Shown in pieces: positions 1-64,000 of a stretch of 64,000 nucleotides of DNA. A program made the translations under genes and the position numbers. The notes under the pieces are model-generated. The model was not told the DNA's origin and searched no databases. It saw only the letters and a program-made list of their open reading frames with translations. The number at the start of each line of letters is the position of its first letter. Position 1 is the first letter of the stretch. The stretch spans positions 288,001 through 352,000 of the forward strand of contig OY760183.1 of assembly GCA_963663275.1 (NCBI GenBank), written 5' to 3'. The stretch comes from Chloroflexota bacterium (GTDB taxonomy: Bacteria; Chloroflexota; UBA11872; VXOZ01).

Positions 1-2
1 CG

Positions 3-227
3 CGGGCATACGCCCCGTACGGGCTGGGCACGCATACCTGCCTGGGCACCCGGTTGATGGAACGGCTACTGTCGATCAACGTGCTGCTGATCGCGCATTA
101 CTTCACACTGGAGGTAGCGCCCGAGAAATTCAAGCGCAAGCTCCGGTTCAGCCCGCTGCCGTCGAATAAACCGAGCAAGAAGCTGAAGTTCGTCATCGCC
201 GAGCAGAGACGCGCGTTGCTGCCCTAG
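3..227 (+). CDS. 3' end of cytochrome P450 (partial; paralog of 910-2943)
   Basis: Frame 3 reads YAPYGLGTHTCLGTRLMERLLSINV...AEQRRALLP-TAG. It has the heme-Cys motif and is near-identical to the C-terminus of the next P450. Confidence 0.92.
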   Translation, partial: RAYAPYGLGTHTCLGTRLMERLLSINVLLIAHYFTLEVAPEKFKRKLRFSPLPSNKPSKKLKFVIAEQRRALLP

Positions 228-650
228 CGCCACTTCAGCGCCGCTCCAGCCGTCTTGGTCGAGCGAATCCGCCGGCAGACTCCACTGCGGCGCCCGCTCT
301 TCCCGCCCCCCACCAGGCGAAGATCATCCCTGCCATTTCCTGCGTCTCGAGTACCCGCAGCCCCGTGAACCGGGGCGGCGGGGCATAGGGCGCGGCGACG
401 CACGCGCCCGCCGGCGGCGGGCCCCAGGTCGGAGCCCAGGTGCGGGCAATAGGCCGCGGCCACGCAGACGCGCCCGTTCTCATCACAGTACGCAACGATG
501 TTCTCACTCATCCAGGTCTGCCGGATGAGTCGCTCCCGCTCGATGGCCTCACGGCTTGCGGCGAAGTACCGGCCCGCGGACACGGGCGCAACTCCGGCAT
601 GTTCTCAGGCTGCCGCCGCTGAGTTGACATTGTTCGGTACATCCACAATG
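224..650 (-). pseudogene. Rieske [2Fe-2S] oxygenase fragment (KshA/steroid oxygenase-like), internally deleted and truncated
   Basis: The CPHLGSDLG motif is in one frame, and the continuation CVAAPYAPPP...FAWWG is in another. The second CxxH ligand motif and the catalytic domain are absent. Confidence 0.75.
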
Positions 651-909
651 TCGAGAGAAAGAAACACTTTACATGTTGAGGAATATCGGCGATAATAGTA
701 CCAGAGGGTTTGTAGTGTATTCCAGACTGCTTCTCTCTTCTACTGAGAGTGCGGTTCCTGTGCGCCTCAGCAGGTGTGCGACCACTAACATCCCGCGGCC
801 TTTCTGGATTACCCTACTCCGTTTGCCTTCCCCTACTAGCGAGACTTTGGAGAGAAGTGGGCGCCAATGCAAGGCCCGGGCGCGTAACGACTCACGGAGA
901 CAAGAGTCT

Positions 910-2943
910 ATGAGCCTCATAGAAGCAAGCAAAGCGGTTCACACGCTCAGTATGCATGAAGAATTCGTCCTGATGCTCCTCAATGAGGAGACCGGGTACT
1001 TTCACCAGGTGCCCGGCTGGGATCTGAACTGCGCCGTCATCGGCTCCGTACTCGGCGAACTCTCGCTCATGTCCCGTATTGACACAGATATGGATTCCTT
1101 GAAGGTTCTGGACCAGACGGCAACCGGCGACCCCATCATGGATTCCACTTTGGAGAAGATCGCAACCGAACCCGGGCAACACGACGCGCAGTACTGGATC
1201 GAACGGCTCATCTTTCGCGCGGGGTCGATCATCGAGGAAACATTGGGGCACTTGGTCGAGCGGAAGGCCCTGGACTACCACGACGGCGAATTCTGGACGC
1301 TGGCGCGCACGGCTTGGGAGACGGGATTGCTCACCGAATCCGGCGAAACGACCGTGGCTGAGTTCGTCAAGACGCGCGTTGGCAGGGCTATTTTCAATAA
1401 CGAGATTCCCAGCCCACGCGATGTCGTCATCATCTGCCTTCTCGATACGTGCGATGTCTTGCGCTTCATATACCAACTGGATGAACAGGCGGAAAGACGT
1501 ATCGAGACCATCTGCAAGATGGATTTGATCGGCCGGTCCGTCGCGGATGCGGTCTCCCAGAACCTCGCCGTCCCTTTGCTGCAACGTTCCGCGTTTACAA
1601 AAGAGATTCCGGCGGTGCGTTTGCGTGACCTGCTGTTCAGTCCGCATCTGCGCAGCGGCAACATTCCGGCGGTCTTTGCGGAACTTGCGGAGAAATATGG
1701 GCCGGTATTCGAGTTGCGCCCGCCGTTTTCCGAGCCCATGCTCTTCTTGGCCGGGCCCCGGACAAATCAATGGGTGCAGCGGAACGGGCGCCTCCACCTG
1801 AGAGCCCGGGACTACTTTACCGATTTCGAGAAGGTCTATGGCGCATCCGGCCTGATACCGGCCGTGGACGGCGCTGAACACTTCCGCATGCGCAAGGCCA
1901 TGTCCACCGGATACTCCCGCGAGACGATGGAACAGCAACTGGATGAGATCTATCGTAATGCGCGCGCATTCATGGCGGACTGGAAGGTTGGGGACTCCTA
2001 TACCGCGAAGTCCATGTGCCGGCACTTGATCAACGCGCAAGTTTCGCCGCTTACCGTCAGCATTGAATCGCAAGACGTCATCGACGATCTGATGGCGTAC
2101 AAGGAACGCGGGCTGAACACCCACGTCGCGCGGGTCCTGCCCAAATTCATGCTGCATACCCCCGGCATGAAACGCCGGGCGAAAGCCATCGATACGATAG
2201 TTGAACGAATCGAGAACGTCCATACGCCCGCCCAGCGCGCCGGCCGCACGCGGGACCTTGCGGATGACTTGCTGAGCCTGCACGCCAGCGACCCGCAGTT
2301 CATGCCGGAATCGAATCTGCGGTTCATCTTGTCGGCGCCGCTGCTTGCCAGCATGTACCTCGGCGACGCGCTCAGTTTCGCGGTCTACGCCATGGCCGCG
2401 CAGCCGGAAATCTACGAGAGGCTCCAGGGTGAAGCCGATGCCATCTTCGGCAATGGCGACCCCAAGGCCGAGGACTTTACGCTTGAAGCGCTGGACGTCA
2501 CGCACCGCTTCCTCATGGAGTGCATGCGCATGTACCCGGTTGTGCCTGTGTCTATTCGCAACGTCATGAACGCATGTGTGGTGGAGGGCTTCGAACTGCC
2601 GGTGGGTAAGCGCATCCACATTGCGACGACGGCTTCCCACTACATGAAGAAGGTCTTCCCTGAACCCTTCACCTTCGACATCGACCGGTACAAGGAGCCG
2701 CGCTTCGAGCATCGCAGCCCGGGCTACGCCCCGTACGGGCTGGGCACGCACACGTGTCTGGGCACGCGCTTGATGGAGCGGCTACTCGCGATCAACGTGC
2801 TCATGATTGCGCATTACTTCACGCTCGAGGTAACTCCCGAGAAATTCAAGCGCGCGCTCCGGTTCAGTCCGTTACCGTCGATGAAACCGACCACGAAGCT
2901 GAAGTTCGTCATCGCCGAGCAACGGCATACGCTACCCGCCTGA
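910..2943 (+). CDS. GPP34/GOLPH3-like domain fused to cytochrome P450
   Basis: N-terminus LSMHEEFVLMLLNEETG...GSVLGELSL..RID...TGDPIMD resembles GPP34. C-terminus has ExxR (ECMR) and YGLGTHTCLG heme motif. ATG 910 follows GGAGA. Confidence 0.85.
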   Translation: MSLIEASKAVHTLSMHEEFVLMLLNEETGYFHQVPGWDLNCAVIGSVLGELSLMSRIDTDMDSLKVLDQTATGDPIMDSTLEKIATEPGQHDAQYWIERLIFRAGSIIEETLGHLVERKALDYHDGEFWTLARTAWETGLLTESGETTVAEFVKTRVGRAIFNNEIPSPRDVVIICLLDTCDVLRFIYQLDEQAERRIETICKMDLIGRSVADAVSQNLAVPLLQRSAFTKEIPAVRLRDLLFSPHLRSGNIPAVFAELAEKYGPVFELRPPFSEPMLFLAGPRTNQWVQRNGRLHLRARDYFTDFEKVYGASGLIPAVDGAEHFRMRKAMSTGYSRETMEQQLDEIYRNARAFMADWKVGDSYTAKSMCRHLINAQVSPLTVSIESQDVIDDLMAYKERGLNTHVARVLPKFMLHTPGMKRRAKAIDTIVERIENVHTPAQRAGRTRDLADDLLSLHASDPQFMPESNLRFILSAPLLASMYLGDALSFAVYAMAAQPEIYERLQGEADAIFGNGDPKAEDFTLEALDVTHRFLMECMRMYPVVPVSIRNVMNACVVEGFELPVGKRIHIATTASHYMKKVFPEPFTFDIDRYKEPRFEHRSPGYAPYGLGTHTCLGTRLMERLLAINVLMIAHYFTLEVTPEKFKRALRFSPLPSMKPTTKLKFVIAEQRHTLPA

Positions 2944-3121
2944 CGCGCCGGCGCTTCCGCAATTCCGCCGCCCCGCCGGTGAGGGCGCTGCTCCCACTTT
3001 CCACCGCCAAGACAGCCGCAACGCCAATTGGGGCAAGCGGCGGGAACGCCAACACCACGCAGCGAACCGGCCGGCCCCCTCATTGGCCGGCCGTCTTCCG
3101 CTCTGACACTTTCGCCGACCC

Positions 3122-5587
3122 CTATTCCTCCGTGTAGCGCCGCTGCACGGCCTCGATTTCCAGGTCGAGTTCGTCCGCCCATTCCTTCACCTTCGAGCGC
3201 AGCCGCACGTTCTGGTACGCGCCCCAGACCGTCATCGCGGGTGGGACCAGCAGGATGGATACGATCAGCGAGTAGAGAATCGTGATCGACGCCGTGATAG
3301 CGAACTGCTGGGACGCCAGCAGCGGCGAGAACACCAACACGCCCAGCCCGAGCGCCGTCGTCAGCGCGGAACCCAAGAGCGCCGACCCGGTGGTGGCGAG
3401 CGTCCGCACCGCCGCCTGCTCCGGATCGCGCCGGCGGGCGTACTCCTCACGATACCGGTGAATCACGTGGATGGTGTAGTCTACCCCGATACCTACCGAG
3501 AGCGCCGTGATGATCGACGTGACGAGCGAGTAGGGAATGCCCAGCAGCGCCATGGTGCCCAACACCGAGATGAGCACGAGCACAATCGGCCCCACCGCGA
3601 TGACCGCCAGCGCCGGCTGGCGCGCCGTCACCCAGAAGAAGACCGCCAGCACGGTCAGCGCCATGGCGATGGTGGTGCTGATCGCCTCCGTCTGCCGCTC
3701 GGTGATCGAGTCCGTGACCGTGATCGAGATGATCGTCTCTGACGCCGCGGTAATAGCGTCGTCATCGCCGAACCAAAGGGCTTCGATGTCCTCCTGGAGG
3801 GTCTTGGTTGCCCCGGGATCGCCCGCATAGGCCGGGAACTGGAACAGGATGGCGTCGATACCGTTCGGATCGTTGACCAGAATGTGGGCCAGAGTGGGGT
3901 CCTTCGCCTGGATTCTATCGAGCAATTCCTGCATGAGCTGCGGATCAAGCTGCACTCCCGCTGAGGCTTCCCGGAAAAGCGCGGCGAGTTCCGGGTCGTA
4001 TTTATCGCCGGGCTGTCCGCTGTCGGTGGTCCAGTCGCGTATGAGCGACTCGTACGTTGCCTGTATCGGCCCCGCCGCCGCGTTCGGCCGGCGCGCCTCG
4101 TCCGCGAAGGCTTCCGTGAGCGCGCGCAGGTTCAGCAGCGTGCTGGTCTCCGCGGCCTCGGCCCGCACGAGTACCGTGACCATCTCCGTTGAGCCGCCGA
4201 TGGCCGCGTCGATGGTGTCCATGTCCGTCAGCAGGCTACCGCCTCTGGGCAGGATATCGCGAATCTTGAATTCCGACGTGAGCCCCGTGGCGGCGAATCC
4301 AAGCCCAATCGTCACCGCGAGCACCACCGCGAGATAGGGCGCGGGCCTGCGGCTAATGCTCCTACCCAATAACCCCGCCAACCCTTCGATGCCGGGCAGG
4401 GCGGCCGAAATGGGGCGCGGCGGTTTCAACGTGCCGCGCGCTTCGCGCCGCCGGTCGATGATTACGCGGCCGGCCGGCACCAACGTGAGCATCACGATGA
4501 GGGTCAGGCCCACCCCCAGCCCCGCAACAACGCCGAAGTCGCCAACTATGCCAATCGGTGAGAACAGATTCACCAACAGGCTCACAATCGTCGTGACGGC
4601 GGCCAGCACCAGCGGGATGGTGACGTTGCGCAGTCCCGCGCGGGCGGCCTCCACCACCGCCTGGCCCTCGTGCCGCTGCTCGCGGTAGTGCGAGACGATC
4701 TGAATGGCGTAGTCCACGGTGAGGCTGATTACGATGATCGGCACCATTGCCGTGAGTTGGTTTGGCGGGCCGGTGATGCCCAGCGCCTGCGGGCCGAGCC
4801 AGCCCTCCACGCCAATAATCCACACCAGCGAAATGACCAGCCCGCCAAGCGTGAGCAGCAGATCCGCAATCGTCCGCATGAAGAGCAGGATCAGCCCGGC
4901 GATCAACAGCAGCGCCAGCCCGATCAGCGGCCCCATGCCCTCCTCCGTGGCTCTCAGGTACTCATCCTCGATCACCACGGGCGAGAGGCTGCTCACCCGC
5001 AGCGGGCCTTCTTCTTCGCTCACGCGTTCATAGATCGTGCGTTCGGCGTTCCCGATCCGCTCGTCGCCCGTATCGCGCAGCCGGATGACGGCGACTGCAA
5101 CCTGCGTGCCGTCCTCATCGGTACCGGTCAGCGCCTCGAGCGCCTGTTCTATCTCCGGCGGCCCTCTGACGGAGTCTATTTGGTCCTGCGTGAGCGACGC
5201 GGCGCTTTCTACCTGGAGCACGGCCTTGATCAACAACACCGGCGCGATGATGGGATCGACCGGCGCCAGGAGCGCTCCCACCGCCGGATCGCTGACGATC
5301 TCATCGATGAGGGCGTCCATCTGCGCCAGGCCCGCGGGCGTGAGCGCATTGCCGCGGAAGAGAAGCGTGACGACGTTGGCATCGCCGGATTCACCAAAAA
5401 GCTCATCGATCTCAACGATCACGGCGGCGACGGCACTTCCTGGGGGAAGGATCGCCTCGGTATCCAACGGCTGCGCGCGCCGCACCGCACCGGCGGACAG
5501 GAATATCGTAATGTTGATGATCACGAAGATCGTGAGCCAGGGGCGGGTCGTGACCAACCGGCTGAGCCTACCGAGTAAATTGTCCAT
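3122..5587 (-). CDS. MMPL/RND family transporter
   Basis: Two repeats of TM plus periplasmic domain with SLTVDYAI and GIGVDYTIH motifs. ATG 5587 with GAGGAG RBS. Confidence 0.92.
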   Translation of the reverse strand: MDNLLGRLSRLVTTRPWLTIFVIINITIFLSAGAVRRAQPLDTEAILPPGSAVAAVIVEIDELFGESGDANVVTLLFRGNALTPAGLAQMDALIDEIVSDPAVGALLAPVDPIIAPVLLIKAVLQVESAASLTQDQIDSVRGPPEIEQALEALTGTDEDGTQVAVAVIRLRDTGDERIGNAERTIYERVSEEEGPLRVSSLSPVVIEDEYLRATEEGMGPLIGLALLLIAGLILLFMRTIADLLLTLGGLVISLVWIIGVEGWLGPQALGITGPPNQLTAMVPIIVISLTVDYAIQIVSHYREQRHEGQAVVEAARAGLRNVTIPLVLAAVTTIVSLLVNLFSPIGIVGDFGVVAGLGVGLTLIVMLTLVPAGRVIIDRRREARGTLKPPRPISAALPGIEGLAGLLGRSISRRPAPYLAVVLAVTIGLGFAATGLTSEFKIRDILPRGGSLLTDMDTIDAAIGGSTEMVTVLVRAEAAETSTLLNLRALTEAFADEARRPNAAAGPIQATYESLIRDWTTDSGQPGDKYDPELAALFREASAGVQLDPQLMQELLDRIQAKDPTLAHILVNDPNGIDAILFQFPAYAGDPGATKTLQEDIEALWFGDDDAITAASETIISITVTDSITERQTEAISTTIAMALTVLAVFFWVTARQPALAVIAVGPIVLVLISVLGTMALLGIPYSLVTSIITALSVGIGVDYTIHVIHRYREEYARRRDPEQAAVRTLATTGSALLGSALTTALGLGVLVFSPLLASQQFAITASITILYSLIVSILLVPPAMTVWGAYQNVRLRSKVKEWADELDLEIEAVQRRYTEE

Positions 5588-5757
5588 TGCTCTCCTCTCG
5601 AACCTGAGAAAGCCCCGATGCGCGACGGGAACCGCCTCGCGCATCCGGCCGCATGAGCGGCCGCTGCCGCGCGGCAGGCGCTATGCCGCGCTGCCTTGAA
5701 GCCTCGCGGCGGTCTGGCCGTAACCTGCCGGTATCCTGCGTTGCGGCGTGTGCGCCC

Positions 5758-5763
5758 ATTATA
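5758..5763 (-). promoter_or_regulatory. -10 element (TATAAT) for MMPL gene
   Basis: Consensus TATAAT on the minus strand ~170 bp upstream of the start, in GC-rich context. Confidence 0.5.
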
Positions 5764-6116
5764 GCGTACTGTCGCCAGGCAGCCACACTGGGGGTATGGA
5801 GAGCCTCGCAAACCGCTCGCGCTGCGATAGGCTCAGCGCGAACGACGGCTGCTCGCTCCCGTCATGCTACGCGCGGGCAAGGCCGCGTGTGAACGGCGGC
5901 TTTCCCAAAGATGGTACCGCCACCCCCACACGGCTGAGCCTGCCTTATCTTCAGAAGGGCAAGTGCGGCTTGCGGCCTGGGTCCGGTTTACTGCCTGAGA
6001 CGAGGGAGTCCGGCGGACAGCCCGCGCGCGTGGACGCAAATACAGTAGTAGGATACGCAAAGAACGTGTCATCCCACGGTCTCATGGAGCGGGAGCATGA
6101 CGGCCGGGGTGTGGCA

Positions 6117-6125
6117 TGGTATAAT
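6117..6125 (+). promoter_or_regulatory. Extended -10 promoter (TGgTATAAT) for selenoprotein pair
   Basis: Perfect TGnTATAAT 32 bp upstream of ATG 6158. Confidence 0.6.
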
Positions 6126-6157
6126 CGCGCGTGGAACCTGAGATTGGATCTGGGGTA

Positions 6158-6643
6158 ATGCAATTCGTCAACCAATACTCCTACGTCCTCCTTTCGCTGT
6201 TTGTCGCGTCTGTCAGCGCGGTAGCCGTCTATTTTTGGCTGCCGGATCCGGGCGGCGTTCTGCTCTTGATCCTACTGGGCGTTACTCTCTTTGCCGTGGG
6301 CGTAGCGCTGCGCTATCCGGCGGCGGACACTGTCGACAGTGAGGGGTTGGCGGCACAACTCAAGAGAGGCGTGCCGGTTTTCATCATGGTATACTCCAAC
6401 TTCTGAGCGGGCTGCCTTTCGGCCCGCCCCATCGTCGATGGGATCGAACGCGAATTTGGCGAGACAGCGCACGTCATCCGGCTGAACCGCCACACGCCCG
6501 TTGGCCGCGCCTTCGCCGACCGCGAGGGCCTGAGCCTTGTGCCCGGCGCCATTCTCTACGATGGCAAGGGCGAGCCCAGGCTGCGGTTGAATGGCAAATT
6601 CCCCACGAAGCGGAAGTTCCTTGACGCGCTGGAGGAAGAGTAA
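6158..6643 (+). CDS. Membrane-anchored thioredoxin-fold selenoprotein (UxxC)
   Basis: Two TM helices, then VYSNF-TGA(6404-6406)-AGCLSARPIVDGIE; the frame stays open to TAA 6641-6643 and includes a VP cis-Pro motif. Confidence 0.85.
6428..6442 (+). promoter_or_regulatory. Candidate bacterial SECIS hairpin (gene 1)
   Basis: CCCATC-GTC-GATGGG begins 21 nt after the TGA; an identical copy sits at the same offset in the paralog. Confidence 0.55.
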
Positions 6644-6730
6644 GGCGCGCCCAGCCCGGGTGCGCATTCGCGGCGCGCCTCCGGCGGCGGGATGGTAGCG
6701 TATGCCGTGTACTCTTCGGGGAGACTTGAC

Positions 6731-7219
6731 GTGCTTGGGCTAGTAAACCGCTACTCATTCATCGCACTCGTACTCGGCCTGCTGCTGGCGAGCGCCGCGG
6801 CCGCCTACTACTGGCTGCCGCTGCCCGGCGGCTGGCTGCTCGTGCCGGCGGTCGGGATCAGTCTGGCGTCGTTGCATTTCGTGCTCCGCTACCAGGCGGC
6901 GCAACGCGCGGACGAAGGCGACATGGCGGCCCTCGTGGGCAAAGGGCGGCCGGCGCTGGTACTGGTGTATTCCAACTACTGAACGGTCAGCCTCGCGGCT
7001 TCTCCCATCGTCGATGGGATCGAACGCGACGTGGGCGCGGCGGCGCGCGTCATCCGCATCAACCGGCACACGCCGGACGGACGGCAAGCCGCCCAGACCC
7101 TTGGCGTAGAAGCGGTGCCGGGTTTCGTGGTCTACGACGGCGCCGGTGCGGAGCGGCTGCGGCTGGAGGGCCGCTTGCCGGACCGCACGGCGCTGGTAGC
7201 CGCCCTGCGCCAGGAGTAA
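6731..7219 (+). CDS. Membrane-anchored thioredoxin-fold selenoprotein paralog (UxxS)
   Basis: VYSNY-TGA(6980-6982)-TVSLAASPIVDGIE, in frame with ORF 7031-7219 (AVPGFVVYD). Colinear with the upstream paralog on both sides of the TGA. Confidence 0.82.
7003..7019 (+). promoter_or_regulatory. Candidate bacterial SECIS hairpin (gene 2)
   Basis: TCCCATC-GTC-GATGGGA, same offset from the TGA as in gene 1. Confidence 0.55.
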
Positions 7220-7325
7220 GGCGCGGCCGCGGGCGTGAACTGGCGTCCGCCAGGCCCGCGCCGCTGCCGTTTACCCCATGCGCTATACTGGACGAAAATT
7301 GCCCACCGCCGTAGAGGAGTGCCTC

Positions 7326-8351
7326 GTGAACCAACAGTCCTTGCCGCCGCTGCGCAGTGAAGCGGAACTGATGGCGCAGATGACCGCGCCCACGCCGGCC
7401 GTGTGTGAAGCGGTCCAGGCGCTGGACGGCCCGATCATGGTGCTGGGCGTGGCCGGCAAGATGGGCCCCACACTGGCCGAACTCCTGGTGCGCGCCGGCG
7501 CGCAGCGCGTGATCGGCGTCTCGCGCTTCTCTTCGCCGGAGTCGCGCCGCTACCTGGACGACGCCGGCGTGGAAACCGTGGCCTGCGACCTGCTGGACGA
7601 CGCCAGCGTGGCCGCGCTGCCGGACGCCCCCTACCTCTACCTGCTGGCGGGCTTCAAGTTCGGCTCCAGCGGCGCGCCCTCCCTCAACTGGGCCATGAAC
7701 ACGCTCGTGCCCGCCAAGCTGATGGAACGCTTTCCCGATTCCCGCATGGTCTACGTCTCTTCCGGCAACGTCTACCGCTTCATGCCGGTGGACGGCAGCG
7801 GCGCGGCGGAGGACGCCCCCCTGGGGCCGGTGGGCGAGTACGCCGAATCGCGCCTGGGCGGCGAACGCCTGGTGGAATACTACGCCGAACGGCAGGGCAC
7901 GCCCACGCTCATCGTGCGCCTCTTCTACGCCACGGAACTACGCTACGGCATCATCCTGGACATCGCCGCCAAGGTGAAAGAGCAGACTCCGATCGACCTG
8001 GCCATGGGCTACGCCAACCAGATCTGGCAGGGCGACGCCTGCGACATGCTTGCCCGCTCGTTTCCGCTCTGCGCCAGCCCCGCCGGCGTGATCAACCTGA
8101 CCGGCACGGACACGCTCTCCGTGCGCGCGGTGGCCGAAACCCTGGGCGAACGCCTGGGCGTGGCGCCAATCTTCACCGGCGAGCCGGAAGCCACCGCCCT
8201 GCTCGGCGACGCTTCTCGCTATGTGGAAACCTTCGGGCCGCCCCGCGTAACGTCAGAGCAAATCATCGACTGGGTCGCCTGGTGGGTGAAACACGAAGGC
8301 GCGACGCTGGGCAAACCGACGAAGTACGAGAGCAGGACAGGGAACTTCTAA
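7326..8351 (+). CDS. NAD-dependent epimerase/dehydratase
   Basis: GVAGKMG Rossmann motif, SSGNVY, YAESR. GTG 7326 follows GAGGAG. Confidence 0.88.
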   Translation: MNQQSLPPLRSEAELMAQMTAPTPAVCEAVQALDGPIMVLGVAGKMGPTLAELLVRAGAQRVIGVSRFSSPESRRYLDDAGVETVACDLLDDASVAALPDAPYLYLLAGFKFGSSGAPSLNWAMNTLVPAKLMERFPDSRMVYVSSGNVYRFMPVDGSGAAEDAPLGPVGEYAESRLGGERLVEYYAERQGTPTLIVRLFYATELRYGIILDIAAKVKEQTPIDLAMGYANQIWQGDACDMLARSFPLCASPAGVINLTGTDTLSVRAVAETLGERLGVAPIFTGEPEATALLGDASRYVETFGPPRVTSEQIIDWVAWWVKHEGATLGKPTKYESRTGNF

Positions 8352-8390
8352 CGGTTGTCCTCTTCTCAAGCGGCGCACTGTCTGTGTGCT

Positions 8391-8452
8391 GCTGGGCGTC
8401 AAAAGGTGTAGGGGCACGACATGTCGTGCCCCTACACCTTTTGACGCCCAGC
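8391..8452. repeat. Perfect 62-bp palindrome around a GTAG-type REP
   Basis: Core GTAGGGGCACGACATGTCGTGCCCCTAC plus 17-bp mirrored flanks, between convergent genes; possible terminator. Confidence 0.95.
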
Positions 8453-8465
8453 CGGGCCAAGCCGG

Positions 8466-9575
8466 TCAACTATCCTCCAGGACTGCCCGCAGGCGGTCGG
8501 CGACGATGGCCGCTTCGCCCGGTTGCAGGGTCATGGGGCTGATGAGGATGCCCTCCTCATCGAGCCGCACGTCGATCGAGGGCTCGCCTTCCCGCAGGGC
8601 GCGGGCAACGTCTTCAGCACGTTCCAGTCCCGCCTCCGGGAAGCTGATCTGCGCGTGGGGCACGATGTCCCAACTCGCGCCTTCATCCTGCCGCCGCACG
8701 GCGCCGCTTACCCCGTCTATGCCGTCCGCGGCCGCCGCCACGAGGCGCATCTGCGCTTCCCAGCCGTCCAGTTCCGCCGCCTCGTCCTGCGCCAGGTAGA
8801 GTTCCACCGCCGCCAGCAGCCCCATGATCTCTTCCTTGCCGACCTTCATGCCGCGCCCAATCGCGCTTTGCGGACTGCCGTTCAGCCGCGCCGCCTCCAC
8901 AAGATCCGGTCTGCCCAGCACCAGGCCGGTGGCCTGCGGACCGCGAATGCCTTTGCCGCCGCTGAAGATAACCAGGTCGGCGCCCAGCCCCACGACCTCC
9001 GCTAAGTTGGATCGGGGCGGCAGTTGGGCCGCGGCATCGACGATCACGGGCACGCCGCGTTGATGCGCTCCGGCGATCACCTCGATCAACTGTTGCTTGG
9101 TCTGCTTGCCCAGGAAATGCACCACCGCTGCCGTACGTTCCGTAATCGCTCCGATGAGGTCTGCCGATGTAACGCACGTCTCGGTGCCGGCAGCCACCAG
9201 CACGCCGCCGGCGACCCGAAAGCCTTGGTGAACGTAGGTGTGCTCGTCCACGTAGCTGATGACGAACTCATTCTTGCCGCTGGGCACGTCCGGCAGCGCC
9301 CGGATCAGGTCGGTGTCCGTGCCGGTCAGGCAGGCCGCGGCCGCCACAAGCATGCCGCTGGCCGCGCCGCAAGGAATAAATGCCGCCGGCACGCCGAGCA
9401 TCGCCGCCAGCCGCTCGCCCGCCTTTTCGTGCAGTTCGTCAAGTCCGACAAAGCTGCGGGAAGCGCGTTCCATGGCCGCCACCACCGCGTCCGGCATCAG
9501 GCTGCCGCCCAGGGTCGTCACCGTGCCGCTGGCGTTGATGAACGTGCCGACGTTCAGGTCGTCGTAGGTAATCAC
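8466..9575 (-). CDS. SelA-like PLP enzyme (DgaE / D-glucosaminate-6-P ammonia-lyase-like)
   Basis: INASGTVTTLGGS, DAAAQ, FSGGKGIRGPQ, GRGMKVGKEE motifs. Confidence 0.85.
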   Translation of the reverse strand: MITYDDLNVGTFINASGTVTTLGGSLMPDAVVAAMERASRSFVGLDELHEKAGERLAAMLGVPAAFIPCGAASGMLVAAAACLTGTDTDLIRALPDVPSGKNEFVISYVDEHTYVHQGFRVAGGVLVAAGTETCVTSADLIGAITERTAAVVHFLGKQTKQQLIEVIAGAHQRGVPVIVDAAAQLPPRSNLAEVVGLGADLVIFSGGKGIRGPQATGLVLGRPDLVEAARLNGSPQSAIGRGMKVGKEEIMGLLAAVELYLAQDEAAELDGWEAQMRLVAAAADGIDGVSGAVRRQDEGASWDIVPHAQISFPEAGLERAEDVARALREGEPSIDVRLDEEGILISPMTLQPGEAAIVADRLRAVLEDS

Positions 9576-9724
9576 GTGCTGCTCCTTTACTCTGTTTTGG
9601 ACGTTTCTGTCAGTCTGGAACGGTCATTGGCATTTGGCGGCAGCGCCCACCGGACGCCGCGTAGCGTGTTGACCAAGATCCTGTTTGGCTCTTGGCGTCA
9701 AGCCTGCCCCTTGCCCGACGGGGA

Positions 9725-9925
9725 AGCGGGGGACAAGCCCCCGCGCTACAGCGGACGGGCGACCAGCCACTGCGCTGCGGCGGAGGGACGGGCGACTAGC
9801 CCTTGCGCTGATTGCTTCTGTCATTCCGAGCGGAGCGAGGAATCTAGGATGCATGTGCCGCACGTCGTATCTTTACTCCAGCACTCTAGATTCCTCACTA
9901 CGCTGCGCTCCGTTCGGAATGACAG
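9725..9925. repeat. REP cluster (GCGGGGGACAAGCCCCCGCGCTAC and GTCATTCCGAGCG...CGGAATGAC doublet)
   Basis: Both motifs recur many times in the window. Confidence 0.85.
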
Positions 9926-10066
9926 GCAACGCGCGCCTCGTGCTTTCTGCTGACCTTCCCCAATTTTTCCGCCCCTTACAACATACAAATGACACGTATA
10001 CAACCCATACTCGGCTCTGCGTCTCCATGCCCTTTTCACCAAATCTGTCAGCGTATTACGAAATAC

Positions 10067-10993
10067 TTACAAGAATGACTGAGACTTGAACACCGCCTGG
10101 CCGCGTTCAGGCTCTTCGATGCGGTACAGCTTCTCGGCGTTCTTTGAGAAGAGCGCGACTTGCTCGTCCCGGCTGAATCCGGCGATGATTGCCGTGTAGG
10201 CGTCGATCAGCCGGTCGTAGTCGCTCCACAGCCAGTCCACCGGCCAGTTGGTGCCGAAGATGCAGCGGCCGACGCCGAACGTCTCGATGGACGCCAGCAC
10301 CCACCGCCGGATGCTGTCCACCGTCCAGTTCTGGTCGCTCATGCACAGGCCGGAGATCTTCCAGCGGACGTTGTCACACGCGGCCGCAATCTCCATACCG
10401 CCCTTCCAACTGGCAAAATACTCGTCCGTGCGCTCCTCCGGCAAACCCGTGTGATCGACGACGATCATGACGTTGGGGAACGTGTTTGCCAGGTCCCGCA
10501 GCTTTTCCATCTCCCGCCACGTCACGGCGATGCTGGACACGAGGTTGTACTTTTCCATCAGGGCGAAACCCCGCTGGAAGTCCGGCGCGACGAGGTAGTC
10601 GCCGTAGGAGAAATCGCGTATGCCGCGCATGTTGGGCGATTGGCAATGCCGCTCCAGCACGGCTTCCACATCGGGAGCGCGCAGGTCGGCGTGGGCCACG
10701 ATGGCGTGGGGAAAGCCCGTGCGATCGGCGGCTTCCTGGAGCCACTCGGTCTCCGTGACCGGGTCCGGGCTGCCGATGGCGGCCTGCACGTGAATCGCCT
10801 TGGTGACGTTGGCATTGCGGGTCTCGGCGATGTAGTCCTCGGCGAGATAGTTGCGCTCGGCGAGCCGCTGGATCTGCTCCCCCAGGGTCGGATGCGGCAC
10901 GCCGGGCTGCCAGTGGCCGTAGACAAGTTCCGGGTGCTGCATGTCGTAGTAATGGACGTGGCTATCGACGAACTCCAGCTTGTCCATGAGCAA
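10067..10993 (-). CDS. Amidohydrolase-2 family (sugar lactonase-like)
   Basis: DSHVH, GIRD, VDHTGLP, KISG, FGTNWPV motifs. Confidence 0.88.
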   Translation of the reverse strand: MLMDKLEFVDSHVHYYDMQHPELVYGHWQPGVPHPTLGEQIQRLAERNYLAEDYIAETRNANVTKAIHVQAAIGSPDPVTETEWLQEAADRTGFPHAIVAHADLRAPDVEAVLERHCQSPNMRGIRDFSYGDYLVAPDFQRGFALMEKYNLVSSIAVTWREMEKLRDLANTFPNVMIVVDHTGLPEERTDEYFASWKGGMEIAAACDNVRWKISGLCMSDQNWTVDSIRRWVLASIETFGVGRCIFGTNWPVDWLWSDYDRLIDAYTAIIAGFSRDEQVALFSKNAEKLYRIEEPERGQAVFKSQSFL

Positions 10994-11146
10994 CTCTCCT
11001 CCCTGGCTGGGACTCTCCGCGCCGCCGTTTCCCCCTCACCCTAACCCTCTCCCCCAGGAGAGGGAATGGATTCGGAGCGTAATCTATGGGCAAGCCCCTG
11101 GTCAAATCCGTGGGCAAATCCATAGGCAAGTCCGTTTGGCAACGGA

Positions 11147-12208
11147 CTAGCGCAGAGAATCCACCCTGACGGCCCGGCCCGACGCCGCCGAGCGGTAGCC
11201 GGCCTCCAGGAACTCGACCACCCGCGCGCCCACCTCGCCCGGGGCGCGGTTCTCACTTTCGCCTAAGATGACTTCCACCAGTCCGCGCGCGGGCAGGTGC
11301 GCCGGGTACCGTTCTTCCTCAGACAGATCCGCGAACGCATCGGCGGTTCCGTCGTTGTACTGGGCTTCCAGGCGGCCGCCGGCCATGTCCTGGCGCAGGA
11401 CGCCCTCAGTGCCGGTGTACACAAAACCTTGGTCGAGCCGTTGGTGCGGCCGCATCGCGCCGGTGGAGGCCATCGTGCCCGCCGCGCCGTTATCCAGCCG
11501 GAAGCTGAGGGCGTTGACCAGGTCCACCGCCAGGTCGTAATTCTCCATGAAGGCAAAGACCTCCACCGCCCGCCGGCCGGTCACCCAGAGCGCCATGCCC
11601 ATGGGGTGCGTCACTTGCAGGTGGCCCTGGCCGCCCCCGGCCAGTTTGGGGTCCGCGTAGCTATCGGCCTCGGGGCCGGTGACCGGAAAGCCGAACGCCG
11701 CGGCGTAGTCCTGGGGCCGGCCGCGCAGATAAGATTCGACCCAGGAGGTGAAGATGCCGGAGACCATCTGCAATTCGCCAATCTTGCCCGCTTGCACGAT
11801 CTCGCGCGCCGCCTGGGCGTGGCGGGTGAACTGGCTGGTGTAGCCGACCATCAGGTGCAGGCCGTTCCGCTGGGCGCGCTCTACCAAATCCCAGGCGTCG
11901 GCGGCGGTGAGGGTCATCGGCTTTTCCACCAGCGCGTGGACGCCGGCGTCCAGCGCGTCACGGGCGGCCGCGTAGTGGTAGGCGTGTTGAACGGCGATGA
12001 CCACGCCGTCAACACCCGCCGCCAGCAGGTCGTGATGGTTGTCGTAGGTGGCGCCGATGTCGTAGTATTCGGCGGCGGCCTTGGCCTTCTCCGGTTTAAC
12101 GTCGGCAATGCCGACCAGGTCCGCCTTTTCGTACGCTTTCAAGCTGGGGATGTGGTGCTGCGTCGCCCACCAACCGGCGCCGATCACGCCCATTCTCGCC
12201 TTCGCCAT
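11147..12208 (-). CDS. Gfo/Idh/MocA oxidoreductase
   Basis: GVIGAGWWA and VEKPM motifs. Confidence 0.9.
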   Translation of the reverse strand: MAKARMGVIGAGWWATQHHIPSLKAYEKADLVGIADVKPEKAKAAAEYYDIGATYDNHHDLLAAGVDGVVIAVQHAYHYAAARDALDAGVHALVEKPMTLTAADAWDLVERAQRNGLHLMVGYTSQFTRHAQAAREIVQAGKIGELQMVSGIFTSWVESYLRGRPQDYAAAFGFPVTGPEADSYADPKLAGGGQGHLQVTHPMGMALWVTGRRAVEVFAFMENYDLAVDLVNALSFRLDNGAAGTMASTGAMRPHQRLDQGFVYTGTEGVLRQDMAGGRLEAQYNDGTADAFADLSEEERYPAHLPARGLVEVILGESENRAPGEVGARVVEFLEAGYRSAASGRAVRVDSLR

Positions 12209-12537
12209 GGCCTTGCCTCGCTCAACGTGCTTGAGAAATGAGGCGGATTGCGCGTTTGACAGCGCCGCTTGTTGTTCCAGGAACCGCCCCGCGCCTAAAC
12301 GCCGTTGCAGGTATCTTACCACGTCAGGCGCGCCGTACTCTCGACAGCCCGTTTGCCGCGCTTTCGGGAAACGCGCGCATGACGCCGCAAGCATACTGCG
12401 GGCTTCCGGCAGAGGCGATGCGCGCAAGCAGCGATAGATGGCGTGCTATACTTGGCCTTGCGGCAACCGTGTGCATCTGGGCACCGCTCCTCAGCGATTG
12501 CGCCGGAATAGACGGAAATGCGAAAGCGTGGCAGGCC

Positions 12538-13383
12538 ATGGCAAACGTGAGCGCGGACCCATTTCTGAGCAAGTTCGACCCGCTGGGGCGCATCCTGTTC
12601 GCCGACGACTTCGACAACGGCCTGTGCGGCTGGAGCGAACTGATCGGCAACTACGAGGGCAGCCTGGACACCATCCTGCCGCCCTTCCGCGACCTGCGCC
12701 CGCCCATGCTCAGCAGCGCCACCATGTGGGACACCGGCACGGCGGGATCGCTTGCCGGCGCGTATTCGCTGAAACTCGCCACCCGCGCCCGCGCCGGGCA
12801 TCTGGCGGTTGCCATCAAGCGCGCCACCTGGCGCAAGCGGGGACGCATCCAGGTGGAGTGCTACTTTGCGGTCAAACCGGAACCAAGCGCGCTCACGCTG
12901 GGCGACCACGACGTGAGCGCTTTTGGCGTGTTCTTCGACCTGCAAGACGACGAACAGCGCGCCATGCCCCACCTGCGCTACTGCAACACCGCGGACGGCG
13001 CGCCGCGCTACCTGTGGCAGTACCGGGACGAGTTGCCCTCGCGCCACGTGGTCGGCGACAGCGGGGAAATCAAATCCTTCTTTCACCTGGACCCGCGCGG
13101 CTGGAAGGACATTCCAAACGCCCGGCAGCGGCTCTGCTACAACGAACTGCCGACCAAGCTCAACTGGCACTACCTGCGCTTTGCGTGCGACCTGCGTACC
13201 ATGAACTACGCCGAACTCCAGTGCAACGACCAAACGTTCGATTTGACGGGTCTGTCGCCCATCCGCGCGCCCACCGACGCCGATTTGTGGTGCATGTTGA
13301 ATACCGCTTTCTTCGTGGAAACCGCCACCAACCGGCGGGCGTTCCTGTATCTGGATTCCGTCGTGGTTTCCCTGGCCCCGTAG
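12538..13383 (+). CDS. Conserved hypothetical protein (DUF6772-like)
   Basis: LSKFDPLGRILFADDFDNGLCGW...RPPMLSSATMWDTGT. The stop TAG is supplied by the following REP. Confidence 0.7.
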   Translation: MANVSADPFLSKFDPLGRILFADDFDNGLCGWSELIGNYEGSLDTILPPFRDLRPPMLSSATMWDTGTAGSLAGAYSLKLATRARAGHLAVAIKRATWRKRGRIQVECYFAVKPEPSALTLGDHDVSAFGVFFDLQDDEQRAMPHLRYCNTADGAPRYLWQYRDELPSRHVVGDSGEIKSFFHLDPRGWKDIPNARQRLCYNELPTKLNWHYLRFACDLRTMNYAELQCNDQTFDLTGLSPIRAPTDADLWCMLNTAFFVETATNRRAFLYLDSVVVSLAP

Positions 13384-13880
13384 GGGCACGACATGTCGTG
13401 CCCCTACGGGGCCGGTAACGCAATAATGGGGTTAACAAGAACGTAGCGCCGGGGGGCGGAGCGTAGGTTTCGCATCAACGTAGCGCGGGGGCTTGTCCCC
13501 CGCCTCTGCGGAATCGGCGGACAAAGCGTCGCCCGGGCCGCCGGGCGTAGAGGCACGACATGTCGTGCCCTACGGCGCCTGTAACGCAATAATGGGGTTA
13601 ACAAGAACGTAGCGCGAGGGGGCGGAGCGTAGGTTTCGCATCAACGTAGCGCGGGGGCTTGTCCCCCGCCTCTGCGGAATCGGCGGACAAAGCGCCGCCC
13701 GGGCCGCTGGGCGTAGGGGCACGACATGTCGTGCCCCTACGGGGTTGTCCTATGGTAACGGGAATGGAGCCGCATCAACGTAGCGCGGGGGCTTGTCCCC
13801 CGCCGCCGCACCTGCTCCCGCAATATCGGATACGGCACAGGCGCTACGGCCACGGACGTAGGTTGCAAACCTGCGCTACC
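13374..13880. repeat. BIME-like tandem array of alternating REPs (~166 bp unit x2 plus a partial third)
   Basis: REP1-linker-REP2-linker is repeated with near-identical linkers. Confidence 0.9.
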
Positions 13881-13924
13881 GGGACAGCGGCGTTTCGCTT
13901 TCATGGATGAGAGGCAATAAACGG

Positions 13925-14257
13925 ATGCCGCGACAGGTCTATACCGCCGTTGTGGAACGCAACGTTACCTGGGAAGGCGCGTTTGCCACCGAGCCCTACG
14001 AGGCCGGCTGGGCCGCCGAGGCGCTCATCTTCATCCGCGTCCTCAAAGGGGCAATTGCCGGGCACAGCGCGGCGGTGCAGGTCTCGCCCGACGGCATCCG
14101 CTGGTTGGACGAAGGCACGCGCATTTCTCTTCCCCACACAGCGGATGGGTTAACGCTGGCAAGGGTAACGCACTTCGGCAACTGGCTCCGGCTCGCCGGC
14201 GAACTCCCGCCGGGCCAAGTGTGCACGGTGATGGTCTACTTTGTGCTCAAAGACTGA
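13925..14257 (+). CDS. Conserved hypothetical protein
   Basis: TEPYEAGWAAEAL...VQVSPDGIRW...FGNWLR; coding-like codon usage. Confidence 0.75.
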   Translation: MPRQVYTAVVERNVTWEGAFATEPYEAGWAAEALIFIRVLKGAIAGHSAAVQVSPDGIRWLDEGTRISLPHTADGLTLARVTHFGNWLRLAGELPPGQVCTVMVYFVLKD

Positions 14258-14298
14258 GATTGGAGCGCCGGGCGCCCAGCCACGCGCAACATGAAACT

Positions 14299-15645
14299 CT
14301 ACGCGCCGTCATACTCCTCGGTATTCGCCAGGCTGCGGAGTTGGGTGAGGTAGTCGTCCTTGGTCATAGGCGGTGTAGTTTCCTCCAGCACGCGGTCGGC
14401 CGTTTCCGCGTCGTTCGCCAGCAGGTCCACCGCCGTCTGGGCCATCAGCTTGGCCGGGGCGATGATAGCGTGGTCGGCGTCGTCGAGCAGGAAGTCGTTG
14501 CCGTGGCCGGTGCCCGTCGCGCCGCCCGCGGCCGGCTGGATTGCCCGCACCACGTGCATTACGTCGCCCATGTCGGTGGAGCCGGTGCTGTGGGGGCGCA
14601 CCGAGATATTCTCCTCGCCCACCAGCGCGGCCGCGTTCTCGCGGTAGAGGTCCGCCAGCGGCGGATGGGGAATCATGGGGAAGTAGCCGGGAAACGTCTC
14701 AATGTGCACGGTCGCGCCCGTCGCCAGCGCCCCAGCCTTCAGCGCGCGCTGCACCTTCTCGTTCGCCTCCAGCATGACCTCCATGGTCTTGCCGCGCACC
14801 TTGCCCTCCATTTGCGCAATGGCCGGGATCACGTTATTCACCTCGCCGCCGCGCTTGATGATGAAGTGCGCGCGCACCGTGTCCTCATCGCGGAAGGTCT
14901 CGCGCTGGTACTGAAGGGCCGTGAAGGCCAGGGTCGCGGCGTTCAGCGCGTTGATGCCCTTGTGCGGCGCGCCCGCGGCGTGCGCCGCGCGGCCGTGGTA
15001 GGTGACGTGCTTGGCCACCGTGCCGTTGCTGGTCTCCGTCATGCAGACAATCCCGTCATCGGCGTTGCTGCTGGTGTGCACCAGCATGGCGAAGTCCACG
15101 TCGTCGAACGCGCCCCGGCGAATGAACTCCGGCTTGCCGCCCAGAAACTCGATCGCGCCCTGATCGCGCAACGACTGCCGGAAACCGACCTCCACGTACT
15201 CCTCCGCCGGCACCGCAATGAAGACCAGTTTGCCGCACAGATTGCCGAGCACGCCGGAGCGGGTCAGGCCCATGGCCGCGCCCAGCATGGAGGCAATCTG
15301 GTTGTTGTGGCCGCAGGCGTGGGCCGCGCCGGTCTCCGGATGCGCGTGGGGGTGGTCCGGCACCGGCAGGGCGTCCAACTCGCCCATGATCGCCACGCTT
15401 GGCCCGGGCCGTCCGGTGTCGAGCACAGCCTTCACGCCCGTCACGGCGATGCCGGACTCATGGGGAATGTCAAGCTGTGTGAACCACTCGTCCACCACCC
15501 CGGCGGTCTCGAACTCCTTGTACCCCGTCTCAGGATGACGCAAGATGCGGTCGGCAATGCCGGTAATCGCATCGGACTGCGCGTCGATCGACTCGCTGAG
15601 GGTCTGCTTGAGTTGCGCCGGGGTCTTGCCGTTGGTCGCCGCCAT
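14299..15645 (-). CDS. M20 family amidohydrolase
   Basis: HPETGYKE, GELDAL, HACGHN, PAEE, GSTDMG motifs. Confidence 0.92.
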   Translation of the reverse strand: MAATNGKTPAQLKQTLSESIDAQSDAITGIADRILRHPETGYKEFETAGVVDEWFTQLDIPHESGIAVTGVKAVLDTGRPGPSVAIMGELDALPVPDHPHAHPETGAAHACGHNNQIASMLGAAMGLTRSGVLGNLCGKLVFIAVPAEEYVEVGFRQSLRDQGAIEFLGGKPEFIRRGAFDDVDFAMLVHTSSNADDGIVCMTETSNGTVAKHVTYHGRAAHAAGAPHKGINALNAATLAFTALQYQRETFRDEDTVRAHFIIKRGGEVNNVIPAIAQMEGKVRGKTMEVMLEANEKVQRALKAGALATGATVHIETFPGYFPMIPHPPLADLYRENAAALVGEENISVRPHSTGSTDMGDVMHVVRAIQPAAGGATGTGHGNDFLLDDADHAIIAPAKLMAQTAVDLLANDAETADRVLEETTPPMTKDDYLTQLRSLANTEEYDGA

Positions 15646-15830
15646 GGTGTAACTCCTTGAATCGTTGGACTATGGGCGAATCAGATGATGCGTATGCTTG
15701 GGAATCCATCCGGCCGGATCTGCCATGCCGTGCTTACACCCGGCCGCTTCCTACCATACCACCTTCGCCCCCGCGGCGGCGCATCCGTACCCAATGCGGG
15801 CGCTTGCGCGGGGGAGCGCGCGGCGTGTGT

Positions 15831-17108
15831 CTATCCCACCGAGACCGGCGCCTCAATGCGCGGGATGGTGGACGACGCCCGCGGCATGATACCGATGCGC
15901 GGGCGGCCGGCGACACCCTCTAGCGCCGCTGTCAGCGCGTCCTCGATCGTCAGCGCGGGGATCAGGTGCAGTGTGCGCGCCTGCTCCGGCGCGACGCCGC
16001 CGGACACAAGATACGTCCGCGCTTTCACCAGGCTGCGGGCAAAGAGAAACGCCTTGTGCGCGCCCATGCGGAAGCCCTCCTCCTCGAAGCGCGCAATCAC
16101 GTCGTGGGGCGTCCTGGCGGCGGCCATCCACGCCTCGTAGAGCGCGTCGCCGGCCCCTTCCCGGCACTCCGCCGCCAGAATGACGCTGCCGCCGGGCCGC
16201 GCCACTTCGCAGGCGTGCGCCAGCGCCTTCTGCGCCTGGTAGAGATTGATGTCCTTGGGATAACCGCCGGGGGACGCGATCACCACGTCCATTGGGTGGG
16301 GAACCGCCGTCTCGCAGACCTCACGCACCAGCGGAATCGCCGCCGCCAGCACCTCATGCGGCGCGCCGGCGAAGACGCGCACGATCTCATTCGCGGTATT
16401 CAGGACGACGTTGATCACCAGGTCTATCGCGAGGAAATCGGTGAGTTCGTCGATGTCGGCGCGCACCGGATTGCCGTCGTAGACGCCCAGCTTTGCCGCC
16501 GGATCGCTGAGCATTGAGTGGTTCGCGGTAATCGTCTCGCCGCCGCCCAGGCCGATGAACGCGCCCTTGCAGCCGCCGGTGTAGCCGACGAACTGGTGCG
16601 GATCGATCATGCCCACGATGATGCGCGTGTCCGCCTGGGCAAAGGTCCGGTTGACGACCACCGGCGTGCCCCGGCTCGTTGTGCCCAGACGCGCAAGTTG
16701 CGCCGGGTCGTCGTAGACGTGGGAAGACACCCGATAACGCCGGGCGATCTCCGCGCCAACCAGCCGCGGAAACTCGCCGGGCGCCGCCGGCCGGTGATTG
16801 CCAACGCCGACGATGATGTCAATTTGCTCCGCGCGCACGCCGCGCGCGCGCAAGTGGGCGAGCAGCGGCGGCAGAATGAGGTGATTTGGCACGGGCCGGG
16901 TCGCGTCGCTGACGGTGATGGCGGTCGCGCCGGGGCGTTGCAGCGCGCCGCGCGCCAACGCCGCGTCCAGCGCCCGCTCCACTGCCGCTTTGGGCTCAGG
17001 CGCGCCGGCAACCGCGCGCGGCTCGATCAGCGTCACGTCCGCCGTCTCCGGCACGGCAAACGTCACGCTGCCTGCGCCATACTTCACCGCATACTCGGCT
17101 GTAGCCAC
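15831..17108 (-). CDS. larA: Nickel-pincer lactate racemase family (LarA-like)
   Basis: SDATRP, GNHR, PHQFVGYTGGCK, NHS, GGYPKDINLYQAQK. GTG 17108 with RBS. Confidence 0.88.
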   Translation of the reverse strand: MATAEYAVKYGAGSVTFAVPETADVTLIEPRAVAGAPEPKAAVERALDAALARGALQRPGATAITVSDATRPVPNHLILPPLLAHLRARGVRAEQIDIIVGVGNHRPAAPGEFPRLVGAEIARRYRVSSHVYDDPAQLARLGTTSRGTPVVVNRTFAQADTRIIVGMIDPHQFVGYTGGCKGAFIGLGGGETITANHSMLSDPAAKLGVYDGNPVRADIDELTDFLAIDLVINVVLNTANEIVRVFAGAPHEVLAAAIPLVREVCETAVPHPMDVVIASPGGYPKDINLYQAQKALAHACEVARPGGSVILAAECREGAGDALYEAWMAAARTPHDVIARFEEEGFRMGAHKAFLFARSLVKARTYLVSGGVAPEQARTLHLIPALTIEDALTAALEGVAGRPRIGIMPRASSTIPRIEAPVSVG

Positions 17109-17527
17109 GTACCCAATACTCCCCACAAGCGCCGCCAGGCCTCGCCCATGCTGTCGCACAGAACTCATGAGCATCGTACCACCTGTTCATGCTTCGACAG
17201 GCTCAGCACGAACGGACGCCCTCAAGCCGCCATTCCCGGGCAAGCGGGAATCCATCTTCTCATTCCGTGGGTGTAGGGGCACGACATGTCGTGCCCCTAC
17301 ACCCACGCGCGGCGCGGCAGGCGGGGGACGAGCCCCCGAGACAGTTGTCCACGTATCCACGCCAGCCGTCATTGCGCGCAGGCGGGGGACAAGCCCCCGC
17401 GCTACGTGGCTCCGGTTCCCTCTCCCACTGGGAGAGGGTTAGGGTGAGGGTGAATCCTCCTCGGTGCGCTCGCCCATAGTATTCCGCTGTATCGTGCTAC
17501 ATTCGACGCGACCGCGCAAACCCTTGC

Positions 17528-17853
17528 GAGTCTTTGCAGAACGCCGTCACTCCGGCGAAAGCCCGCCCCCGTGCGTGGGCGCAGAATCCAGATCGCTTTT
17601 ACAACCAAAGATAGCATGAAGTCAATTCCTTTCACCCCCATCCCAGCCTTCCCCCTCAATGGGCTGACAGGGGTATGTATTCTATAATCGACTTCACGTG
17701 TCATTCCGAACGGAGCGCAGCGGAGTGAGGAATCTATAGTGCTGAGCCAATCAGACTTCCCGTAGCATGGATTCTAGATTCCTCGCTCCGCTCGGAATGA
17801 CATTTACATACCCTTGTCAGCCCTCAATGGGGAAGGGGTTGTGCAGAGGTCTC
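17528..17853. mobile_element. Composite MITE copy A (outer GAGACCTTTGCA-like TIR; inner GGCTGAC...GTCAGCC MITE 17662-17822)
   Basis: Inner element is flanked by direct repeat CTCAATG. Confidence 0.8.
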
Positions 17854-17955
17854 CTTGGGCAGCGGGTCGGGGAAGCGGCCGGGCCTTGCGCCGGTGATAC
17901 GCCTGAACGAGTGTAGCGGCTTCTGGTAGGAGAACTCCGGTTCTCGCCGGTCGCG

Positions 17956-19761
17956 CTAGCGATAAGCGGCCGCTTGGAGCCGGTAGAGCGCGGCGTATTC
18001 GCCATTGGCGGACAGCAGCGCATCGTGCGACCCCTGTTCCACCAGGCGGCCTTCCCGCAGCGCCAGGATGCGGTCCGCGATCCGGCACGACGCCAGCCGG
18101 TGCGATATGAGAATAGCGGTGCGCTCTTGCGCCAGGTCGGCAAAGTGGGCGTAGACCGCCGCTTCGGCCTTGGCGTCCAGGGCCGCGGCCGGTTCGTCCA
18201 GGATGAGAATCTCGGCGGGGCGGAAGTACGCCCGCGCAATCGCCAGTTTCTGCCACTGTCCCACCGAAAGTTCCACGCCGGCGTGAAACTCCTTGCCCAG
18301 CGGCGTCTCCAGGCCGCACGGCAACTCCGCCGCCACCTCGCTTGCGCCGCTGCGCCTGAGCACCGCTTCCAGGCGCTCTTTGTCACCGGCCGCTTCCAGC
18401 CAGCCAAAAGTGACGTTCTCCTCTACCGTCGTTTGGTACCGCAGGAAGGACTGAAACACCGCGCCAAACTTCGCGTGCCAGTCGGCGGGCGCAATTTCAT
18501 TCAGATCAACGCCGTCTATCAGAATGCGGCCGGCCGTGGGCCGGTAGAGGCCCATCAGGAGCTTGACGAGCGTGGTCTTGCCCGCGCCGTTCTCGCCCAC
18601 CAGGGCAACCCGCTCGCCGGGCCGGAGCGAAAGGCTCAAGTCGGCAAGCGCCGGCCGTTCCGCGCCCGGATAGGTAAAGGAAACATTCTCGAAGACGATC
18701 GGCTTGGCCAGCGGCCCATCCAGTCTCCGTCCGGCTTTGAGATCGACACGCGGGCTATCGATCAGCGTGAAGTAGTCCCGCAAGTAGCGCAGATGGTTAT
18801 AGAGTATGGACGCGCCCCACGTGAAGTCCGCGTAGCTTATCTGGAAAGTCTCAATCGCCGCGAAGAGTGCCGCCGCCGCGCCGATGCTGATGTGGCCGTT
18901 CACCAGCAGGCCGACGCTCACGCCGAGCGCCGCAACGTGCACCAGGCCGTTCATGCCGTCCGAGACCACCGTGCGCCTGGCTTCCTGGGCCGACAGCCGC
19001 AGGCGCTCCTGGTGGAGGCGGCGGCGGAGTTGCCCGGCCTGAGCGAGCAGCCACCGTCCCAGGCTGAAGAGCCGCACCTCGGCGGCCGCCGCGCGACCGG
19101 TCAGCAGGTCGGTATACACCCCAAAGCGGCGTTCGCCCGGGGTTTGCGCGCGCTCCATCAGATACTGCCGGCGCAGTTGCCGCTCGCGCAGCACCATGCC
19201 CGGCGTCGTGCCGGCGGCCAGCAACAGCGGCAGCGCCCAGTGGAATTGCGCCAGGTAGATGAGGAGCGACCCCAGCGTTACCAGGTCGGACAAAGCGTCC
19301 GCTATGAAACCCGTGGTAGCGCCCAGTCGGCCCACGGTCCTGCGCCGCACCTGGTGCAGGAGGTCGTGGTTGCCGTCATGCTCGAACCACTCCAGCGGCA
19401 TGGCCTGCGCCTGCCACAGGCAGCGCTCCTCCACGTAGTTGCCCAATACCTCCTGATGACGGCGGTTGATGATCTCCCGGACGTGCATCACGGCGGCGTG
19501 CAGGATTGCGAGGCAGGCCAGGGCGAGCCCCCACGCGAGGCCGGCCGCCGCGGACGCATTGCCCGCCACCACCTGCTCCGCCGTTTCTATGAGCCGGCGC
19601 AAGACGTGCACCTCGGCCAGGGGAAACAACCCGATGCATAAACTCACAACGGCCAGCAGGATCGTGCCTCCGGCGTCGGCGGCCAAGAGCAATCCCACCG
19701 TGCGCGGCGCATCGGCCAAGCGCCGCCGCGACCGTGCCGCGTTGTCGTGTGCGGCGCTCAT
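17956..19761 (-). CDS. ABC exporter, fused permease/ATPase
   Basis: GENGAGKTT, LSVGQWQK, LDEP; N-terminal TM domain. Confidence 0.93.
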   Translation of the reverse strand: MSAAHDNAARSRRRLADAPRTVGLLLAADAGGTILLAVVSLCIGLFPLAEVHVLRRLIETAEQVVAGNASAAAGLAWGLALACLAILHAAVMHVREIINRRHQEVLGNYVEERCLWQAQAMPLEWFEHDGNHDLLHQVRRRTVGRLGATTGFIADALSDLVTLGSLLIYLAQFHWALPLLLAAGTTPGMVLRERQLRRQYLMERAQTPGERRFGVYTDLLTGRAAAAEVRLFSLGRWLLAQAGQLRRRLHQERLRLSAQEARRTVVSDGMNGLVHVAALGVSVGLLVNGHISIGAAAALFAAIETFQISYADFTWGASILYNHLRYLRDYFTLIDSPRVDLKAGRRLDGPLAKPIVFENVSFTYPGAERPALADLSLSLRPGERVALVGENGAGKTTLVKLLMGLYRPTAGRILIDGVDLNEIAPADWHAKFGAVFQSFLRYQTTVEENVTFGWLEAAGDKERLEAVLRRSGASEVAAELPCGLETPLGKEFHAGVELSVGQWQKLAIARAYFRPAEILILDEPAAALDAKAEAAVYAHFADLAQERTAILISHRLASCRIADRILALREGRLVEQGSHDALLSANGEYAALYRLQAAAYR

Positions 19762-21641
19762 GAGTCACGCTCCGAATCCGGCGGCGCGGCGTACCAGCGC
19801 GCTTGCAGGCGAAACATCCGGGCGTACACGCCGCCTCGTTTCAGCAGAGCGTCGTGGCCGCCTGCCTCCACGATGCGCCCATGCGCCAGCACGATAATCC
19901 GGTCCGCCAGCCGGGCCGCCCCAAGGCGATGCGAGACCAGGATTGCGGTGCGCCCGGCCGCCACCCGCGTGAACTGGCGGTAGAACGCCACTTCCGCCCG
20001 CGGATCCAAGGCGGCGGTGGGTTCATCCAGGGCCACGATCTGCGCGTCGCGCAGGTAGGCCCGCGCCAGGGCCAGCCGCTGCCACTGGCCGGCGGAAAGC
20101 TCCATGCCGTCCGGCCACTCTTTGCCGAGCAGGGTCCCGTAGCCATTTGGCAGACCGGCGATAAAGCCGTCCGCCCCGCTTTGGGCCGCGGCGGCGGCGA
20201 CGCGCGGGTGCGCTGTTTCAGACGAGAGGCCACCGCGCGCCAGCAAGGCCGCATCGCCGTAGGCGACGTTCTCGAACACCGTCGTGGGATAACGGACGAA
20301 GTCCTGGAAGACCGCCGTGGCTTCGCGCCGCCAGGTTTCCGGGTCAATCGCGGCGAGGTCTTGCCCGTCCGCCGTGATGACCCCGTGGGTAGGCCGGTAG
20401 AGGCCCAGCAGCAAACGCACCAGCGTCGTCTTGCCGGCGCCGTTTTCCCCCACCAGCGCGATGCGCTCGCCGGGCCTGATAGTCAGGTCGATACCGGCAA
20501 GCGCCGGCCGTTTAGTGCCCGGATAGGTGAAGCCGACGTCCTTGAACCGGATGCCCTCGCGCAGGGGCCGCCGCGGCGCCTGTCCGCCTGCCGGCGCGGC
20601 GGCAGTTTCCGCTTCCAGCGCCAGGAAGTCCCGCACGTACTCCGCATACTGGAGGTCGTCGTACAACTGCTGCAGCGCATTGGCCACGCCGTCGGCCAGG
20701 TCGCGGAACCGGGTCAGGCCGTAGAGCAGCGCCACCAAAGCCCCCAGGCTAAGGTTGCCGGCGAGCGCGAGCAGCAAGACGAAGACGATGAGCAACGCGA
20801 CCGCTTCTTGCGCGGCCACGCTTGCCAGCCCCGGCAGCGCCAGCCGGCGCTGGGCCGACACGATGTCCGCCAGAAAGCGCGTGAAGGCCGCGCGGCGGCG
20901 GCGAATCAGGAAGTCGCTGAGACCGGACAACCGCAGTTCGGGCAGAGCCTCGCGGTCGCTGAGCAGGCGCGACCAATAGCCCATCTCGCGCCGCCGGGGC
21001 GAGTTCTGGTACTGCACGTCCAGCAAATTGTGCCAGGCGTAGGACTGCACGACGCCCCGCGCGCCCATTACCGCTACCAACGCCACGCCAATCAGCCAGT
21101 GAGCGCGGAAGTAGAGCGCCATCAGCCCGGCCGCGCCGATCAGCGACGTGACCAGCCACGAGACGTTCTCCAGGAAGTAGCTGAGGTCGCTCCCGTCCTC
21201 TTTGCCGGCCACCTCCAGCTTGGTGTAGTACTCCTCTTGTTCGAAGGCGCTCAGCGGCAGCGCGACGGCTTTTGCGCAGACCATGTGCTGCACGGCGGCG
21301 CCGAGACGCAATCCCGTCAACTTACTCAGATAGTCCCCCAGCGCGCCGTCCAGGCTGCGAACGAGAAAGGCGGCAAGCAGCACGCAGAGCCACGGCAGTA
21401 TCGCCGGCCAGACGTCAGCCGGCTCGCCCAGCGAGCGCTGCCGCAGCGTGTCTATGAGTCCGCTGATCGCCCACACCACCAGCGGCGTGGTGACGCCGGC
21501 GGCAAAGCTCTGCAGCGCCAGCAGCGTCCCGGCCACGGGAACTTCCTTGAAGAGCAGGCCGGTGACGTAGCCGATGGCGCTGGTTGTGGCCCACAGGCGA
21601 GCGGCGGGGCCGCGCAGCCAGGTGAGGTATGCGAGATTCAT
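19758..21641 (-). CDS. ABC exporter, fused permease/ATPase (heterodimer partner)
   Basis: GENGAGKTT, LSAGQWQR, LDEPT. ATGA overlap with the next gene. Confidence 0.93.
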   Translation of the reverse strand: MNLAYLTWLRGPAARLWATTSAIGYVTGLLFKEVPVAGTLLALQSFAAGVTTPLVVWAISGLIDTLRQRSLGEPADVWPAILPWLCVLLAAFLVRSLDGALGDYLSKLTGLRLGAAVQHMVCAKAVALPLSAFEQEEYYTKLEVAGKEDGSDLSYFLENVSWLVTSLIGAAGLMALYFRAHWLIGVALVAVMGARGVVQSYAWHNLLDVQYQNSPRRREMGYWSRLLSDREALPELRLSGLSDFLIRRRRAAFTRFLADIVSAQRRLALPGLASVAAQEAVALLIVFVLLLALAGNLSLGALVALLYGLTRFRDLADGVANALQQLYDDLQYAEYVRDFLALEAETAAAPAGGQAPRRPLREGIRFKDVGFTYPGTKRPALAGIDLTIRPGERIALVGENGAGKTTLVRLLLGLYRPTHGVITADGQDLAAIDPETWRREATAVFQDFVRYPTTVFENVAYGDAALLARGGLSSETAHPRVAAAAAQSGADGFIAGLPNGYGTLLGKEWPDGMELSAGQWQRLALARAYLRDAQIVALDEPTAALDPRAEVAFYRQFTRVAAGRTAILVSHRLGAARLADRIIVLAHGRIVEAGGHDALLKRGGVYARMFRLQARWYAAPPDSERDS

Positions 21642-21655
21642 GAGCGTTCCCGTAG

Positions 21656-21966
21656 GAGACCTTTGCATAACTCTGTCATTCCGGCGAAAGCCGGAATCCA
21701 GAGTGCTTTTACAACTAAAGATAGCATAAAGTCAATCCATTTCACCCCCATCCCAACCTTCCCCCTCAATGGGCTGGCAGGGGTAGGCATTCTACATCCG
21801 ACTTCACGTGTCATTCCGAGCGGAGCGCAGCGGAGAGAGGAATCTAAGGCTTTCGCTGCAAAAACGTCGGTTCTAGATTCCGCGAACCCTGTTCGACGCT
21901 CCGCTCGGAATGACACGTGCCTACCCCTGTCAGCCCTCAATGGGGAAGGGGTTATGCAAAGGTCTG
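21656..21966. mobile_element. Composite MITE copy B
   Basis: TIR GAGACCTTTGCATAAC...GTTATGCAAAGGTCTG with CGTAG direct repeats. Inner MITE 21772-21935 has CTCAATG repeats. Confidence 0.88.
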
Positions 21967-22243
21967 CGTAGGGTTGGTCGTCGTTTGGCAATTGCCGGGC
22001 ACGGACGGGTTGTGTGGCCGCCGGTCGTCTGCCGCCGCCTGTTGCCCGGTTAGCGCCTAGCGATAGCTCTCCTGCCGTGGAGATCTGAATCGCCTACAGG
22101 CCGCACCGGGTGTGCGCGCCTGGCTGAAGAGGAGAACAAGCAGACGTGCCGCGCCGTGCCGCGCGCGGCAGCGGCGATCAGGCAGCGTCAGGGGAGCCTG
22201 CCGCCGGGCTCGCCGCGGATGGAAAGACCGTGAAGAGGCCGTA

Positions 22244-23734
22244 TTACTTGGGGATGATCACGTTGATGCCAATCGTGTGGGAAACCACGCCGTGGGCGTC
22301 CTCGTCGGTGGTCAGCGTGAACTCGCGCGTCTCGCCGGGGAGGAGATTGCTGACCAGGCCGGTGGCCATGCCTTGCACGCCGCCGGCCGCATCCAGCAGA
22401 GCGCCGGCGAGGTCCAGGCTGTAGGGCCGCGCGCCGTTGTTCGTCACCGCCCCGTGCACCACGTGGAGATTGCCTTCCCGTTCGTAGTGGACGCCGCTAA
22501 AGCTGATGGCGCTTTCGTCGCCGGCGTTCACCGCCAGCGTGCCGGTAAAGCGCAATTCCAGGGCCGCGGGCGCGTCGGACGCCGCGCCTGTGTCCGGAAA
22601 CGGATCGTTGGAAAGCAGGCGCACCGCGCGGATAACACCCGGCGGCAGCGCGGCCGTGTTGCCGGTCGCCTGGCCGATTTCAGCGCCGTCCGCGGCGAAC
22701 GCCAGCGTCACCACGCCGGTCGAAAGCGCCGTGTTGCCGTCGTTGCGCAGGCGCAGGTAGACGCGGAGATTGCCGTGGGGCGAGGCGACGACGGTGGCCG
22801 GCCCCACGATAGCCAACCGATCGGCAAGGCCGCCGGCGCTGATGCGCGTGACGTCAATGCCCGACGGCGCGTCCGGCAGGGTCTGCGGCGGCGGTTGTTC
22901 ACCGTCGGCGGGCAGTGTCGCGTGGGGCGGGTCCAGCGCGCTCAAGATGGCGTCGGCGGCGTCCAGCGGGGTCGCGGCCGCCCGTGGAATCAGCCCGGCC
23001 TCCTTGGCAATGTCGCCGCCCAGCACCAGCGTCACGTCGCCGGCGTTCGCCCACGGCACCTTGACGTTCCAGTATTGCAAGGCCACGCGCTGGGCGCGCA
23101 TGACCACCATCGGCCCGAAGTCCTGAATGGCCAGCGGCAGGCCGGCGTGTTGCAGCCAGTTGGGATCGGCCAGGAAGCGCGCTTTCAGGGCGGCCCGCGC
23201 CGCGCCCAGTTCCGGCGTATCGCCGGGCTGCGGCTCGAAGACGCGCCTGAGGTGGTTCCGCACCGTGCCTTCCCAGTCGTTGATCGGATCGTCGTCCGAC
23301 CAATCGAAACTATGGGGAATCTGGCGATAGGCGGCCAGCCAGTCGTCATAGCCGGCGGCGGAGAGCATGTCGAACGTGTTGGCGATGTTCACGCTCTGCG
23401 AGCCCGGGTTCCACTGCAAGAGGGCTTTCTGCGTGGCCTGGTAGACGAAACCGTCCAGGATGAAGCGGCTGGAAACCGGATACCCCAGCGCCGAGACGCC
23501 GCCCAGCCGCAGGAAGCCCTGCCAGAAGCCGATGCCGTCATAGTCCGTAATGGCGTAGCCCCGGCCGGTGCCGCCGCCGGTCTGGGTATAGTACCAGCCG
23601 CCGGGCACCACGTAGTCGTCCGCGGTGTCTTCGTGGTCCAGGTGCGCCAGCGCCGGGGCGGCCGCGGCCAGCCACACCAGCATGGCGAGGATAAGGCTGC
23701 TAACCAGGCGCGTTGGCCGTGAATGCGTCACCAT
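22244..23734 (-). CDS. Secreted/surface protein with C-terminal FxLYD-like Ig domains
   Basis: Signal peptide (AAAPALA), LGGVSALGYPVS repeat-like domain, NLLPGETREF. Confidence 0.7.
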   Translation of the reverse strand: MVTHSRPTRLVSSLILAMLVWLAAAAPALAHLDHEDTADDYVVPGGWYYTQTGGGTGRGYAITDYDGIGFWQGFLRLGGVSALGYPVSSRFILDGFVYQATQKALLQWNPGSQSVNIANTFDMLSAAGYDDWLAAYRQIPHSFDWSDDDPINDWEGTVRNHLRRVFEPQPGDTPELGAARAALKARFLADPNWLQHAGLPLAIQDFGPMVVMRAQRVALQYWNVKVPWANAGDVTLVLGGDIAKEAGLIPRAAATPLDAADAILSALDPPHATLPADGEQPPPQTLPDAPSGIDVTRISAGGLADRLAIVGPATVVASPHGNLRVYLRLRNDGNTALSTGVVTLAFAADGAEIGQATGNTAALPPGVIRAVRLLSNDPFPDTGAASDAPAALELRFTGTLAVNAGDESAISFSGVHYEREGNLHVVHGAVTNNGARPYSLDLAGALLDAAGGVQGMATGLVSNLLPGETREFTLTTDEDAHGVVSHTIGINVIIPK

Positions 23735-23916
23735 GTTTCATCGCCCTGAATTTGGTACATTGGTTAATGGTCGTATGCTCTATGCTAGCGAAAACTGTGC
23801 GCGGCGGCAATGAAGTGTGCTACGCTCAGTGGGTTGAACGGCGGCACGCCCGTGACCGTAGAGGCCGCCTTATCCCCAAGACCGCATAGCCTGAAACACC
23901 CACCGACGGAGGATAC

Positions 23917-24633
23917 ATGAGCCGCGTACCGCGAGCGTGGCTGAAACCGCTCGACGACGACTACAAAGCCAAGCCGCTGCCCGAGCGCAAGCGCCGTCCC
24001 TGGCGCGAGACCGCCTGGGGCCGCGCCGCGATGGTCCCCATTCGCCGCCTCGACCCCTACGTGCGCTGGGAGGAACTGCTGGAGCGCATGGTGCACGGCG
24101 TGATGCTGAACACCGACGTCTTCAAAGACGTGCACGAGGACGAGTCGGGAAACCTGCAAGCGATGGCTGTGGTGCTGATCGTCGCCGTCGTGCAGAACAT
24201 CAGCCTGTTCCTGATCGGCCTCTTCTGGTTCGGCTTCTTTGGCTCCGTGGGCTACGTGGCCCGGGCCATGAGCGACGCCTTGATTTCGTGGGTAATCTGG
24301 CTGGTGGTGGCCTACGCGCTCTGCAAGGTGCTCTTCCGCAGCCGCGCGGGCTTCATGCAACTCTTTCGCACCCTGGCCTTTGCCTACGCGCCCGCGATCT
24401 TCCTCTTCTTCCAGGTAATCCCGCTGTACGGCGTGACGCTGGCCGCGCTCACGTATTTGGCCTTGATCGAATACGGCGTGCTGGCGCTGCGCCCGGCGCT
24501 GAACGGCTCCATCGCCAAGGCGCTGCTGGCCAGTTTCGTCGGCTGGACCGGCCTGCTGGTCGTGAGCTTGATCCTGAGCGAGAGCCAACTCTTCAGCCTG
24601 ATCCAGGAGTGGCTGGCCGAACAACTGGCGTGA
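23917..24633 (+). CDS. YIP1-family membrane protein
   Basis: Multiple TM helices, QLFRTLAFAYAP; GGAGG RBS. Confidence 0.75.
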   Translation: MSRVPRAWLKPLDDDYKAKPLPERKRRPWRETAWGRAAMVPIRRLDPYVRWEELLERMVHGVMLNTDVFKDVHEDESGNLQAMAVVLIVAVVQNISLFLIGLFWFGFFGSVGYVARAMSDALISWVIWLVVAYALCKVLFRSRAGFMQLFRTLAFAYAPAIFLFFQVIPLYGVTLAALTYLALIEYGVLALRPALNGSIAKALLASFVGWTGLLVVSLILSESQLFSLIQEWLAEQLA

Positions 24634-24818
24634 ACTGAATGACAGGATGAACGGAGATCCGTCATTCCGGCGGAAGCCGGAATCCAGGGTGTGCGCGGGT
24701 AAGATGGATTCCGGCTTCCGCCGGAATGACGGTTGGAAAAGTCCGCCGCCGCACCTATGCAAAGGCGCCGAAATGACGGTCAAGCAACCTGCCGCCACAC
24801 CTATGAAAGGCCGCCGCC

Positions 24819-25223
24819 ATGAGCCGTGAAGACAGCGAGACTCACGTGAACATCGTGGCCTGGCTGCACATTGGCCTGAGCATTGTGGGTTTCTGCGTCG
24901 CGGCGCTGGTCTTCCTGTTCTTCGTGGTCGTCGGGTTCGGGTTGCTCCTGGCCGCCGGGGACGAACCGGCGTCCCTGGGCATCATAGCGGTAATTGGCAC
25001 GGTGGTCGGCGGGTTTCTCTTTCTGCTGTCGGTCCCGGGGCTGGCGGACGGCATCGGCTTGCTGAAGCGGCAGGACTGGGCGCGCCTGCTGGTGATCATC
25101 ATCAGCGTGCTCCACCTCTTCAACGTGCCCGTCGGCACCGCCGTGGGCGTCTACTCGCTTTGGGCGCTTACCCGCCAGGAAACCGCGGCCCTCTTCAGCA
25201 AGCGCAGCGACCGGCAGGCGTAG
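24819..25223 (+). CDS. Small membrane protein
   Basis: GLLKRQDWAR...PVGTAVGVY; hydrophobic helices. Confidence 0.8.
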   Translation: MSREDSETHVNIVAWLHIGLSIVGFCVAALVFLFFVVVGFGLLLAAGDEPASLGIIAVIGTVVGGFLFLLSVPGLADGIGLLKRQDWARLLVIIISVLHLFNVPVGTAVGVYSLWALTRQETAALFSKRSDRQA

Positions 25224-25282
25224 CGCGCCGCGTCCCGGCAACGCCCGCCACAGTCAGACCACAGCCGACCAAGGAGGCAACC

Positions 25283-26341
25283 ATGAGCGTCAGTTCCCGT
25301 CCGTACGTCGATCCCGTAGAAGGACTCATCGCCCGCGCCCAGGCGACCGCCGCGCCCCCGAACCTGCCGTCCGACGCCGCCGGCTGGCCCGCCTGGCGCG
25401 AGCGCACGCTGATACAGGTGCGGGAGATGCTCGGCCCGTATCCCGCTCCCGTTCCGCTCAACGTGGAGGTGGTCGAACGCCACGACGAGGGCACGTACGT
25501 CCGCGAGAAGATACTCTACGACAGCGAGGCCTTTGCCACCGTGCCCGCCTGGCTGCTCACGCCCAAGGACATCGCCGCCGGCGAGCGGCGTCCCGCCATT
25601 CTCTGCGCCCACGGCCACGGCCGCGGCAAGGACGACGCCGCGGGCGTGCTGCCGCCTGAAGACGATCCCAGCTATGAAGCGCAGGCGGCGCGAAAGTCCG
25701 GCGTCGATTACGCCCATCAGCTTGCCGAGCGCGGCTACGTCTGCCTGGCCCCGGACTGGCGCGGCTTCGGCGAGCGCATGGGCCCTGAGGAGTGGCGGCG
25801 CAGTTCGCGCGACGGCTGCAACGCGCTCTACCTGGGCTACGGCTACCTGGGATTCCAGTTGCTCGCCCTGGACGTATGGGACGGCATGAGGGGCATCGAC
25901 CTGCTCCAGGACCTGCCGTGCGTGGATCCGGACCGCATCGGCATGATCGGCCTCTCGTTCGGCGGCACGATGACCACGTATCTCTCGGCCCTGGACGAGC
26001 GCGTCCGCTGCGCCGACATCGTCTGCTACCTCAGCACAATCGAGGACGCCATCGGCCACCGGGGACGGGGCAACACCTGCGGCTCGCAGTTCGCCCGGGG
26101 CCTGTTGACCTTCGGCGACGTCGCGTCCGTGGCCGGGCTGATCGCGCCGCGCCCGTGCCTGGTGGAAGTGGGCGAACTGGACGATTGCTTCGTGAAGGAC
26201 GACGCGCTGCGCTGCTACGCCGGCGTGGAACGCATCTACGCCGCGGCCGGCGCTCCCGACAGGCTCGACCTGGACCTGCACCCGGGCGGCCACGCCTTCA
26301 GCGGCGCGAAAGCGTTCGATTGGTTCGCCCGCTGGCTGTAA
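25283..26341 (+). CDS. Alpha/beta hydrolase (dienelactone hydrolase/acetylxylan esterase-like)
   Basis: HGHG, GLSFGG nucleophile elbow, GGH. AAGGAGG RBS. Confidence 0.9.
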   Translation: MSVSSRPYVDPVEGLIARAQATAAPPNLPSDAAGWPAWRERTLIQVREMLGPYPAPVPLNVEVVERHDEGTYVREKILYDSEAFATVPAWLLTPKDIAAGERRPAILCAHGHGRGKDDAAGVLPPEDDPSYEAQAARKSGVDYAHQLAERGYVCLAPDWRGFGERMGPEEWRRSSRDGCNALYLGYGYLGFQLLALDVWDGMRGIDLLQDLPCVDPDRIGMIGLSFGGTMTTYLSALDERVRCADIVCYLSTIEDAIGHRGRGNTCGSQFARGLLTFGDVASVAGLIAPRPCLVEVGELDDCFVKDDALRCYAGVERIYAAAGAPDRLDLDLHPGGHAFSGAKAFDWFARWL

Positions 26342-26683
26342 AGGCCTGTGTGCGCTCGTTGTGTCTGCACCCGGGGACGTTCGCCCTGAGCCTGCGTACG
26401 CTCGTTGCGTCTGCACCCGGGACGTTCGCCCTGAGCCTGTCGAAGGGTGAACGGAAGCGCCGCGCGTTGGCGCGTAGCCGTTCATGCTTCGACAGGCTCA
26501 GCACGAACGGTATTGCAAAACCCCCTACGTAAGCAAATACCCCTACGTAGGCAGACTCCCCCACGCAGGCAGGCCCTCCAAAGGAGGCAGACTCCCCAAA
26601 GCAGATCGTAGACAGATACCAAGCGGGGAGCGCATTGCCGCGCAAGCGCAGGCGGAACTCAGGAATGCTGCTCCGCCGCGTGG

Positions 26684-27982
26684 TCAAGGGCCGGCCGCGC
26701 CGTTGCGGTGGACCGGCGCTTGCGTTTCCGCCAGCCGTTCCAGCAGCGCCGCGCCGCTGGCGCCGGCGTCGTACCCTTGCAGTTCTTGCCCCAGGGCCGC
26801 GGCCCGCGCGCGCAACTCCGTGGAAGCGAGCGCCGCCTCGATTGCCGCGCGCAACTCCGCGGCGGTGGCTTTCCACGGGTCAACATCCGTGCCGGCGCCG
26901 AGCCAGCGAATGCGCTGCGCGTTGGCCGGCTGGTCGTCCGTGAAGGGCACGACCAGCGCGGGCTTGCCGTTCAGCAGCGTGCCCAGCGCGGTGCCCAGGC
27001 CGCCGTGATGCACGACTAGCTGCGCTTTGGGGATGATGAGGCTGTTCGGCACGTAGCGTTCTACCCGCACGTTGTCCGGCGGCGTGGGCAAAGCGGTAAC
27101 TTCGTCGCCCGTGGTCACCACCACGTCGGCGTCCAGGCCCCGCGCTGCCTCGAAGAGCGTGCCGAAGAATGACGTTTGATAGATGCTCTGCACGGTGCCG
27201 ATGGTGGCGTAGACGAGCGGACGAGCGCCCGGCAGGTCGTCCAGCCAGTCCGGCGCCTCGTAATCGTGGGGCACGTCCCACAGCGCGGGGCCGACGAAGT
27301 GCACCGTCGGCTCCCAGGATTCCCGGGGATACTCGAACTCCCACGGCGCCAGCGCCAGCACCAGGTACGGCGAAATGGTGCTATTGCGGTAGCTGTCGCG
27401 TATCGGCGGCAGGTCGAATTCGGCGCGAATCGCGTTGAACCGGTCGTCGTGCCGCCGGCCTGCCCAGCGGACTACCCGGTGCAACAGCGGCAAGGCCATG
27501 CGCACCAACGGATTGGGAGGATAGGCCAGCGGCAACCCCATGGGATACGCATCCTTGCCTTCCAGGAACCCGGGTAGCACGGTCGTGGTAGCCCAGGGCA
27601 GTCCGCTCATCTCCGCCACAATGCTCGCGGGATACGTGTACGAGTCGAAGACGAGCGCGTCCGGTTTGAAAGACTCGATGGCGTCCAGCACTTTGCGGCT
27701 GGAGTCCGCCACAAACGGATACAGGATCTCGTTGACCATGAAGTCCATGCGGCGCAAACCGCGCAACCGGCCCAACTCCGGCCACCACTCGTAGGCTACC
27801 TCAGCCGTCACGCGCGGCCCTACCGGAAAGAACCGCGAAACGAGCGGCGCAATCACGTCACTCATGGCCGGACCGGAAGCGTAGCCCACGGTGTGCCCGC
27901 GCGCCGTCAGCGCCTGCACGATGGGGAGCGTGGGGTGGACGTGTCCGGCAGCGGGGAGCGCGGCGAAGAGGAAGCGCGGCAT
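26684..27982 (-). CDS. GT1 (MGT/UDP) glycosyltransferase
   Basis: GHVHP, HHGGLGT, DQPANA. Confidence 0.92.
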   Translation of the reverse strand: MPRFLFAALPAAGHVHPTLPIVQALTARGHTVGYASGPAMSDVIAPLVSRFFPVGPRVTAEVAYEWWPELGRLRGLRRMDFMVNEILYPFVADSSRKVLDAIESFKPDALVFDSYTYPASIVAEMSGLPWATTTVLPGFLEGKDAYPMGLPLAYPPNPLVRMALPLLHRVVRWAGRRHDDRFNAIRAEFDLPPIRDSYRNSTISPYLVLALAPWEFEYPRESWEPTVHFVGPALWDVPHDYEAPDWLDDLPGARPLVYATIGTVQSIYQTSFFGTLFEAARGLDADVVVTTGDEVTALPTPPDNVRVERYVPNSLIIPKAQLVVHHGGLGTALGTLLNGKPALVVPFTDDQPANAQRIRWLGAGTDVDPWKATAAELRAAIEAALASTELRARAAALGQELQGYDAGASGAALLERLAETQAPVHRNGAAGP

Positions 27983-28131
27983 ATGCTATCATTCCCAGCA
28001 CGGGTTAGGGTGATCTGCGCTCTCCGTTGCGCGATGAGTCCGCCACGGCCACGGGGCAAGACAGTCATAGTTCTCATAGTAGCAGAGGAGAGGCGGCAGG
28101 AGTCGCCGGTTTCCCCATTTCCACGCCGCCG

Positions 28132-28439
28132 GCGGCCTTCGCATTGCTCCGTCATTCCGGCTCTCGCCGGAATCCAGACCGCGCTTACAACTAAACATAG
28201 CATGAAGTCAAGCCATTTCACGCCCATCCCAACCTTCCCACTCGATGGGCTGACAGGGGTATGTATGTGTCATTCCGAGTGGAGCGGAGCGCAGCGAGGA
28301 ATCTAGAGATGCTGGATTTGCGGTACCCTGCCCTAGATTCCTCACTCCGCTGCGCTCCGTTCGGAATGACACGTGAGGTCGATCATAGAATACATACCCC
28401 TGTCAGCCCTCGATAGGGAAAGGGTTCTGCAAAGGTCTC
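28132..28439. mobile_element. Composite MITE copy C (inner 28248-28408)
   Basis: Same architecture; inner flanks CTCGATG/CTCGATA. Confidence 0.8.
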
Positions 28440-28512
28440 AACCGGTAGTTTCTGTGTCTGGCCGCGGGTGCCGGTATTGCGCCAACGAACGCCCGCGGCC
28501 GCGGTGGATGAT

Positions 28513-29865
28513 GTGAAACGCACACCTCTTGAAGACAGCGCCGGCCGCGGGCAAGAGCGGCTTGCCGGCTGCCGGGCCGTGGTGATGGGACTGGGCCTGC
28601 ACGGCGGCGGCGTGGGCGTTGTCCAATACCTGGCGGCGCGGGGCGCGGCGGTGACCGTGACCGACCTGCGGGACCCGGCTACCCTGGCCCCGTCCCTGGC
28701 CGCGCTGGAGGGCCTGCCGTTGCGCTACGTGCTGGGCCGCCACGAGGAGCGGGATTTCCAAAGCGCCGATCTGGTGGTGCGCAATCCCGCCGTGCCGCTG
28801 GATTCGCCCTACCTGGCCCTGGCTCAAGAATCCGGCGCCCGCGTCGAGATGGAGAGCAGCCTCTTCATAGAGGCGTGTCCCAGTGCGTTTGTGGCGGGTG
28901 TAACCGGCACCAAGGGCAAGACCACCACCACGGTGCTGCTCTCCCAAATGCTGGCCGCCGCCGGCCACCACGTCATCACCGCCGGCAACCTGCGCGTCTC
29001 CATGCTGAGCCAACTTGGTGACATAACGGCGGAAACCCGCGTGGCGCTGGAGCTCTCCAGTTGGCAGTTGGAAGCCTTCGCCCCCCACGAATACAGTCCG
29101 CCGCTGGCCGTGGTGACCAACGTGCTGCCCGACCACCTGAACCGCTACGCCGGCATGGACGACTACGCCGCCGCCAAAGAGATCAACGTGCGCTACCAAC
29201 GCGCCGATGGCGTGGCGGTGCTGAACGAGGGCAACGCCTACACCCGCGCCATGGGCGGGCGCGCGCCGGGCCGGGTGGTGTGGTTCGGCGCGCGAGACGC
29301 GCTGCCGGGAGAAGCGGACGCTCCGCCGCGCGGCGTCCACCAGCGGGAGAATCTGGCCGCCGCGGCCGCGGCGGCGCGCGTGTGGGGCGCGGACGACGCG
29401 GCGATCGCCTCGGTGATGCGGGACTTTCGCGGCGTTCCCCACCGGCAGGAACTGGTGCGGACGTGGCGCGGCATCCGCTTCGTCAACGACACTACCGCCA
29501 CCATGCCCACGGCCACGATAGCGTGCCTGGAAACCATCCCCGGCCCCCACGTGCTCCTGCTGGGCGGCGCGGACAAACGCCTGGACTTTACCGCTCTGGC
29601 CCACGCGCTGCGCGACCGCCAGGACGACATTCGCGGCATCGTGCTCTTGGAAGGCAGCGCCACGGACCGCCTGGCGGCGGCGTTGCCCCGGCCCGCCGCC
29701 GACCGTTATGACAATCTGGAACGCGCCCTGGAACAGGCCGCCGCCCTGGCCCGCCCCGGCGACGCGGTCATCCTCTCCCCCGGCTGCGCCTCCTTCGGCA
29801 TGTTCCAACACGAGTTCGAACGCGGCGACGCCTTCCGCAAGTGGGTCGAGGCATTGCCTGAGTGA
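28513..29865 (+). CDS. murD: UDP-N-acetylmuramoyl-L-alanine--D-glutamate ligase
   Basis: GVTGTKGKTTT, ELSSWQL, PDHLNRY, PHRQE, NDTTAT, LSPGCASFGMF. Start is uncertain (28468 or 28513). Confidence 0.92.
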   Translation: MKRTPLEDSAGRGQERLAGCRAVVMGLGLHGGGVGVVQYLAARGAAVTVTDLRDPATLAPSLAALEGLPLRYVLGRHEERDFQSADLVVRNPAVPLDSPYLALAQESGARVEMESSLFIEACPSAFVAGVTGTKGKTTTTVLLSQMLAAAGHHVITAGNLRVSMLSQLGDITAETRVALELSSWQLEAFAPHEYSPPLAVVTNVLPDHLNRYAGMDDYAAAKEINVRYQRADGVAVLNEGNAYTRAMGGRAPGRVVWFGARDALPGEADAPPRGVHQRENLAAAAAAARVWGADDAAIASVMRDFRGVPHRQELVRTWRGIRFVNDTTATMPTATIACLETIPGPHVLLLGGADKRLDFTALAHALRDRQDDIRGIVLLEGSATDRLAAALPRPAADRYDNLERALEQAAALARPGDAVILSPGCASFGMFQHEFERGDAFRKWVEALPE

Positions 29866-29934
29866 CTGCTTGCATCCGAACTTTCAGTTAGGTCATAGTG
29901 AATTCAAGAGAGCGCATTTAGGAGGGCTAACACT

Positions 29935-30876
29935 ATTACTACGCAGAACGACTGTGATTCCTCGACTGAAGACGCAGGCTGTCCATCATTTGCTCTTGCC
30001 ACGACAGCACAATCCACCGGCGCCACGTTATACGTGGATACTGAGAATCTCCAAGACAGCGCTCGAGCGCTCATTGAGGCGGTCGTCGAAGCATGGCCGG
30101 AAGAGACGCACTCTCTTACGCGGCTAAACCTCTACGTCCAAGCAGACCAAGCGCAACTATGGGAAATGTGGGCGGAAAACCGATTTGCGCAATTGATAAT
30201 ATCGGTGCGCGGTATACAGCACTTTAGCAAACAACCATCCAAGAACGCAGCGGACATCACGTTGGCAATCGACGCGGCAACGGACTTTGCATCAGGCGCC
30301 ACACAGTTCGTAGCCGTGATGAGCGACGACAGCGACTTCATGGCGCTTTATGCAAAGTTGAAAGAACTAAACCAGGGAGAGATTCCGTTTCTCTGGGTGA
30401 TGACGGATCGTGACAAGACGCGATCGGCTACGATCAGAGACTACTTTCCTAACGACCACATTCATGTCTTGCGTTTCCCAGCCAAGGCTAGCAGGACCAA
30501 GACTCCATCCGCATCTCCGACGCCAAAGACCAAGGCTAGCAAGACTAAGGATCCAGCCGAGCCTCCCAAGCCAAAGACCAAGGGGAGTGGGAAAGATTCT
30601 GAACGGTTGGCTAAGATGGCCGAACTGATTATCGAAAAGATGCCCATCGGCGTCTTCAGGAGCACACAGTGTCAGACGATAATTGAGGAGGGTTGGCCAA
30701 AGGATCCCATGGTGAAAATGCCAGGACCCAGTTTTGGCACGGAATTCGCCAAGAAACTGTGGCCCATGTTAGAACAGCGAGGAGCTAAGCTAAAGAAAGA
30801 GAAACCTCGAAAGTATGAAATGACTGAGGAAGCCAAGCGTAGGTTGAAGAGCGGTAAGGCAGGCAAGTCGGCGTAG
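29935..30876 (+). CDS. NYN (PIN-like/LabA) domain protein
   Basis: LYVDTEN, KNAADI, SDDSDF motifs. Lower GC than flanks. Probable start is ATT 29935 after AGGAGG. Confidence 0.8.
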   Translation: MTTQNDCDSSTEDAGCPSFALATTAQSTGATLYVDTENLQDSARALIEAVVEAWPEETHSLTRLNLYVQADQAQLWEMWAENRFAQLIISVRGIQHFSKQPSKNAADITLAIDAATDFASGATQFVAVMSDDSDFMALYAKLKELNQGEIPFLWVMTDRDKTRSATIRDYFPNDHIHVLRFPAKASRTKTPSASPTPKTKASKTKDPAEPPKPKTKGSGKDSERLAKMAELIIEKMPIGVFRSTQCQTIIEEGWPKDPMVKMPGPSFGTEFAKKLWPMLEQRGAKLKKEKPRKYEMTEEAKRRLKSGKAGKSA

Positions 30877-31015
30877 GCCGTTGCCGCAAATTGGCAGATA
30901 CTACACGAGCTGGATTCCGGCTTTCGCCGGAATGACGGTACCGAGCGCAGACTGCAAACCTGTTACCATGAGTGCTTAGTAAACAAAATCCATAGTGAGT
31001 AGATAGAGGCTGCAC

Positions 31016-31258
31016 ATGAAGAGAGAAGAAAGTGGCACGCCGCTCAAGCTCTACGCCGACGGCAACGGCGGCATCTATCTCGACCGGCAAGAGGTGCTCA
31101 ATGACCCCGAAATCCAGCGAAAGGCAGAGGAGTTTTCTGCCTATTTGCGGAAGATGGCTCGCAGGGAAACTGCCGCAAAGGAAACTGGAAGCTCAAGAAC
31201 GTTTAGGTCAGACTCTTTAACCTACTGCAATTGGGACCTTCATTCTCACGATGGGTGA
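31016..31258 (+). CDS. Small hypothetical protein
   Basis: ATG with GAGG RBS in the low-GC insert. Confidence 0.5.
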   Translation: MKREESGTPLKLYADGNGGIYLDRQEVLNDPEIQRKAEEFSAYLRKMARRETAAKETGSSRTFRSDSLTYCNWDLHSHDG

Positions 31259-31342
31259 GCCTCACTCGTAGCGCGCTTCCCAGTAAGATGGGGGCTGCGC
31301 GCGTTCTCCGCCCATCATGGGCATTGTGAAAGACATAGAATC

Positions 31343-32551
31343 ATGACGCTACTCCCCGGCTACGACCACTTTGGCGGCATTCATCCGGAGACCGCCACCA
31401 TTGCCAACTACCTGCGCTTTCTGGGCGTGGAAAGTCCCGCCACCGGCGCGCCGTTCAGCGAGGCCATGCTCTTTGGCATTGGCGGCGGGTTGGGCGCGTG
31501 CTACATCCTGTGGGAGTTCAAGGAGCACAACCGTCCGGCGATCGTGTTCGGTTTCCAGAACCAGTTCAACTATCCCGTGCGCTACGTCACCGCGCTGTGC
31601 GAGCGCATCGGCGTCGCCCCGTCGTTTCACGAGACCGGCGGCGTGAAGAAGGCGGGCAAGACGCTGCACGACGCGCTGGACGCGGGCCGGCCCGCCATTC
31701 TCTGGCTGGAACGCGAATTGCTGGACTACTACAACCGCGACCCGGACGACACGGGCTGGTTCAGTTGGCTCGTGACCGCCTGCGGCTATGACGCCGCGTC
31801 CGACGCGTACACCATCGACGATACGGGCGCGCGGCCGTTCACCGTGCCGGGCGCTTCCCTCGTTGCCGCCCGGCGGCGCGTTCCGTCGTTCAAGAACCGC
31901 CTGCTGCTGCTCGCGCCGCCGGAGACGATTGACCTGCCGGCGGCCATCACCGCGGGCATTCGCGCCAACGTCGACTATCTGGGTTCTAAGTCCACCTCGT
32001 TCGCGCTGCCTACCCTGCGCAAGTGGGCGCGGCTGCTGACCGACACCAGGAACGCCAAGGGCTGGCCCACCGTCTTCAGCGGCGGCAGGTGTCTCTTTTC
32101 CGGTCTGGTCTCGGTCTACGAGGGCATCATGCACGAAGGCAGCGACGGCACGGCCCTGCGGGGTATGTACGCCGGTTTTCTGGAAGAAGCCGCCCTCATT
32201 CTCGGCTCTTCCGCGCTCGGCGAGGCCGCGCACGAGTACCGCGCCCTGGGCGACAAGTGGCGGGCGCTGGCGGAGACGGCGCTGGACCCGGCGGTTGCGC
32301 CGCTTGCCGCCGCCCGCGCGCTGCTCGACGAACGGGAAGCGGCCATCAAGGCCGGCGGCGACGACCAGGCGGACAAGATCGTGGGTCTCGGCAAGGAATT
32401 CGAAGCGATGCGCCCGGCCGCGGACGCCGCCTTTCCCCGCGACCAGGCGTGGATCGACGACCTCTTCGCCCGCATGCAGGCGCAACTCAGCGACATCTAC
32501 GCCCACGAAACGGCGGCCCTGGCCCTGCTCCCCCCAGCGCTCCCCGACTGA
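31343..32551 (+). CDS. BtrH N-terminal / DUF4872-like protein
   Basis: HPETA...FSEAMLFGIGGGLG. Confidence 0.78.
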   Translation: MTLLPGYDHFGGIHPETATIANYLRFLGVESPATGAPFSEAMLFGIGGGLGACYILWEFKEHNRPAIVFGFQNQFNYPVRYVTALCERIGVAPSFHETGGVKKAGKTLHDALDAGRPAILWLERELLDYYNRDPDDTGWFSWLVTACGYDAASDAYTIDDTGARPFTVPGASLVAARRRVPSFKNRLLLLAPPETIDLPAAITAGIRANVDYLGSKSTSFALPTLRKWARLLTDTRNAKGWPTVFSGGRCLFSGLVSVYEGIMHEGSDGTALRGMYAGFLEEAALILGSSALGEAAHEYRALGDKWRALAETALDPAVAPLAAARALLDEREAAIKAGGDDQADKIVGLGKEFEAMRPAADAAFPRDQAWIDDLFARMQAQLSDIYAHETAALALLPPALPD

Positions 32552-32574
32552 CGCCGCCTTTCCCCGGATTTGTC

Positions 32575-33100
32575 ATCCGGTAGCGCAGGTTTGTAACCTG
32601 CGCACGCCGTCGGCCCTGCCGCAATTCCGCTCCACCCGGCGGGGGACAAGCCCCCGCGCTACGGCTGTGCGACACCATCAGGGGCACACACCGCCTGACT
32701 CCACCCATACCCAGAACCGTCATCCGGTAGCGCAGGTTTGTAACCTGCGTCCGCCGCCCGGTAGGGGCGACCCTTGTGGTCGCCCAGGCAGAAGGGATTG
32801 CCCTCGTGGACGCCTGGACCGGCCACACCCAAATCGGGTTTCCAAGGGGGACCGCCAAAGGCTAGTCGCCGTTGGGCAACCGCCAACGCCTAACCGCCGC
32901 AGGGCAACCGCCAATGCCTAACCGCCACTGGGCAGCCGCCAACGCCCAATCGCCGCAGGGCAACCACAAGGGTTGCCCCTACGGGGTGTGTGCATTGCGG
33001 ACCGTACGTGGGAAGATTCCCCTCACCCTAACCCTCTCCCGCCGGGAGAGGGAACTTAGACCCACTCATTGGGAGAGGGAATTCTGCCTTTACCAGCGGG
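32575..33100. repeat. Mixed REP cluster with degenerate ~28-bp tandem repeats
   Basis: GTAGCGCAGGTTTGTAACCTGCG x2, GTAGGGGCGACCCTTGTGGTCGCCC pair, CCCTCACCCTAACCCTCTCCC hairpin. Confidence 0.85.
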
Positions 33101-33131
33101 AGGGGAAATGCTACCGCTTGGCTTTCGTTCC

Positions 33132-34112
33132 CTAGCACGGCGCGGGCACGCCCAATTGCTGTCCCAGTTCCCGCAGGGCTGTGGCGTGTTTCGGGCCCAC
33201 GGGCACGCCTTCCGTGCGCCAGAGACGCTCGCGTTTCGCCTCCATGCCGCCACCCACTTCCACGTCCGTTTGATTCGTAATCGGCGCGAGTTGGCGCACC
33301 TGGCGGATGTAGTCGTCCACCTCGCGTTTGAACTCATCCGGATCCAGGTAGCGGCTGACGTCGTGGGCGGTCATGAACGCGCCCTGGTTGGCGCCGGGCC
33401 ACTCGCGCCGGGCGCGGTCGGGATGGGAGGGCACGCCGCAGAGGAAACCGCCCAGTATCTGGCAGAACGAGCCCAGGCCGATGCTGCGGTAGGCGGCGCT
33501 GGGCCCCAGCATTTCCAGCGCCTTCACGTGCGGTTCGCCGTCGTAGAGGTCGTGAATCGCGCCAAAGTCAACCACGACCGGCGGCTCTTCTCCGGCGGGA
33601 GCGGCAAAGCTCATGGGCGAGCCGCCGGCCGCGTGGCGGTGGGGCGCGCCGGGCCGCATGTGCAGTTGCGCGCCCGAGGTCACGTACGCCACCAGACCGG
33701 CGCCCACGATCACCCGCGACCAGAGGCCGGCCGCGCCAAAGTGCCCGTGGTTGCGCGTAATCACGTTGGCCACGCCGTGCTCCTTCGCCTTCGCCACTGC
33801 CAGCGTGGCCGCGGCATACGAGGGAAAGTAGCCCAGGCCGCCGTCGCCGTCCACCACCGCCGTCACCGCGCTCTCGTTCACCACCCGCACGTCGGGCGCG
33901 ACGTTCAGTTCGCGCTTCTGAAAATGGCCCACGTACGCCACCGTCTGGCGCGTGCCGTGGCTGAAGACGCCGCGCAGGTCGTTGGCCGTGAGCCAGCCGG
34001 CCATTTGCCCGGCGTGCTCGGCGGACATGCCGACCGCTAGGAAGCAGTCCTTCACAAACACTTCCAGCAATGGGGATTGGACGCGAACGAAGGTCTCAGG
34101 CGGGGTGTTCAT
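33132..34112 (-). CDS. Ldh_2 family (malate/L-lactate/sulfolactate dehydrogenase-like) oxidoreductase
   Basis: DLRGVFSHG, DGDGGLG, NHGHFGAAG. Confidence 0.9.
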   Translation of the reverse strand: MNTPPETFVRVQSPLLEVFVKDCFLAVGMSAEHAGQMAGWLTANDLRGVFSHGTRQTVAYVGHFQKRELNVAPDVRVVNESAVTAVVDGDGGLGYFPSYAAATLAVAKAKEHGVANVITRNHGHFGAAGLWSRVIVGAGLVAYVTSGAQLHMRPGAPHRHAAGGSPMSFAAPAGEEPPVVVDFGAIHDLYDGEPHVKALEMLGPSAAYRSIGLGSFCQILGGFLCGVPSHPDRARREWPGANQGAFMTAHDVSRYLDPDEFKREVDDYIRQVRQLAPITNQTDVEVGGGMEAKRERLWRTEGVPVGPKHATALRELGQQLGVPAPC

Positions 34113-34289
34113 GGTTTGCTCCTCTACTCGACTTTCTGAGAATTGCGCCGCTTGCCGCCGGGCGGCGCGGCTCGGTGGGTCGTAGTCCCGGCGCGTGTTC
34201 AATCCCGCCGCTCCCGGCGGGTTGCCGCTATTCTACCCCCTTCCCGCGCCTGCGGGATACGAAGGCTGATAAGGGGGGGGGGGTGCGCC

Positions 34290-35180
34290 TCAATCCCAGC
34301 GGCCCGTGTGGGGCAGCGGCCTGGTCAGCGCCAGGAGCGGGCGGGCAAGGGCGGGCGGCGGGGGCGTCCCTTCCGCCGCGCGGCGCGCGCGTTCCGCGTG
34401 CCATAGCTCGGTGTAGAGCACGTAGACGGCGGGGATGAGCAACGGACGCACAAGCTGGATGGCGGCCCACGCCAGGTCCGGCAGAATGAGCAGGAACGTC
34501 TCCCGCGGCCCGTCCGGCAGCGCCAGCAGCAGCCCGCCGCACACCGCGCCGAACGGCAGCGCCACCGGCGCGGCGGAGAGCACCAGGGTGCCCAGGCAGA
34601 GCCGGAAGGAACGACCGCTCAGCCGCCAGGATTCAATTGCGGCCAGCGTGCCCGGCAGGTCGCCGTGCACGGCCAGAAAGGGCGCCAGCAGGGTGCGGGT
34701 ATGCACGGCCAGCGCGACGCCGCCGATGACGAGCCACCAGAGGCCGTTCATGAGCGTCTGCCCGGTTTCCCCCAGCGGCGCGGCCTCCGCCTGCGCCGCG
34801 CGCAGCCACACGAGCAGGGTGACCGGCAGCCAGAAGATCAGGCTGGTATGCGCGTTCGTCCACAGGTAGCGGCACACCCAGCGCAGCCCCAGCCAGGTGG
34901 CGCGCGGGACGCCGACGGCGCGCTCCTGCGCGTGGTACGCCACCACCACCATCACCACCACCGCGCCCACCACCACGGTGAGCGACCGCAGCAGATAGAG
35001 CAGCGCGCTCTGCCATAGATTCGGCTGGGGCATCAGCACGGTCAGCGCGGCGACGATGAGCGCCGGCGGCGCGAATACCGCCGTGAGCAATCCATACACG
35101 CCCGGATGGCGTCGCACCCACCGCAAGCCGCGCCCAAAGCAGCGCGCCGCCGGCCGCCAATCGCCGACCAGTGCATCCAT
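34290..35180 (-). CDS. Integral membrane hypothetical protein
   Basis: Several TM segments; AAIESWRL motif. Confidence 0.7.
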   Translation of the reverse strand: MDALVGDWRPAARCFGRGLRWVRRHPGVYGLLTAVFAPPALIVAALTVLMPQPNLWQSALLYLLRSLTVVVGAVVVMVVVAYHAQERAVGVPRATWLGLRWVCRYLWTNAHTSLIFWLPVTLLVWLRAAQAEAAPLGETGQTLMNGLWWLVIGGVALAVHTRTLLAPFLAVHGDLPGTLAAIESWRLSGRSFRLCLGTLVLSAAPVALPFGAVCGGLLLALPDGPRETFLLILPDLAWAAIQLVRPLLIPAVYVLYTELWHAERARRAAEGTPPPPALARPLLALTRPLPHTGRWD

Positions 35181-35345
35181 CGCTCCGCTTGCCTCGCCTG
35201 TGAATTGAGCGCCTCTCGCTCCCCCGCTTAAGCCTATCACACGAAAAAGCGGCAGCAAGCGCGCATTTGGATTAGGATAGTATAACCACAGCGTGAACCG
35301 CCCAAGACCGCGTTTAGCCAACACCGGCAGGAAGGAACGGAACCA

Positions 35346-36521
35346 ATGGCAACGGCGACACAGCAAACATTACCTAACCGGCTGCTCCTCGGCCCAGGAC
35401 CGGCCAACGTGCATCCCCGCATCATGGAAGCGCTCCAGCAGCCCGTGCTGGGGCATCTGGACCCGGTCTTCCAGGAAATCCTGGTGGAAACCGCTGGACA
35501 GTTGCGCCGCCTCTTCGGCACGGAGAACGAACTCACCCTGGCCGTCACCGGCACCGGCTTCTCCGGCATGGAGTCGTGCCTGGCGAATCTCATCGAGCCG
35601 GGGGACACGATGCTGGTCGGCGTTAACGGCTTCTTCGGCACGCGCATGGCGGAATTCGCCCAGCGCTTCGGCGCGGAGGTGGTGGAAGTGACCGCGCCGT
35701 GGGGTGAACCGATTGCCGCCGCCGATGTTGACCGCGCGCTCAATGAGAATCCCGCGGTCAAGGTGGTCGGCATCGTGCACGGCGAGACCTCAACCGGCGT
35801 GCGCCAGCCGATCGAGGAGATCGCCAGCGCCGCCCACGCTCACGGCGCGCTGCTCCTCATGGACGCGGTGACCACCCTGGGCGGCCTGCCGGTGATGGTG
35901 GACGCCTGGGGCGTGGACGCCGCCTACAGCGCCAGCCAGAAGTGCGTGGGCACGATTTCGGGCCTGTCGCCGCTTACGTTCGGCCCCCGCGCCCGCGAAC
36001 GCCTGGCCCAACGCGGCGCGGCCCTGCCCACCTGGTACCACGATATCGAGGCGCTGCACCAGTACTGGTCGGCTCAGGGCTTCTACCACCATACCTGCTC
36101 CAGCACCCTGGTCTACGGCCTGAAAGCGGCGCTGGACCTGATGGATGAGGAAGGCGTGGAAAACCGCTTCGCCCGCCACCAGCGGTGCGGCGACGCGCTG
36201 AAGGCCGGTCTGGAGGCGATGGGCCTCTCGCTGGTGGCGGCCGCGGGACACCGCCTGCCGATGCTGACGACGGTGCGCATTCCCGACGGCGCTGAAGACC
36301 TGGCCGTGCGCGAGGCCCTCCTGGCCGAGCACGGCATCGAAATCGCCGGCGGCCTGGGGCCGCTGATGGGCCAGATCTGGCGCGTCGGCCTGATGGGCTA
36401 CGCGGCAAGGCCGGAAAACGTGCGCACGTTCCTGGATGCGTTCGCGGCTGTCCTCACCGCCCAGGGCTGCGCGGTGGACACAGACGCCGGTAGGAGTGCT
36501 GCCGAGAAGCGCTTGGGCTGA
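35346..36521 (+). CDS. Alanine-glyoxylate aminotransferase family (class V PLP)
   Basis: LLGPGP, HGETSTG, DAVT, SQK. Confidence 0.93.
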   Translation: MATATQQTLPNRLLLGPGPANVHPRIMEALQQPVLGHLDPVFQEILVETAGQLRRLFGTENELTLAVTGTGFSGMESCLANLIEPGDTMLVGVNGFFGTRMAEFAQRFGAEVVEVTAPWGEPIAAADVDRALNENPAVKVVGIVHGETSTGVRQPIEEIASAAHAHGALLLMDAVTTLGGLPVMVDAWGVDAAYSASQKCVGTISGLSPLTFGPRARERLAQRGAALPTWYHDIEALHQYWSAQGFYHHTCSSTLVYGLKAALDLMDEEGVENRFARHQRCGDALKAGLEAMGLSLVAAAGHRLPMLTTVRIPDGAEDLAVREALLAEHGIEIAGGLGPLMGQIWRVGLMGYAARPENVRTFLDAFAAVLTAQGCAVDTDAGRSAAEKRLG

Positions 36522-36755
36522 CGACTGAACCCATCTACGTTCGGCAAGAGTTGCACGCCCGCCGCCCTGTAGGGGCGACCCTTGTGGTCGCCCTGGTGGC
36601 GGAAATTACCCTCGCCGTCGCTTGGGCAGGCCACGCCCAACGTGGATTCCAGGGACTCCGCCGTTGGGCAAACACTACAGGGCAACCGCCGCAGGGCAAC
36701 CACAAGGGTTGCCCCTACGGGGGATGGTGTCCTCTTTCCACCGGTCCGGTGTTGT

Positions 36756-37004
36756 CTATGCGTACACCGCCACCAGGACGGCGTCGTTGGGGTTTTGCAG
36801 GTCATTGAAGACCACGATGCAGTCTCTTCCGGCCGTGACGGCGGTGGCGTCCAGGCCGCGATTCACGGCGATGCCGGTGAGAAAGGTGGAAAACGAGCCG
36901 CTGAACTCCACGTCCGCCTGCCACGTCTTCGCGTCGAATGCCTTGACGACGCCGCTCAAGGCGACGCCGGGCGTGATGCCTCTCGTGTCATCTCGTTCCG
37001 CCAT
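36756..37004 (-). CDS. Small phage-like protein (possible OB-fold spike/tail tip)
   Basis: 82 aa, GGAGG RBS, last gene of the virion cluster; beta-rich GVVKAFD pattern. Confidence 0.7.
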   Translation of the reverse strand: MAERDDTRGITPGVALSGVVKAFDAKTWQADVEFSGSFSTFLTGIAVNRGLDATAVTAGRDCIVVFNDLQNPNDAVLVAVYA

Positions 37005-37188
37005 GATTTCCTCCGTTACGGGTTAATGTGTGTGTGCCGCCGTCCGCCCCCGATGCGGCGCGTGCGTTCCCTTCGCAGGCGGGGGACAAGCCCCCGCGCT
37101 ACGATGGCGCGATTTGGGGCGTGTGGGCGGATCTTGGGGTCGTAGGGGCGGTTCGCGAACCGCCCCTACACGCGGTCGATCATTCGCC

Positions 37189-37284
37189 CACGCGCATGGC
37201 CAAATTCTCGCGCACGCGCATGGCCAATCATCTGCGCACGCGCATGGCCAATCATCTGCGCACACGCATGGCTGAATTCTCTGT
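37189..37284. repeat. 24-bp tandem repeat x4
   Basis: CACGCGCATGGCCAATCATCTGCG-type units. Confidence 0.9.
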
Positions 37285-37303
37285 ACGCGCGCATCGCGCC
37301 CGG

Positions 37304-39268
37304 CTACGCCTCCAAGGCGCCGCAGGCCAGGGTCATCGTGTATTCCGCGTCGTGGGGCGTGTAGCGGTGGCTGATGCGCATAACGCGCAGTTTGCCGTGG
37401 GCGAAGCCGGTGGTTTGAAAATCGACCACGTCGCCCACCTGGAGCGCCGGATTATAGGGCACGTCCACCGTATAGGTCTCGCCGGCGCGGCGGAAGCCGT
37501 CCAGCACGGCCGCGGCGCGCTTCTGGCAGTCCGCCGCCTGGGTCAGTTGGGTATCGGTCACCAGCGCCGTCCGTTCGCCGCCCTGGGCGCGCAGCGCCGC
37601 CCAATCCCAGGCCTCGCCCAGCGCGCCCGTGCCCTGCACCAGCACGTGGTTGATCCGGTCACGCTCCTGCCAAGCGCCGGCGAACTCCAGGCCCGTGTAC
37701 GTCCACGCCGCCGCGTCGGACTTGCCGGGAAACCAACAGCGCACCGCGCCGTCCGGTTCCACCCGCCACCAGAGACCGTCCAGCGCCGCCAGGCGGTCGA
37801 TCATCGTCTGCCAGGATTGGCCGGCGTGCAGGGCGAAAGCGGATAGAACGCGGCTGAAGCGGCTGTCGCTGTCGTCGGTCGCCCGCAGCGCGCCGGCGCG
37901 GTACCAGGCCTCGGCCAGCAGCGCGCGCAGGGTCTTGCCGCTGTGCGACCAGGTCTGCGCCGCCCGGCGGACCGCGTGTACGCTGGCGTCCGCGGCCTCC
38001 ACGCGCACCGTCTTATCGGGCAGCAGCGTAACGGCTTGCACCACCAGATCCGCCAGCGCGACGCGCTCGCTGCCGCCGCCGGTCACGTAGCCGCCGCTCA
38101 CGCCCAGGGTCGCCCCGGCGCGCAGCGTCTTGTCCAACCGGCCTTCCAGCGCGCCGTCGGCGTTATCCAGCAACAGGCGCGCGTTGCCCGTCTCGTTCGC
38201 CCGTTCCTCCCACTGGAAGTCCAGCGCGCGGGACGTAACGTCCTGGTACTGGTCCGCGTTTGTGGCCGCGTAGCCGCCGTAGGCGTGGGCGAATTCCTGG
38301 TTCACCAGCCAGTAGTGGGTCGCGTCTTGCCGCAGCCACCAGAAGCCGGTGTAGGATTCGTCCTCCACCGGCGTCGCCTCGCTGAACGTGCCCCAGGCGC
38401 GCGCCGTGCAGTAGCGCCAGCGGCCGAAATTGAGACCCGACACCGTGCCGTAGTCGCGCTCCAGGTAGCCGATCCGGAACGCCTGCTCCCAGTAGTCTAT
38501 TGTAGGATCCAGCAGGTCGCGCCGCGCCGCGCTGTCGTCCACGCGGGCAATCGGCGTCAGCGGCTCCCAGGTCGTGCCGTTGGTGCGGCAACCCACGATG
38601 GCGGTGCCGGTAGCCCCCGGCGCGCCGCCCCAGAGCGAGAGCGCCAGGTGCCAGGCCGTGCCGTCCCACACCGCGCCAATGCCGCCGCACGCCGAGTACG
38701 TGCCGTGGCTCCACTCGTCCGCCTGCCAACTGCCGCCGGATTCATGCAGCCGGTAGACCGTCACCCCGCCGCCGGTCTTATCCACGGCCAGGAAGATGCT
38801 GCCGTTGCCGCCGTAGCAGAGCGCGCGCACGAACTTCTTGGCGTTCCAGAGCGTCTCCGCGCTGCTCCAGGTGGCGCCGTTGTCGGCGCTGGTGCGGCGG
38901 TAGACGGTGGTGAGCCTGACGTAGACCACCGCCGCGTGGCCGTTGGGCAGCACGCCCGCCCCCACGCCCGCCGCGCCGGTGACGCCGGTCTGCAACGTCG
39001 TCCACGTAGTCCATTGGCTCGCCTGGGTGGCATCCGTAATGCGCTGATAGGCGATGCTGGCCGCAATCACGCCCCGGTCCGTGGAAATGTCCACCCGCCA
39101 CAGCGCGCCGCCGTTATCCACGAAGCAGGCGTTGGCGGCGGCGGCGCGCGCCGCGGAGCGATAGCGCGTGTAGCGGTGGGCGGCGTCGCGCAGGGTGAAC
39201 TGCATTGCCGGCCGGCGGGCCGCCGCGTCCACCGCCGCCGCCAGCGTTGTGGTCAAGGTGCGCGCCAT
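37304..39268 (-). CDS. Putative tail/baseplate hub protein with BNR/beta-propeller-like region
   Basis: Asp-box SADNGATW; C-terminal PYNPALQVGDVV hub-like motif. 654 aa. Confidence 0.65.
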   Translation of the reverse strand: MARTLTTTLAAAVDAAARRPAMQFTLRDAAHRYTRYRSAARAAAANACFVDNGGALWRVDISTDRGVIAASIAYQRITDATQASQWTTWTTLQTGVTGAAGVGAGVLPNGHAAVVYVRLTTVYRRTSADNGATWSSAETLWNAKKFVRALCYGGNGSIFLAVDKTGGGVTVYRLHESGGSWQADEWSHGTYSACGGIGAVWDGTAWHLALSLWGGAPGATGTAIVGCRTNGTTWEPLTPIARVDDSAARRDLLDPTIDYWEQAFRIGYLERDYGTVSGLNFGRWRYCTARAWGTFSEATPVEDESYTGFWWLRQDATHYWLVNQEFAHAYGGYAATNADQYQDVTSRALDFQWEERANETGNARLLLDNADGALEGRLDKTLRAGATLGVSGGYVTGGGSERVALADLVVQAVTLLPDKTVRVEAADASVHAVRRAAQTWSHSGKTLRALLAEAWYRAGALRATDDSDSRFSRVLSAFALHAGQSWQTMIDRLAALDGLWWRVEPDGAVRCWFPGKSDAAAWTYTGLEFAGAWQERDRINHVLVQGTGALGEAWDWAALRAQGGERTALVTDTQLTQAADCQKRAAAVLDGFRRAGETYTVDVPYNPALQVGDVVDFQTTGFAHGKLRVMRISHRYTPHDAEYTMTLACGALEA

Positions 39269-39270
39269 GC

Positions 39271-39708
39271 CTAGACCTCCCGCAATTCTACGCTCATCTC
39301 CCACTCCAACACCCACAACCGCTCCTTGCCGTACGGGATGATGCGCTCCGCGCACGCGGCGAAACGCACCGTGTGGCTGACGCCCAGCGGATCGACGAAG
39401 GTGTGGCTCTCGTTCGGCCGCTCGTAGAACGACCAGAGCCGGTCGCGCCACTGCCGCGCCGTGGTGGCGTTCGTGGCGCCGTCCGGATTGCGGACGTTCT
39501 GCCGGCAGAGCGCCACGAAGCCGAACTCGCGCTTACCCAGGCCGCTTTCCACGTACGCCGGCGCGCCGCCCGCGGTCAGGCGCGTGCGGGCGTGGCGCGG
39601 GCGGGTCATGGTGTACGTGCCGGGCTTGATGAAGAACCCCACCGCATCGCCGTCGTTCACGTTGGCGTTCGTCAGGGTTACGTTGCAGTCCACTCCAATG
39701 GTTGCCAT
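39271..39708 (-). CDS. Phage-like hypothetical protein (paralog of 40086-40493)
   Basis: TIGVDCNVTL...FFIKPGTY...NPDGATN. Confidence 0.8.
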   Translation of the reverse strand: MATIGVDCNVTLTNANVNDGDAVGFFIKPGTYTMTRPRHARTRLTAGGAPAYVESGLGKREFGFVALCRQNVRNPDGATNATTARQWRDRLWSFYERPNESHTFVDPLGVSHTVRFAACAERIIPYGKERLWVLEWEMSVELREV

Positions 39709-39772
39709 GTGTCTCGTGCTCTCTCTCGTGTTGCTAGCCTTGCTGCGGCTCGTTGCCGGCCCTTGCGGCCGG

Positions 39773-40030
39773 AAGACCTTTGCATTGCCCCTTCACCATC
39801 GAGGGCTGACAGGGGTAGGCAAGTGTCATTCCGAGCGGAGCGTCGAACAGGGTTCGCGGAATCTAGAACCGACGTTTTTGCAGCGAAAGCCTTAGATTCC
39901 GCGCTCTTAGCGACTCTCCGCTGCGCTCCGCTCGGAATGACACGTGAAGTCGGATGTAGAATGCCTACCCCTGTCAGCCATCGAGGGGGAAGGCTGGGAT
40001 GGGGGTGAGAAGAATCTGTGAAAAGGCCTC
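39773..40030. mobile_element. Composite MITE copy D (inner 39804-39979)
   Basis: Inner element flanked by ATCGAG direct repeats; lies inside the virion operon. Confidence 0.78.
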
Positions 40031-40085
40031 CGGATGCGGTAGGGGCACGACATGTCGTGCCCCTACCGGTGTGGGCGCCGCTGCG

Positions 40086-40493
40086 TCACGCCTCCACCAA
40101 CGTCACCGCGATCTCCCACTCCGGCGTCTCCCAGAATCCCGATGCCTCCGCCGCGCGCTCCTCCAGCGCCAGCGCGCGCACGCTGTGCGCGGCGTTCAGC
40201 CGGTCGGTGAAACTCAACGCCGCGGTCTTGGCGTAGGAAGCCCGCAGGTTGGCGCGGTAGGCGGCGGCGGTGGTGGTGTTCACCGTGCCGTCGTGGTTGA
40301 GGTGGTTGGTGTAGGCCAGCACGGTAAAGCGCCAGACCTGCTTGCCCGCGCCCAGATCCACCGCCGCCGGACCGGCGCTTGCGTCCGGATCGGCGGCCAT
40401 CACCTTGGGCACCTCCACGCGATAGGAACCAGGCTTCACGAAGTAGCCCTTTCCATCCAGGATTACCGAGCAATCGGTACCAACGGTTGGCAT
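40086..40493 (-). CDS. Phage-like hypothetical protein
   Basis: TVGTDCSVIL...YFVKPGSY...NHDGTVN. Confidence 0.8.
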   Translation of the reverse strand: MPTVGTDCSVILDGKGYFVKPGSYRVEVPKVMAADPDASAGPAAVDLGAGKQVWRFTVLAYTNHLNHDGTVNTTTAAAYRANLRASYAKTAALSFTDRLNAAHSVRALALEERAAEASGFWETPEWEIAVTLVEA

Positions 40494-40500
40494 AGGTCTC

Positions 40501-40875
40501 TTACCTTATCGCTACGAGTTTGGCCACTATGCGGTTGGGCGCGCCGGTCAATCCCAGGCGCAGGCGCTCCCGCACCCGGTATTTGCGCGCGCCGGCCACC
40601 GCGCTGCTGTCCGGCGTGTCGGCAATCGCCACCACGTCGTCCAGGTCTACGTCCGGCGCGAACTCCGCCGTGACGTCCGCGCCCTGGCCGCCGGCGGCGT
40701 TGCCCCGGTCCGCTGCGCCCGCGGCGACGTTGCGCTCCTCTTTCCACGTGCACTCCGCCGCCGTATAGACCGTCTTGCCGCCGCTTGCGCTAATCAGCGT
40801 GACCGTGCGCAGCCGCCCCTGGCGAATCTCCTTGCGGTTTGCCGCCACCTGCGCGGCCTGCCTGCTATCCAGCAT
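40501..40875 (-). CDS. Phage-like hypothetical protein (possible head-closure)
   Basis: 124 aa; position after the adaptor gene; coupled to the next gene. Confidence 0.65.
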   Translation of the reverse strand: MLDSRQAAQVAANRKEIRQGRLRTVTLISASGGKTVYTAAECTWKEERNVAAGAADRGNAAGGQGADVTAEFAPDVDLDDVVAIADTPDSSAVAGARKYRVRERLRLGLTGAPNRIVAKLVAIR

Positions 40876-41538
40876 CGTTCTCTGCCCCTGCCTTTCCTGC
40901 GTTGCTGTGTGACGTTTCTTCGATTTACCGGCCAGCGCCGTAGTCCGGTTAGGAAGAGACGGCATGGAGAACGCCGGAAACCGCCGCGGCCATGCGCACA
41001 GACCACCGGCGCACCGCCGTTCCCCCACAAACGCCCGTTCACCCCCCGTAGGGGCGGTTCGCGAACCGCCCCTACGCCGTTAGCGTATGTCTGAATCCCA
41101 CTCCGGTAACGCCGGTTTCAATCCCGCGCCGTTAGCGTAATTCTGAATCCCACGCCGGTAGCGTAGTTTTGAATGCCGCGCCTCCGGTAGCGTAGATTTG
41201 AATCCCACTCCGGTAGCGTAGGTTTGTAACCTGCGCTGCGCCGGCCGGCGGCGGGACGGCACACGCGAGTATCCGGCGGCGGGGGACAAGCCCCCGCGCT
41301 ACGTTAGGGCGACAGCGTTGGCGATTGCCCACGCCCCGACCGTGCCGCATCCAGCAGAGCCGGCTCGCTGTCGTTCCAAACGCAGCGCAACCGCCTCCTC
41401 CCTGTCATTCCGAACGTAGCGGAGCGAAGTGAGGAATCTAGAATCCCCCGACCATCAATCCTTCCTACGCGGGACTCTAGATTCCTCGCTCCACTCGGAA
41501 TGGCAATCTGACAGCGCGTTACCTGAAACCTGCGCCAC

Positions 41539-42207
41539 TCAACGCCCCGCGTCGTTATCCTCCACCGTCCACGCCACGCTGCCCCGGGTCTGGTGCGCTC
41601 TTTCCTGCCGCAGGGCCGCAACCGCTTTCTCGAACGCCTCCCGCGCGTCCATGCCCTTGCGCCACCACGCCTCGCTCACCATGCTCGTATCCACGCCCGC
41701 GCCCTGCTGGCCGTCCTGGTAGCGGAAGTTATCGGACTTGGGGGTGGCGTAGGCCAGGCAGGCGAAAGCGTACGCGCCGGTGGTCAGCAAGCCGGTGTGG
41801 GCGTCCGGCAGCGTCCATTGGCTCTCGCTGGCGGCGTGTTTCGCGCCCCAGCGCACGCGCACCGGTTCCGCCGCGCCGGGCGCTTCCGGCACCAGCAGAA
41901 AGACGAACCCCGGCGCGCCGTTGCTCGTGGGCAGCGCCATGAACGTGCAAAGCTGCGGCGGATAACGCCCTGTGGGCCACTCCACCTCCTCCACGCTCCA
42001 CACGCCCGTGAGAGTGCTCAGGTCCACCAGGCGCGAGTCGGCGCTGGTGGTCAGGGTAGCGTCGCGCGTCCAGGGGGCGGCCCGGGAGAGTTCGGTCAGG
42101 GCGCGGTCGATGGCGTGATCCAGGTCCGCGTCGCTGAAGCGCGCCTCGGCCCCGGCCGGATCGAACAGTTCGCTGCGCAACGCGCCGCGAAATTCGCTCA
42201 GTGTCAT
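41539..42207 (-). CDS. Putative head-tail adaptor
   Basis: FSDADLDHAIDRAL helical N-terminus; directly after the capsid gene. Confidence 0.7.
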   Translation of the reverse strand: MTLSEFRGALRSELFDPAGAEARFSDADLDHAIDRALTELSRAAPWTRDATLTTSADSRLVDLSTLTGVWSVEEVEWPTGRYPPQLCTFMALPTSNGAPGFVFLLVPEAPGAAEPVRVRWGAKHAASESQWTLPDAHTGLLTTGAYAFACLAYATPKSDNFRYQDGQQGAGVDTSMVSEAWWRKGMDAREAFEKAVAALRQERAHQTRGSVAWTVEDNDAGR

Positions 42208-42456
42208 AGATGTTCCTTCCATTGACTGCTACGTGAAGCACGTTCGTGAAGTGTGTTCGCGAAGCGCGCTTGGAATGCCCGGCCCAAAGCGGCGGCACAA
42301 CGCCGCGCCTCTCACCGCAACCGGCGCCGTGTAGGGGCACGACATGTCGTGCCCCTACACGGCGTCCCCTCACCCCGGCCCTCTCCCCAGGGAGAGGGGG
42401 CTAACAAAACGCCTGGCGTGTTTGCCCTCTTCCCAGGGAGAGGGTGTCAATAGGCC

Positions 42457-44451
42457 TTACGCCACCTCCGCCCAGTACGCGCCCCGGTAGTCCAGCCAGC
42501 CGCCGCCGAACTCCCAGCGCACCTTGTAGCTGATCGCGTCGTTGGTGAAGACCGAGCCCGCGGTCGGGTTATCCTGCACCAGCAGTTCCGGCGTCTCCTG
42601 GCCGTTGATGAAGCCCACCTCCAGGCACTCGCTCTGCGCCGGATCCGCCATCAGGTAGTAGTCCTTGGCGTCGCTGAACTGCGGCACGACAATCGGCTCC
42701 AACATGCCTTGCAGCGGATTAGCGTCGTTGTTCTGGCTGCCGGGCAGCAGCGTGCTGTTCAGGATCGTCACCGCCGTCCAGTACAGATCCGGCGGCAGCA
42801 GCAGGTAGCGCGGCTTGAGGCCCAGGCGCTTGCCCGCGCTGTTGGTCTGCTTCATCATCTGCGTGATCGCGGCTTGCAGCGACGCGGCCGACAGCGCGGC
42901 CGTGCCGCGATTCTTGTGCGCGGTCTGGCTGCCGTCGTCGAAGACTTTGCTGGTGTCCGCCAGCGTGGGATTGCCGGTGAAGAGGCCGTAGACGAACTCA
43001 TTGATCGTCGTGGCGGCGGCGATCGCCAGCTTGGTGGGAATGCGCCGCACCGCTTCCAGATCGTCGTTCAGGATCGCCTCGCGGGTGACCACCACCAGGT
43101 TGCCGCGCTTGGCCGGGGTGTAGGTCTCGCGCGTATCGTCCCACGCCAGGTTCGTGTACGCCGCGTTCTCGTTCACCGTGCCCAGCGCGCCGAAGTCGTG
43201 CAGCAGCACCCGGTACTGGGGCTTGTAGTCGCGGATGGCGCGGATCGCGCAGAGCTTCTTCCAGTCCTGCGGCTGCGCGCCGTAGTCCTGCACCAGGCGC
43301 TTGCTGATGGCGTTGGCGAGAGCGTGGTTGAGCACGCTGGTGGTAACCTCGTTGGCCTCGCGCACCAGCGAGAGTTCCGGCCGCATCGCGCCCCGGATTT
43401 CGGCGTCGCCGGTGATCTGCACGTAGGCCTCGCGGATGCTGGACCAGGCGGGTACCGGCTCGTCGGCGGCCACGTCCCGCACGCCCAGCAGGCGCGCCAG
43501 ACCGGCCTCGATCGCGGCCAGGCCCCGCTCGGCGCCCGCCGCGCCCATGCTGACCCGCGTCTTCTCCGCGCCCGCGCCGCGCACGCCGTTGGCGGAACCG
43601 GTCAAGGCGCGCACGGTCTCCACCTCGTCCTGGACGGCCTGCTCCAACACCTCGGTGGTAAAGGTCTGCCCCGCGAAGCGGCGGCGCAACTTGCGCGTGA
43701 GCGCCGCCGGCAAGGCCGCGCTCTCCAGCCGCTCGTTCAGGGTCGTCATGCACGCCAGCTTGGCCTCGGCTTCGGCCAGGCGCGCGTCGGTCGTCTGCGT
43801 GGTCGTGTCTTCCATCTGTACCTCCTCGGTATGGGGTGTGTCCGCGGTCTCCGCCCCGGCGTGGGGGCGGTCGTTGCCGGTCTCGGCTCGTTGGTCTGCT
43901 TGCATAAACTCCTCCTTGGCTGTATCGAGAATCTCCCGCGCTTCCAAAATATGCTCGAACGCGCCGCCGGCCGCGGCCCGGGTAACCACGTCGCAGGAGC
44001 GCAGCGCCGGGATGTTCTCCACCACCTGCACAGTCTTGCCGTCCCGCCGCTGGGCGCGCACCGACGCCAGCGAGTCGATCGAAAGACCCAACACGTCGGG
44101 CCGTCCCATCTCCACGGCCTCTTGCACCAGGCTCCAGAGCCAGCCGGCGCTGCTGAAGATGTGGAGCACGGCCCGCACGCGGTCGCCCTCCAGCCGGGGT
44201 TCGCGGTAGAACCCCACCACGTCGCGCACGCTGCGGGGCGCGCCCGCGCCGTCCGCCGCGGGCGGCGGATGGTCGGCAAAGGCTTTCAGGCCGTCAAGCT
44301 GCGCCGCTACGTCTTGCAACGCCTGGGGCGTGAAGTAGCGGCCGTTGCGCGACATGCCCTGCCGCAGCACGGTCACGGCCACCTCCCGCCGCGGCGCGTC
44401 CAGTTGCGCCTCCCGCAACGGCACCAGCAACGCCAGTTCTGCCGTTTTCAC
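42457..44451 (-). CDS. Prohead protease/scaffold-major capsid fusion (Mu gpT-like C-terminus)
   Basis: GMSRNGRYF, LGLSI, CDVVTRAAAGG protease-like motifs; TREAILNDDL, PRYLLLPPDL, YKVRWEFGGGWLDYRG capsid motifs. Confidence 0.88.
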   Translation of the reverse strand: MKTAELALLVPLREAQLDAPRREVAVTVLRQGMSRNGRYFTPQALQDVAAQLDGLKAFADHPPPAADGAGAPRSVRDVVGFYREPRLEGDRVRAVLHIFSSAGWLWSLVQEAVEMGRPDVLGLSIDSLASVRAQRRDGKTVQVVENIPALRSCDVVTRAAAGGAFEHILEAREILDTAKEEFMQADQRAETGNDRPHAGAETADTPHTEEVQMEDTTTQTTDARLAEAEAKLACMTTLNERLESAALPAALTRKLRRRFAGQTFTTEVLEQAVQDEVETVRALTGSANGVRGAGAEKTRVSMGAAGAERGLAAIEAGLARLLGVRDVAADEPVPAWSSIREAYVQITGDAEIRGAMRPELSLVREANEVTTSVLNHALANAISKRLVQDYGAQPQDWKKLCAIRAIRDYKPQYRVLLHDFGALGTVNENAAYTNLAWDDTRETYTPAKRGNLVVVTREAILNDDLEAVRRIPTKLAIAAATTINEFVYGLFTGNPTLADTSKVFDDGSQTAHKNRGTAALSAASLQAAITQMMKQTNSAGKRLGLKPRYLLLPPDLYWTAVTILNSTLLPGSQNNDANPLQGMLEPIVVPQFSDAKDYYLMADPAQSECLEVGFINGQETPELLVQDNPTAGSVFTNDAISYKVRWEFGGGWLDYRGAYWAEVA

Positions 44452-44471
44452 TGCATAATCCTCCCTTCGAT

Positions 44472-44543
44472 ACCTGTACGTCGCACGATGTCTGTGCGAC
44501 GTACCATATCTGTGTGTCGTACTACACCTGTGCGTCGTACACT
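44472..44543. repeat. 18-bp degenerate tandem repeat x4 with an 11-bp hairpin upstream of the capsid gene
   Basis: Units resemble ACCTGTGCGTCGTACnnn; GTACGTCGCAC/GTGCGACGTAC at 44476-44504. Confidence 0.8.
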
Positions 44544-44706
44544 TTCATGCGGCGTCAATCCGGTAGCGCAGGTTTGTAACCTGCGTCCGCCGCCGTTTCC
44601 CGTAGCGCGGGGGCTTGTCCCCCGCAACGAAAACCCCCGTATGGCGGTCTGGCCTGCGCCGGTCCGGCGAAGATTCGCCCTCACCCTAACCCTCTCCCCC
44701 AGGAGA

Positions 44707-44857
44707 GGCCGACAGGGGTATGTAAATGTCATTCCGAGCGGAGCGAGGAATCTAGAAATGGTGATCTTGCAGGGCTGTGCTTTAGATTCCTCACTTCGCT
44801 CCGCTCCGTTCGGAATGACAAGTGATGTCGATTTTGGAGTACATACCTCTGTCAGCC
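44707..44857. mobile_element. Inner-type MITE in a REP hairpin
   Basis: GGCCGAC...GTCAGCC flanked by CAGGAGA direct repeats. Confidence 0.82.
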
Positions 44858-44924
44858 CAGGAGAGGGAACCTGAGGCCGTCCCCCGCCAGAGGCAACCTG
44901 CGCCGAATTGGTACAATAGCAACC

Positions 44925-45506
44925 ATGAACCAACCCAGACCGCCCGCCGCTGCCGTCTCGCTGACCGTCGTCGTCGCGCCCTCCCAGGCCGGCGGCTACT
45001 GGGCGGAGTTGCCGGCGCTCCCCGGCTGCGCCGCCCAGGGCGACACCGTTGACGCCGTGCTCACCGACCTCACGATGGCGGCGGAGATGTTCCTGGCCCA
45101 GGAAGCGCCGCCCGACGATACGCTCACGCTGCGCACCGTCACCGTTGACGTGGGCGGCGCCGCGTACCGCCTGCCGGCCGTCTGCTGGCGCGGCGGACAG
45201 CGCGTCAACGCCGTTGCCATTCCGCTCCACGACCGGGTGGCGCGCGGCGAAACCCCGGAACACGCCCTGGCGCAACTCCGCGCGCTGCTGCCGGCCTGGA
45301 TCGCCGCCGACCTGAGCGAAGGTGAGTCCGTGCCGGCGGTCGTCGTGGCCGATACCGCCACCATCCGCCCCCGCGTAGGCCAAGCCACCGGCGCGCCCGT
45401 CTCCCAGGCCGAGGCCCTCAAGCCCGAAGTCGTCCTGGTGCTCCTCCGCGCCGCCGGCATGACCAAAGACCAACTCAGCGAGATGCTGGACTACGACCCG
45501 GATTGA
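44925..45506 (+). CDS. Tandem HicB-like domain protein
   Basis: GGYWAELPALPGCAAQGDT and a second ARGETPEHAL domain. TGgTACAAT lies 7 bp before the ATG (leaderless?). Confidence 0.75.
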   Translation: MNQPRPPAAAVSLTVVVAPSQAGGYWAELPALPGCAAQGDTVDAVLTDLTMAAEMFLAQEAPPDDTLTLRTVTVDVGGAAYRLPAVCWRGGQRVNAVAIPLHDRVARGETPEHALAQLRALLPAWIAADLSEGESVPAVVVADTATIRPRVGQATGAPVSQAEALKPEVVLVLLRAAGMTKDQLSEMLDYDPD

Positions 45507-45822
45507 CCGCGTCCGCCTTCCAATCCCCTCTCCCTCGAGGGAAAAGGCTAGCCGCCGCGTCCACGTCCGCCTTCCAGTCCCCTCTCCCTTGAGGGAGAGG
45601 GTTAGGGTGAGGGTGTCCCTCTTCACTCGTTCCCCATCCGCTCGGACAATCCCCTCTCCATCGCAGGCGCAATTTAGCCCCAGCCACCGCGACCGCCCTC
45701 CAGTCCCCTCTCCCTCGAGGCAAATGGTTAGCCGCCGCGTCCGCATTCGCCTTCCAGTCCCCTCTCCCTCGAGGGAGAGGGTTAGGGTGAGGGTGAGGGC
45801 ATGGAATCGTCCGCGCATCCCG

Positions 45823-47079
45823 TTACTCCTCCTCAGCCAGGAAGCGCCGGAAGAGGCGCGCGGCGTCCTCCGTTTCCAACCAGCCCTCCGACCGGGCCAA
45901 TTGCAGCGAGCGCGCGAACGATTCCGCGTGCGGCCCCGCCACGTGGGCCACGTCCGGCTGGAGTTCCTGGAAGACCACGCGAAAAGACGGGTCAACGTCC
46001 GCCGCCAGCGCGCCGGCCTCCTGCTTGGCCTGAATCGCCCGCGCCACCAAGCGGCGCAGGTAGCGGCCAAGCAACTCCTGGCGGCGTTGGAAGCGCCGCA
46101 GCGTCGGCAGGCCCATCTCGGCCGCCGTCGCCCGGTTCACGTGCCCGCCTTCCGCCAGATAGTGCTCCGGCAGACCCGCGCCGGCCGCGATCATCAGCTT
46201 GAGCGCGCGCCCGTCCGCGGCCACGTCGTCGGCGCCAATCGAGGGCTGCACCGGCTGCCAGGTCTCGGCCTCGTTGTGGAAGACCACCGTGCCCGGCGCG
46301 GGCGGTTGGGCGTAGGCGGCCATCTTGGCCAGCAGGTCGTTGCGCGTCGCGCCGCGCACGGTCACGTCGTAGACGAAACTGCCTTTGAGACGGTTGATGC
46401 GGGCGCGGTCGACGAGCCAATCCCGGTACCGCTTCAGCCACGGCAAGAGCGGCGCCAGGTCGCTGCGCCCCCGCAGGGCGTTGGAGACGCGATTGATGGT
46501 AAAGTGCTCCATCTCCGCCGCCGCTACCCAGTAGCCCGGCTCCGCGCCCACACCCCGCACCCGGTAGCGCAACGCGCGCTCGATGTCTTCCGGCGCGGTT
46601 TCAATCTGATCGATAAGCAGCGGATCGAGTTGACGCAAACGTATCTCGCCGGTGAGCGGATCGGTGAACACCCGCACGAACTGCTCGCCGTAGAGCGCCA
46701 GCTCGGTGTAGAGACTGTAGACGCGGGTGTCCATGGCGTTATCCGGGTGCTGCCAGAAGGCGTCCACCGCCTCCTGCGCCGCCGGACTGGCGCACGCGAT
46801 GCGCACGCCGCCGCCAAGCACGAAATTGACCTGCACGTCGATCACGGCGTAGGCCAACGGATTGGTGACGTACGCCTCGTAGACCTCGCGCAGCAAACGC
46901 TGGTGGTCCCACAAGGGATCGTCCCGCGTCTCCGCCGCGCCGGCGGCCTGCCGGTAACCGACGTCCTCCGCCGCCACCGCCTCCTGCACCCGCGCCTGGA
47001 TTACGTCGCCAAAGAGACGCTCGCCCAAACGCTGCCACCACTGTCTCGTCTGTATCGCCTGTCTCGTCTGCATCGTCAT
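45823..47079 (-). CDS. Phage portal protein
   Basis: YVTNPLAYAVID, LYGEQF, RGRSDL, NRATA; located between terL and capsid. Confidence 0.85.
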   Translation of the reverse strand: MTMQTRQAIQTRQWWQRLGERLFGDVIQARVQEAVAAEDVGYRQAAGAAETRDDPLWDHQRLLREVYEAYVTNPLAYAVIDVQVNFVLGGGVRIACASPAAQEAVDAFWQHPDNAMDTRVYSLYTELALYGEQFVRVFTDPLTGEIRLRQLDPLLIDQIETAPEDIERALRYRVRGVGAEPGYWVAAAEMEHFTINRVSNALRGRSDLAPLLPWLKRYRDWLVDRARINRLKGSFVYDVTVRGATRNDLLAKMAAYAQPPAPGTVVFHNEAETWQPVQPSIGADDVAADGRALKLMIAAGAGLPEHYLAEGGHVNRATAAEMGLPTLRRFQRRQELLGRYLRRLVARAIQAKQEAGALAADVDPSFRVVFQELQPDVAHVAGPHAESFARSLQLARSEGWLETEDAARLFRRFLAEEE

Positions 47080-47617
47080 CTCGCTCGCTTTCTCTGAGTT
47101 CAAATACCTCAGGCGTTTCACGCCGTCATTCCCGCGCGCAAACCGGGATATCCGTCATTCCCGTGAAAACGGGAATCCATCTTCTCTTCCGGAGCCGCCA
47201 TTCCACCCCATGCGGGGGACAAGCCCCCGCGCTACGTGTCCGCCACTCCGGTAGCGCAGGTTTGTAACTGCGTCCGCCTGCCTGCCTCCGGTAGCGTAGG
47301 TTTTCAACCTGCGCTCGCGGCCCACCATTCCCGCACATGGCCGCATTCCATCCCCCGTAGGGGCGGTTCGCGAACCGCCCCTACCGCCTCACCCCTTGCG
47401 GGGGACAAGCCCCCGCGCTACGTCCCTTCCACCCTTCCGGTTCCTATCTCTCTTGCCGCTCGCCCTTTCTTGCCGTTCACCCTGAGCCAGTCGAAGGGCA
47501 TCCGTTCATGGTTCGACAGGCTCACCACGAACGGACGCGCGAACGCGGTCCTGCCTACCTCCGGTAGCGCAGGTTTGTAACCTGCGTCCCCGCCCGCGCT
47601 ACGGCGGGGCGGCGCAT

Positions 47618-49171
47618 CTAATACCCCTCCGTGTGCGCCTCTGGCGGCGGCAGCGCCACCGACGCCGCCGGCGGGGCGCCGCCCTCCGCTGCGCGCGTCA
47701 GCAGGGCCAGGGCCGACACGTAATCGTCGTGCCCCTGGCCGGACGGCACGTGAAACGAAATGCGCTGGCCCGGATGCAGCGTCAACCGGCAGCGCCGAAC
47801 CTGAAGCCGGCACTCCCGGTATTCCGGCGAGCGGTCGTCGGCCCACACTTGCAGGCGTCCGCCGCTCACCAGAGCGCGCAGGTCGTAGCCCAGGGCGCTC
47901 TTGGATTGCGCCGTGAACGTAAACGGCTCCACGCGCTCGCGGCCCAGGCGCGCTTGCAGGAAACGCGCCAGCGCGTCGCCCAGGCCGGTGGCGTCGATGA
48001 TTGCCCGTTGGACGCGCCATTCTTTGCCCAGCAGGCGCGCCAGGCGGGCGTACTGCTCGGTGGTGGGCAGGCCGGTCCACTGGTAGGCGTTCACGATCTC
48101 AATCGCGGGCAGGGCGAACCCCAGCGCCGGGTCGTGCCGCCAGACCCGCTCGCCGATCAAGACCACCGTGCTATCGCGCCGCGTGTTGGCGCCGCATTGC
48201 GCCGGAGCGGTCTCTTCACCCGCCACGTCCACCGCCGCCACGTAGTGCGCGTCCGAGCGCGGTTCGCGCTGGCGGGGGTGGCCGCCTTGCAGCGCCGCTT
48301 GCAGTTCCGGCGTGAAGAAGCCGGTGGCGTCGTCCACCTCTTCCAGGCAGTACTGGGTGCGGATGACCAGGTCGTCCTCCCCGCGCTGGCGAATCTGCGC
48401 CGCGACCGCCTTGCCATATTGCGGATTGGCCTTCGCCCCCGTTTGCCAGGGATATGAAAAATGCCGCCGTTCGCCGGTCTTTTCTTCATGCGCCAGGTTC
48501 AGCGCCTTGTATTTGGCGAGCAGCGTATCCTGCGTCCACGGCGTGCCGTAGAGCACGATGGTGGCGTTCTGCGCCGCCGCCATGGGCAGGAACTCTTTGG
48601 CGAATTTCTCCTCGTCCACGTCCTGGGCTTCATCCACTTCCAGCAGCAGGTCGGCGGTAGCGCCCACCACGTTGGATTGCTCGTGGGCGGAAAGGAACAT
48701 CACCCGCGCCTTGCCGACCGCGATCATGCTGCCGTGCATGCGCCGCCAGTGCGGCGCCAGCCAGGGACGGTCCAGCACCGCTTCCAGACGCATGCGCGAG
48801 ATGAGCGTCTGCGGCGTGAGCGTGGGCGCGCACTTGACGATCGTGCCGCCGCGCCGCTGGTGGCGGTAGAGCAGGTAGGCTTCCAAGTGGGCCGATAGCT
48901 CGTTCTTGCCCATCTGCCGCGCCATTTCCACGGTGAAGACCGCGCCCGCGCGCCGCCGCGCGCTGCCCAGCACCGCCCGCGCCACCGCAAGCTGATAGGA
49001 ACGCAGCGGCCGCCCCACGAGCACCCGCGAAAAATGCGCGATGTCGTTGAGCGTGTAGCGAAAGAAGGCGCGGGCCAGCGCGTCCCGGTCGTCGCCATAC
49101 AGAACCGGCGACGGGCGGGCGGTCGCGCTCTCCGTGTGATTCTTGTGCGTGTGCGCTGCGTTCGTCTGCAT
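47618..49171 (-). CDS. terL: Terminase large subunit
   Basis: Walker A ARQMGKNE, Walker B LEVDEAQD, nuclease VDVAG, DATGLG, HDDYV. Confidence 0.9.
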   Translation of the reverse strand: MQTNAAHTHKNHTESATARPSPVLYGDDRDALARAFFRYTLNDIAHFSRVLVGRPLRSYQLAVARAVLGSARRRAGAVFTVEMARQMGKNELSAHLEAYLLYRHQRRGGTIVKCAPTLTPQTLISRMRLEAVLDRPWLAPHWRRMHGSMIAVGKARVMFLSAHEQSNVVGATADLLLEVDEAQDVDEEKFAKEFLPMAAAQNATIVLYGTPWTQDTLLAKYKALNLAHEEKTGERRHFSYPWQTGAKANPQYGKAVAAQIRQRGEDDLVIRTQYCLEEVDDATGFFTPELQAALQGGHPRQREPRSDAHYVAAVDVAGEETAPAQCGANTRRDSTVVLIGERVWRHDPALGFALPAIEIVNAYQWTGLPTTEQYARLARLLGKEWRVQRAIIDATGLGDALARFLQARLGRERVEPFTFTAQSKSALGYDLRALVSGGRLQVWADDRSPEYRECRLQVRRCRLTLHPGQRISFHVPSGQGHDDYVSALALLTRAAEGGAPPAASVALPPPEAHTEGY

Positions 49172-49414
49172 CTATTGCCCCGGCACGATGGTCAGCAGGC
49201 TGTTCAGGAAGGCGGCGGCGAACGGCGAGGCGAAGATGCCGATCAGGATCACGTTGATCTTCGCTTCCAGCCGGGCGTAGTCTTCCCGGGTGTTCTCGGC
49301 CAGTTCGCGGGTCACCTGGCCGTAGGCGCAGCCGTGTTGCGCCAGGCGGTCCGCCAGTTCGTGGCAGCGCGCGTCGTGTTTCGGCGGCGTGTGCGTGGGT
49401 GTCTCATTCAGCAT
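49172..49414 (-). CDS. Small coiled-coil plus TM protein (holin/XhlA-like?)
   Basis: YARLEAKIN followed by a hydrophobic C-terminus; translationally coupled on both sides. Confidence 0.6.
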   Translation of the reverse strand: MLNETPTHTPPKHDARCHELADRLAQHGCAYGQVTRELAENTREDYARLEAKINVILIGIFASPFAAAFLNSLLTIVPGQ

Positions 49415-49769
49415 GGGGTTCTGCCTCCGCGTGCTCTTCCTGTTGTTCCCGTGTTTCGATTTCGGCGATCACCTGGCGCATCGCCTCGGTCAGGTTGTCC
49501 TCGGCCCGGGGCGAGAGTTGGGCGCGCGCTTTCAAGGCGTCCAGGAGAATGCCCGTCAGTTCCTTCACCGCCTTGATCTTGTCCGCCGGCGCGCGCTCGT
49601 CGTCATCGGCGCTGAGCAGTTGGGCCGCGATGCGGCGCATGAGCATGCGCAGCAGGCCGATCTCGTCCTGCAGCAGCGGATTGTCCGCCGTGCGCTCCAG
49701 CGCCGCCAACTCCTGCTCGGTGAAGAGGTCGGCGTACAGGCTTGGGGGTGGTTGCTTGCTTTGGGTCAC
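49404..49769 (-). CDS. Putative terminase small subunit
   Basis: Helical LQDEIGLLRMLMRRI protein, first in the operon, upstream of terL. Confidence 0.6.
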   Translation of the reverse strand: MTQSKQPPPSLYADLFTEQELAALERTADNPLLQDEIGLLRMLMRRIAAQLLSADDDERAPADKIKAVKELTGILLDALKARAQLSPRAEDNLTEAMRQVIAEIETREQQEEHAEAEPHAE

Positions 49770-50000
49770 CGCGTTGTTTTCCTTTGCGTCGTGGCTGTGC
49801 GCTTCTCTTTAAAGCAAGAAGCAGTGTTCCGCGCCTTCCCGCTCCCGCCGTCGCCGCCGTCTCCGGTCCGCCGCGCCGCGCGGCTTGCTGCCGGTGTCTT
49901 TGGGAGCGTGGGGATGGCGCTGTGCGGCGCGCGCCCCCGGTTTTGGGGCGTGCATAAAGCTATATTCAAAAAAAATGTAAAAAATGAGGGGTGAAAGGGG

Positions 50001-50029
50001 TTGCAATTTTACGAAGTATTTACTATACT
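50001..50029 (+). promoter_or_regulatory. Sigma70-type promoter for lexA-like gene
   Basis: TTGCAA-N17-TATACT with an A-rich UP-like tract at 49968-49985. Confidence 0.75.
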
Positions 50030-50247
50030 GGAAAAAACGCGGCGGAGAGTCCCGCCTCACCCTCAAGAAAGAAGGCTAGAGCGCGGAGTGCCCTCTCCCT
50101 CGATGGAGCGGGCTAGAGCGCAGGGTTCCCTCTCCATTGATGGAAAGGGCCAGGCCGCCAAGTCCCCTCTCCCTCAAGGGAGAGGGTTAGGGTGAGGGTG
50201 AATCTTCCTCTTAGCGGCATCCGGCGATTTTAGGAAGGAGAACGCAC

Positions 50248-50931
50248 ATGAACGAAACGCCCACGGGTAGGGGCACGGCACGCCGTGCCTCCAGCGCGGC
50301 AGGCCGCGCCGCCGGCGCGGCAGAACGCCCCCAGCTTACCGACAAGCAACGGCAGGTGCTGACGTTTCTCACGCGCGCGCAGCGGGAGGGGCGGTGGCCC
50401 ACCTTGAAAGAGATTGCCCAGCGCATCGGCGCGCGGGCGCCGGCGGCGGCGCACCACCACCTGAAGCGCCTGGAGGCCAAGGGCTACCTGCGCCGCGCGG
50501 CCTGGGGCGCGTACGAACTGACGCCCCAGGTGCAGATGCTGGAGGGCTTGGGCGTGGCGCGCGTGCCGGTGCGCGGCACGATTGCCGCCGGTACCGGCGT
50601 GGAGGCGGTGGAGGCCGTGGAAGACTGGCTCACCGTGGATAGCGTCTTCGCCCGCCATCCCGACGTCTACGCCCTGCGCGTGCAGGGCGACAGCATGGTG
50701 GACGCCTGCGTCTGCGACGGCGACCACGTGCTCATCCGCCCCCAACCCGGCGCGGAGAACGGCGAGATGGTGGCGGCCCTGCGCGACGACGGCACCGCCA
50801 CCCTGAAGAACCTCCACCGCGAGGGCGGCAACGTATTCCTGGTACCCGCCAACCCCTACTACCCCACGCTCCCCGGCGACAACATCACCATTCTCGGCAA
50901 GGTAGTGGGCGTAATCCGCGTGTTTGCATGA
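50248..50931 (+). CDS. lexA: LexA-family repressor (S24 autopeptidase)
   Basis: LTDKQ..PTLKEIA winged HTH, IAAG cleavage site, GDSM Ser and TLK Lys catalytic motifs. Confidence 0.88.
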   Translation: MNETPTGRGTARRASSAAGRAAGAAERPQLTDKQRQVLTFLTRAQREGRWPTLKEIAQRIGARAPAAAHHHLKRLEAKGYLRRAAWGAYELTPQVQMLEGLGVARVPVRGTIAAGTGVEAVEAVEDWLTVDSVFARHPDVYALRVQGDSMVDACVCDGDHVLIRPQPGAENGEMVAALRDDGTATLKNLHREGGNVFLVPANPYYPTLPGDNITILGKVVGVIRVFA

Positions 50932-51185
50932 AGGAGCCGCCAGCACGAGTCGCAAGCAAGAACCGCAGGCAGGAGCCGGGAGCAAGGCATTCCTTCCGTT
51001 CGTCCTGAGCGCGTCGAAGGATGAACGGAAGGAATGCCGAGCGCGTGTAGGGGCGCCTCACGTAGGGGCGCTTCGCGAAGCGCCCCTACGCAAAACGACC
51101 CAACACGAAACGCACATGCGCAAAACGCCCCCTACGCCACGCACAAACCACCGTGCCGGTTTTAACGAAAAGAGAGGAAAGAACA

Positions 51186-51932
51186 ATGGCAGCGACAATG
51201 CCCTTGATGAATGCGGCGCCGTTGGCGAAAGCTACGCCTGTGGCGAAAGCAACGCCTGTGGCGCAAGAGCCGTCACCCGCGCGCCCGCAGCGCGGGCAAA
51301 GTCCGCCGGACGAACTGTTCGTCACGGTGCAGGCGGCCAAGCAAGGCAACACCACCGCCCAGATGCTGCTCATGGACCGCCTGCGCCTGCCCATGGAGCG
51401 CCAGATCCGGCGTCTCAAGCGCAGTTTCCGCCCGTCGGAGGCCGAGGACGCCCGCCAGGAGGTGCAGCGCCTCTTCCTGGAGTTGCTCTACGAATACGAC
51501 CACACGCGCAACGGCAACTTCGAAGCCTACATGTGCACCATGCTCAAGTGGCGCGTGCACAACTTCGGCCGCACGTCCCGCCGCATCGCGCCGCCGGACC
51601 CGGCCCACAACCAGTCGCTCAGCGACGAGATCACGGCCTACCTGGCCGAACAGCGCCTGCGCGCCGGTGGCTGGGACGCTTCGTCCACGCATCCCACGGC
51701 TGACTGGGAGCCTGGGTCCACGGAACCGGCAATCCACGCCGAGCTCGAGATCGCCCTGCAAGCCCTCACGCCCAAGCAGAAGACGGTGCTCTACGCCATC
51801 TACTGGCAGGACCGCCGGGTGGTGGACGTCGCCGCGCGCATGGGCGTCAGCCCCCAAGCCGTGCGCGCCATCCGCCAACGCGCGGAAAAGATCCTCCGCC
51901 AACGCCTGGAAGCCTGCGGCACCGGGTCGTAG
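51186..51932 (+). CDS. Alternative sigma-70 family RNA polymerase sigma factor
   Basis: Region 2 (EDARQE..YD..RNGNFEAY) and region 4 HTH (LTPKQK..VAARMGVSPQAV). Confidence 0.85.
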   Translation: MAATMPLMNAAPLAKATPVAKATPVAQEPSPARPQRGQSPPDELFVTVQAAKQGNTTAQMLLMDRLRLPMERQIRRLKRSFRPSEAEDARQEVQRLFLELLYEYDHTRNGNFEAYMCTMLKWRVHNFGRTSRRIAPPDPAHNQSLSDEITAYLAEQRLRAGGWDASSTHPTADWEPGSTEPAIHAELEIALQALTPKQKTVLYAIYWQDRRVVDVAARMGVSPQAVRAIRQRAEKILRQRLEACGTGS

Positions 51933-52029
51933 CGTGGATTCGCGGGCGGCAATCTCGCGCCCGCTACCGGCGGCAATCGCGGAATTGCCCCAAAAACGCT
52001 ACAATGGCATCAACGGGAAGGAGCGCACC

Positions 52030-52767
52030 ATGGCCGCAACCACCGCGCCAACTGCATCCGCACAGCGGGCACGAGCCAAGAAGCCCCGCCGGGTTGTGCA
52101 GAACGGTTTGCCGACCAACGAGCTTGTCTTCAGCGCCCACGTTGGGGGAAACGAGGACGTCTTCCCGCAGATTCTCTCCCTTTACGTCCCAAAGATGAGC
52201 GTCGTCGCGGACGTAACGTACGGCCAAGGCGTCTTTTGGCGCAACGTTCCCCCAGACCAATACACCGTTCTCGGCACGGACATCCGGACCGGGGTCGATT
52301 GCCGCGAATTGCCCTATGCCGCCGGTGAAATCGATTGCGTCGTGCTTGATCCGCCGTATATGCACTCCCCGGGCGGCACCGCCCATAGCAGCCACAGCGC
52401 GTTCGAGAAGCACTACCGCAACAACGGCGCCGGCAACACGACGGCGAAGAAATACCACGAAGCCGTGTTGGCGCTGTATGCAGAGGCCGGCAAAGAGGCG
52501 CATCGAGTGCTGCGCGAGCGAGGCGTCTTCATCGTCAAATGCCAGGACGAGGTGTGTTCCAACCGCCAGCGCTTCACCCACGTGGAAATCATGCAGTCGT
52601 ATGCCGAAATGGGCTTCGTCCCGGAAGACCTCTTCGTCGTCGTCAGAAGCAATCGCCCCGGCGTAAGCCGTACAGTCCGGCAGGTCCACGCACGGAAGAA
52701 CCATTCCTACTTCCTCGTGTTTTGGAAGCAAGGAACCTCCCGTGCCGTTTGGGAGCCGCCCACGTGA
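52030..52767 (+). CDS. Amino-DNA methyltransferase
   Basis: DVTYGQGVFW SAM-binding motif and LDPPY catalytic motif. Confidence 0.85.
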   Translation: MAATTAPTASAQRARAKKPRRVVQNGLPTNELVFSAHVGGNEDVFPQILSLYVPKMSVVADVTYGQGVFWRNVPPDQYTVLGTDIRTGVDCRELPYAAGEIDCVVLDPPYMHSPGGTAHSSHSAFEKHYRNNGAGNTTAKKYHEAVLALYAEAGKEAHRVLRERGVFIVKCQDEVCSNRQRFTHVEIMQSYAEMGFVPEDLFVVVRSNRPGVSRTVRQVHARKNHSYFLVFWKQGTSRAVWEPPT

Positions 52768-53270
52768 ACGCGGTAGACTTGCTGGCCGCCATCATTCGTG
52801 AACACGCGCCGGCAGACATCTGGCAAGACTCTCCGCTCATTGGGTATCGTATGCTTGGGAATACGAACCGGGGCGAAATAGGCGAGACGTTTATTCGGCG
52901 CTATTTGGAACAGCACGGTATCACGGCGGGAAGCGGTGCCCGCACGTCTGAAACCGATCTCCGCGTTGGAGCCTTGCGTTTCGAAGTCAAAACGGCATCT
53001 CTTGGAGCTAACCGTACATTTCAGTTCAACCACGTTCGATTGGATCGAAGGTATGACTATCTCCTGTGCCTCGGCATTTGTCCGCATCAGGTCGTGTTCA
53101 ACATGTGGCGCAAGGGCGCGGTGGCGGAAAACCGGGCGGGAAACCTGGCTCGCATGGCAGAAGGCCAGGCAGTGACCTACAAACTTACGAAGAAACTCGA
53201 TGACATGCGGGGCATCGCCGAATTTCCGGCCGCGGTGAGAAACGCGCTTGACGGAAACAGAGGAGAGTAG
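52764..53270 (+). CDS. Putative PD-(D/E)xK restriction endonuclease
   Basis: GEIGE...TDL...FEVKTA; GTGA overlap with the MTase. Confidence 0.7.
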   Translation: MNAVDLLAAIIREHAPADIWQDSPLIGYRMLGNTNRGEIGETFIRRYLEQHGITAGSGARTSETDLRVGALRFEVKTASLGANRTFQFNHVRLDRRYDYLLCLGICPHQVVFNMWRKGAVAENRAGNLARMAEGQAVTYKLTKKLDDMRGIAEFPAAVRNALDGNRGE

Positions 53271-53273
53271 TCG

Positions 53274-53948
53274 ATGCAAACACTACAGCGTACGCGAGCC
53301 GACGCCCAGGTGGCGCGTACCCGAGAGGCCGGGATGGTGGTGATCATCCGGGGCGTGCCGCCGGAGTGGGCCGTGCCCATCGGCGAGGCGCTGCTGGCGG
53401 CGGACGTGGACGTGATGGAAATCACGCTGAACACGCCAAACGCGCTGGAGATGATCGGCGACGCGCGCGCCGCGCTGGGCGACCGCATGGCCCTGGGCGC
53501 GGGCACGGTGCTCTCGGTGGCCGACGCCGAAAGCGCCCTCGCCGCCGGGGCCGAGTTCTTCGTCTCGCCGCACCTGGATACCGAGATCGTCCGGTTTGCC
53601 AACGAGCGCGACTGCATGGTGGTTCCCGGCGCGTTCACGCCCACCGAGGTCTTTACCGCCCTGCGCGCCGGCGCCGACGTGGTCAAGATATTTCCCGCCA
53701 ACATCCCGGGGCCGCAATTCCTCCAGGACCTGGCCGGACCGTTCGGCCCGCTGCCGCTGCTGCCCACCGGCGGGATTACGACGGCGAACGCCGCCGAGTA
53801 TATCCGGTGCGGCGCGCTGGCCCTGGGCGTCGGGGGAAAGCTGGTGGACTGGCGCAACCTGGACGGCCGCTTCGAGCGCGTCACGGCTGCCGCCCGCGCC
53901 CTGCGCGCGGCCGTCCAACAGGCCCGGCGCGCAAGCGAAAACCTATAG
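53274..53948 (+). CDS. eda: KDPG/KHG aldolase
   Basis: EITLNTP, GAGTV, FFVSP, TPTE, KIFPA, PTGG. Confidence 0.9.
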   Translation: MQTLQRTRADAQVARTREAGMVVIIRGVPPEWAVPIGEALLAADVDVMEITLNTPNALEMIGDARAALGDRMALGAGTVLSVADAESALAAGAEFFVSPHLDTEIVRFANERDCMVVPGAFTPTEVFTALRAGADVVKIFPANIPGPQFLQDLAGPFGPLPLLPTGGITTANAAEYIRCGALALGVGGKLVDWRNLDGRFERVTAAARALRAAVQQARRASENL

Positions 53949-54217
53949 CACAGGTCTGCGCGCCACCAACCGGCAAACGCAGGCCCGCCGCCCTCCGGTA
54001 GCGTAGGCCCACAGTCCGGTAGCGCAGGTTTGTAACCTGCGGCTCGGTTGCGCAGGCCCACTGTCCGGTAGGTTTGTAACCTGCGGCATGGCAACGCGCA
54101 ACCCGCGCCGGATCAAAGACGAATTAACCGTAGCGCGGGGGCTTGTCCCCCGCTTCCCCGTAGCGGCCCTCGGGCCAGGCCCGGCGAGATACGCACAAGG
54201 AGAAACCCACACCACCG

Positions 54218-55681
54218 ATGCCACCCACCTTCAAAGACCTGCGCGAATTCATCACCTTTCTCGAAGACAAAGGCGAATTGCAGCGCATCACCGCCCCGGT
54301 CGATCCTGAGCTTGAGATCACCGAAATCACCGATCGCGTCACCAAGGCCGGCGGGCCTGCGCTGCTCTTCGAGAACGTGCAAGGCTCGGACATCCCGCTG
54401 CTCATCAACACCTTTGGCTCCGAGCAGCGCACCGCGTGGGCGCTCGGCGCCGATTCGTGGGAAGAACTACCGCAAAAGCTGGACAACCTGCTCGGCATCG
54501 CCCTGGGCGGGCCTCCGGAAGGTCTCGCCGCCAAGCTCCAGGCCGGCGGCGAGTTGCTCAAGCTGGCGCGCATCGCGCCCAAGGTCGTCGATTCCGCCCC
54601 GTGCCAGGAGGTGGTGCTCACCGGCGACGACGTAGACCTGGGCATGTTGCCCATCATCAAGTGCTGGCCGCTGGACGCCGGCAAGTACATCACCCTGCCG
54701 CTGGTGTGCAGTTACGATCCCAACACCGGCAAGCGCAACGTGGGCTGCTACCGCATGCAGGTGCTCAGCAAGAACACCACCGCCATGCACTGGCAGCGCC
54801 ACAAAGGCGGGCGCGAGCACTACGACGACAGCATGGAGAAGAAGGAGCGCCTGCAACTGGCGGTGGCCCTGGGTGCGGAACCGGCCGCGGTCTACAGCGG
54901 CACCGCGCCGCTGCCCCAGGGCATCGACGAATTCCTCTTTGCCGGATTCCTTCGCGGCGGGCCGGTGCAACTGGTCAAGGGCAAGACCGTGGACGTAATG
55001 GCGCCCGCCAACAGTGAAATCGTGCTGGAAGGCTACGTCGAGCCGGGCGAATACGCCACGGAAGGCCCGTTTGGCGATCACACCGGCTACTATTCTACCG
55101 CCGACCAGTACCCGGTCTTCCACGTCACCGCCATCACGCACCGGCGCGACCCCATCTACGCGACCATCATCGTGGGCCGCCCGCCCATGGAAGACATCTA
55201 CATGGGCAAGGCCACCGAGCGCATCTTCCTGCCGCTCATCAAGATGCTGGTACCGGAGGTTCACGACATCGCCCTGCCGGACGAAGGCGTCTTCCACAAC
55301 ATCGTCTTCGTGGCAATCAAGAAGCGCTTTCCCGGCCACGCGCGCAAGACCATGTACGCCCTGTGGAGTCTGCACCAGATGATGTGCGTCAAGTTCATCG
55401 TGGTGGTGGACGACGACATCGACGTGCAGAATACGTCCGAGGTGCTCTTCCGCATGGGGAATAACGTTGACTGGAAGCGGGATACGGTGATTGTGGAAGG
55501 GCCGGTGGATTCGCTCGACCACGCGGCGCCCCTGCCGAACTACGGCGGCAAGATGGGCGTGGACGCCACCCGCAAGACGGCGGAAGAAGGCTTCACCCGC
55601 GAGTGGCCGCCGGACATCGTGATGGACCCGGAGATCGAGGAACGGGTAACCCGCCGCTGGCGTGAGTACTTCCAGGTGTAA
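54218..55681 (+). CDS. ubiD: UbiD-family (menaquinone-pathway type) decarboxylase
   Basis: NVGCYRMQ, EGPFGDHTGYY, GRPPMED, GVDATRK. Confidence 0.92.
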   Translation: MPPTFKDLREFITFLEDKGELQRITAPVDPELEITEITDRVTKAGGPALLFENVQGSDIPLLINTFGSEQRTAWALGADSWEELPQKLDNLLGIALGGPPEGLAAKLQAGGELLKLARIAPKVVDSAPCQEVVLTGDDVDLGMLPIIKCWPLDAGKYITLPLVCSYDPNTGKRNVGCYRMQVLSKNTTAMHWQRHKGGREHYDDSMEKKERLQLAVALGAEPAAVYSGTAPLPQGIDEFLFAGFLRGGPVQLVKGKTVDVMAPANSEIVLEGYVEPGEYATEGPFGDHTGYYSTADQYPVFHVTAITHRRDPIYATIIVGRPPMEDIYMGKATERIFLPLIKMLVPEVHDIALPDEGVFHNIVFVAIKKRFPGHARKTMYALWSLHQMMCVKFIVVVDDDIDVQNTSEVLFRMGNNVDWKRDTVIVEGPVDSLDHAAPLPNYGGKMGVDATRKTAEEGFTREWPPDIVMDPEIEERVTRRWREYFQV

Positions 55682-55731
55682 CCTGTCTCCTCGAACAGGT
55701 GTTACCTATGTCCCCGGACTCTCCATTCCAG

Positions 55732-55896
55732 GGCTGACAAGGGTATGTAAATGTCATTCCGAGCGCAGCGTCGAACAAGGTTCGCGGAATCTAGAGATGC
55801 TGATCTTGCAAGGCTGCGCTCTAGATTCCTCACTCCGCTGCGCTCCGTTCGGAATGACACGTCAAGTCGACTATAGAGTACATACCCCTGTCAGCC
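55732..55896. mobile_element. Inner-type MITE
   Basis: GGCTGAC...GTCAGCC flanked by ATTCCAG direct repeats. Confidence 0.85.
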
Positions 55897-56584
55897 ATTC
55901 CAGGGAGAGGGAGTCCGAGCGCGGGTTCGCGCGGGACATGCGCGAAACCTGCGTCTGCCGTAGGCTCATTGTGTACGTGCCCTCACAATGATGGGACGTC
56001 ATTTGAAAGCACGCCGCGCTGGCTGCTCTGGCGGGGGACAAGCCCCAATGTTGTCGCATTAAACGCAATGAGAGTGAAAACTACGCTTGTTTCTCCGGTA
56101 GCGCAGGTTCGCACGGGAAGTGCGCGTAACCTGCGTCTTCCGTAGCGTCAATCGATTCCGTTCTCATTTTTCTTGTCCCGGCGGGGGACAAGCCCCCGCG
56201 CTACGTTTACGCGACAGTATTGGGGACAAGCTCCCGCGCTACGTCAGTGCGACAACACAAGGGCTTATCCCCGCTCCCCACCCGCGCAGGTTGCAAACCT
56301 ACGCTACCAGAGCGGCCGCTGCCAACATCGTCACCGTAGCGCCGGGGCTTGTCCCCAGTGTTGTCGCATAGAACTGCTGAGCACTGTCCTCCCCGTTCGT
56401 GCTGAGCCCGTCGAAGTATGAACGGGGAGGACAGCGCTCAGCAACCGGCCCGCCGTTCACCTGGCGACAGGCACAAGACCCGCCCCGAGCCTGCCGCGCG
56501 GGCCTCCCGCTGTTTCACGGCGGCGGCAAATGCGCTAGCATTGGTGAGCAGCGTGCCCGCAGTAGCGCGAAAGAAACACCGTCT

Positions 56585-58459
56585 GTGCAGGATCTCGTCA
56601 TCAGCGCGCCGCACCCCTGGTTGTTTGGGCCGGCGGCGGTCTTCCTCATCCTCAGCGCCCTCCTCATTGGCGCCGATTACGTCGTGCGGGGCAGCGCGTG
56701 GCTGCAGCAGCGCCTGGTGCGCTGGCGCTGGACGCGGCCGCTGGTCGTCCTGCTGCGCGTATCCAGCGGGTGGATCGCGTTCTATCCGCTCATCGCCGCC
56801 GTCGCCATCGCCGCGCTGCTGGCGCAGATCAGCATCTACGCCTCATTTAGCGGGGACGTTCCCCTGGAAGTTAGCGCCGGAACCTGGCTCGCGCTGCCCA
56901 CCAACGCCATCGTGCTGACCTTTCGGGTGGACGCCGTCAGCCTGCTCTTCCTCTGGCTTGGCGCGGCCCTGATCTTCTGCCACCTGTGGACGTTGCCCGC
57001 GGCCCACCTGCCGCGTGATCAGATGGGGCGCGCCTACGCCTTCGTGCTGCTCACGCTATGCGCCTACGGCGGCCTGGTGCTCTCCGAGAATCTCCTCTTC
57101 CTCTACGTCTTCTGGGAGGCGCTGGGGTTGGCCGGTTACTTCCTGGCGGTCTTGCCGCGCGAAGAGCGCCCCCACATCGGCGCGGTGGCCGTGCGCCTGC
57201 TGCTGGTCAGCCACCTTTCCGGCTACGGCCTGCTGGCGGCCATTCTCATCATCTCACGCCGCAGCGACCAATACCTCTACGGCGACATATCCTCCGGCGT
57301 CTTCGATGCGTTGGTGGTCGGCCTGGTGCTGGCTGCGGTCGCGGTGCGCGCCGGTTGGCCGCCGTTCCACGGCTGGACCGCCTCGCTGCGCAGCCATCTG
57401 GCGCCGATCTACGCCAACGTAGCCGGCATCATGCTGCTCGGCGCAGCCTACGTAGTGGCCCGTTTCCTGGTGCTTTCCGGCCCCGAACCGTTCATGCCGT
57501 GGTCGCTCCCGTTGCTGGTGGTTGGCTGCCTCAGCCTGGCGCTCTCCATTGCCGCCATGCTGGCCATGGGCAGGCTGACGTCGCTGCTGGCCGTAAACTG
57601 GATCGGCCATGCCGGCCTCATCGCGGTAGCCGTCGGCGTCGGCACCTATCAAGCCGTCGCCGCCGCCGCGCTCACGCTCTTCAGCGGCAGCGTCGGCATG
57701 GCGCTGGTCGCGGCCGCGGGACCGCCGCTGCTGGCGATTCACCGCCGCAGCCGGCGCTCGTTATGGGCCTTGCCCGCGGCCGCGCTCATCATCGGCATCG
57801 CGGCCCTGGCCGGCATCATCCTCCCCCTCAGCGCCGCCTCGCGCTCGCTGCTCTTCACCGCACTGGAGCGGGAAGCGTGGGGCATACCCATCCAGGCGCT
57901 GCTCATCCTCTTTGGCATCTTCACCATTATCACCTTTGGTCGCTGGATGCAGCGCCTCTTCGTCAATCCGCCGCTCACCTCCGCCCGGCGCGGGGAAGCG
58001 CTGCTGGACCAGGGCCATCTGGTGTGGCTGCTCGCCGCGGCCGGCGTCGTCATGGCCGTGCTGCAATGGCGGCTGCCCGTCGTCGTCTGGCCGGCCGCCG
58101 CCACCATCAGCCATGCCATCGAGTTCGACCGGTCGTTGTTCTCGTGGGGCGCCCTCTTTACGGTCAGCACGCTTTCCACCGTGCTGGTGGGCGGCGTCGG
58201 CGTGGTCGCGGTGCTGTTGCTGCGGCGCATGCATCCCCGGGACCGGCGCCAACTCGCCGCCGTAACGCGGACCATCGGCGGCGCCGCGGACCGGCTCCTG
58301 GTGCCGCCGAACGTCATCCTCGTCGTCGTGGGGCGCTGCCTGGCCGCGCTGGGCAGAACCACGGCCGCGGCGGAGCGGCGCTACTACGTCGCCATTGCCA
58401 TGCTCGCCCTGCTCGCGCTCTTCGTCCTGCTGCTGGAAACGCAAGGAATTGCCCCGTGA
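56585..58459 (+). CDS. Proton-conducting membrane subunit (HyfB/NuoL/MrpA-like)
   Basis: LYVFWE, PPFHGW; many TM helices. Confidence 0.8.
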   Translation: MQDLVISAPHPWLFGPAAVFLILSALLIGADYVVRGSAWLQQRLVRWRWTRPLVVLLRVSSGWIAFYPLIAAVAIAALLAQISIYASFSGDVPLEVSAGTWLALPTNAIVLTFRVDAVSLLFLWLGAALIFCHLWTLPAAHLPRDQMGRAYAFVLLTLCAYGGLVLSENLLFLYVFWEALGLAGYFLAVLPREERPHIGAVAVRLLLVSHLSGYGLLAAILIISRRSDQYLYGDISSGVFDALVVGLVLAAVAVRAGWPPFHGWTASLRSHLAPIYANVAGIMLLGAAYVVARFLVLSGPEPFMPWSLPLLVVGCLSLALSIAAMLAMGRLTSLLAVNWIGHAGLIAVAVGVGTYQAVAAAALTLFSGSVGMALVAAAGPPLLAIHRRSRRSLWALPAAALIIGIAALAGIILPLSAASRSLLFTALEREAWGIPIQALLILFGIFTIITFGRWMQRLFVNPPLTSARRGEALLDQGHLVWLLAAAGVVMAVLQWRLPVVVWPAAATISHAIEFDRSLFSWGALFTVSTLSTVLVGGVGVVAVLLLRRMHPRDRRQLAAVTRTIGGAADRLLVPPNVILVVVGRCLAALGRTTAAAERRYYVAIAMLALLALFVLLLETQGIAP

Positions 58460-59049
58460 GTTGGGACGCCCTCATCCTCGTGTTCGTGCTCGCCGGCGCC
58501 GCCACCGTGCTGGTAACGCAGCGGTGGCTGCCCGCGTTCGGCGGCCTGGTCGCCGCCTATCTGGGCACCGCGCTGTTGCTCATCGCCTACTCCGGCACGG
58601 TCGTAGCGGTCACGCGCATCATCATCGGTCTCACCGTCGCCATGATGCTCGCCGTGGCGCTCTGGATGGAGCGGGAACGGCCCCTGCAGAATCAAGCCCT
58701 GTTCGAGACGCCCACCCTGGTCGGCGTCGCCGCCCTCGGCGTGCTGGCGGCCTACGTCCTGGCCGAGCGCATGCCCACGTTGATAGACCCGATCGCCGCC
58801 ATGGCCGCCGCGGCCGTCCTGCTGCTGGGCTTCTTTACGGTTGTGCTGCGCACCAGCACCTTCGGCCTCAGCATGGGCGCGCTGCTCATCGCCAACGGGC
58901 TGGACTTCACCATCTGCCTCTTCCTGGGCGAGCAGGGCATGGCGCTGCTCACGGTGGAAGGCCTGGTGCTGGTGGGTGTAACGTTTCTGGTAACGCTGGT
59001 GCAGATCATAGACTTCGAGGGCTTTGTGGAGCGCGATGCAAGCGGATAG
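58456..59049 (+). CDS. Membrane protein (HyfE-like)
   Basis: GTGA overlap; hydrophobic, with LLIANG motif. Confidence 0.7.
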   Translation: MSWDALILVFVLAGAATVLVTQRWLPAFGGLVAAYLGTALLLIAYSGTVVAVTRIIIGLTVAMMLAVALWMERERPLQNQALFETPTLVGVAALGVLAAYVLAERMPTLIDPIAAMAAAAVLLLGFFTVVLRTSTFGLSMGALLIANGLDFTICLFLGEQGMALLTVEGLVLVGVTFLVTLVQIIDFEGFVERDASG

Positions 59050-60427
59050 CCTGCTCATCACGCCGTTGCACCTGCTGCTCGTCCCCTTTGGCGCAGCCGG
59101 GTTGACGCTGCTCGCGCGCCGCTGGTCGGCGTTCGCCGGGATCGTGGCCCTGGGCGCGCTCATCGCCACGCTTGCCCTGGGCCTCATCGTCAACACGCAG
59201 GCGGAGAGTCCTTTCCTCACGCTTTCGTTGCAACTTGACGACAGGGTGCGCATGCCGGTGCTGCTCTTCATAGCGCTGCTGGCCCTCACGCTGGTGTTCC
59301 ACCTCATACGCAATCAAGGCGAATTCTTCCCAGCCACCGTCTGCCTGCTGGCCGCGCTCATCGCCGCCGCCGCGCTCATCTATTCCCGTTACGTGGTAAC
59401 CGCGGCCGTGCTCCAATTGGCGCACGTGGTGGCGGCGATGGTCATCCTGGGCCGGACGCCCACGCGCCAGGTTGGCGTTACGGTGATTCGCTACGCGCTC
59501 ATGATGACCCTCGGCGGCGCGCTCGTCGTCCTGGGCTTGCTCTTAGTGGACGAGTACCGCATCAGCCCGGAAACCGAGGTGAGCGTGCGCCTGATCGCCG
59601 CCGTGCTCGCCGTGGGTTTCGGCACGCTGCTGGCCGCCGCGCCGCTCTACTTCTGGCTGCCCGACGTGGCCTACTGCGCGCCGGTGATGGGCTTCGCCCT
59701 GATTGCCGCCGTCCTCCACATGGTAACCGCCGCTTTCCTGGTCTCGGTGCTGGCCACCTTCCCGTGGCTCACCAACGACCCCGACATCAACGCCCTGATC
59801 GCCTTGGGCGGACTGGTGACGATCATGCTCGGCGCGCTGCTGGCCTACAGCGCCAACGACCTGCGCGGGCTTGTGGGCTACTCCACCGTGAGCGCCAGCG
59901 GCTTCATCGTGGTGGGGGTGGCTTCCCGCTCGGCGCTCGCAATCGCCGGCGCGCTCTACCAGACCTTGGCCATGGCCGCGGCGCTCTTTCTGCTCGGCGT
60001 CCTGATTGGCGTGATCGAAGAGCGCCTGGGGGGCGTCACCTTTGCGCAAATCGCCGGCTTGAGCGCCCGCGCGCCGCTGCTAACGCTGGCTTTCGTGGTG
60101 GGCAGTTTCTCCATCGTGGGCGTGCCGGGCTTTGCCACCTTTCCCGGGCGCTGGCTGGTCTTCCAGGCCGCTTCGCAACAGGGCGAGTGGTTTCTCTTCA
60201 TGCTGCTGGCGGGCAGCGGCCTGCTGATGCTGGCGTACGCCCGCGCCCTGCGCGCCTGCCTGCGGCCGGTGCAGATCCCGGGCAGGATTCGCCCCTTCTC
60301 CCGGGCCGGCGCGGTGATGGTCCTGCTGCTGGCCGTCACGTGCTGCGGCCTCGGCTTCTACCCGTCACCGATCTTCACCGCCATCCTGGACCTGGTAAAA
60401 GAACTCAGCTTCGTGCGCATCGTCTAG
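59036..60427 (+). CDS. Proton-conducting membrane subunit (HyfF/NuoM/MrpD-like)
   Basis: PLYFWLPD, LVGYSTVS, GVPGFATF. Confidence 0.82.
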   Translation: MQADSLLITPLHLLLVPFGAAGLTLLARRWSAFAGIVALGALIATLALGLIVNTQAESPFLTLSLQLDDRVRMPVLLFIALLALTLVFHLIRNQGEFFPATVCLLAALIAAAALIYSRYVVTAAVLQLAHVVAAMVILGRTPTRQVGVTVIRYALMMTLGGALVVLGLLLVDEYRISPETEVSVRLIAAVLAVGFGTLLAAAPLYFWLPDVAYCAPVMGFALIAAVLHMVTAAFLVSVLATFPWLTNDPDINALIALGGLVTIMLGALLAYSANDLRGLVGYSTVSASGFIVVGVASRSALAIAGALYQTLAMAAALFLLGVLIGVIEERLGGVTFAQIAGLSARAPLLTLAFVVGSFSIVGVPGFATFPGRWLVFQAASQQGEWFLFMLLAGSGLLMLAYARALRACLRPVQIPGRIRPFSRAGAVMVLLLAVTCCGLGFYPSPIFTAILDLVKELSFVRIV

Positions 60428-60677
60428 GCTGGCGCTTCGTGTAAGCTGGCGGAGGGCCGCCCGGGGGCGCCGGAACGCCGCCGCCCTGCCGCGTCTCCGC
60501 CCTCAATGCCCAACGACTCCGGTAGCGCAGGTTTGCAACCTGCGGCTCTCGATCCGGTAGCGTAGGTTTGTAACCTGCGTATCTTATGGGGTCAATCTCT
60601 TGCGCGTCAATATGTAACTGCGAAATGCCTCATGGCACGCCCGCCCTTGCCGACTTGGTGGCAGTTCCACGCGCGCA

Positions 60678-60920
60678 GGCGGGGGACAAGCCCCCGCGCT
60701 ACGTTGAGGCATGTCCTCCCCTCCAAACCGGCGCAGGTTGCAAACCTACGCTACTAAGGCGGCGGGGGGCAAGCCTCCGCGCTACGTTGAGGCGTGTCCT
60801 CCGCTCCAAACCGGCGCAGGTTGCAAACCTACGCTACTAAGGCGGCGGGGGGCAAGCCTCCGCGCTACGTTGAGGCGTGTCCTCCGCTCCAAACCGGCGC
60901 AGGTTGCAAACCTACGCTAC
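60678..60920. repeat. 83-bp tandem REP-pair array x3
   Basis: GCTACGTTGAGG recurs at 60698, 60781 and 60864. Confidence 0.92.
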
Positions 60921-60960
60921 CAAGTCGGCGGGAGCAAACACCACGAGCGTAAACAGGCTC

Positions 60961-61986
60961 TCACACCGTATCCAACGACACGATCCGCTGCTCCTCCACC
61001 GACTTGTACGCCCCCCGGATTAGGCGCAGCGTGGCGATGCCGTCGGCCAGGCCTTGCACCGGCGCTTCGCCGTTCTCCAGGCAGCCGATGAAGTGCTCGA
61101 TCTCGCGCGCGAACGTGTCGGGGACTTGCAATTCCTTCACCGCGGGCCGCTCCATGCCGTTCAGCATCACCTCGATGCGACCCGAACCCGCCGAGATCGT
61201 GCCCCGGTCGCCGACCACGTGGATCGAATAGCCCGACGGCAGGTTCATCGCCCACGAACTGAGGATCTGGCCGGTGGAACCGTTTTCAAACGTCACCATC
61301 ACCTGGGCCGTATCCTCGCCGTCGAGTTGCGGCAGGCGGTGGTTGGTGAGCAGCGCGCTCACGGTCAGGGCCGGCGAACCGGCCAGGTAGAGCAGGCGGT
61401 ACGTGGGGTGGTAGCCCGTGTCGATCAGTTCGCCGCCGCCCATAAACTCCCGCTTGGAACGCCAACTGCCGGGCGCGTGGGAAGCGAGCGCGGCGGAACC
61501 GGTCCTGATGTACGGCCGGCTCAGGAAGCAGTCGGCGGAGTGGATCCAGTAGACGTCGCCCACCAGGCCGTCGTCGATGCGCGGCTTGATTGCCTGCACC
61601 GACTCCGTGAAGACCTGGTTGTGGGCGCACATGAGCGTGACGCCGCCGGCCTCCACCGCCGCTTCGATTTCTTTGGCCTCGTCCATGTCCAGGCAGAGCG
61701 GCTTTTCGATGAGGATGTGCTTCTTGGCTTCCGCCGCCGCCACCGCGGCCTCTTTGTGCACGTGGTGCGGCAGGCAGATGTCCACCGCGTCCACGCTGGG
61801 GTTTTGCAGCAATTCGCGGTAGTCCGAGTAGACCTGCGCGCCGCCCACCTGCGCCGCCCGCGCCTGCGCGGCGGAGTCGACCACGTCCGCCACCGCCACC
61901 ACCTTGGCGCGGTCGTTGTTGGCGTTCCAGCCGCGCGCGTGGCCGTTGCTGATACCGCCGCATCCGATAATGCCTACGCCTAACAT
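60961..61986 (-). CDS. Gfo/Idh/MocA oxidoreductase
   Basis: GIIGCGGI, IEKPL, DTGYH. Confidence 0.92.
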   Translation of the reverse strand: MLGVGIIGCGGISNGHARGWNANNDRAKVVAVADVVDSAAQARAAQVGGAQVYSDYRELLQNPSVDAVDICLPHHVHKEAAVAAAEAKKHILIEKPLCLDMDEAKEIEAAVEAGGVTLMCAHNQVFTESVQAIKPRIDDGLVGDVYWIHSADCFLSRPYIRTGSAALASHAPGSWRSKREFMGGGELIDTGYHPTYRLLYLAGSPALTVSALLTNHRLPQLDGEDTAQVMVTFENGSTGQILSSWAMNLPSGYSIHVVGDRGTISAGSGRIEVMLNGMERPAVKELQVPDTFAREIEHFIGCLENGEAPVQGLADGIATLRLIRGAYKSVEEQRIVSLDTV

Positions 61987-62149
61987 TCGCGCTTGCGTCC
62001 TTTCCTGATACAATGAGCGTGTCCGACCGGCAAGACATTACCTATTATGAGCGTTTCCGCGCGGTGCGCAAATAGGGGAGGCAATGCGGCAAAGCGGCGG
62101 CTGACCGGTTGGAGGCGCGCCCACCGCGAAACAGCGGGAGGAACAAGCC

Positions 62150-62410
62150 ATGGCGACAGCCTTGCTGGATACCATGGGAGAATCAAAGGACACCTTAGCG
62201 ATGAAAGCCGACTTGGATGCCCTCCGTCAAGCGGTGAGAGAACAGGCAACCAATGCCGACGCGCGAGCACTGGAAGCGCGCATTGATAGAATGGAAACGC
62301 GTATCAGCACGCACGAATACACGTTTGCCATTGGCGTGATATTGTTCGTGGCAGGCGTGCTGCAAGTGGCGGCCATCGGACTGCTTTTCGCTTACTTCCT
62401 GCCTGGCTAA
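62150..62410 (+). CDS. Small coiled-coil/TM protein (DUF1640-like)
   Basis: AMKADL / ATNADA repeats and a C-terminal TM helix; GGAGG RBS. Confidence 0.65.
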   Translation: MATALLDTMGESKDTLAMKADLDALRQAVREQATNADARALEARIDRMETRISTHEYTFAIGVILFVAGVLQVAAIGLLFAYFLPG

Positions 62411-62500
62411 CCCCATTCGCGCAGCAATCTGTCCCCCGCCAAACGCAGAAGCCGTAGCGCGGGGGCTTGTCCCCCGCCGGATTGCGAAGGATACCCACTC

Positions 62501-63505
62501 ATGCAGACAACCCAAATCGTCTTTCCCGAACGAAACCGGGTCGCGCTCGAATCCGCCGCGCTGCCGGAACTCGGACCCCACGACGTGCTCGTGCGCACCG
62601 AGGTCAGCGGCATCAGCGCCGGCACCGAACTCTCCAACCTCCTGGGGAATCTCAATTATGACAACTTCCCCAAGTATCCCGGCTACTCCAACGTCGGCAT
62701 CGTGGAGCGCGTCGGCGGCGACGTCACCGGCTTCAGCGAGGGCGACCGGGTGCTCAGCAACGGCCGGCACGCCTCGCACCACGTCGTCAGCCGCGCCGCC
62801 GGCCGCGCGGGCGCGCCCCAGACGCTGCTGCGCGTGCCGGACGGCGTCGACCCGGCGGACGCCACCTTCACCACCCTCGGCGCGGTCGCCATGCACGGCA
62901 TCCGCAAGGCCGAACCCAAGCTGGGGCAGTCCGCCGCCGTGGTCGGGCAGGGCGTGGTGGGACAACTCCTCTGCCAACTCCTGCGCCTGAACGGCGTCCA
63001 TCCGGTAATTGGCATCGACGTCTTCCCGTCCCGGCTGGAAGCGGGCGCGGAGAGCGGCACACCCGTGCTCATCAACCCGGCGGCAGAAGATCTCGTGCCG
63101 CGCGTGATGGCGGAAACGAACGGCGCGGGGGTCACCTACGGGTTCGACGCCACCCGCAGCGGCACCGCCCTGCGCGCGCTCATGGACATGGCCGCCCAGA
63201 GCGGCAAGATTCTCCTGGTCGGCAGCATCCCGCGCACCGTGGAGATTCCCCTCTTCGACCCGCTGCAGACCAAAGAACTCAGCATCATGGGCGTGCTCCA
63301 ACCGCGTTCGCCCATGGTCGAGCACGCCTACTATCCGTGGACGCAGGGGCGCAACCGGTCTGAGATTCTCGACCTGCTGGCGCGGCGGGCACTCCGCGTG
63401 GCGCATCTCATCACCCACCGCCTGGCGCCCACGGACGCGACGGCCGCCTACGACATGATCGCCCGCGGCGGGTCGGACTGGCTGGGCGTGGTCTTCGTTT
63501 GGTAG
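62501..63505 (+). CDS. MDR (zinc-binding-like) alcohol dehydrogenase
   Basis: ISAGTE, PGYS, GQGVVG. Confidence 0.9.
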   Translation: MQTTQIVFPERNRVALESAALPELGPHDVLVRTEVSGISAGTELSNLLGNLNYDNFPKYPGYSNVGIVERVGGDVTGFSEGDRVLSNGRHASHHVVSRAAGRAGAPQTLLRVPDGVDPADATFTTLGAVAMHGIRKAEPKLGQSAAVVGQGVVGQLLCQLLRLNGVHPVIGIDVFPSRLEAGAESGTPVLINPAAEDLVPRVMAETNGAGVTYGFDATRSGTALRALMDMAAQSGKILLVGSIPRTVEIPLFDPLQTKELSIMGVLQPRSPMVEHAYYPWTQGRNRSEILDLLARRALRVAHLITHRLAPTDATAAYDMIARGGSDWLGVVFVW

Positions 63506-63613
63506 AAAACGTAGCGCCTCACGGCATCCGTCCTGGCCGTTCATGCTTCGACAAGCTCAGCACGAACGGCCAGGACAGATGCCAAGACCCCTCACCCTAA
63601 CCCTCTCCCCCAG

Positions 63614-64000
63614 GAGACCTTTGCATAACTCCGTCATTCCGGTGAAAACCGGAATCCAGAGTGCTTTTACAACTAAATCTTGCATGAAGTCAAGCCATTT
63701 CGCCCCCCATCCCAACCTTCCCCCCAGTGGGGCTGACAGGGGTAGGCAAGTGTCATTCCGAGCGGAGCGAGGAATCTAGAACCGACGTTTTTGCAGCGAA
63801 AGCCTTAGATTCCGCGCTCTTAGCGACTCTCCGCTGCGCTCCGCTCGGAATGACACGTGAAGTCGATTAAAGAGTACATGCCCCTGTCAGCCCATCGAGG
63901 GGGGAAGGTTGGGATGGAGGTAAAAAAGGCTTGACCTTGAAATTTAGTTAGTTGAAAAGTCGTCTGGATTCCGGCTTTCGCCGGAATGAGAGAAAATTCT
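63614..64000. mobile_element. Composite MITE copy E (runs off the window; inner 63731-63892)
   Basis: Starts GAGACCTTTGCATAAC directly after a CCCTCACCCTAACCCTCTCCC half-hairpin. Confidence 0.8.

Follow-up and report, generated by a model that had tools for sequence, protein, structure and literature searches.

The window, by which we mean the whole 64-kb stretch of DNA analyzed here, contains 11 co-oriented genes at positions 36756-49769 on the minus strand that encode phage head, packaging, and short-tail proteins. Gene models were obtained by GC3-based open reading frame picking followed by refinement. By the refined models, the cluster measures 13.05 kb, and its coding share is only about 77%. 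The gene set agrees in outline with a preliminary description of this DNA, and comprises terS-like, membrane protein, terL, portal, protease–capsid fusion, adaptor, connector, two tail-tube-fold paralogs, hub, and small tip. Family and fold searches identify a full head, packaging, and short-tail module and no other functions besides a HicB-like gene, which lies on the opposite strand within the cluster, between the portal and capsid genes. Thus, two earlier statements require correction. Co-orientation holds for the 11 structural genes but not for the HicB-like gene, and the claim that no cargo is recognisable needs qualifying for this conserved gene, which had been missed. Host genes flank the cluster (class-V aminotransferase, Ldh_2, KDPG aldolase, and UbiD), and its GC content (0.665-0.685) lies within the range of the whole window (0.57-0.69), in keeping with the host-gene flanks and host-like composition first reported. 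The genes are listed below; dN/dS values here and throughout are median pairwise NG86 estimates.

49404-49769, minus strand: c01, 121 aa, coiled-coil protein in the small-terminase position (assigned by position; dN/dS 0.17, 16 sequences)
49172-49414, minus strand: c02, 80 aa, tail-anchored membrane protein with a C-terminal hydrophobic helix (assigned from its sequence; dN/dS 0.19)
47618-49171, minus strand: terL, large terminase, 517 aa (PHROG terL families, best 8.3e-8; dN/dS 0.14)
45823-47079, minus strand: portal, 418 aa (phrog_10963, 5.3e-38; weak Pfam Phage_portal match)
44925-45506, plus strand: HicB-like (UPF0150) gene (PF21748, 2.8e-8; phrog_497, 1.5e-5)
42457-44451, minus strand: prohead protease–scaffold–major capsid protein fusion, 664 aa (PF25209, 1.2e-44; phrog_4523, 5.3e-71)
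41539-42222, minus strand: c06, head-to-tail adaptor, 227 aa (SU10_adaptor, 1.4e-5, 26.1 bits against a cut-off of 27)
40501-40875, minus strand: c07, 124 aa, probable head–tail joining (connector) protein (Atlas look-alikes; position after the adaptor)
40086-40493, minus strand: c08, 135 aa, tail-tube-fold protein (paralog of c09, 35% identity)
39271-39708, minus strand: c09, 145 aa, tail-tube-fold protein (sequence used for the structure model; dN/dS 0.17)
37304-39268, minus strand: c10, 654 aa, N-terminal beta-propeller with Asp-box and C-terminal gp27/Mu gp44-like tail hub (weak PHROG baseplate-hub matches, 3.7e-5)
36756-37004, minus strand: c11, 82 aa, small beta-rich terminal gene, possibly the tail tip (follows c10 here and in compact clusters L065-L067; dN/dS 0.15)

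On the packaging side, c01 has no Pfam, PHROG, or PDB match; in the Atlas it resembles Chloroflexota hypothetical clusters only, with a T5 small terminase at 0.82 serving as no more than a lead. Homologs of c01 and of c02 (6.7e-24) exist in family f2, and c02 matches no Pfam or PHROG family. TerL reaches 22.0 bits (1.8e-4) against Pfam Terminase_6C, slightly below the 22.6 cut-off, and an alignment of 24 taxa from four families shows conservation of its Walker A and B motifs together with three acidic motifs of the nuclease. On the head side, the portal has the lowest dN/dS of the cluster (0.07). The capsid fusion (dN/dS 0.15) matches NF045541, "prohead protease/major capsid fusion," at 1.2e-74, under the equivalog cut-off. 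Its FADH and GLSID motifs, supplying the protease His and Ser, occur in 23 of 24 taxa, the remaining row being a gap. SU10_adaptor is matched by 11 of 14 c06 homologs (dN/dS 0.14). The HicB-like gene is present in 15/15 loci of the genus with a dN/dS of 0.17; it does not occur at the corresponding position in f2.

The tail genes are assigned largely by position and fold. The Atlas look-alikes of c07 (0.93-0.95), which are a lead only, include Phage_H_T_join_3, Phage_attach, and DUF6093 clusters; c07 (dN/dS 0.24) also lies downstream of the adaptor in f2, f3, and f5. A structure model of the c08/c09 family, built from the c09 sequence, has a pLDDT of 84, and in Foldseek its top matches comprise Diffocin baseplate chains (TM 0.68/0.71) along with tube initiators, lambda gpV, and a virion chain of RcGTA. 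This family is single-copy in f2, f3, and f5. The product of c10 is probably a gp27-like hub, as suggested by a low-confidence AF2 model (pLDDT 50) whose best 12 PDB matches in Foldseek all belong to hubs or central spikes (E 1.7e-7 to 1.9e-5), at low TM-scores. Four c10 residues, S127, D129, G131, and W134, are invariant. Homologs of c10 with 26% identity occur in L065-L067, and a profile search finds none in f2 or f5; c11 has no family or PDB match. Pfam and PHROG scans of the cluster detect neither lysis nor tape-measure genes, and no tail fibre, recognised small terminase, or contractile sheath. We rejected a tailocin or contractile injection system, since the cluster encodes capsid, portal, and terminase and a sheath was not found.

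Upstream of c01 lie three further features:

49940-50050, unstranded: AT-rich island with two overlapping divergent sigma-70-like promoter matches (near-identical in 15/15 genus sequences, namely the window and 14 loci)
50248-50931, plus strand: lexA (TIGR00498, 6.3e-46, 156.5 bits against a cut-off of 110.95)
51153-51932, plus strand: sigma-70/ECF-superfamily factor (TIGR02937, 5.5e-13, 48.9 bits against a cut-off of 42.9)

The two genes are transcribed divergently from c01, and their identification as LexA and an alternative sigma factor at the 5' end of the cluster stands. Specifically, the LexA protein matches both PF01726 and PF00717 and scores above the equivalog cut-off. For the sigma factor, TIGR02937 spans residues 111-281 of the stop-to-stop frame and Pfam detects region 4 only; it is one of three Sigma70_r4 matches in the genome. 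Its homologs are found in f1 (15/16), f2 (1/1), f5 (5/6), and f3 (2/6), with 0/4 in f4 and 0/7 in f6. The lexA and sigma genes are adjacent in 15/15 genus genomes in which both were found, and the block stays intact in the genus even where its flanks are rearranged; a position of lexA beside the cluster is confined to this genus. The island carries the sole promoter-like matches within 36.5-52.2 kb, TTGCAA-17-TATACT on the plus strand (50001-50029) and TTTCCA-17-TAAAAT on the minus strand (50034-50006), and its sequence is unique in the genome. Given a conserved divergent island common to c01 and to the sole lexA, followed by the sigma gene, DNA damage–linked expression in this genus is plausible. 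No LexA operator was identified at the locus, the link to LexA being one of adjacency. The proposal that the cluster has a LexA–sigma switch of its own survives only in part: the adjacency and the shared island are conserved in the genus, but this lexA is the only one in the 3.53-Mb genome (sole tblastn match and sole strong S24 match), orthologs occur in 40/41 relatives whether or not the cluster is present, the cluster is not beside lexA in f2 or f5, and genome G028 has the pair with no capsid or terL found.

The conservation and synteny analysis that the preliminary description called for supports retention of the cluster across a clade. The capsid gene is single-copy in 16/16 species of the genus. 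Across all 98 class species, the counts by family are f1 16/16, f5 9/9, f2 1/1, f3 7/14 (in assemblies that are 70-94% complete), f4 1/19 (a weak match covering the N-terminal third of the fusion), and f6 0/38. An RpoB tree unites f4 and f6 in one clade (99); thus, a single gain or loss is enough to account for the distribution. The 11 genes and the HicB-like gene keep their order in 14/15 genus loci; in G009, where a contig ends at the locus, c06, c07, and c10 are missing. All 34 related genome loci come from Chloroflexota metagenome-assembled genomes, as the suspected lineage would have it. Of 401 sampled Chloroflexota genomes, 77 contain the element, which is near-universal in some families; capsid copies in other Chloroflexota families have 43-69% identity.

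In the genus of the window, the cluster is one locus. Sister family f5 has the genes in three separate loci, terL, portal–capsid, and adaptor–connector–tube, which are surrounded by housekeeping genes and separated by distances of 30 kb to 1.7 Mb. Apart from a split adaptor in G020, every frame is open. The flanks of these loci recur in other f5 species (terL 4/5, portal–capsid 5/5, tail locus 2/2), and from family to family the flanks of the cluster differ.

All 11 genes are under purifying selection, with dN/dS of 0.07-0.24; two host genes in the flanks have 0.10 and 0.17, and their median dS (0.64 and 0.76) is likewise similar to that of the cluster (0.49-0.96). These flank-like values bear out the suggestion of long residence under purifying selection. 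The genes also diverge with their hosts. Combined terL, portal, and capsid p-distances correlate with those of RpoB, a single marker used as the host reference rather than a species tree, at r = 0.99 over 276 pairs, and at r = 0.77 within the genus (Mantel, 0/2000 permutations). Cluster and RpoB trees have 11 of 21 splits in common, including family and species-group clades. Under the AU test, identical topologies for cluster and RpoB are rejected (p ~1e-4, from 1000 resamplings only), with the conflicts falling on branches of 0.065 or less.

Domestication is strongly supported by fixation, synteny, selection, co-divergence, and dispersal. GTA-like domestication, the central idea of the preliminary description, remains the best reading of a cluster that is retained clade-wide in conserved order at low dN/dS and dispersed in f5. 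That these genes constitute a particle system maintained by the host is, in our judgment, very likely. We also consider it rather probable that they are host-fixed, maintained phage-derived particle genes of the kind called a GTA-like "viriform," and no prophage. That the system is a true GTA, packaging and transferring host DNA, we put at somewhat under an even chance. GTA particles contain random host fragments shorter than the genes that encode the particle, and deliver them to recipient cells; of the present observations, the conserved terL motifs are the ones that bear on packaging.

From the gene content, we infer how particles would form, package and transfer DNA, and be regulated. The protease–capsid fusion would assemble the head on the portal and process itself. 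TerL, probably with c01, would drive DNA into the head and cleave it. The adaptor c06 and connector c07 would then seal the head and join it to a minimal non-contractile tail that dispenses with a tape measure, consisting of tube-fold rings of c08 and c09, the beta-propeller-bearing gp27-like hub c10, and the small tip c11. Because replication, integration, and lysogeny genes are absent and the f5 genes are split over three distant loci, the system cannot propagate itself; the packaged DNA would most likely be that of the host. A fuller account, which we offer tentatively as a possibility, is that of an ancient, independently domesticated Chloroflexota GTA. The notion is that a temperate phage with a protease–capsid fusion was captured before f1, f2, f3, and f5 split, with related captures in many other Chloroflexota families, and was kept as an organelle-like particle with a uniquely reduced, tape measure–less tail. 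Such a particle would move host DNA among uncultured, partly sponge-associated cells and, in this genus, might come under SOS control via the promoter shared with lexA.

All of the conservation evidence applies equally to a domesticated particle selected for a role other than gene transfer, such as PBSX-like killing, a DNA-release or biofilm-matrix device, or a phage decoy, even if host DNA still fills the heads. The sialidase-like beta-propeller of c10, with its Asp-box, could bind or cut a surface glycan, and proximity to lexA suits an SOS-induced defective phage. However, the ATPase and nuclease motifs of terL are strictly conserved, indicating that DNA packaging is under selection, and neither a contractile sheath nor a lysis cassette is present. 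Sequence alone does not separate killing from transfer, and we regard a non-transfer role as unlikely.

Decay of a cryptic prophage, fixed by chance in the ancestor of the genus with one or two genes kept for the host, would be expected to leave marks, and some exist. Six lesions are distributed over four species: three in G007 (terL +1 nt, c10 +4 nt, and a TAC-to-TAA change in capsid) and one frameshift each in G013 (capsid), G006 (c06), and G005 (c08). Taken with the gaps in G009, these suggest either that some species can do without the system or that their assemblies contain errors. Lysis, tape-measure, and fibre genes are missing, and host repeats have invaded every spacer, confirming an earlier observation for all seven spacers that it named:

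47080-47617, unstranded: spacer with host repeats (families D1, D2, D7, D11)
45507-45822, unstranded: spacer with tandem host repeats (D3, D4)
44452-44924, unstranded: spacer with host repeats (D1, D2, D8-D10, I20)
42223-42456, unstranded: spacer with a palindromic host repeat (D14, I16)
40876-41538, unstranded: spacer with host repeats (D1, D6, D7, D11, I1)
39709-40085, unstranded: spacer with a MITE-like element of ~200 bp (32-nt terminal inverted repeats, 39790-39993) and a palindromic repeat (D8, D9, D14, I8)
37005-37303, unstranded: spacer with host repeats (D7, D11, D12)

Copies of repeat families were counted for seven families: six occur in the cluster, with 21-514 matches each genome-wide, and the seventh has 16 genome matches and zero in the cluster. 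Occupation of the spacers by host repeats explains why the cluster spans 11.9-18.4 kb among species. Against decay, the NG86 omega of every gene is well below 1 at a dS of about 0.5-0.96, full-length frames are open in 14/15 genus loci, and the genes are kept in four families, also after their dispersal in f5. We judge a decaying remnant very improbable.

The head module does have mobile and viral relatives. IMG/VR contig L126, from a temperate phage relative, carries the same terL–portal–(protease–)capsid module (capsid 39% identity) beside a large serine recombinase, a CI-like HTH+S24 repressor, Replic_Relax, a helicase, and a methylase; these mobility, repressor, and replication genes are absent from the cluster of the window. 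The closest GenBank phage capsid, that of Microcystis phage Mae-JY22 (29.9% identity over 96% of the length), belongs to a head module of the same layout. Near the cluster there is no integrase, excisionase, replication gene, or att site, and there is no tRNA in the 64-kb window; PF00589 has two matches in the whole genome, at 2.62 and 2.86 Mb, with the cluster at 0.32-0.34 Mb. This agrees with the absences first reported for the locus. We rejected a functional temperate prophage, given the lack of integrase, lysogeny module, replication and lysis genes, and att. Either a helper-dependent mobile element, such as a satellite or an island that forms capsids, or a temperate phage that is active and always integrates at one site would fit L126 and the listing of fragments with this gene order as viral in IMG/VR, but those fragments are mostly 4-17 kb and indistinguishable from host DNA, mobility genes and sites are lacking, flanks are family-specific, f5 genes are scattered over up to 1.7 Mb, and divergence scales with host RpoB, so we give this explanation hardly any credence.

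Two classes of chromosomal element invite comparison with the GTA-like cluster. PBSX-type defective prophages are phage-like bacteriocins that package host DNA and possess a contractile tail, lysis genes, and their own repressor. The cluster resembles them as a chromosomal, non-propagating head and tail set near SOS control, but no sheath, tape measure, or lysis gene is found in it. The cf-PICI are chromosomal islands that encode capsid, portal, protease, and terminase, keep integrase and replication genes, and borrow tails. The cluster likewise has its own capsid, portal, protease, and terminase genes on the chromosome; unlike cf-PICI, it has tail genes and no integrase or replication gene.

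RcGTA-like GTAs of Rhodobacter capsulatus and Caulobacter consist of a ~13-15 kb head–tail–packaging cluster without replication or integration genes, inherited vertically under purifying selection, sometimes located at several distant loci, and controlled by host regulators (PMC11841831). The Chloroflexota cluster, known from its genes alone, is similar in its ~13 kb size, its lack of replication and integration genes, its vertical inheritance under purifying selection, and its multi-locus form in f5. Production under host regulators, a GTA feature, may have its counterpart here in the lexA–sigma adjacency in 15/15 genus genomes and the shared island, with no operator found and no linkage in f2 or f5. 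The differences are a PF25209/Mu gpT-like capsid fused to its protease, a tail of two tube-fold rings and a hub with no tape measure, and the phylum itself. No GTA-named Pfam or NCBIfam family is matched in this comparison, made at the level of profile families, so the expectation of a gene content unlike RcGTA is upheld at that level; the only structural link is the generic tube fold (6tba_50, Foldseek rank 43). We rejected membership in the RcGTA-like family: no GTA-named family matches, the protease-fused capsid differs, and a tape measure is lacking. As judged from these sequence families, the origin of the cluster is independent of RcGTA.

To our knowledge, no GTA is known in Chloroflexota. 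"Chloroflex" has zero occurrences in a GTA review (PMC11841831), which describes GTAs as having arisen several times from different phages and the class as not definable by sequence similarity. Other experimental GTAs are BaGTA (Bartonella), VSH-1 (Brachyspira), Dd1 (Desulfovibrio), and VTA (Methanococcus voltae) (PMC11841831). None of these four is from Chloroflexota, and they are likened to the cluster here by description only. Known GTAs comprise those of Alphaproteobacteria and four isolated cases; new ones are not findable by similarity, and their true prevalence is open (PMC11841831, 2024). The present locus offers an RcGTA-independent signature of domestication, clade-wide fixation combined with host-like selection and dispersal among housekeeping loci, and a very small tail architecture that is worth solving. 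If DNA is indeed transferred, the particles would allow genes to move among the abundant, uncultured Chloroflexota of soil, groundwater, and sponges. Set beside the known systems, the cluster is a strong candidate for a GTA-like viriform that is new and of independent derivation, and it comes from a phylum whose phages have hardly been described.

Codon-position GC distinguishes 11 co-oriented genes on the minus strand of the window, which is positions 288001–352000 of a genome assembled as one 3.53-Mb contig of ~67% GC. In order of transcription, they are c01, c02, terL, portal, a capsid fusion, c06 (adaptor), c07 (connector), c08 and c09 (tube-fold genes), c10 (hub candidate), and c11 (a small terminal gene). 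The features discussed are the following.

36756–49769, minus strand, the structural cluster, c11 to c01
44925–45506, plus strand, HicB-like (UPF0150) gene between portal and capsid
49940–50050, conserved AT-rich island in the c01–lexA spacer
50248–50931, plus strand, lexA
51153–51932, plus strand, sigma factor gene

Family searches name five of the 11 genes, and the co-oriented structural cluster of the preliminary description is real. Specifically, terL has a PHROG match (8.3e-8), with Pfam Terminase_6C slightly below cut-off, and the portal matches phrog_10963 (5.3e-38). The prohead-protease/scaffold/major-capsid fusion matches PF25209 (1.2e-44), NF045541 (1.2e-74), and phrog_4523 (5.3e-71). 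The c06 product matches an SU10-type adaptor at 26.1 bits (cut-off 27), as do 11 of its 14 homologs, and c10 (654 aa) has weak matches to baseplate-hub families. PDB profile searches with c10, c08/c09, c06, c07, c11, and c01 returned no significant match, nor did an Rfam scan of the window return any. Missing from the gene list of that description was the HicB-like gene on the opposite strand, which is present in 15/15 loci of the window's genus with a dN/dS of 0.17. Its ATG is preceded, at a distance of only a few bases, by a conserved TACAAT box, which suggests that the transcript would be leaderless.

The surroundings of the cluster are those of the host chromosome. Ordinary metabolism genes flank it on either side, the 64-kb window contains no tRNA, and the only two tyrosine-recombinase matches in the genome both lie >2 Mb away. 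Roughly 77% of the 13.05-kb cluster is coding, and all seven spacers are occupied by host repeats; seven repeat families were counted, and the six with copies inside the cluster have 21–514 matches genome-wide. These observations bear out the flanks, the filled spacers, and the lack of a nearby integrase or tRNA initially reported. Judged by its content and setting, the cluster is, in our reading, not a prophage. Among the repeats is a MITE-like element of ~200 bp with 32-nt terminal inverted repeats (39790–39993), with related copies inside the cluster (44702–44869) and outside it (55727–55908). Elsewhere in the window, GC falls to 0.572 at 30001–32000, the remainder being 0.63–0.69. At 56381–56480, the first ~32 residues of a stop-to-stop frame upstream of the 56.4-kb membrane protein match about a dozen genome sites at 50–78% identity, most likely a translated repeat element rather than protein homology.

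Related loci come exclusively from Chloroflexota (34/34), and all hosts are uncultured MAGs. Within the window's genus (family handle f1), the capsid gene is single-copy in 16/16 species at 79–86% identity. Across 98 species of the class, it occurs in 16/16 f1, 9/9 f5 (the sister family), 1/1 f2, 7/14 f3, 1/19 f4, and 0/38 f6 species; the f3 count rests on fragmentary assemblies, and the f4 match is weak and covers only the N-terminal third. The terL pattern among 40 relatives is the same. The RpoB tree groups f4 with f6 in one clade and f2, f3, and f5 in another; therefore, one gain or one loss accounts for the distribution. In an even sample of the phylum, the fusion capsid is found in 77/401 genomes (75/399 without two unpublished genomes, G132 and G228, both positive, which carry no claim made here), and matches cluster by family: f25 has 24/28 versus 0/25 for f6, 0/24 for f12, and 0/25 for f16. 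The sequencing runs listed as containing this DNA include sponge metagenomes (shares 0.21–0.30) and no RNA run.

The preliminary description proposed domestication, which is well supported by checks it had itself suggested: conservation, synteny, dN/dS, and tree comparison. All 11 genes and the HicB-like gene keep a common order in 14/15 genus loci, a set that leaves out genome G014 (69% complete); the exception is G009, whose locus runs to the contig edge without c06, c07, and c10. Cluster span across species is 11.9 to 18.4 kb. Median pairwise dN/dS (Nei–Gojobori) ranges from 0.07 for the portal to 0.24 for c07, versus 0.10 and 0.17 for two host flank genes of similar dS; for these values and for the HMMs, only single-frame matches covering at least 85% of the query were used, and frameshifted copies were excluded. 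Pairwise p-distances of terL+portal+capsid track RpoB distances, with r 0.99 across 276 pairs and r 0.77 across the 120 pairs inside the genus (0 of 2000 permutations in a Mantel test). The 24-taxon trees, restricted to genomes with all three genes (G007 terL and G013 capsid by longest piece only), have 11/21 splits in common, including every family and species-group clade. Tree agreement nonetheless is partial: the AU test rejects identical topologies in both directions (p about 1e-4), using a fast search and 1000 RELL resamplings, below what IQ-TREE advises for AU. Conflicts are confined to internal branches of ≤0.065. We read this as vertical inheritance of the cluster, blurred either by recombination inside the genus or by the noise usual for single genes, RpoB being a single marker.

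Some copies of the cluster carry lesions. Genome G007 (locus L017) has three, a +1 frameshift in terL, +4 in c10, and a nonsense codon in the capsid gene, and this looks like real decay. Its nearest relatives, G004 and G005, retain an intact or almost intact cluster, and G007 may have lost function recently. One frameshift each occurs in G013, G006, and G005; the last, in a G5 run, may be a read error.

Outside the genus, the system takes other forms. In f2, a cluster running from c01 to one tube gene is set among CstA, ArsA, phosphoribosyltransferase, and HisRS genes. In f5, the system is spread over three places. A compact version occurs in another Chloroflexota lineage (loci L065–L067; 43% capsid identity).

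f5, portal–capsid, between FakA/ValRS and Uma2/MutL
f5, terL, alone, between guaA and an M50B peptidase
f5, adaptor–connector–tube, between a ComEA-like gene and an iron-siderophore transporter
L066:13007–13540, endolysin-like gene (Amidase_2) flanked by the adaptor and c10–c11, also in L065 and L067

No c07–c09 was detected in the compact loci. The f5 genome G038 carries the capsid at 2.49 Mb, the adaptor at 2.52 Mb, and terL at 4.08 Mb; in G026, the positions are 1.46, 1.31, and 0.56 Mb, respectively. The same host flanks recur in the other f5 species examined (portal–capsid 5/5, terL 4/5, tail locus 2/2), and every frame is open apart from the adaptor of G020, which is split. Spread over three loci, a selfish element could not be moved or packaged as a unit. 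Directly upstream of the f5 adaptor–connector–tube locus is the ComEA-like gene (SLBB + HHH_3, of the DNA-uptake receptor family; L128:4434–5099 in G038, also L129 and L130), an adjacency syntenic across three f5 species that may be chance. In Rhodobacter, uptake of GTA DNA requires competence genes.

The enzymes of the cluster bear on what the particle may do. Conservation across all 24 taxa from four families, setting aside rows truncated at a frameshift, extends to the terL Walker A (RQMGKN) and Walker B (LLLEVDE) motifs and the three acidic motifs of its nuclease, as well as to FADH and GLSID in the protease. We take these to be the catalytic motifs of the terminase and prohead-protease families; therefore, selection has acted on DNA packaging and head maturation. 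The cluster would fit a DNA-filled particle, and the conserved motifs argue against an empty shell.

With respect to the tail, c08 and c09 are paralogs (35% identical) whose family model is confident (pLDDT 84) and adopts the phage tail-tube fold. Its best structural matches are Diffocin baseplate chains (TM 0.68/0.71), followed by contractile-system tube initiators, lambda gpV, and an RcGTA virion chain. For c10, the model is of low confidence (pLDDT 50) and TM-scores are low; even so, hub or central-spike proteins account for all of the 12 best PDB matches (E 1.7e-7 to 1.9e-5), among them an eCIS spike, Neisseria and Mu gp44 tail proteins, a pyocin hub, VgrG, and the HFTV1 tail. In its N-terminal half, c10 resembles beta-propellers and contains an invariant S-x-D-x-G-x-T-W stretch, which corresponds to the Asp-box of sialidase-like propellers. 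A predicted complex of c10 residues 425–654 with c11 scored 0.13 (mark 0.32), which speaks neither way on contact. In language-model space, c07 is like head–tail joining proteins, a lead only. From these candidate parts, and because family searches of the cluster recognize neither a tape measure nor a sheath, fibre, or lysis gene, we infer that the tail would be a stub made up of adaptor, connector, a pair of tube-fold rings, hub, and small tip. The tandem duplicate of the tube-fold gene (c08+c09, 39271–40493) was seen only in the window's genus; a single copy is present in f2, f3-type, and f5 loci. Profile searches of f2 and f5 found no c10 homolog.

The cluster had been credited with its own LexA–sigma switch, and only part of that idea holds. 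The adjacent LexA is the only one in the genome, and 40/41 relatives have an ortholog; on this count, it is the host SOS repressor and no private copy. Both lexA and the divergent sigma gene adjoin the cluster in 15/15 genus genomes where both were found. The whole cluster–lexA–sigma block has inverted in G010 with respect to aldolase and UbiD, and in G007, the aminotransferase flank is relocated. Outside the genus, the cluster is not near lexA. Genome G028 has lexA followed by a distant sigma homolog (C15:210579–211997) and no capsid or terL was found there; therefore, the pairing may predate, or be independent of, the cluster. Sigma homologs (27–40% identity) were found in f2, f3, and f5, matching the clades that carry the cluster, and in 0/11 genomes of f4 and f6, a co-distribution that amounts to a single phylogenetic event and not a statistic. 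The island occurs once in the genome, its k-mers elsewhere being chance matches, and is nearly identical across 15 sequences of the genus (the window plus 14 loci). It holds the only two sigma-70-like promoter matches in 36.5–52.2 kb, which overlap, one facing lexA and one c01; their number is at chance level, and their location is the notable part. Thus, from adjacency in the genus and the shared island, SOS-linked control in this genus is a reasonable hypothesis and no more. Among candidate operators, GAACN4GTTC, which we take to be the Gram-positive-type LexA box, has one window match, at 17.9 kb and at chance level. Island palindromes, a Bdellovibrio-type motif, and a recA/lexA-derived pattern yielded no set of sites resembling a regulon. 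When the 140 nt ahead of each cluster gene were aligned from anchors, ribosome-binding sites were visible, as were a few conserved blocks specific to individual genes (c01, c06, HicB, sigma); no promoter motif was shared.

Full-text searches of the open literature, judged by title and abstract, turned up no paper describing a GTA or conserved capsid cluster in Chloroflexi/Chloroflexota. As far as sequence tells, the cluster would work like a GTA and is a candidate for that functional class, membership of which is decided by particles and packaged DNA; it lies outside the RcGTA family. The closest GenBank phage capsid, that of Microcystis phage Mae-JY22, is 29.9% identical. A mobile relative exists in the 82.9-kb IMG/VR contig L126 (1–21548; capsid 39% identical). 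It shares the head module with the cluster, but the large serine recombinase, CI-like HTH+S24 repressor, Replic_Relax, helicase, and C5 methylase genes beside that module are its own. The L126 helicase carries a LAGLIDADG (intein-like) insert. Finally, multi-locus encoding is typical of GTAs according to section 5 of PMC11841831, and the f5 system, known here from its genes, likewise occupies three loci.
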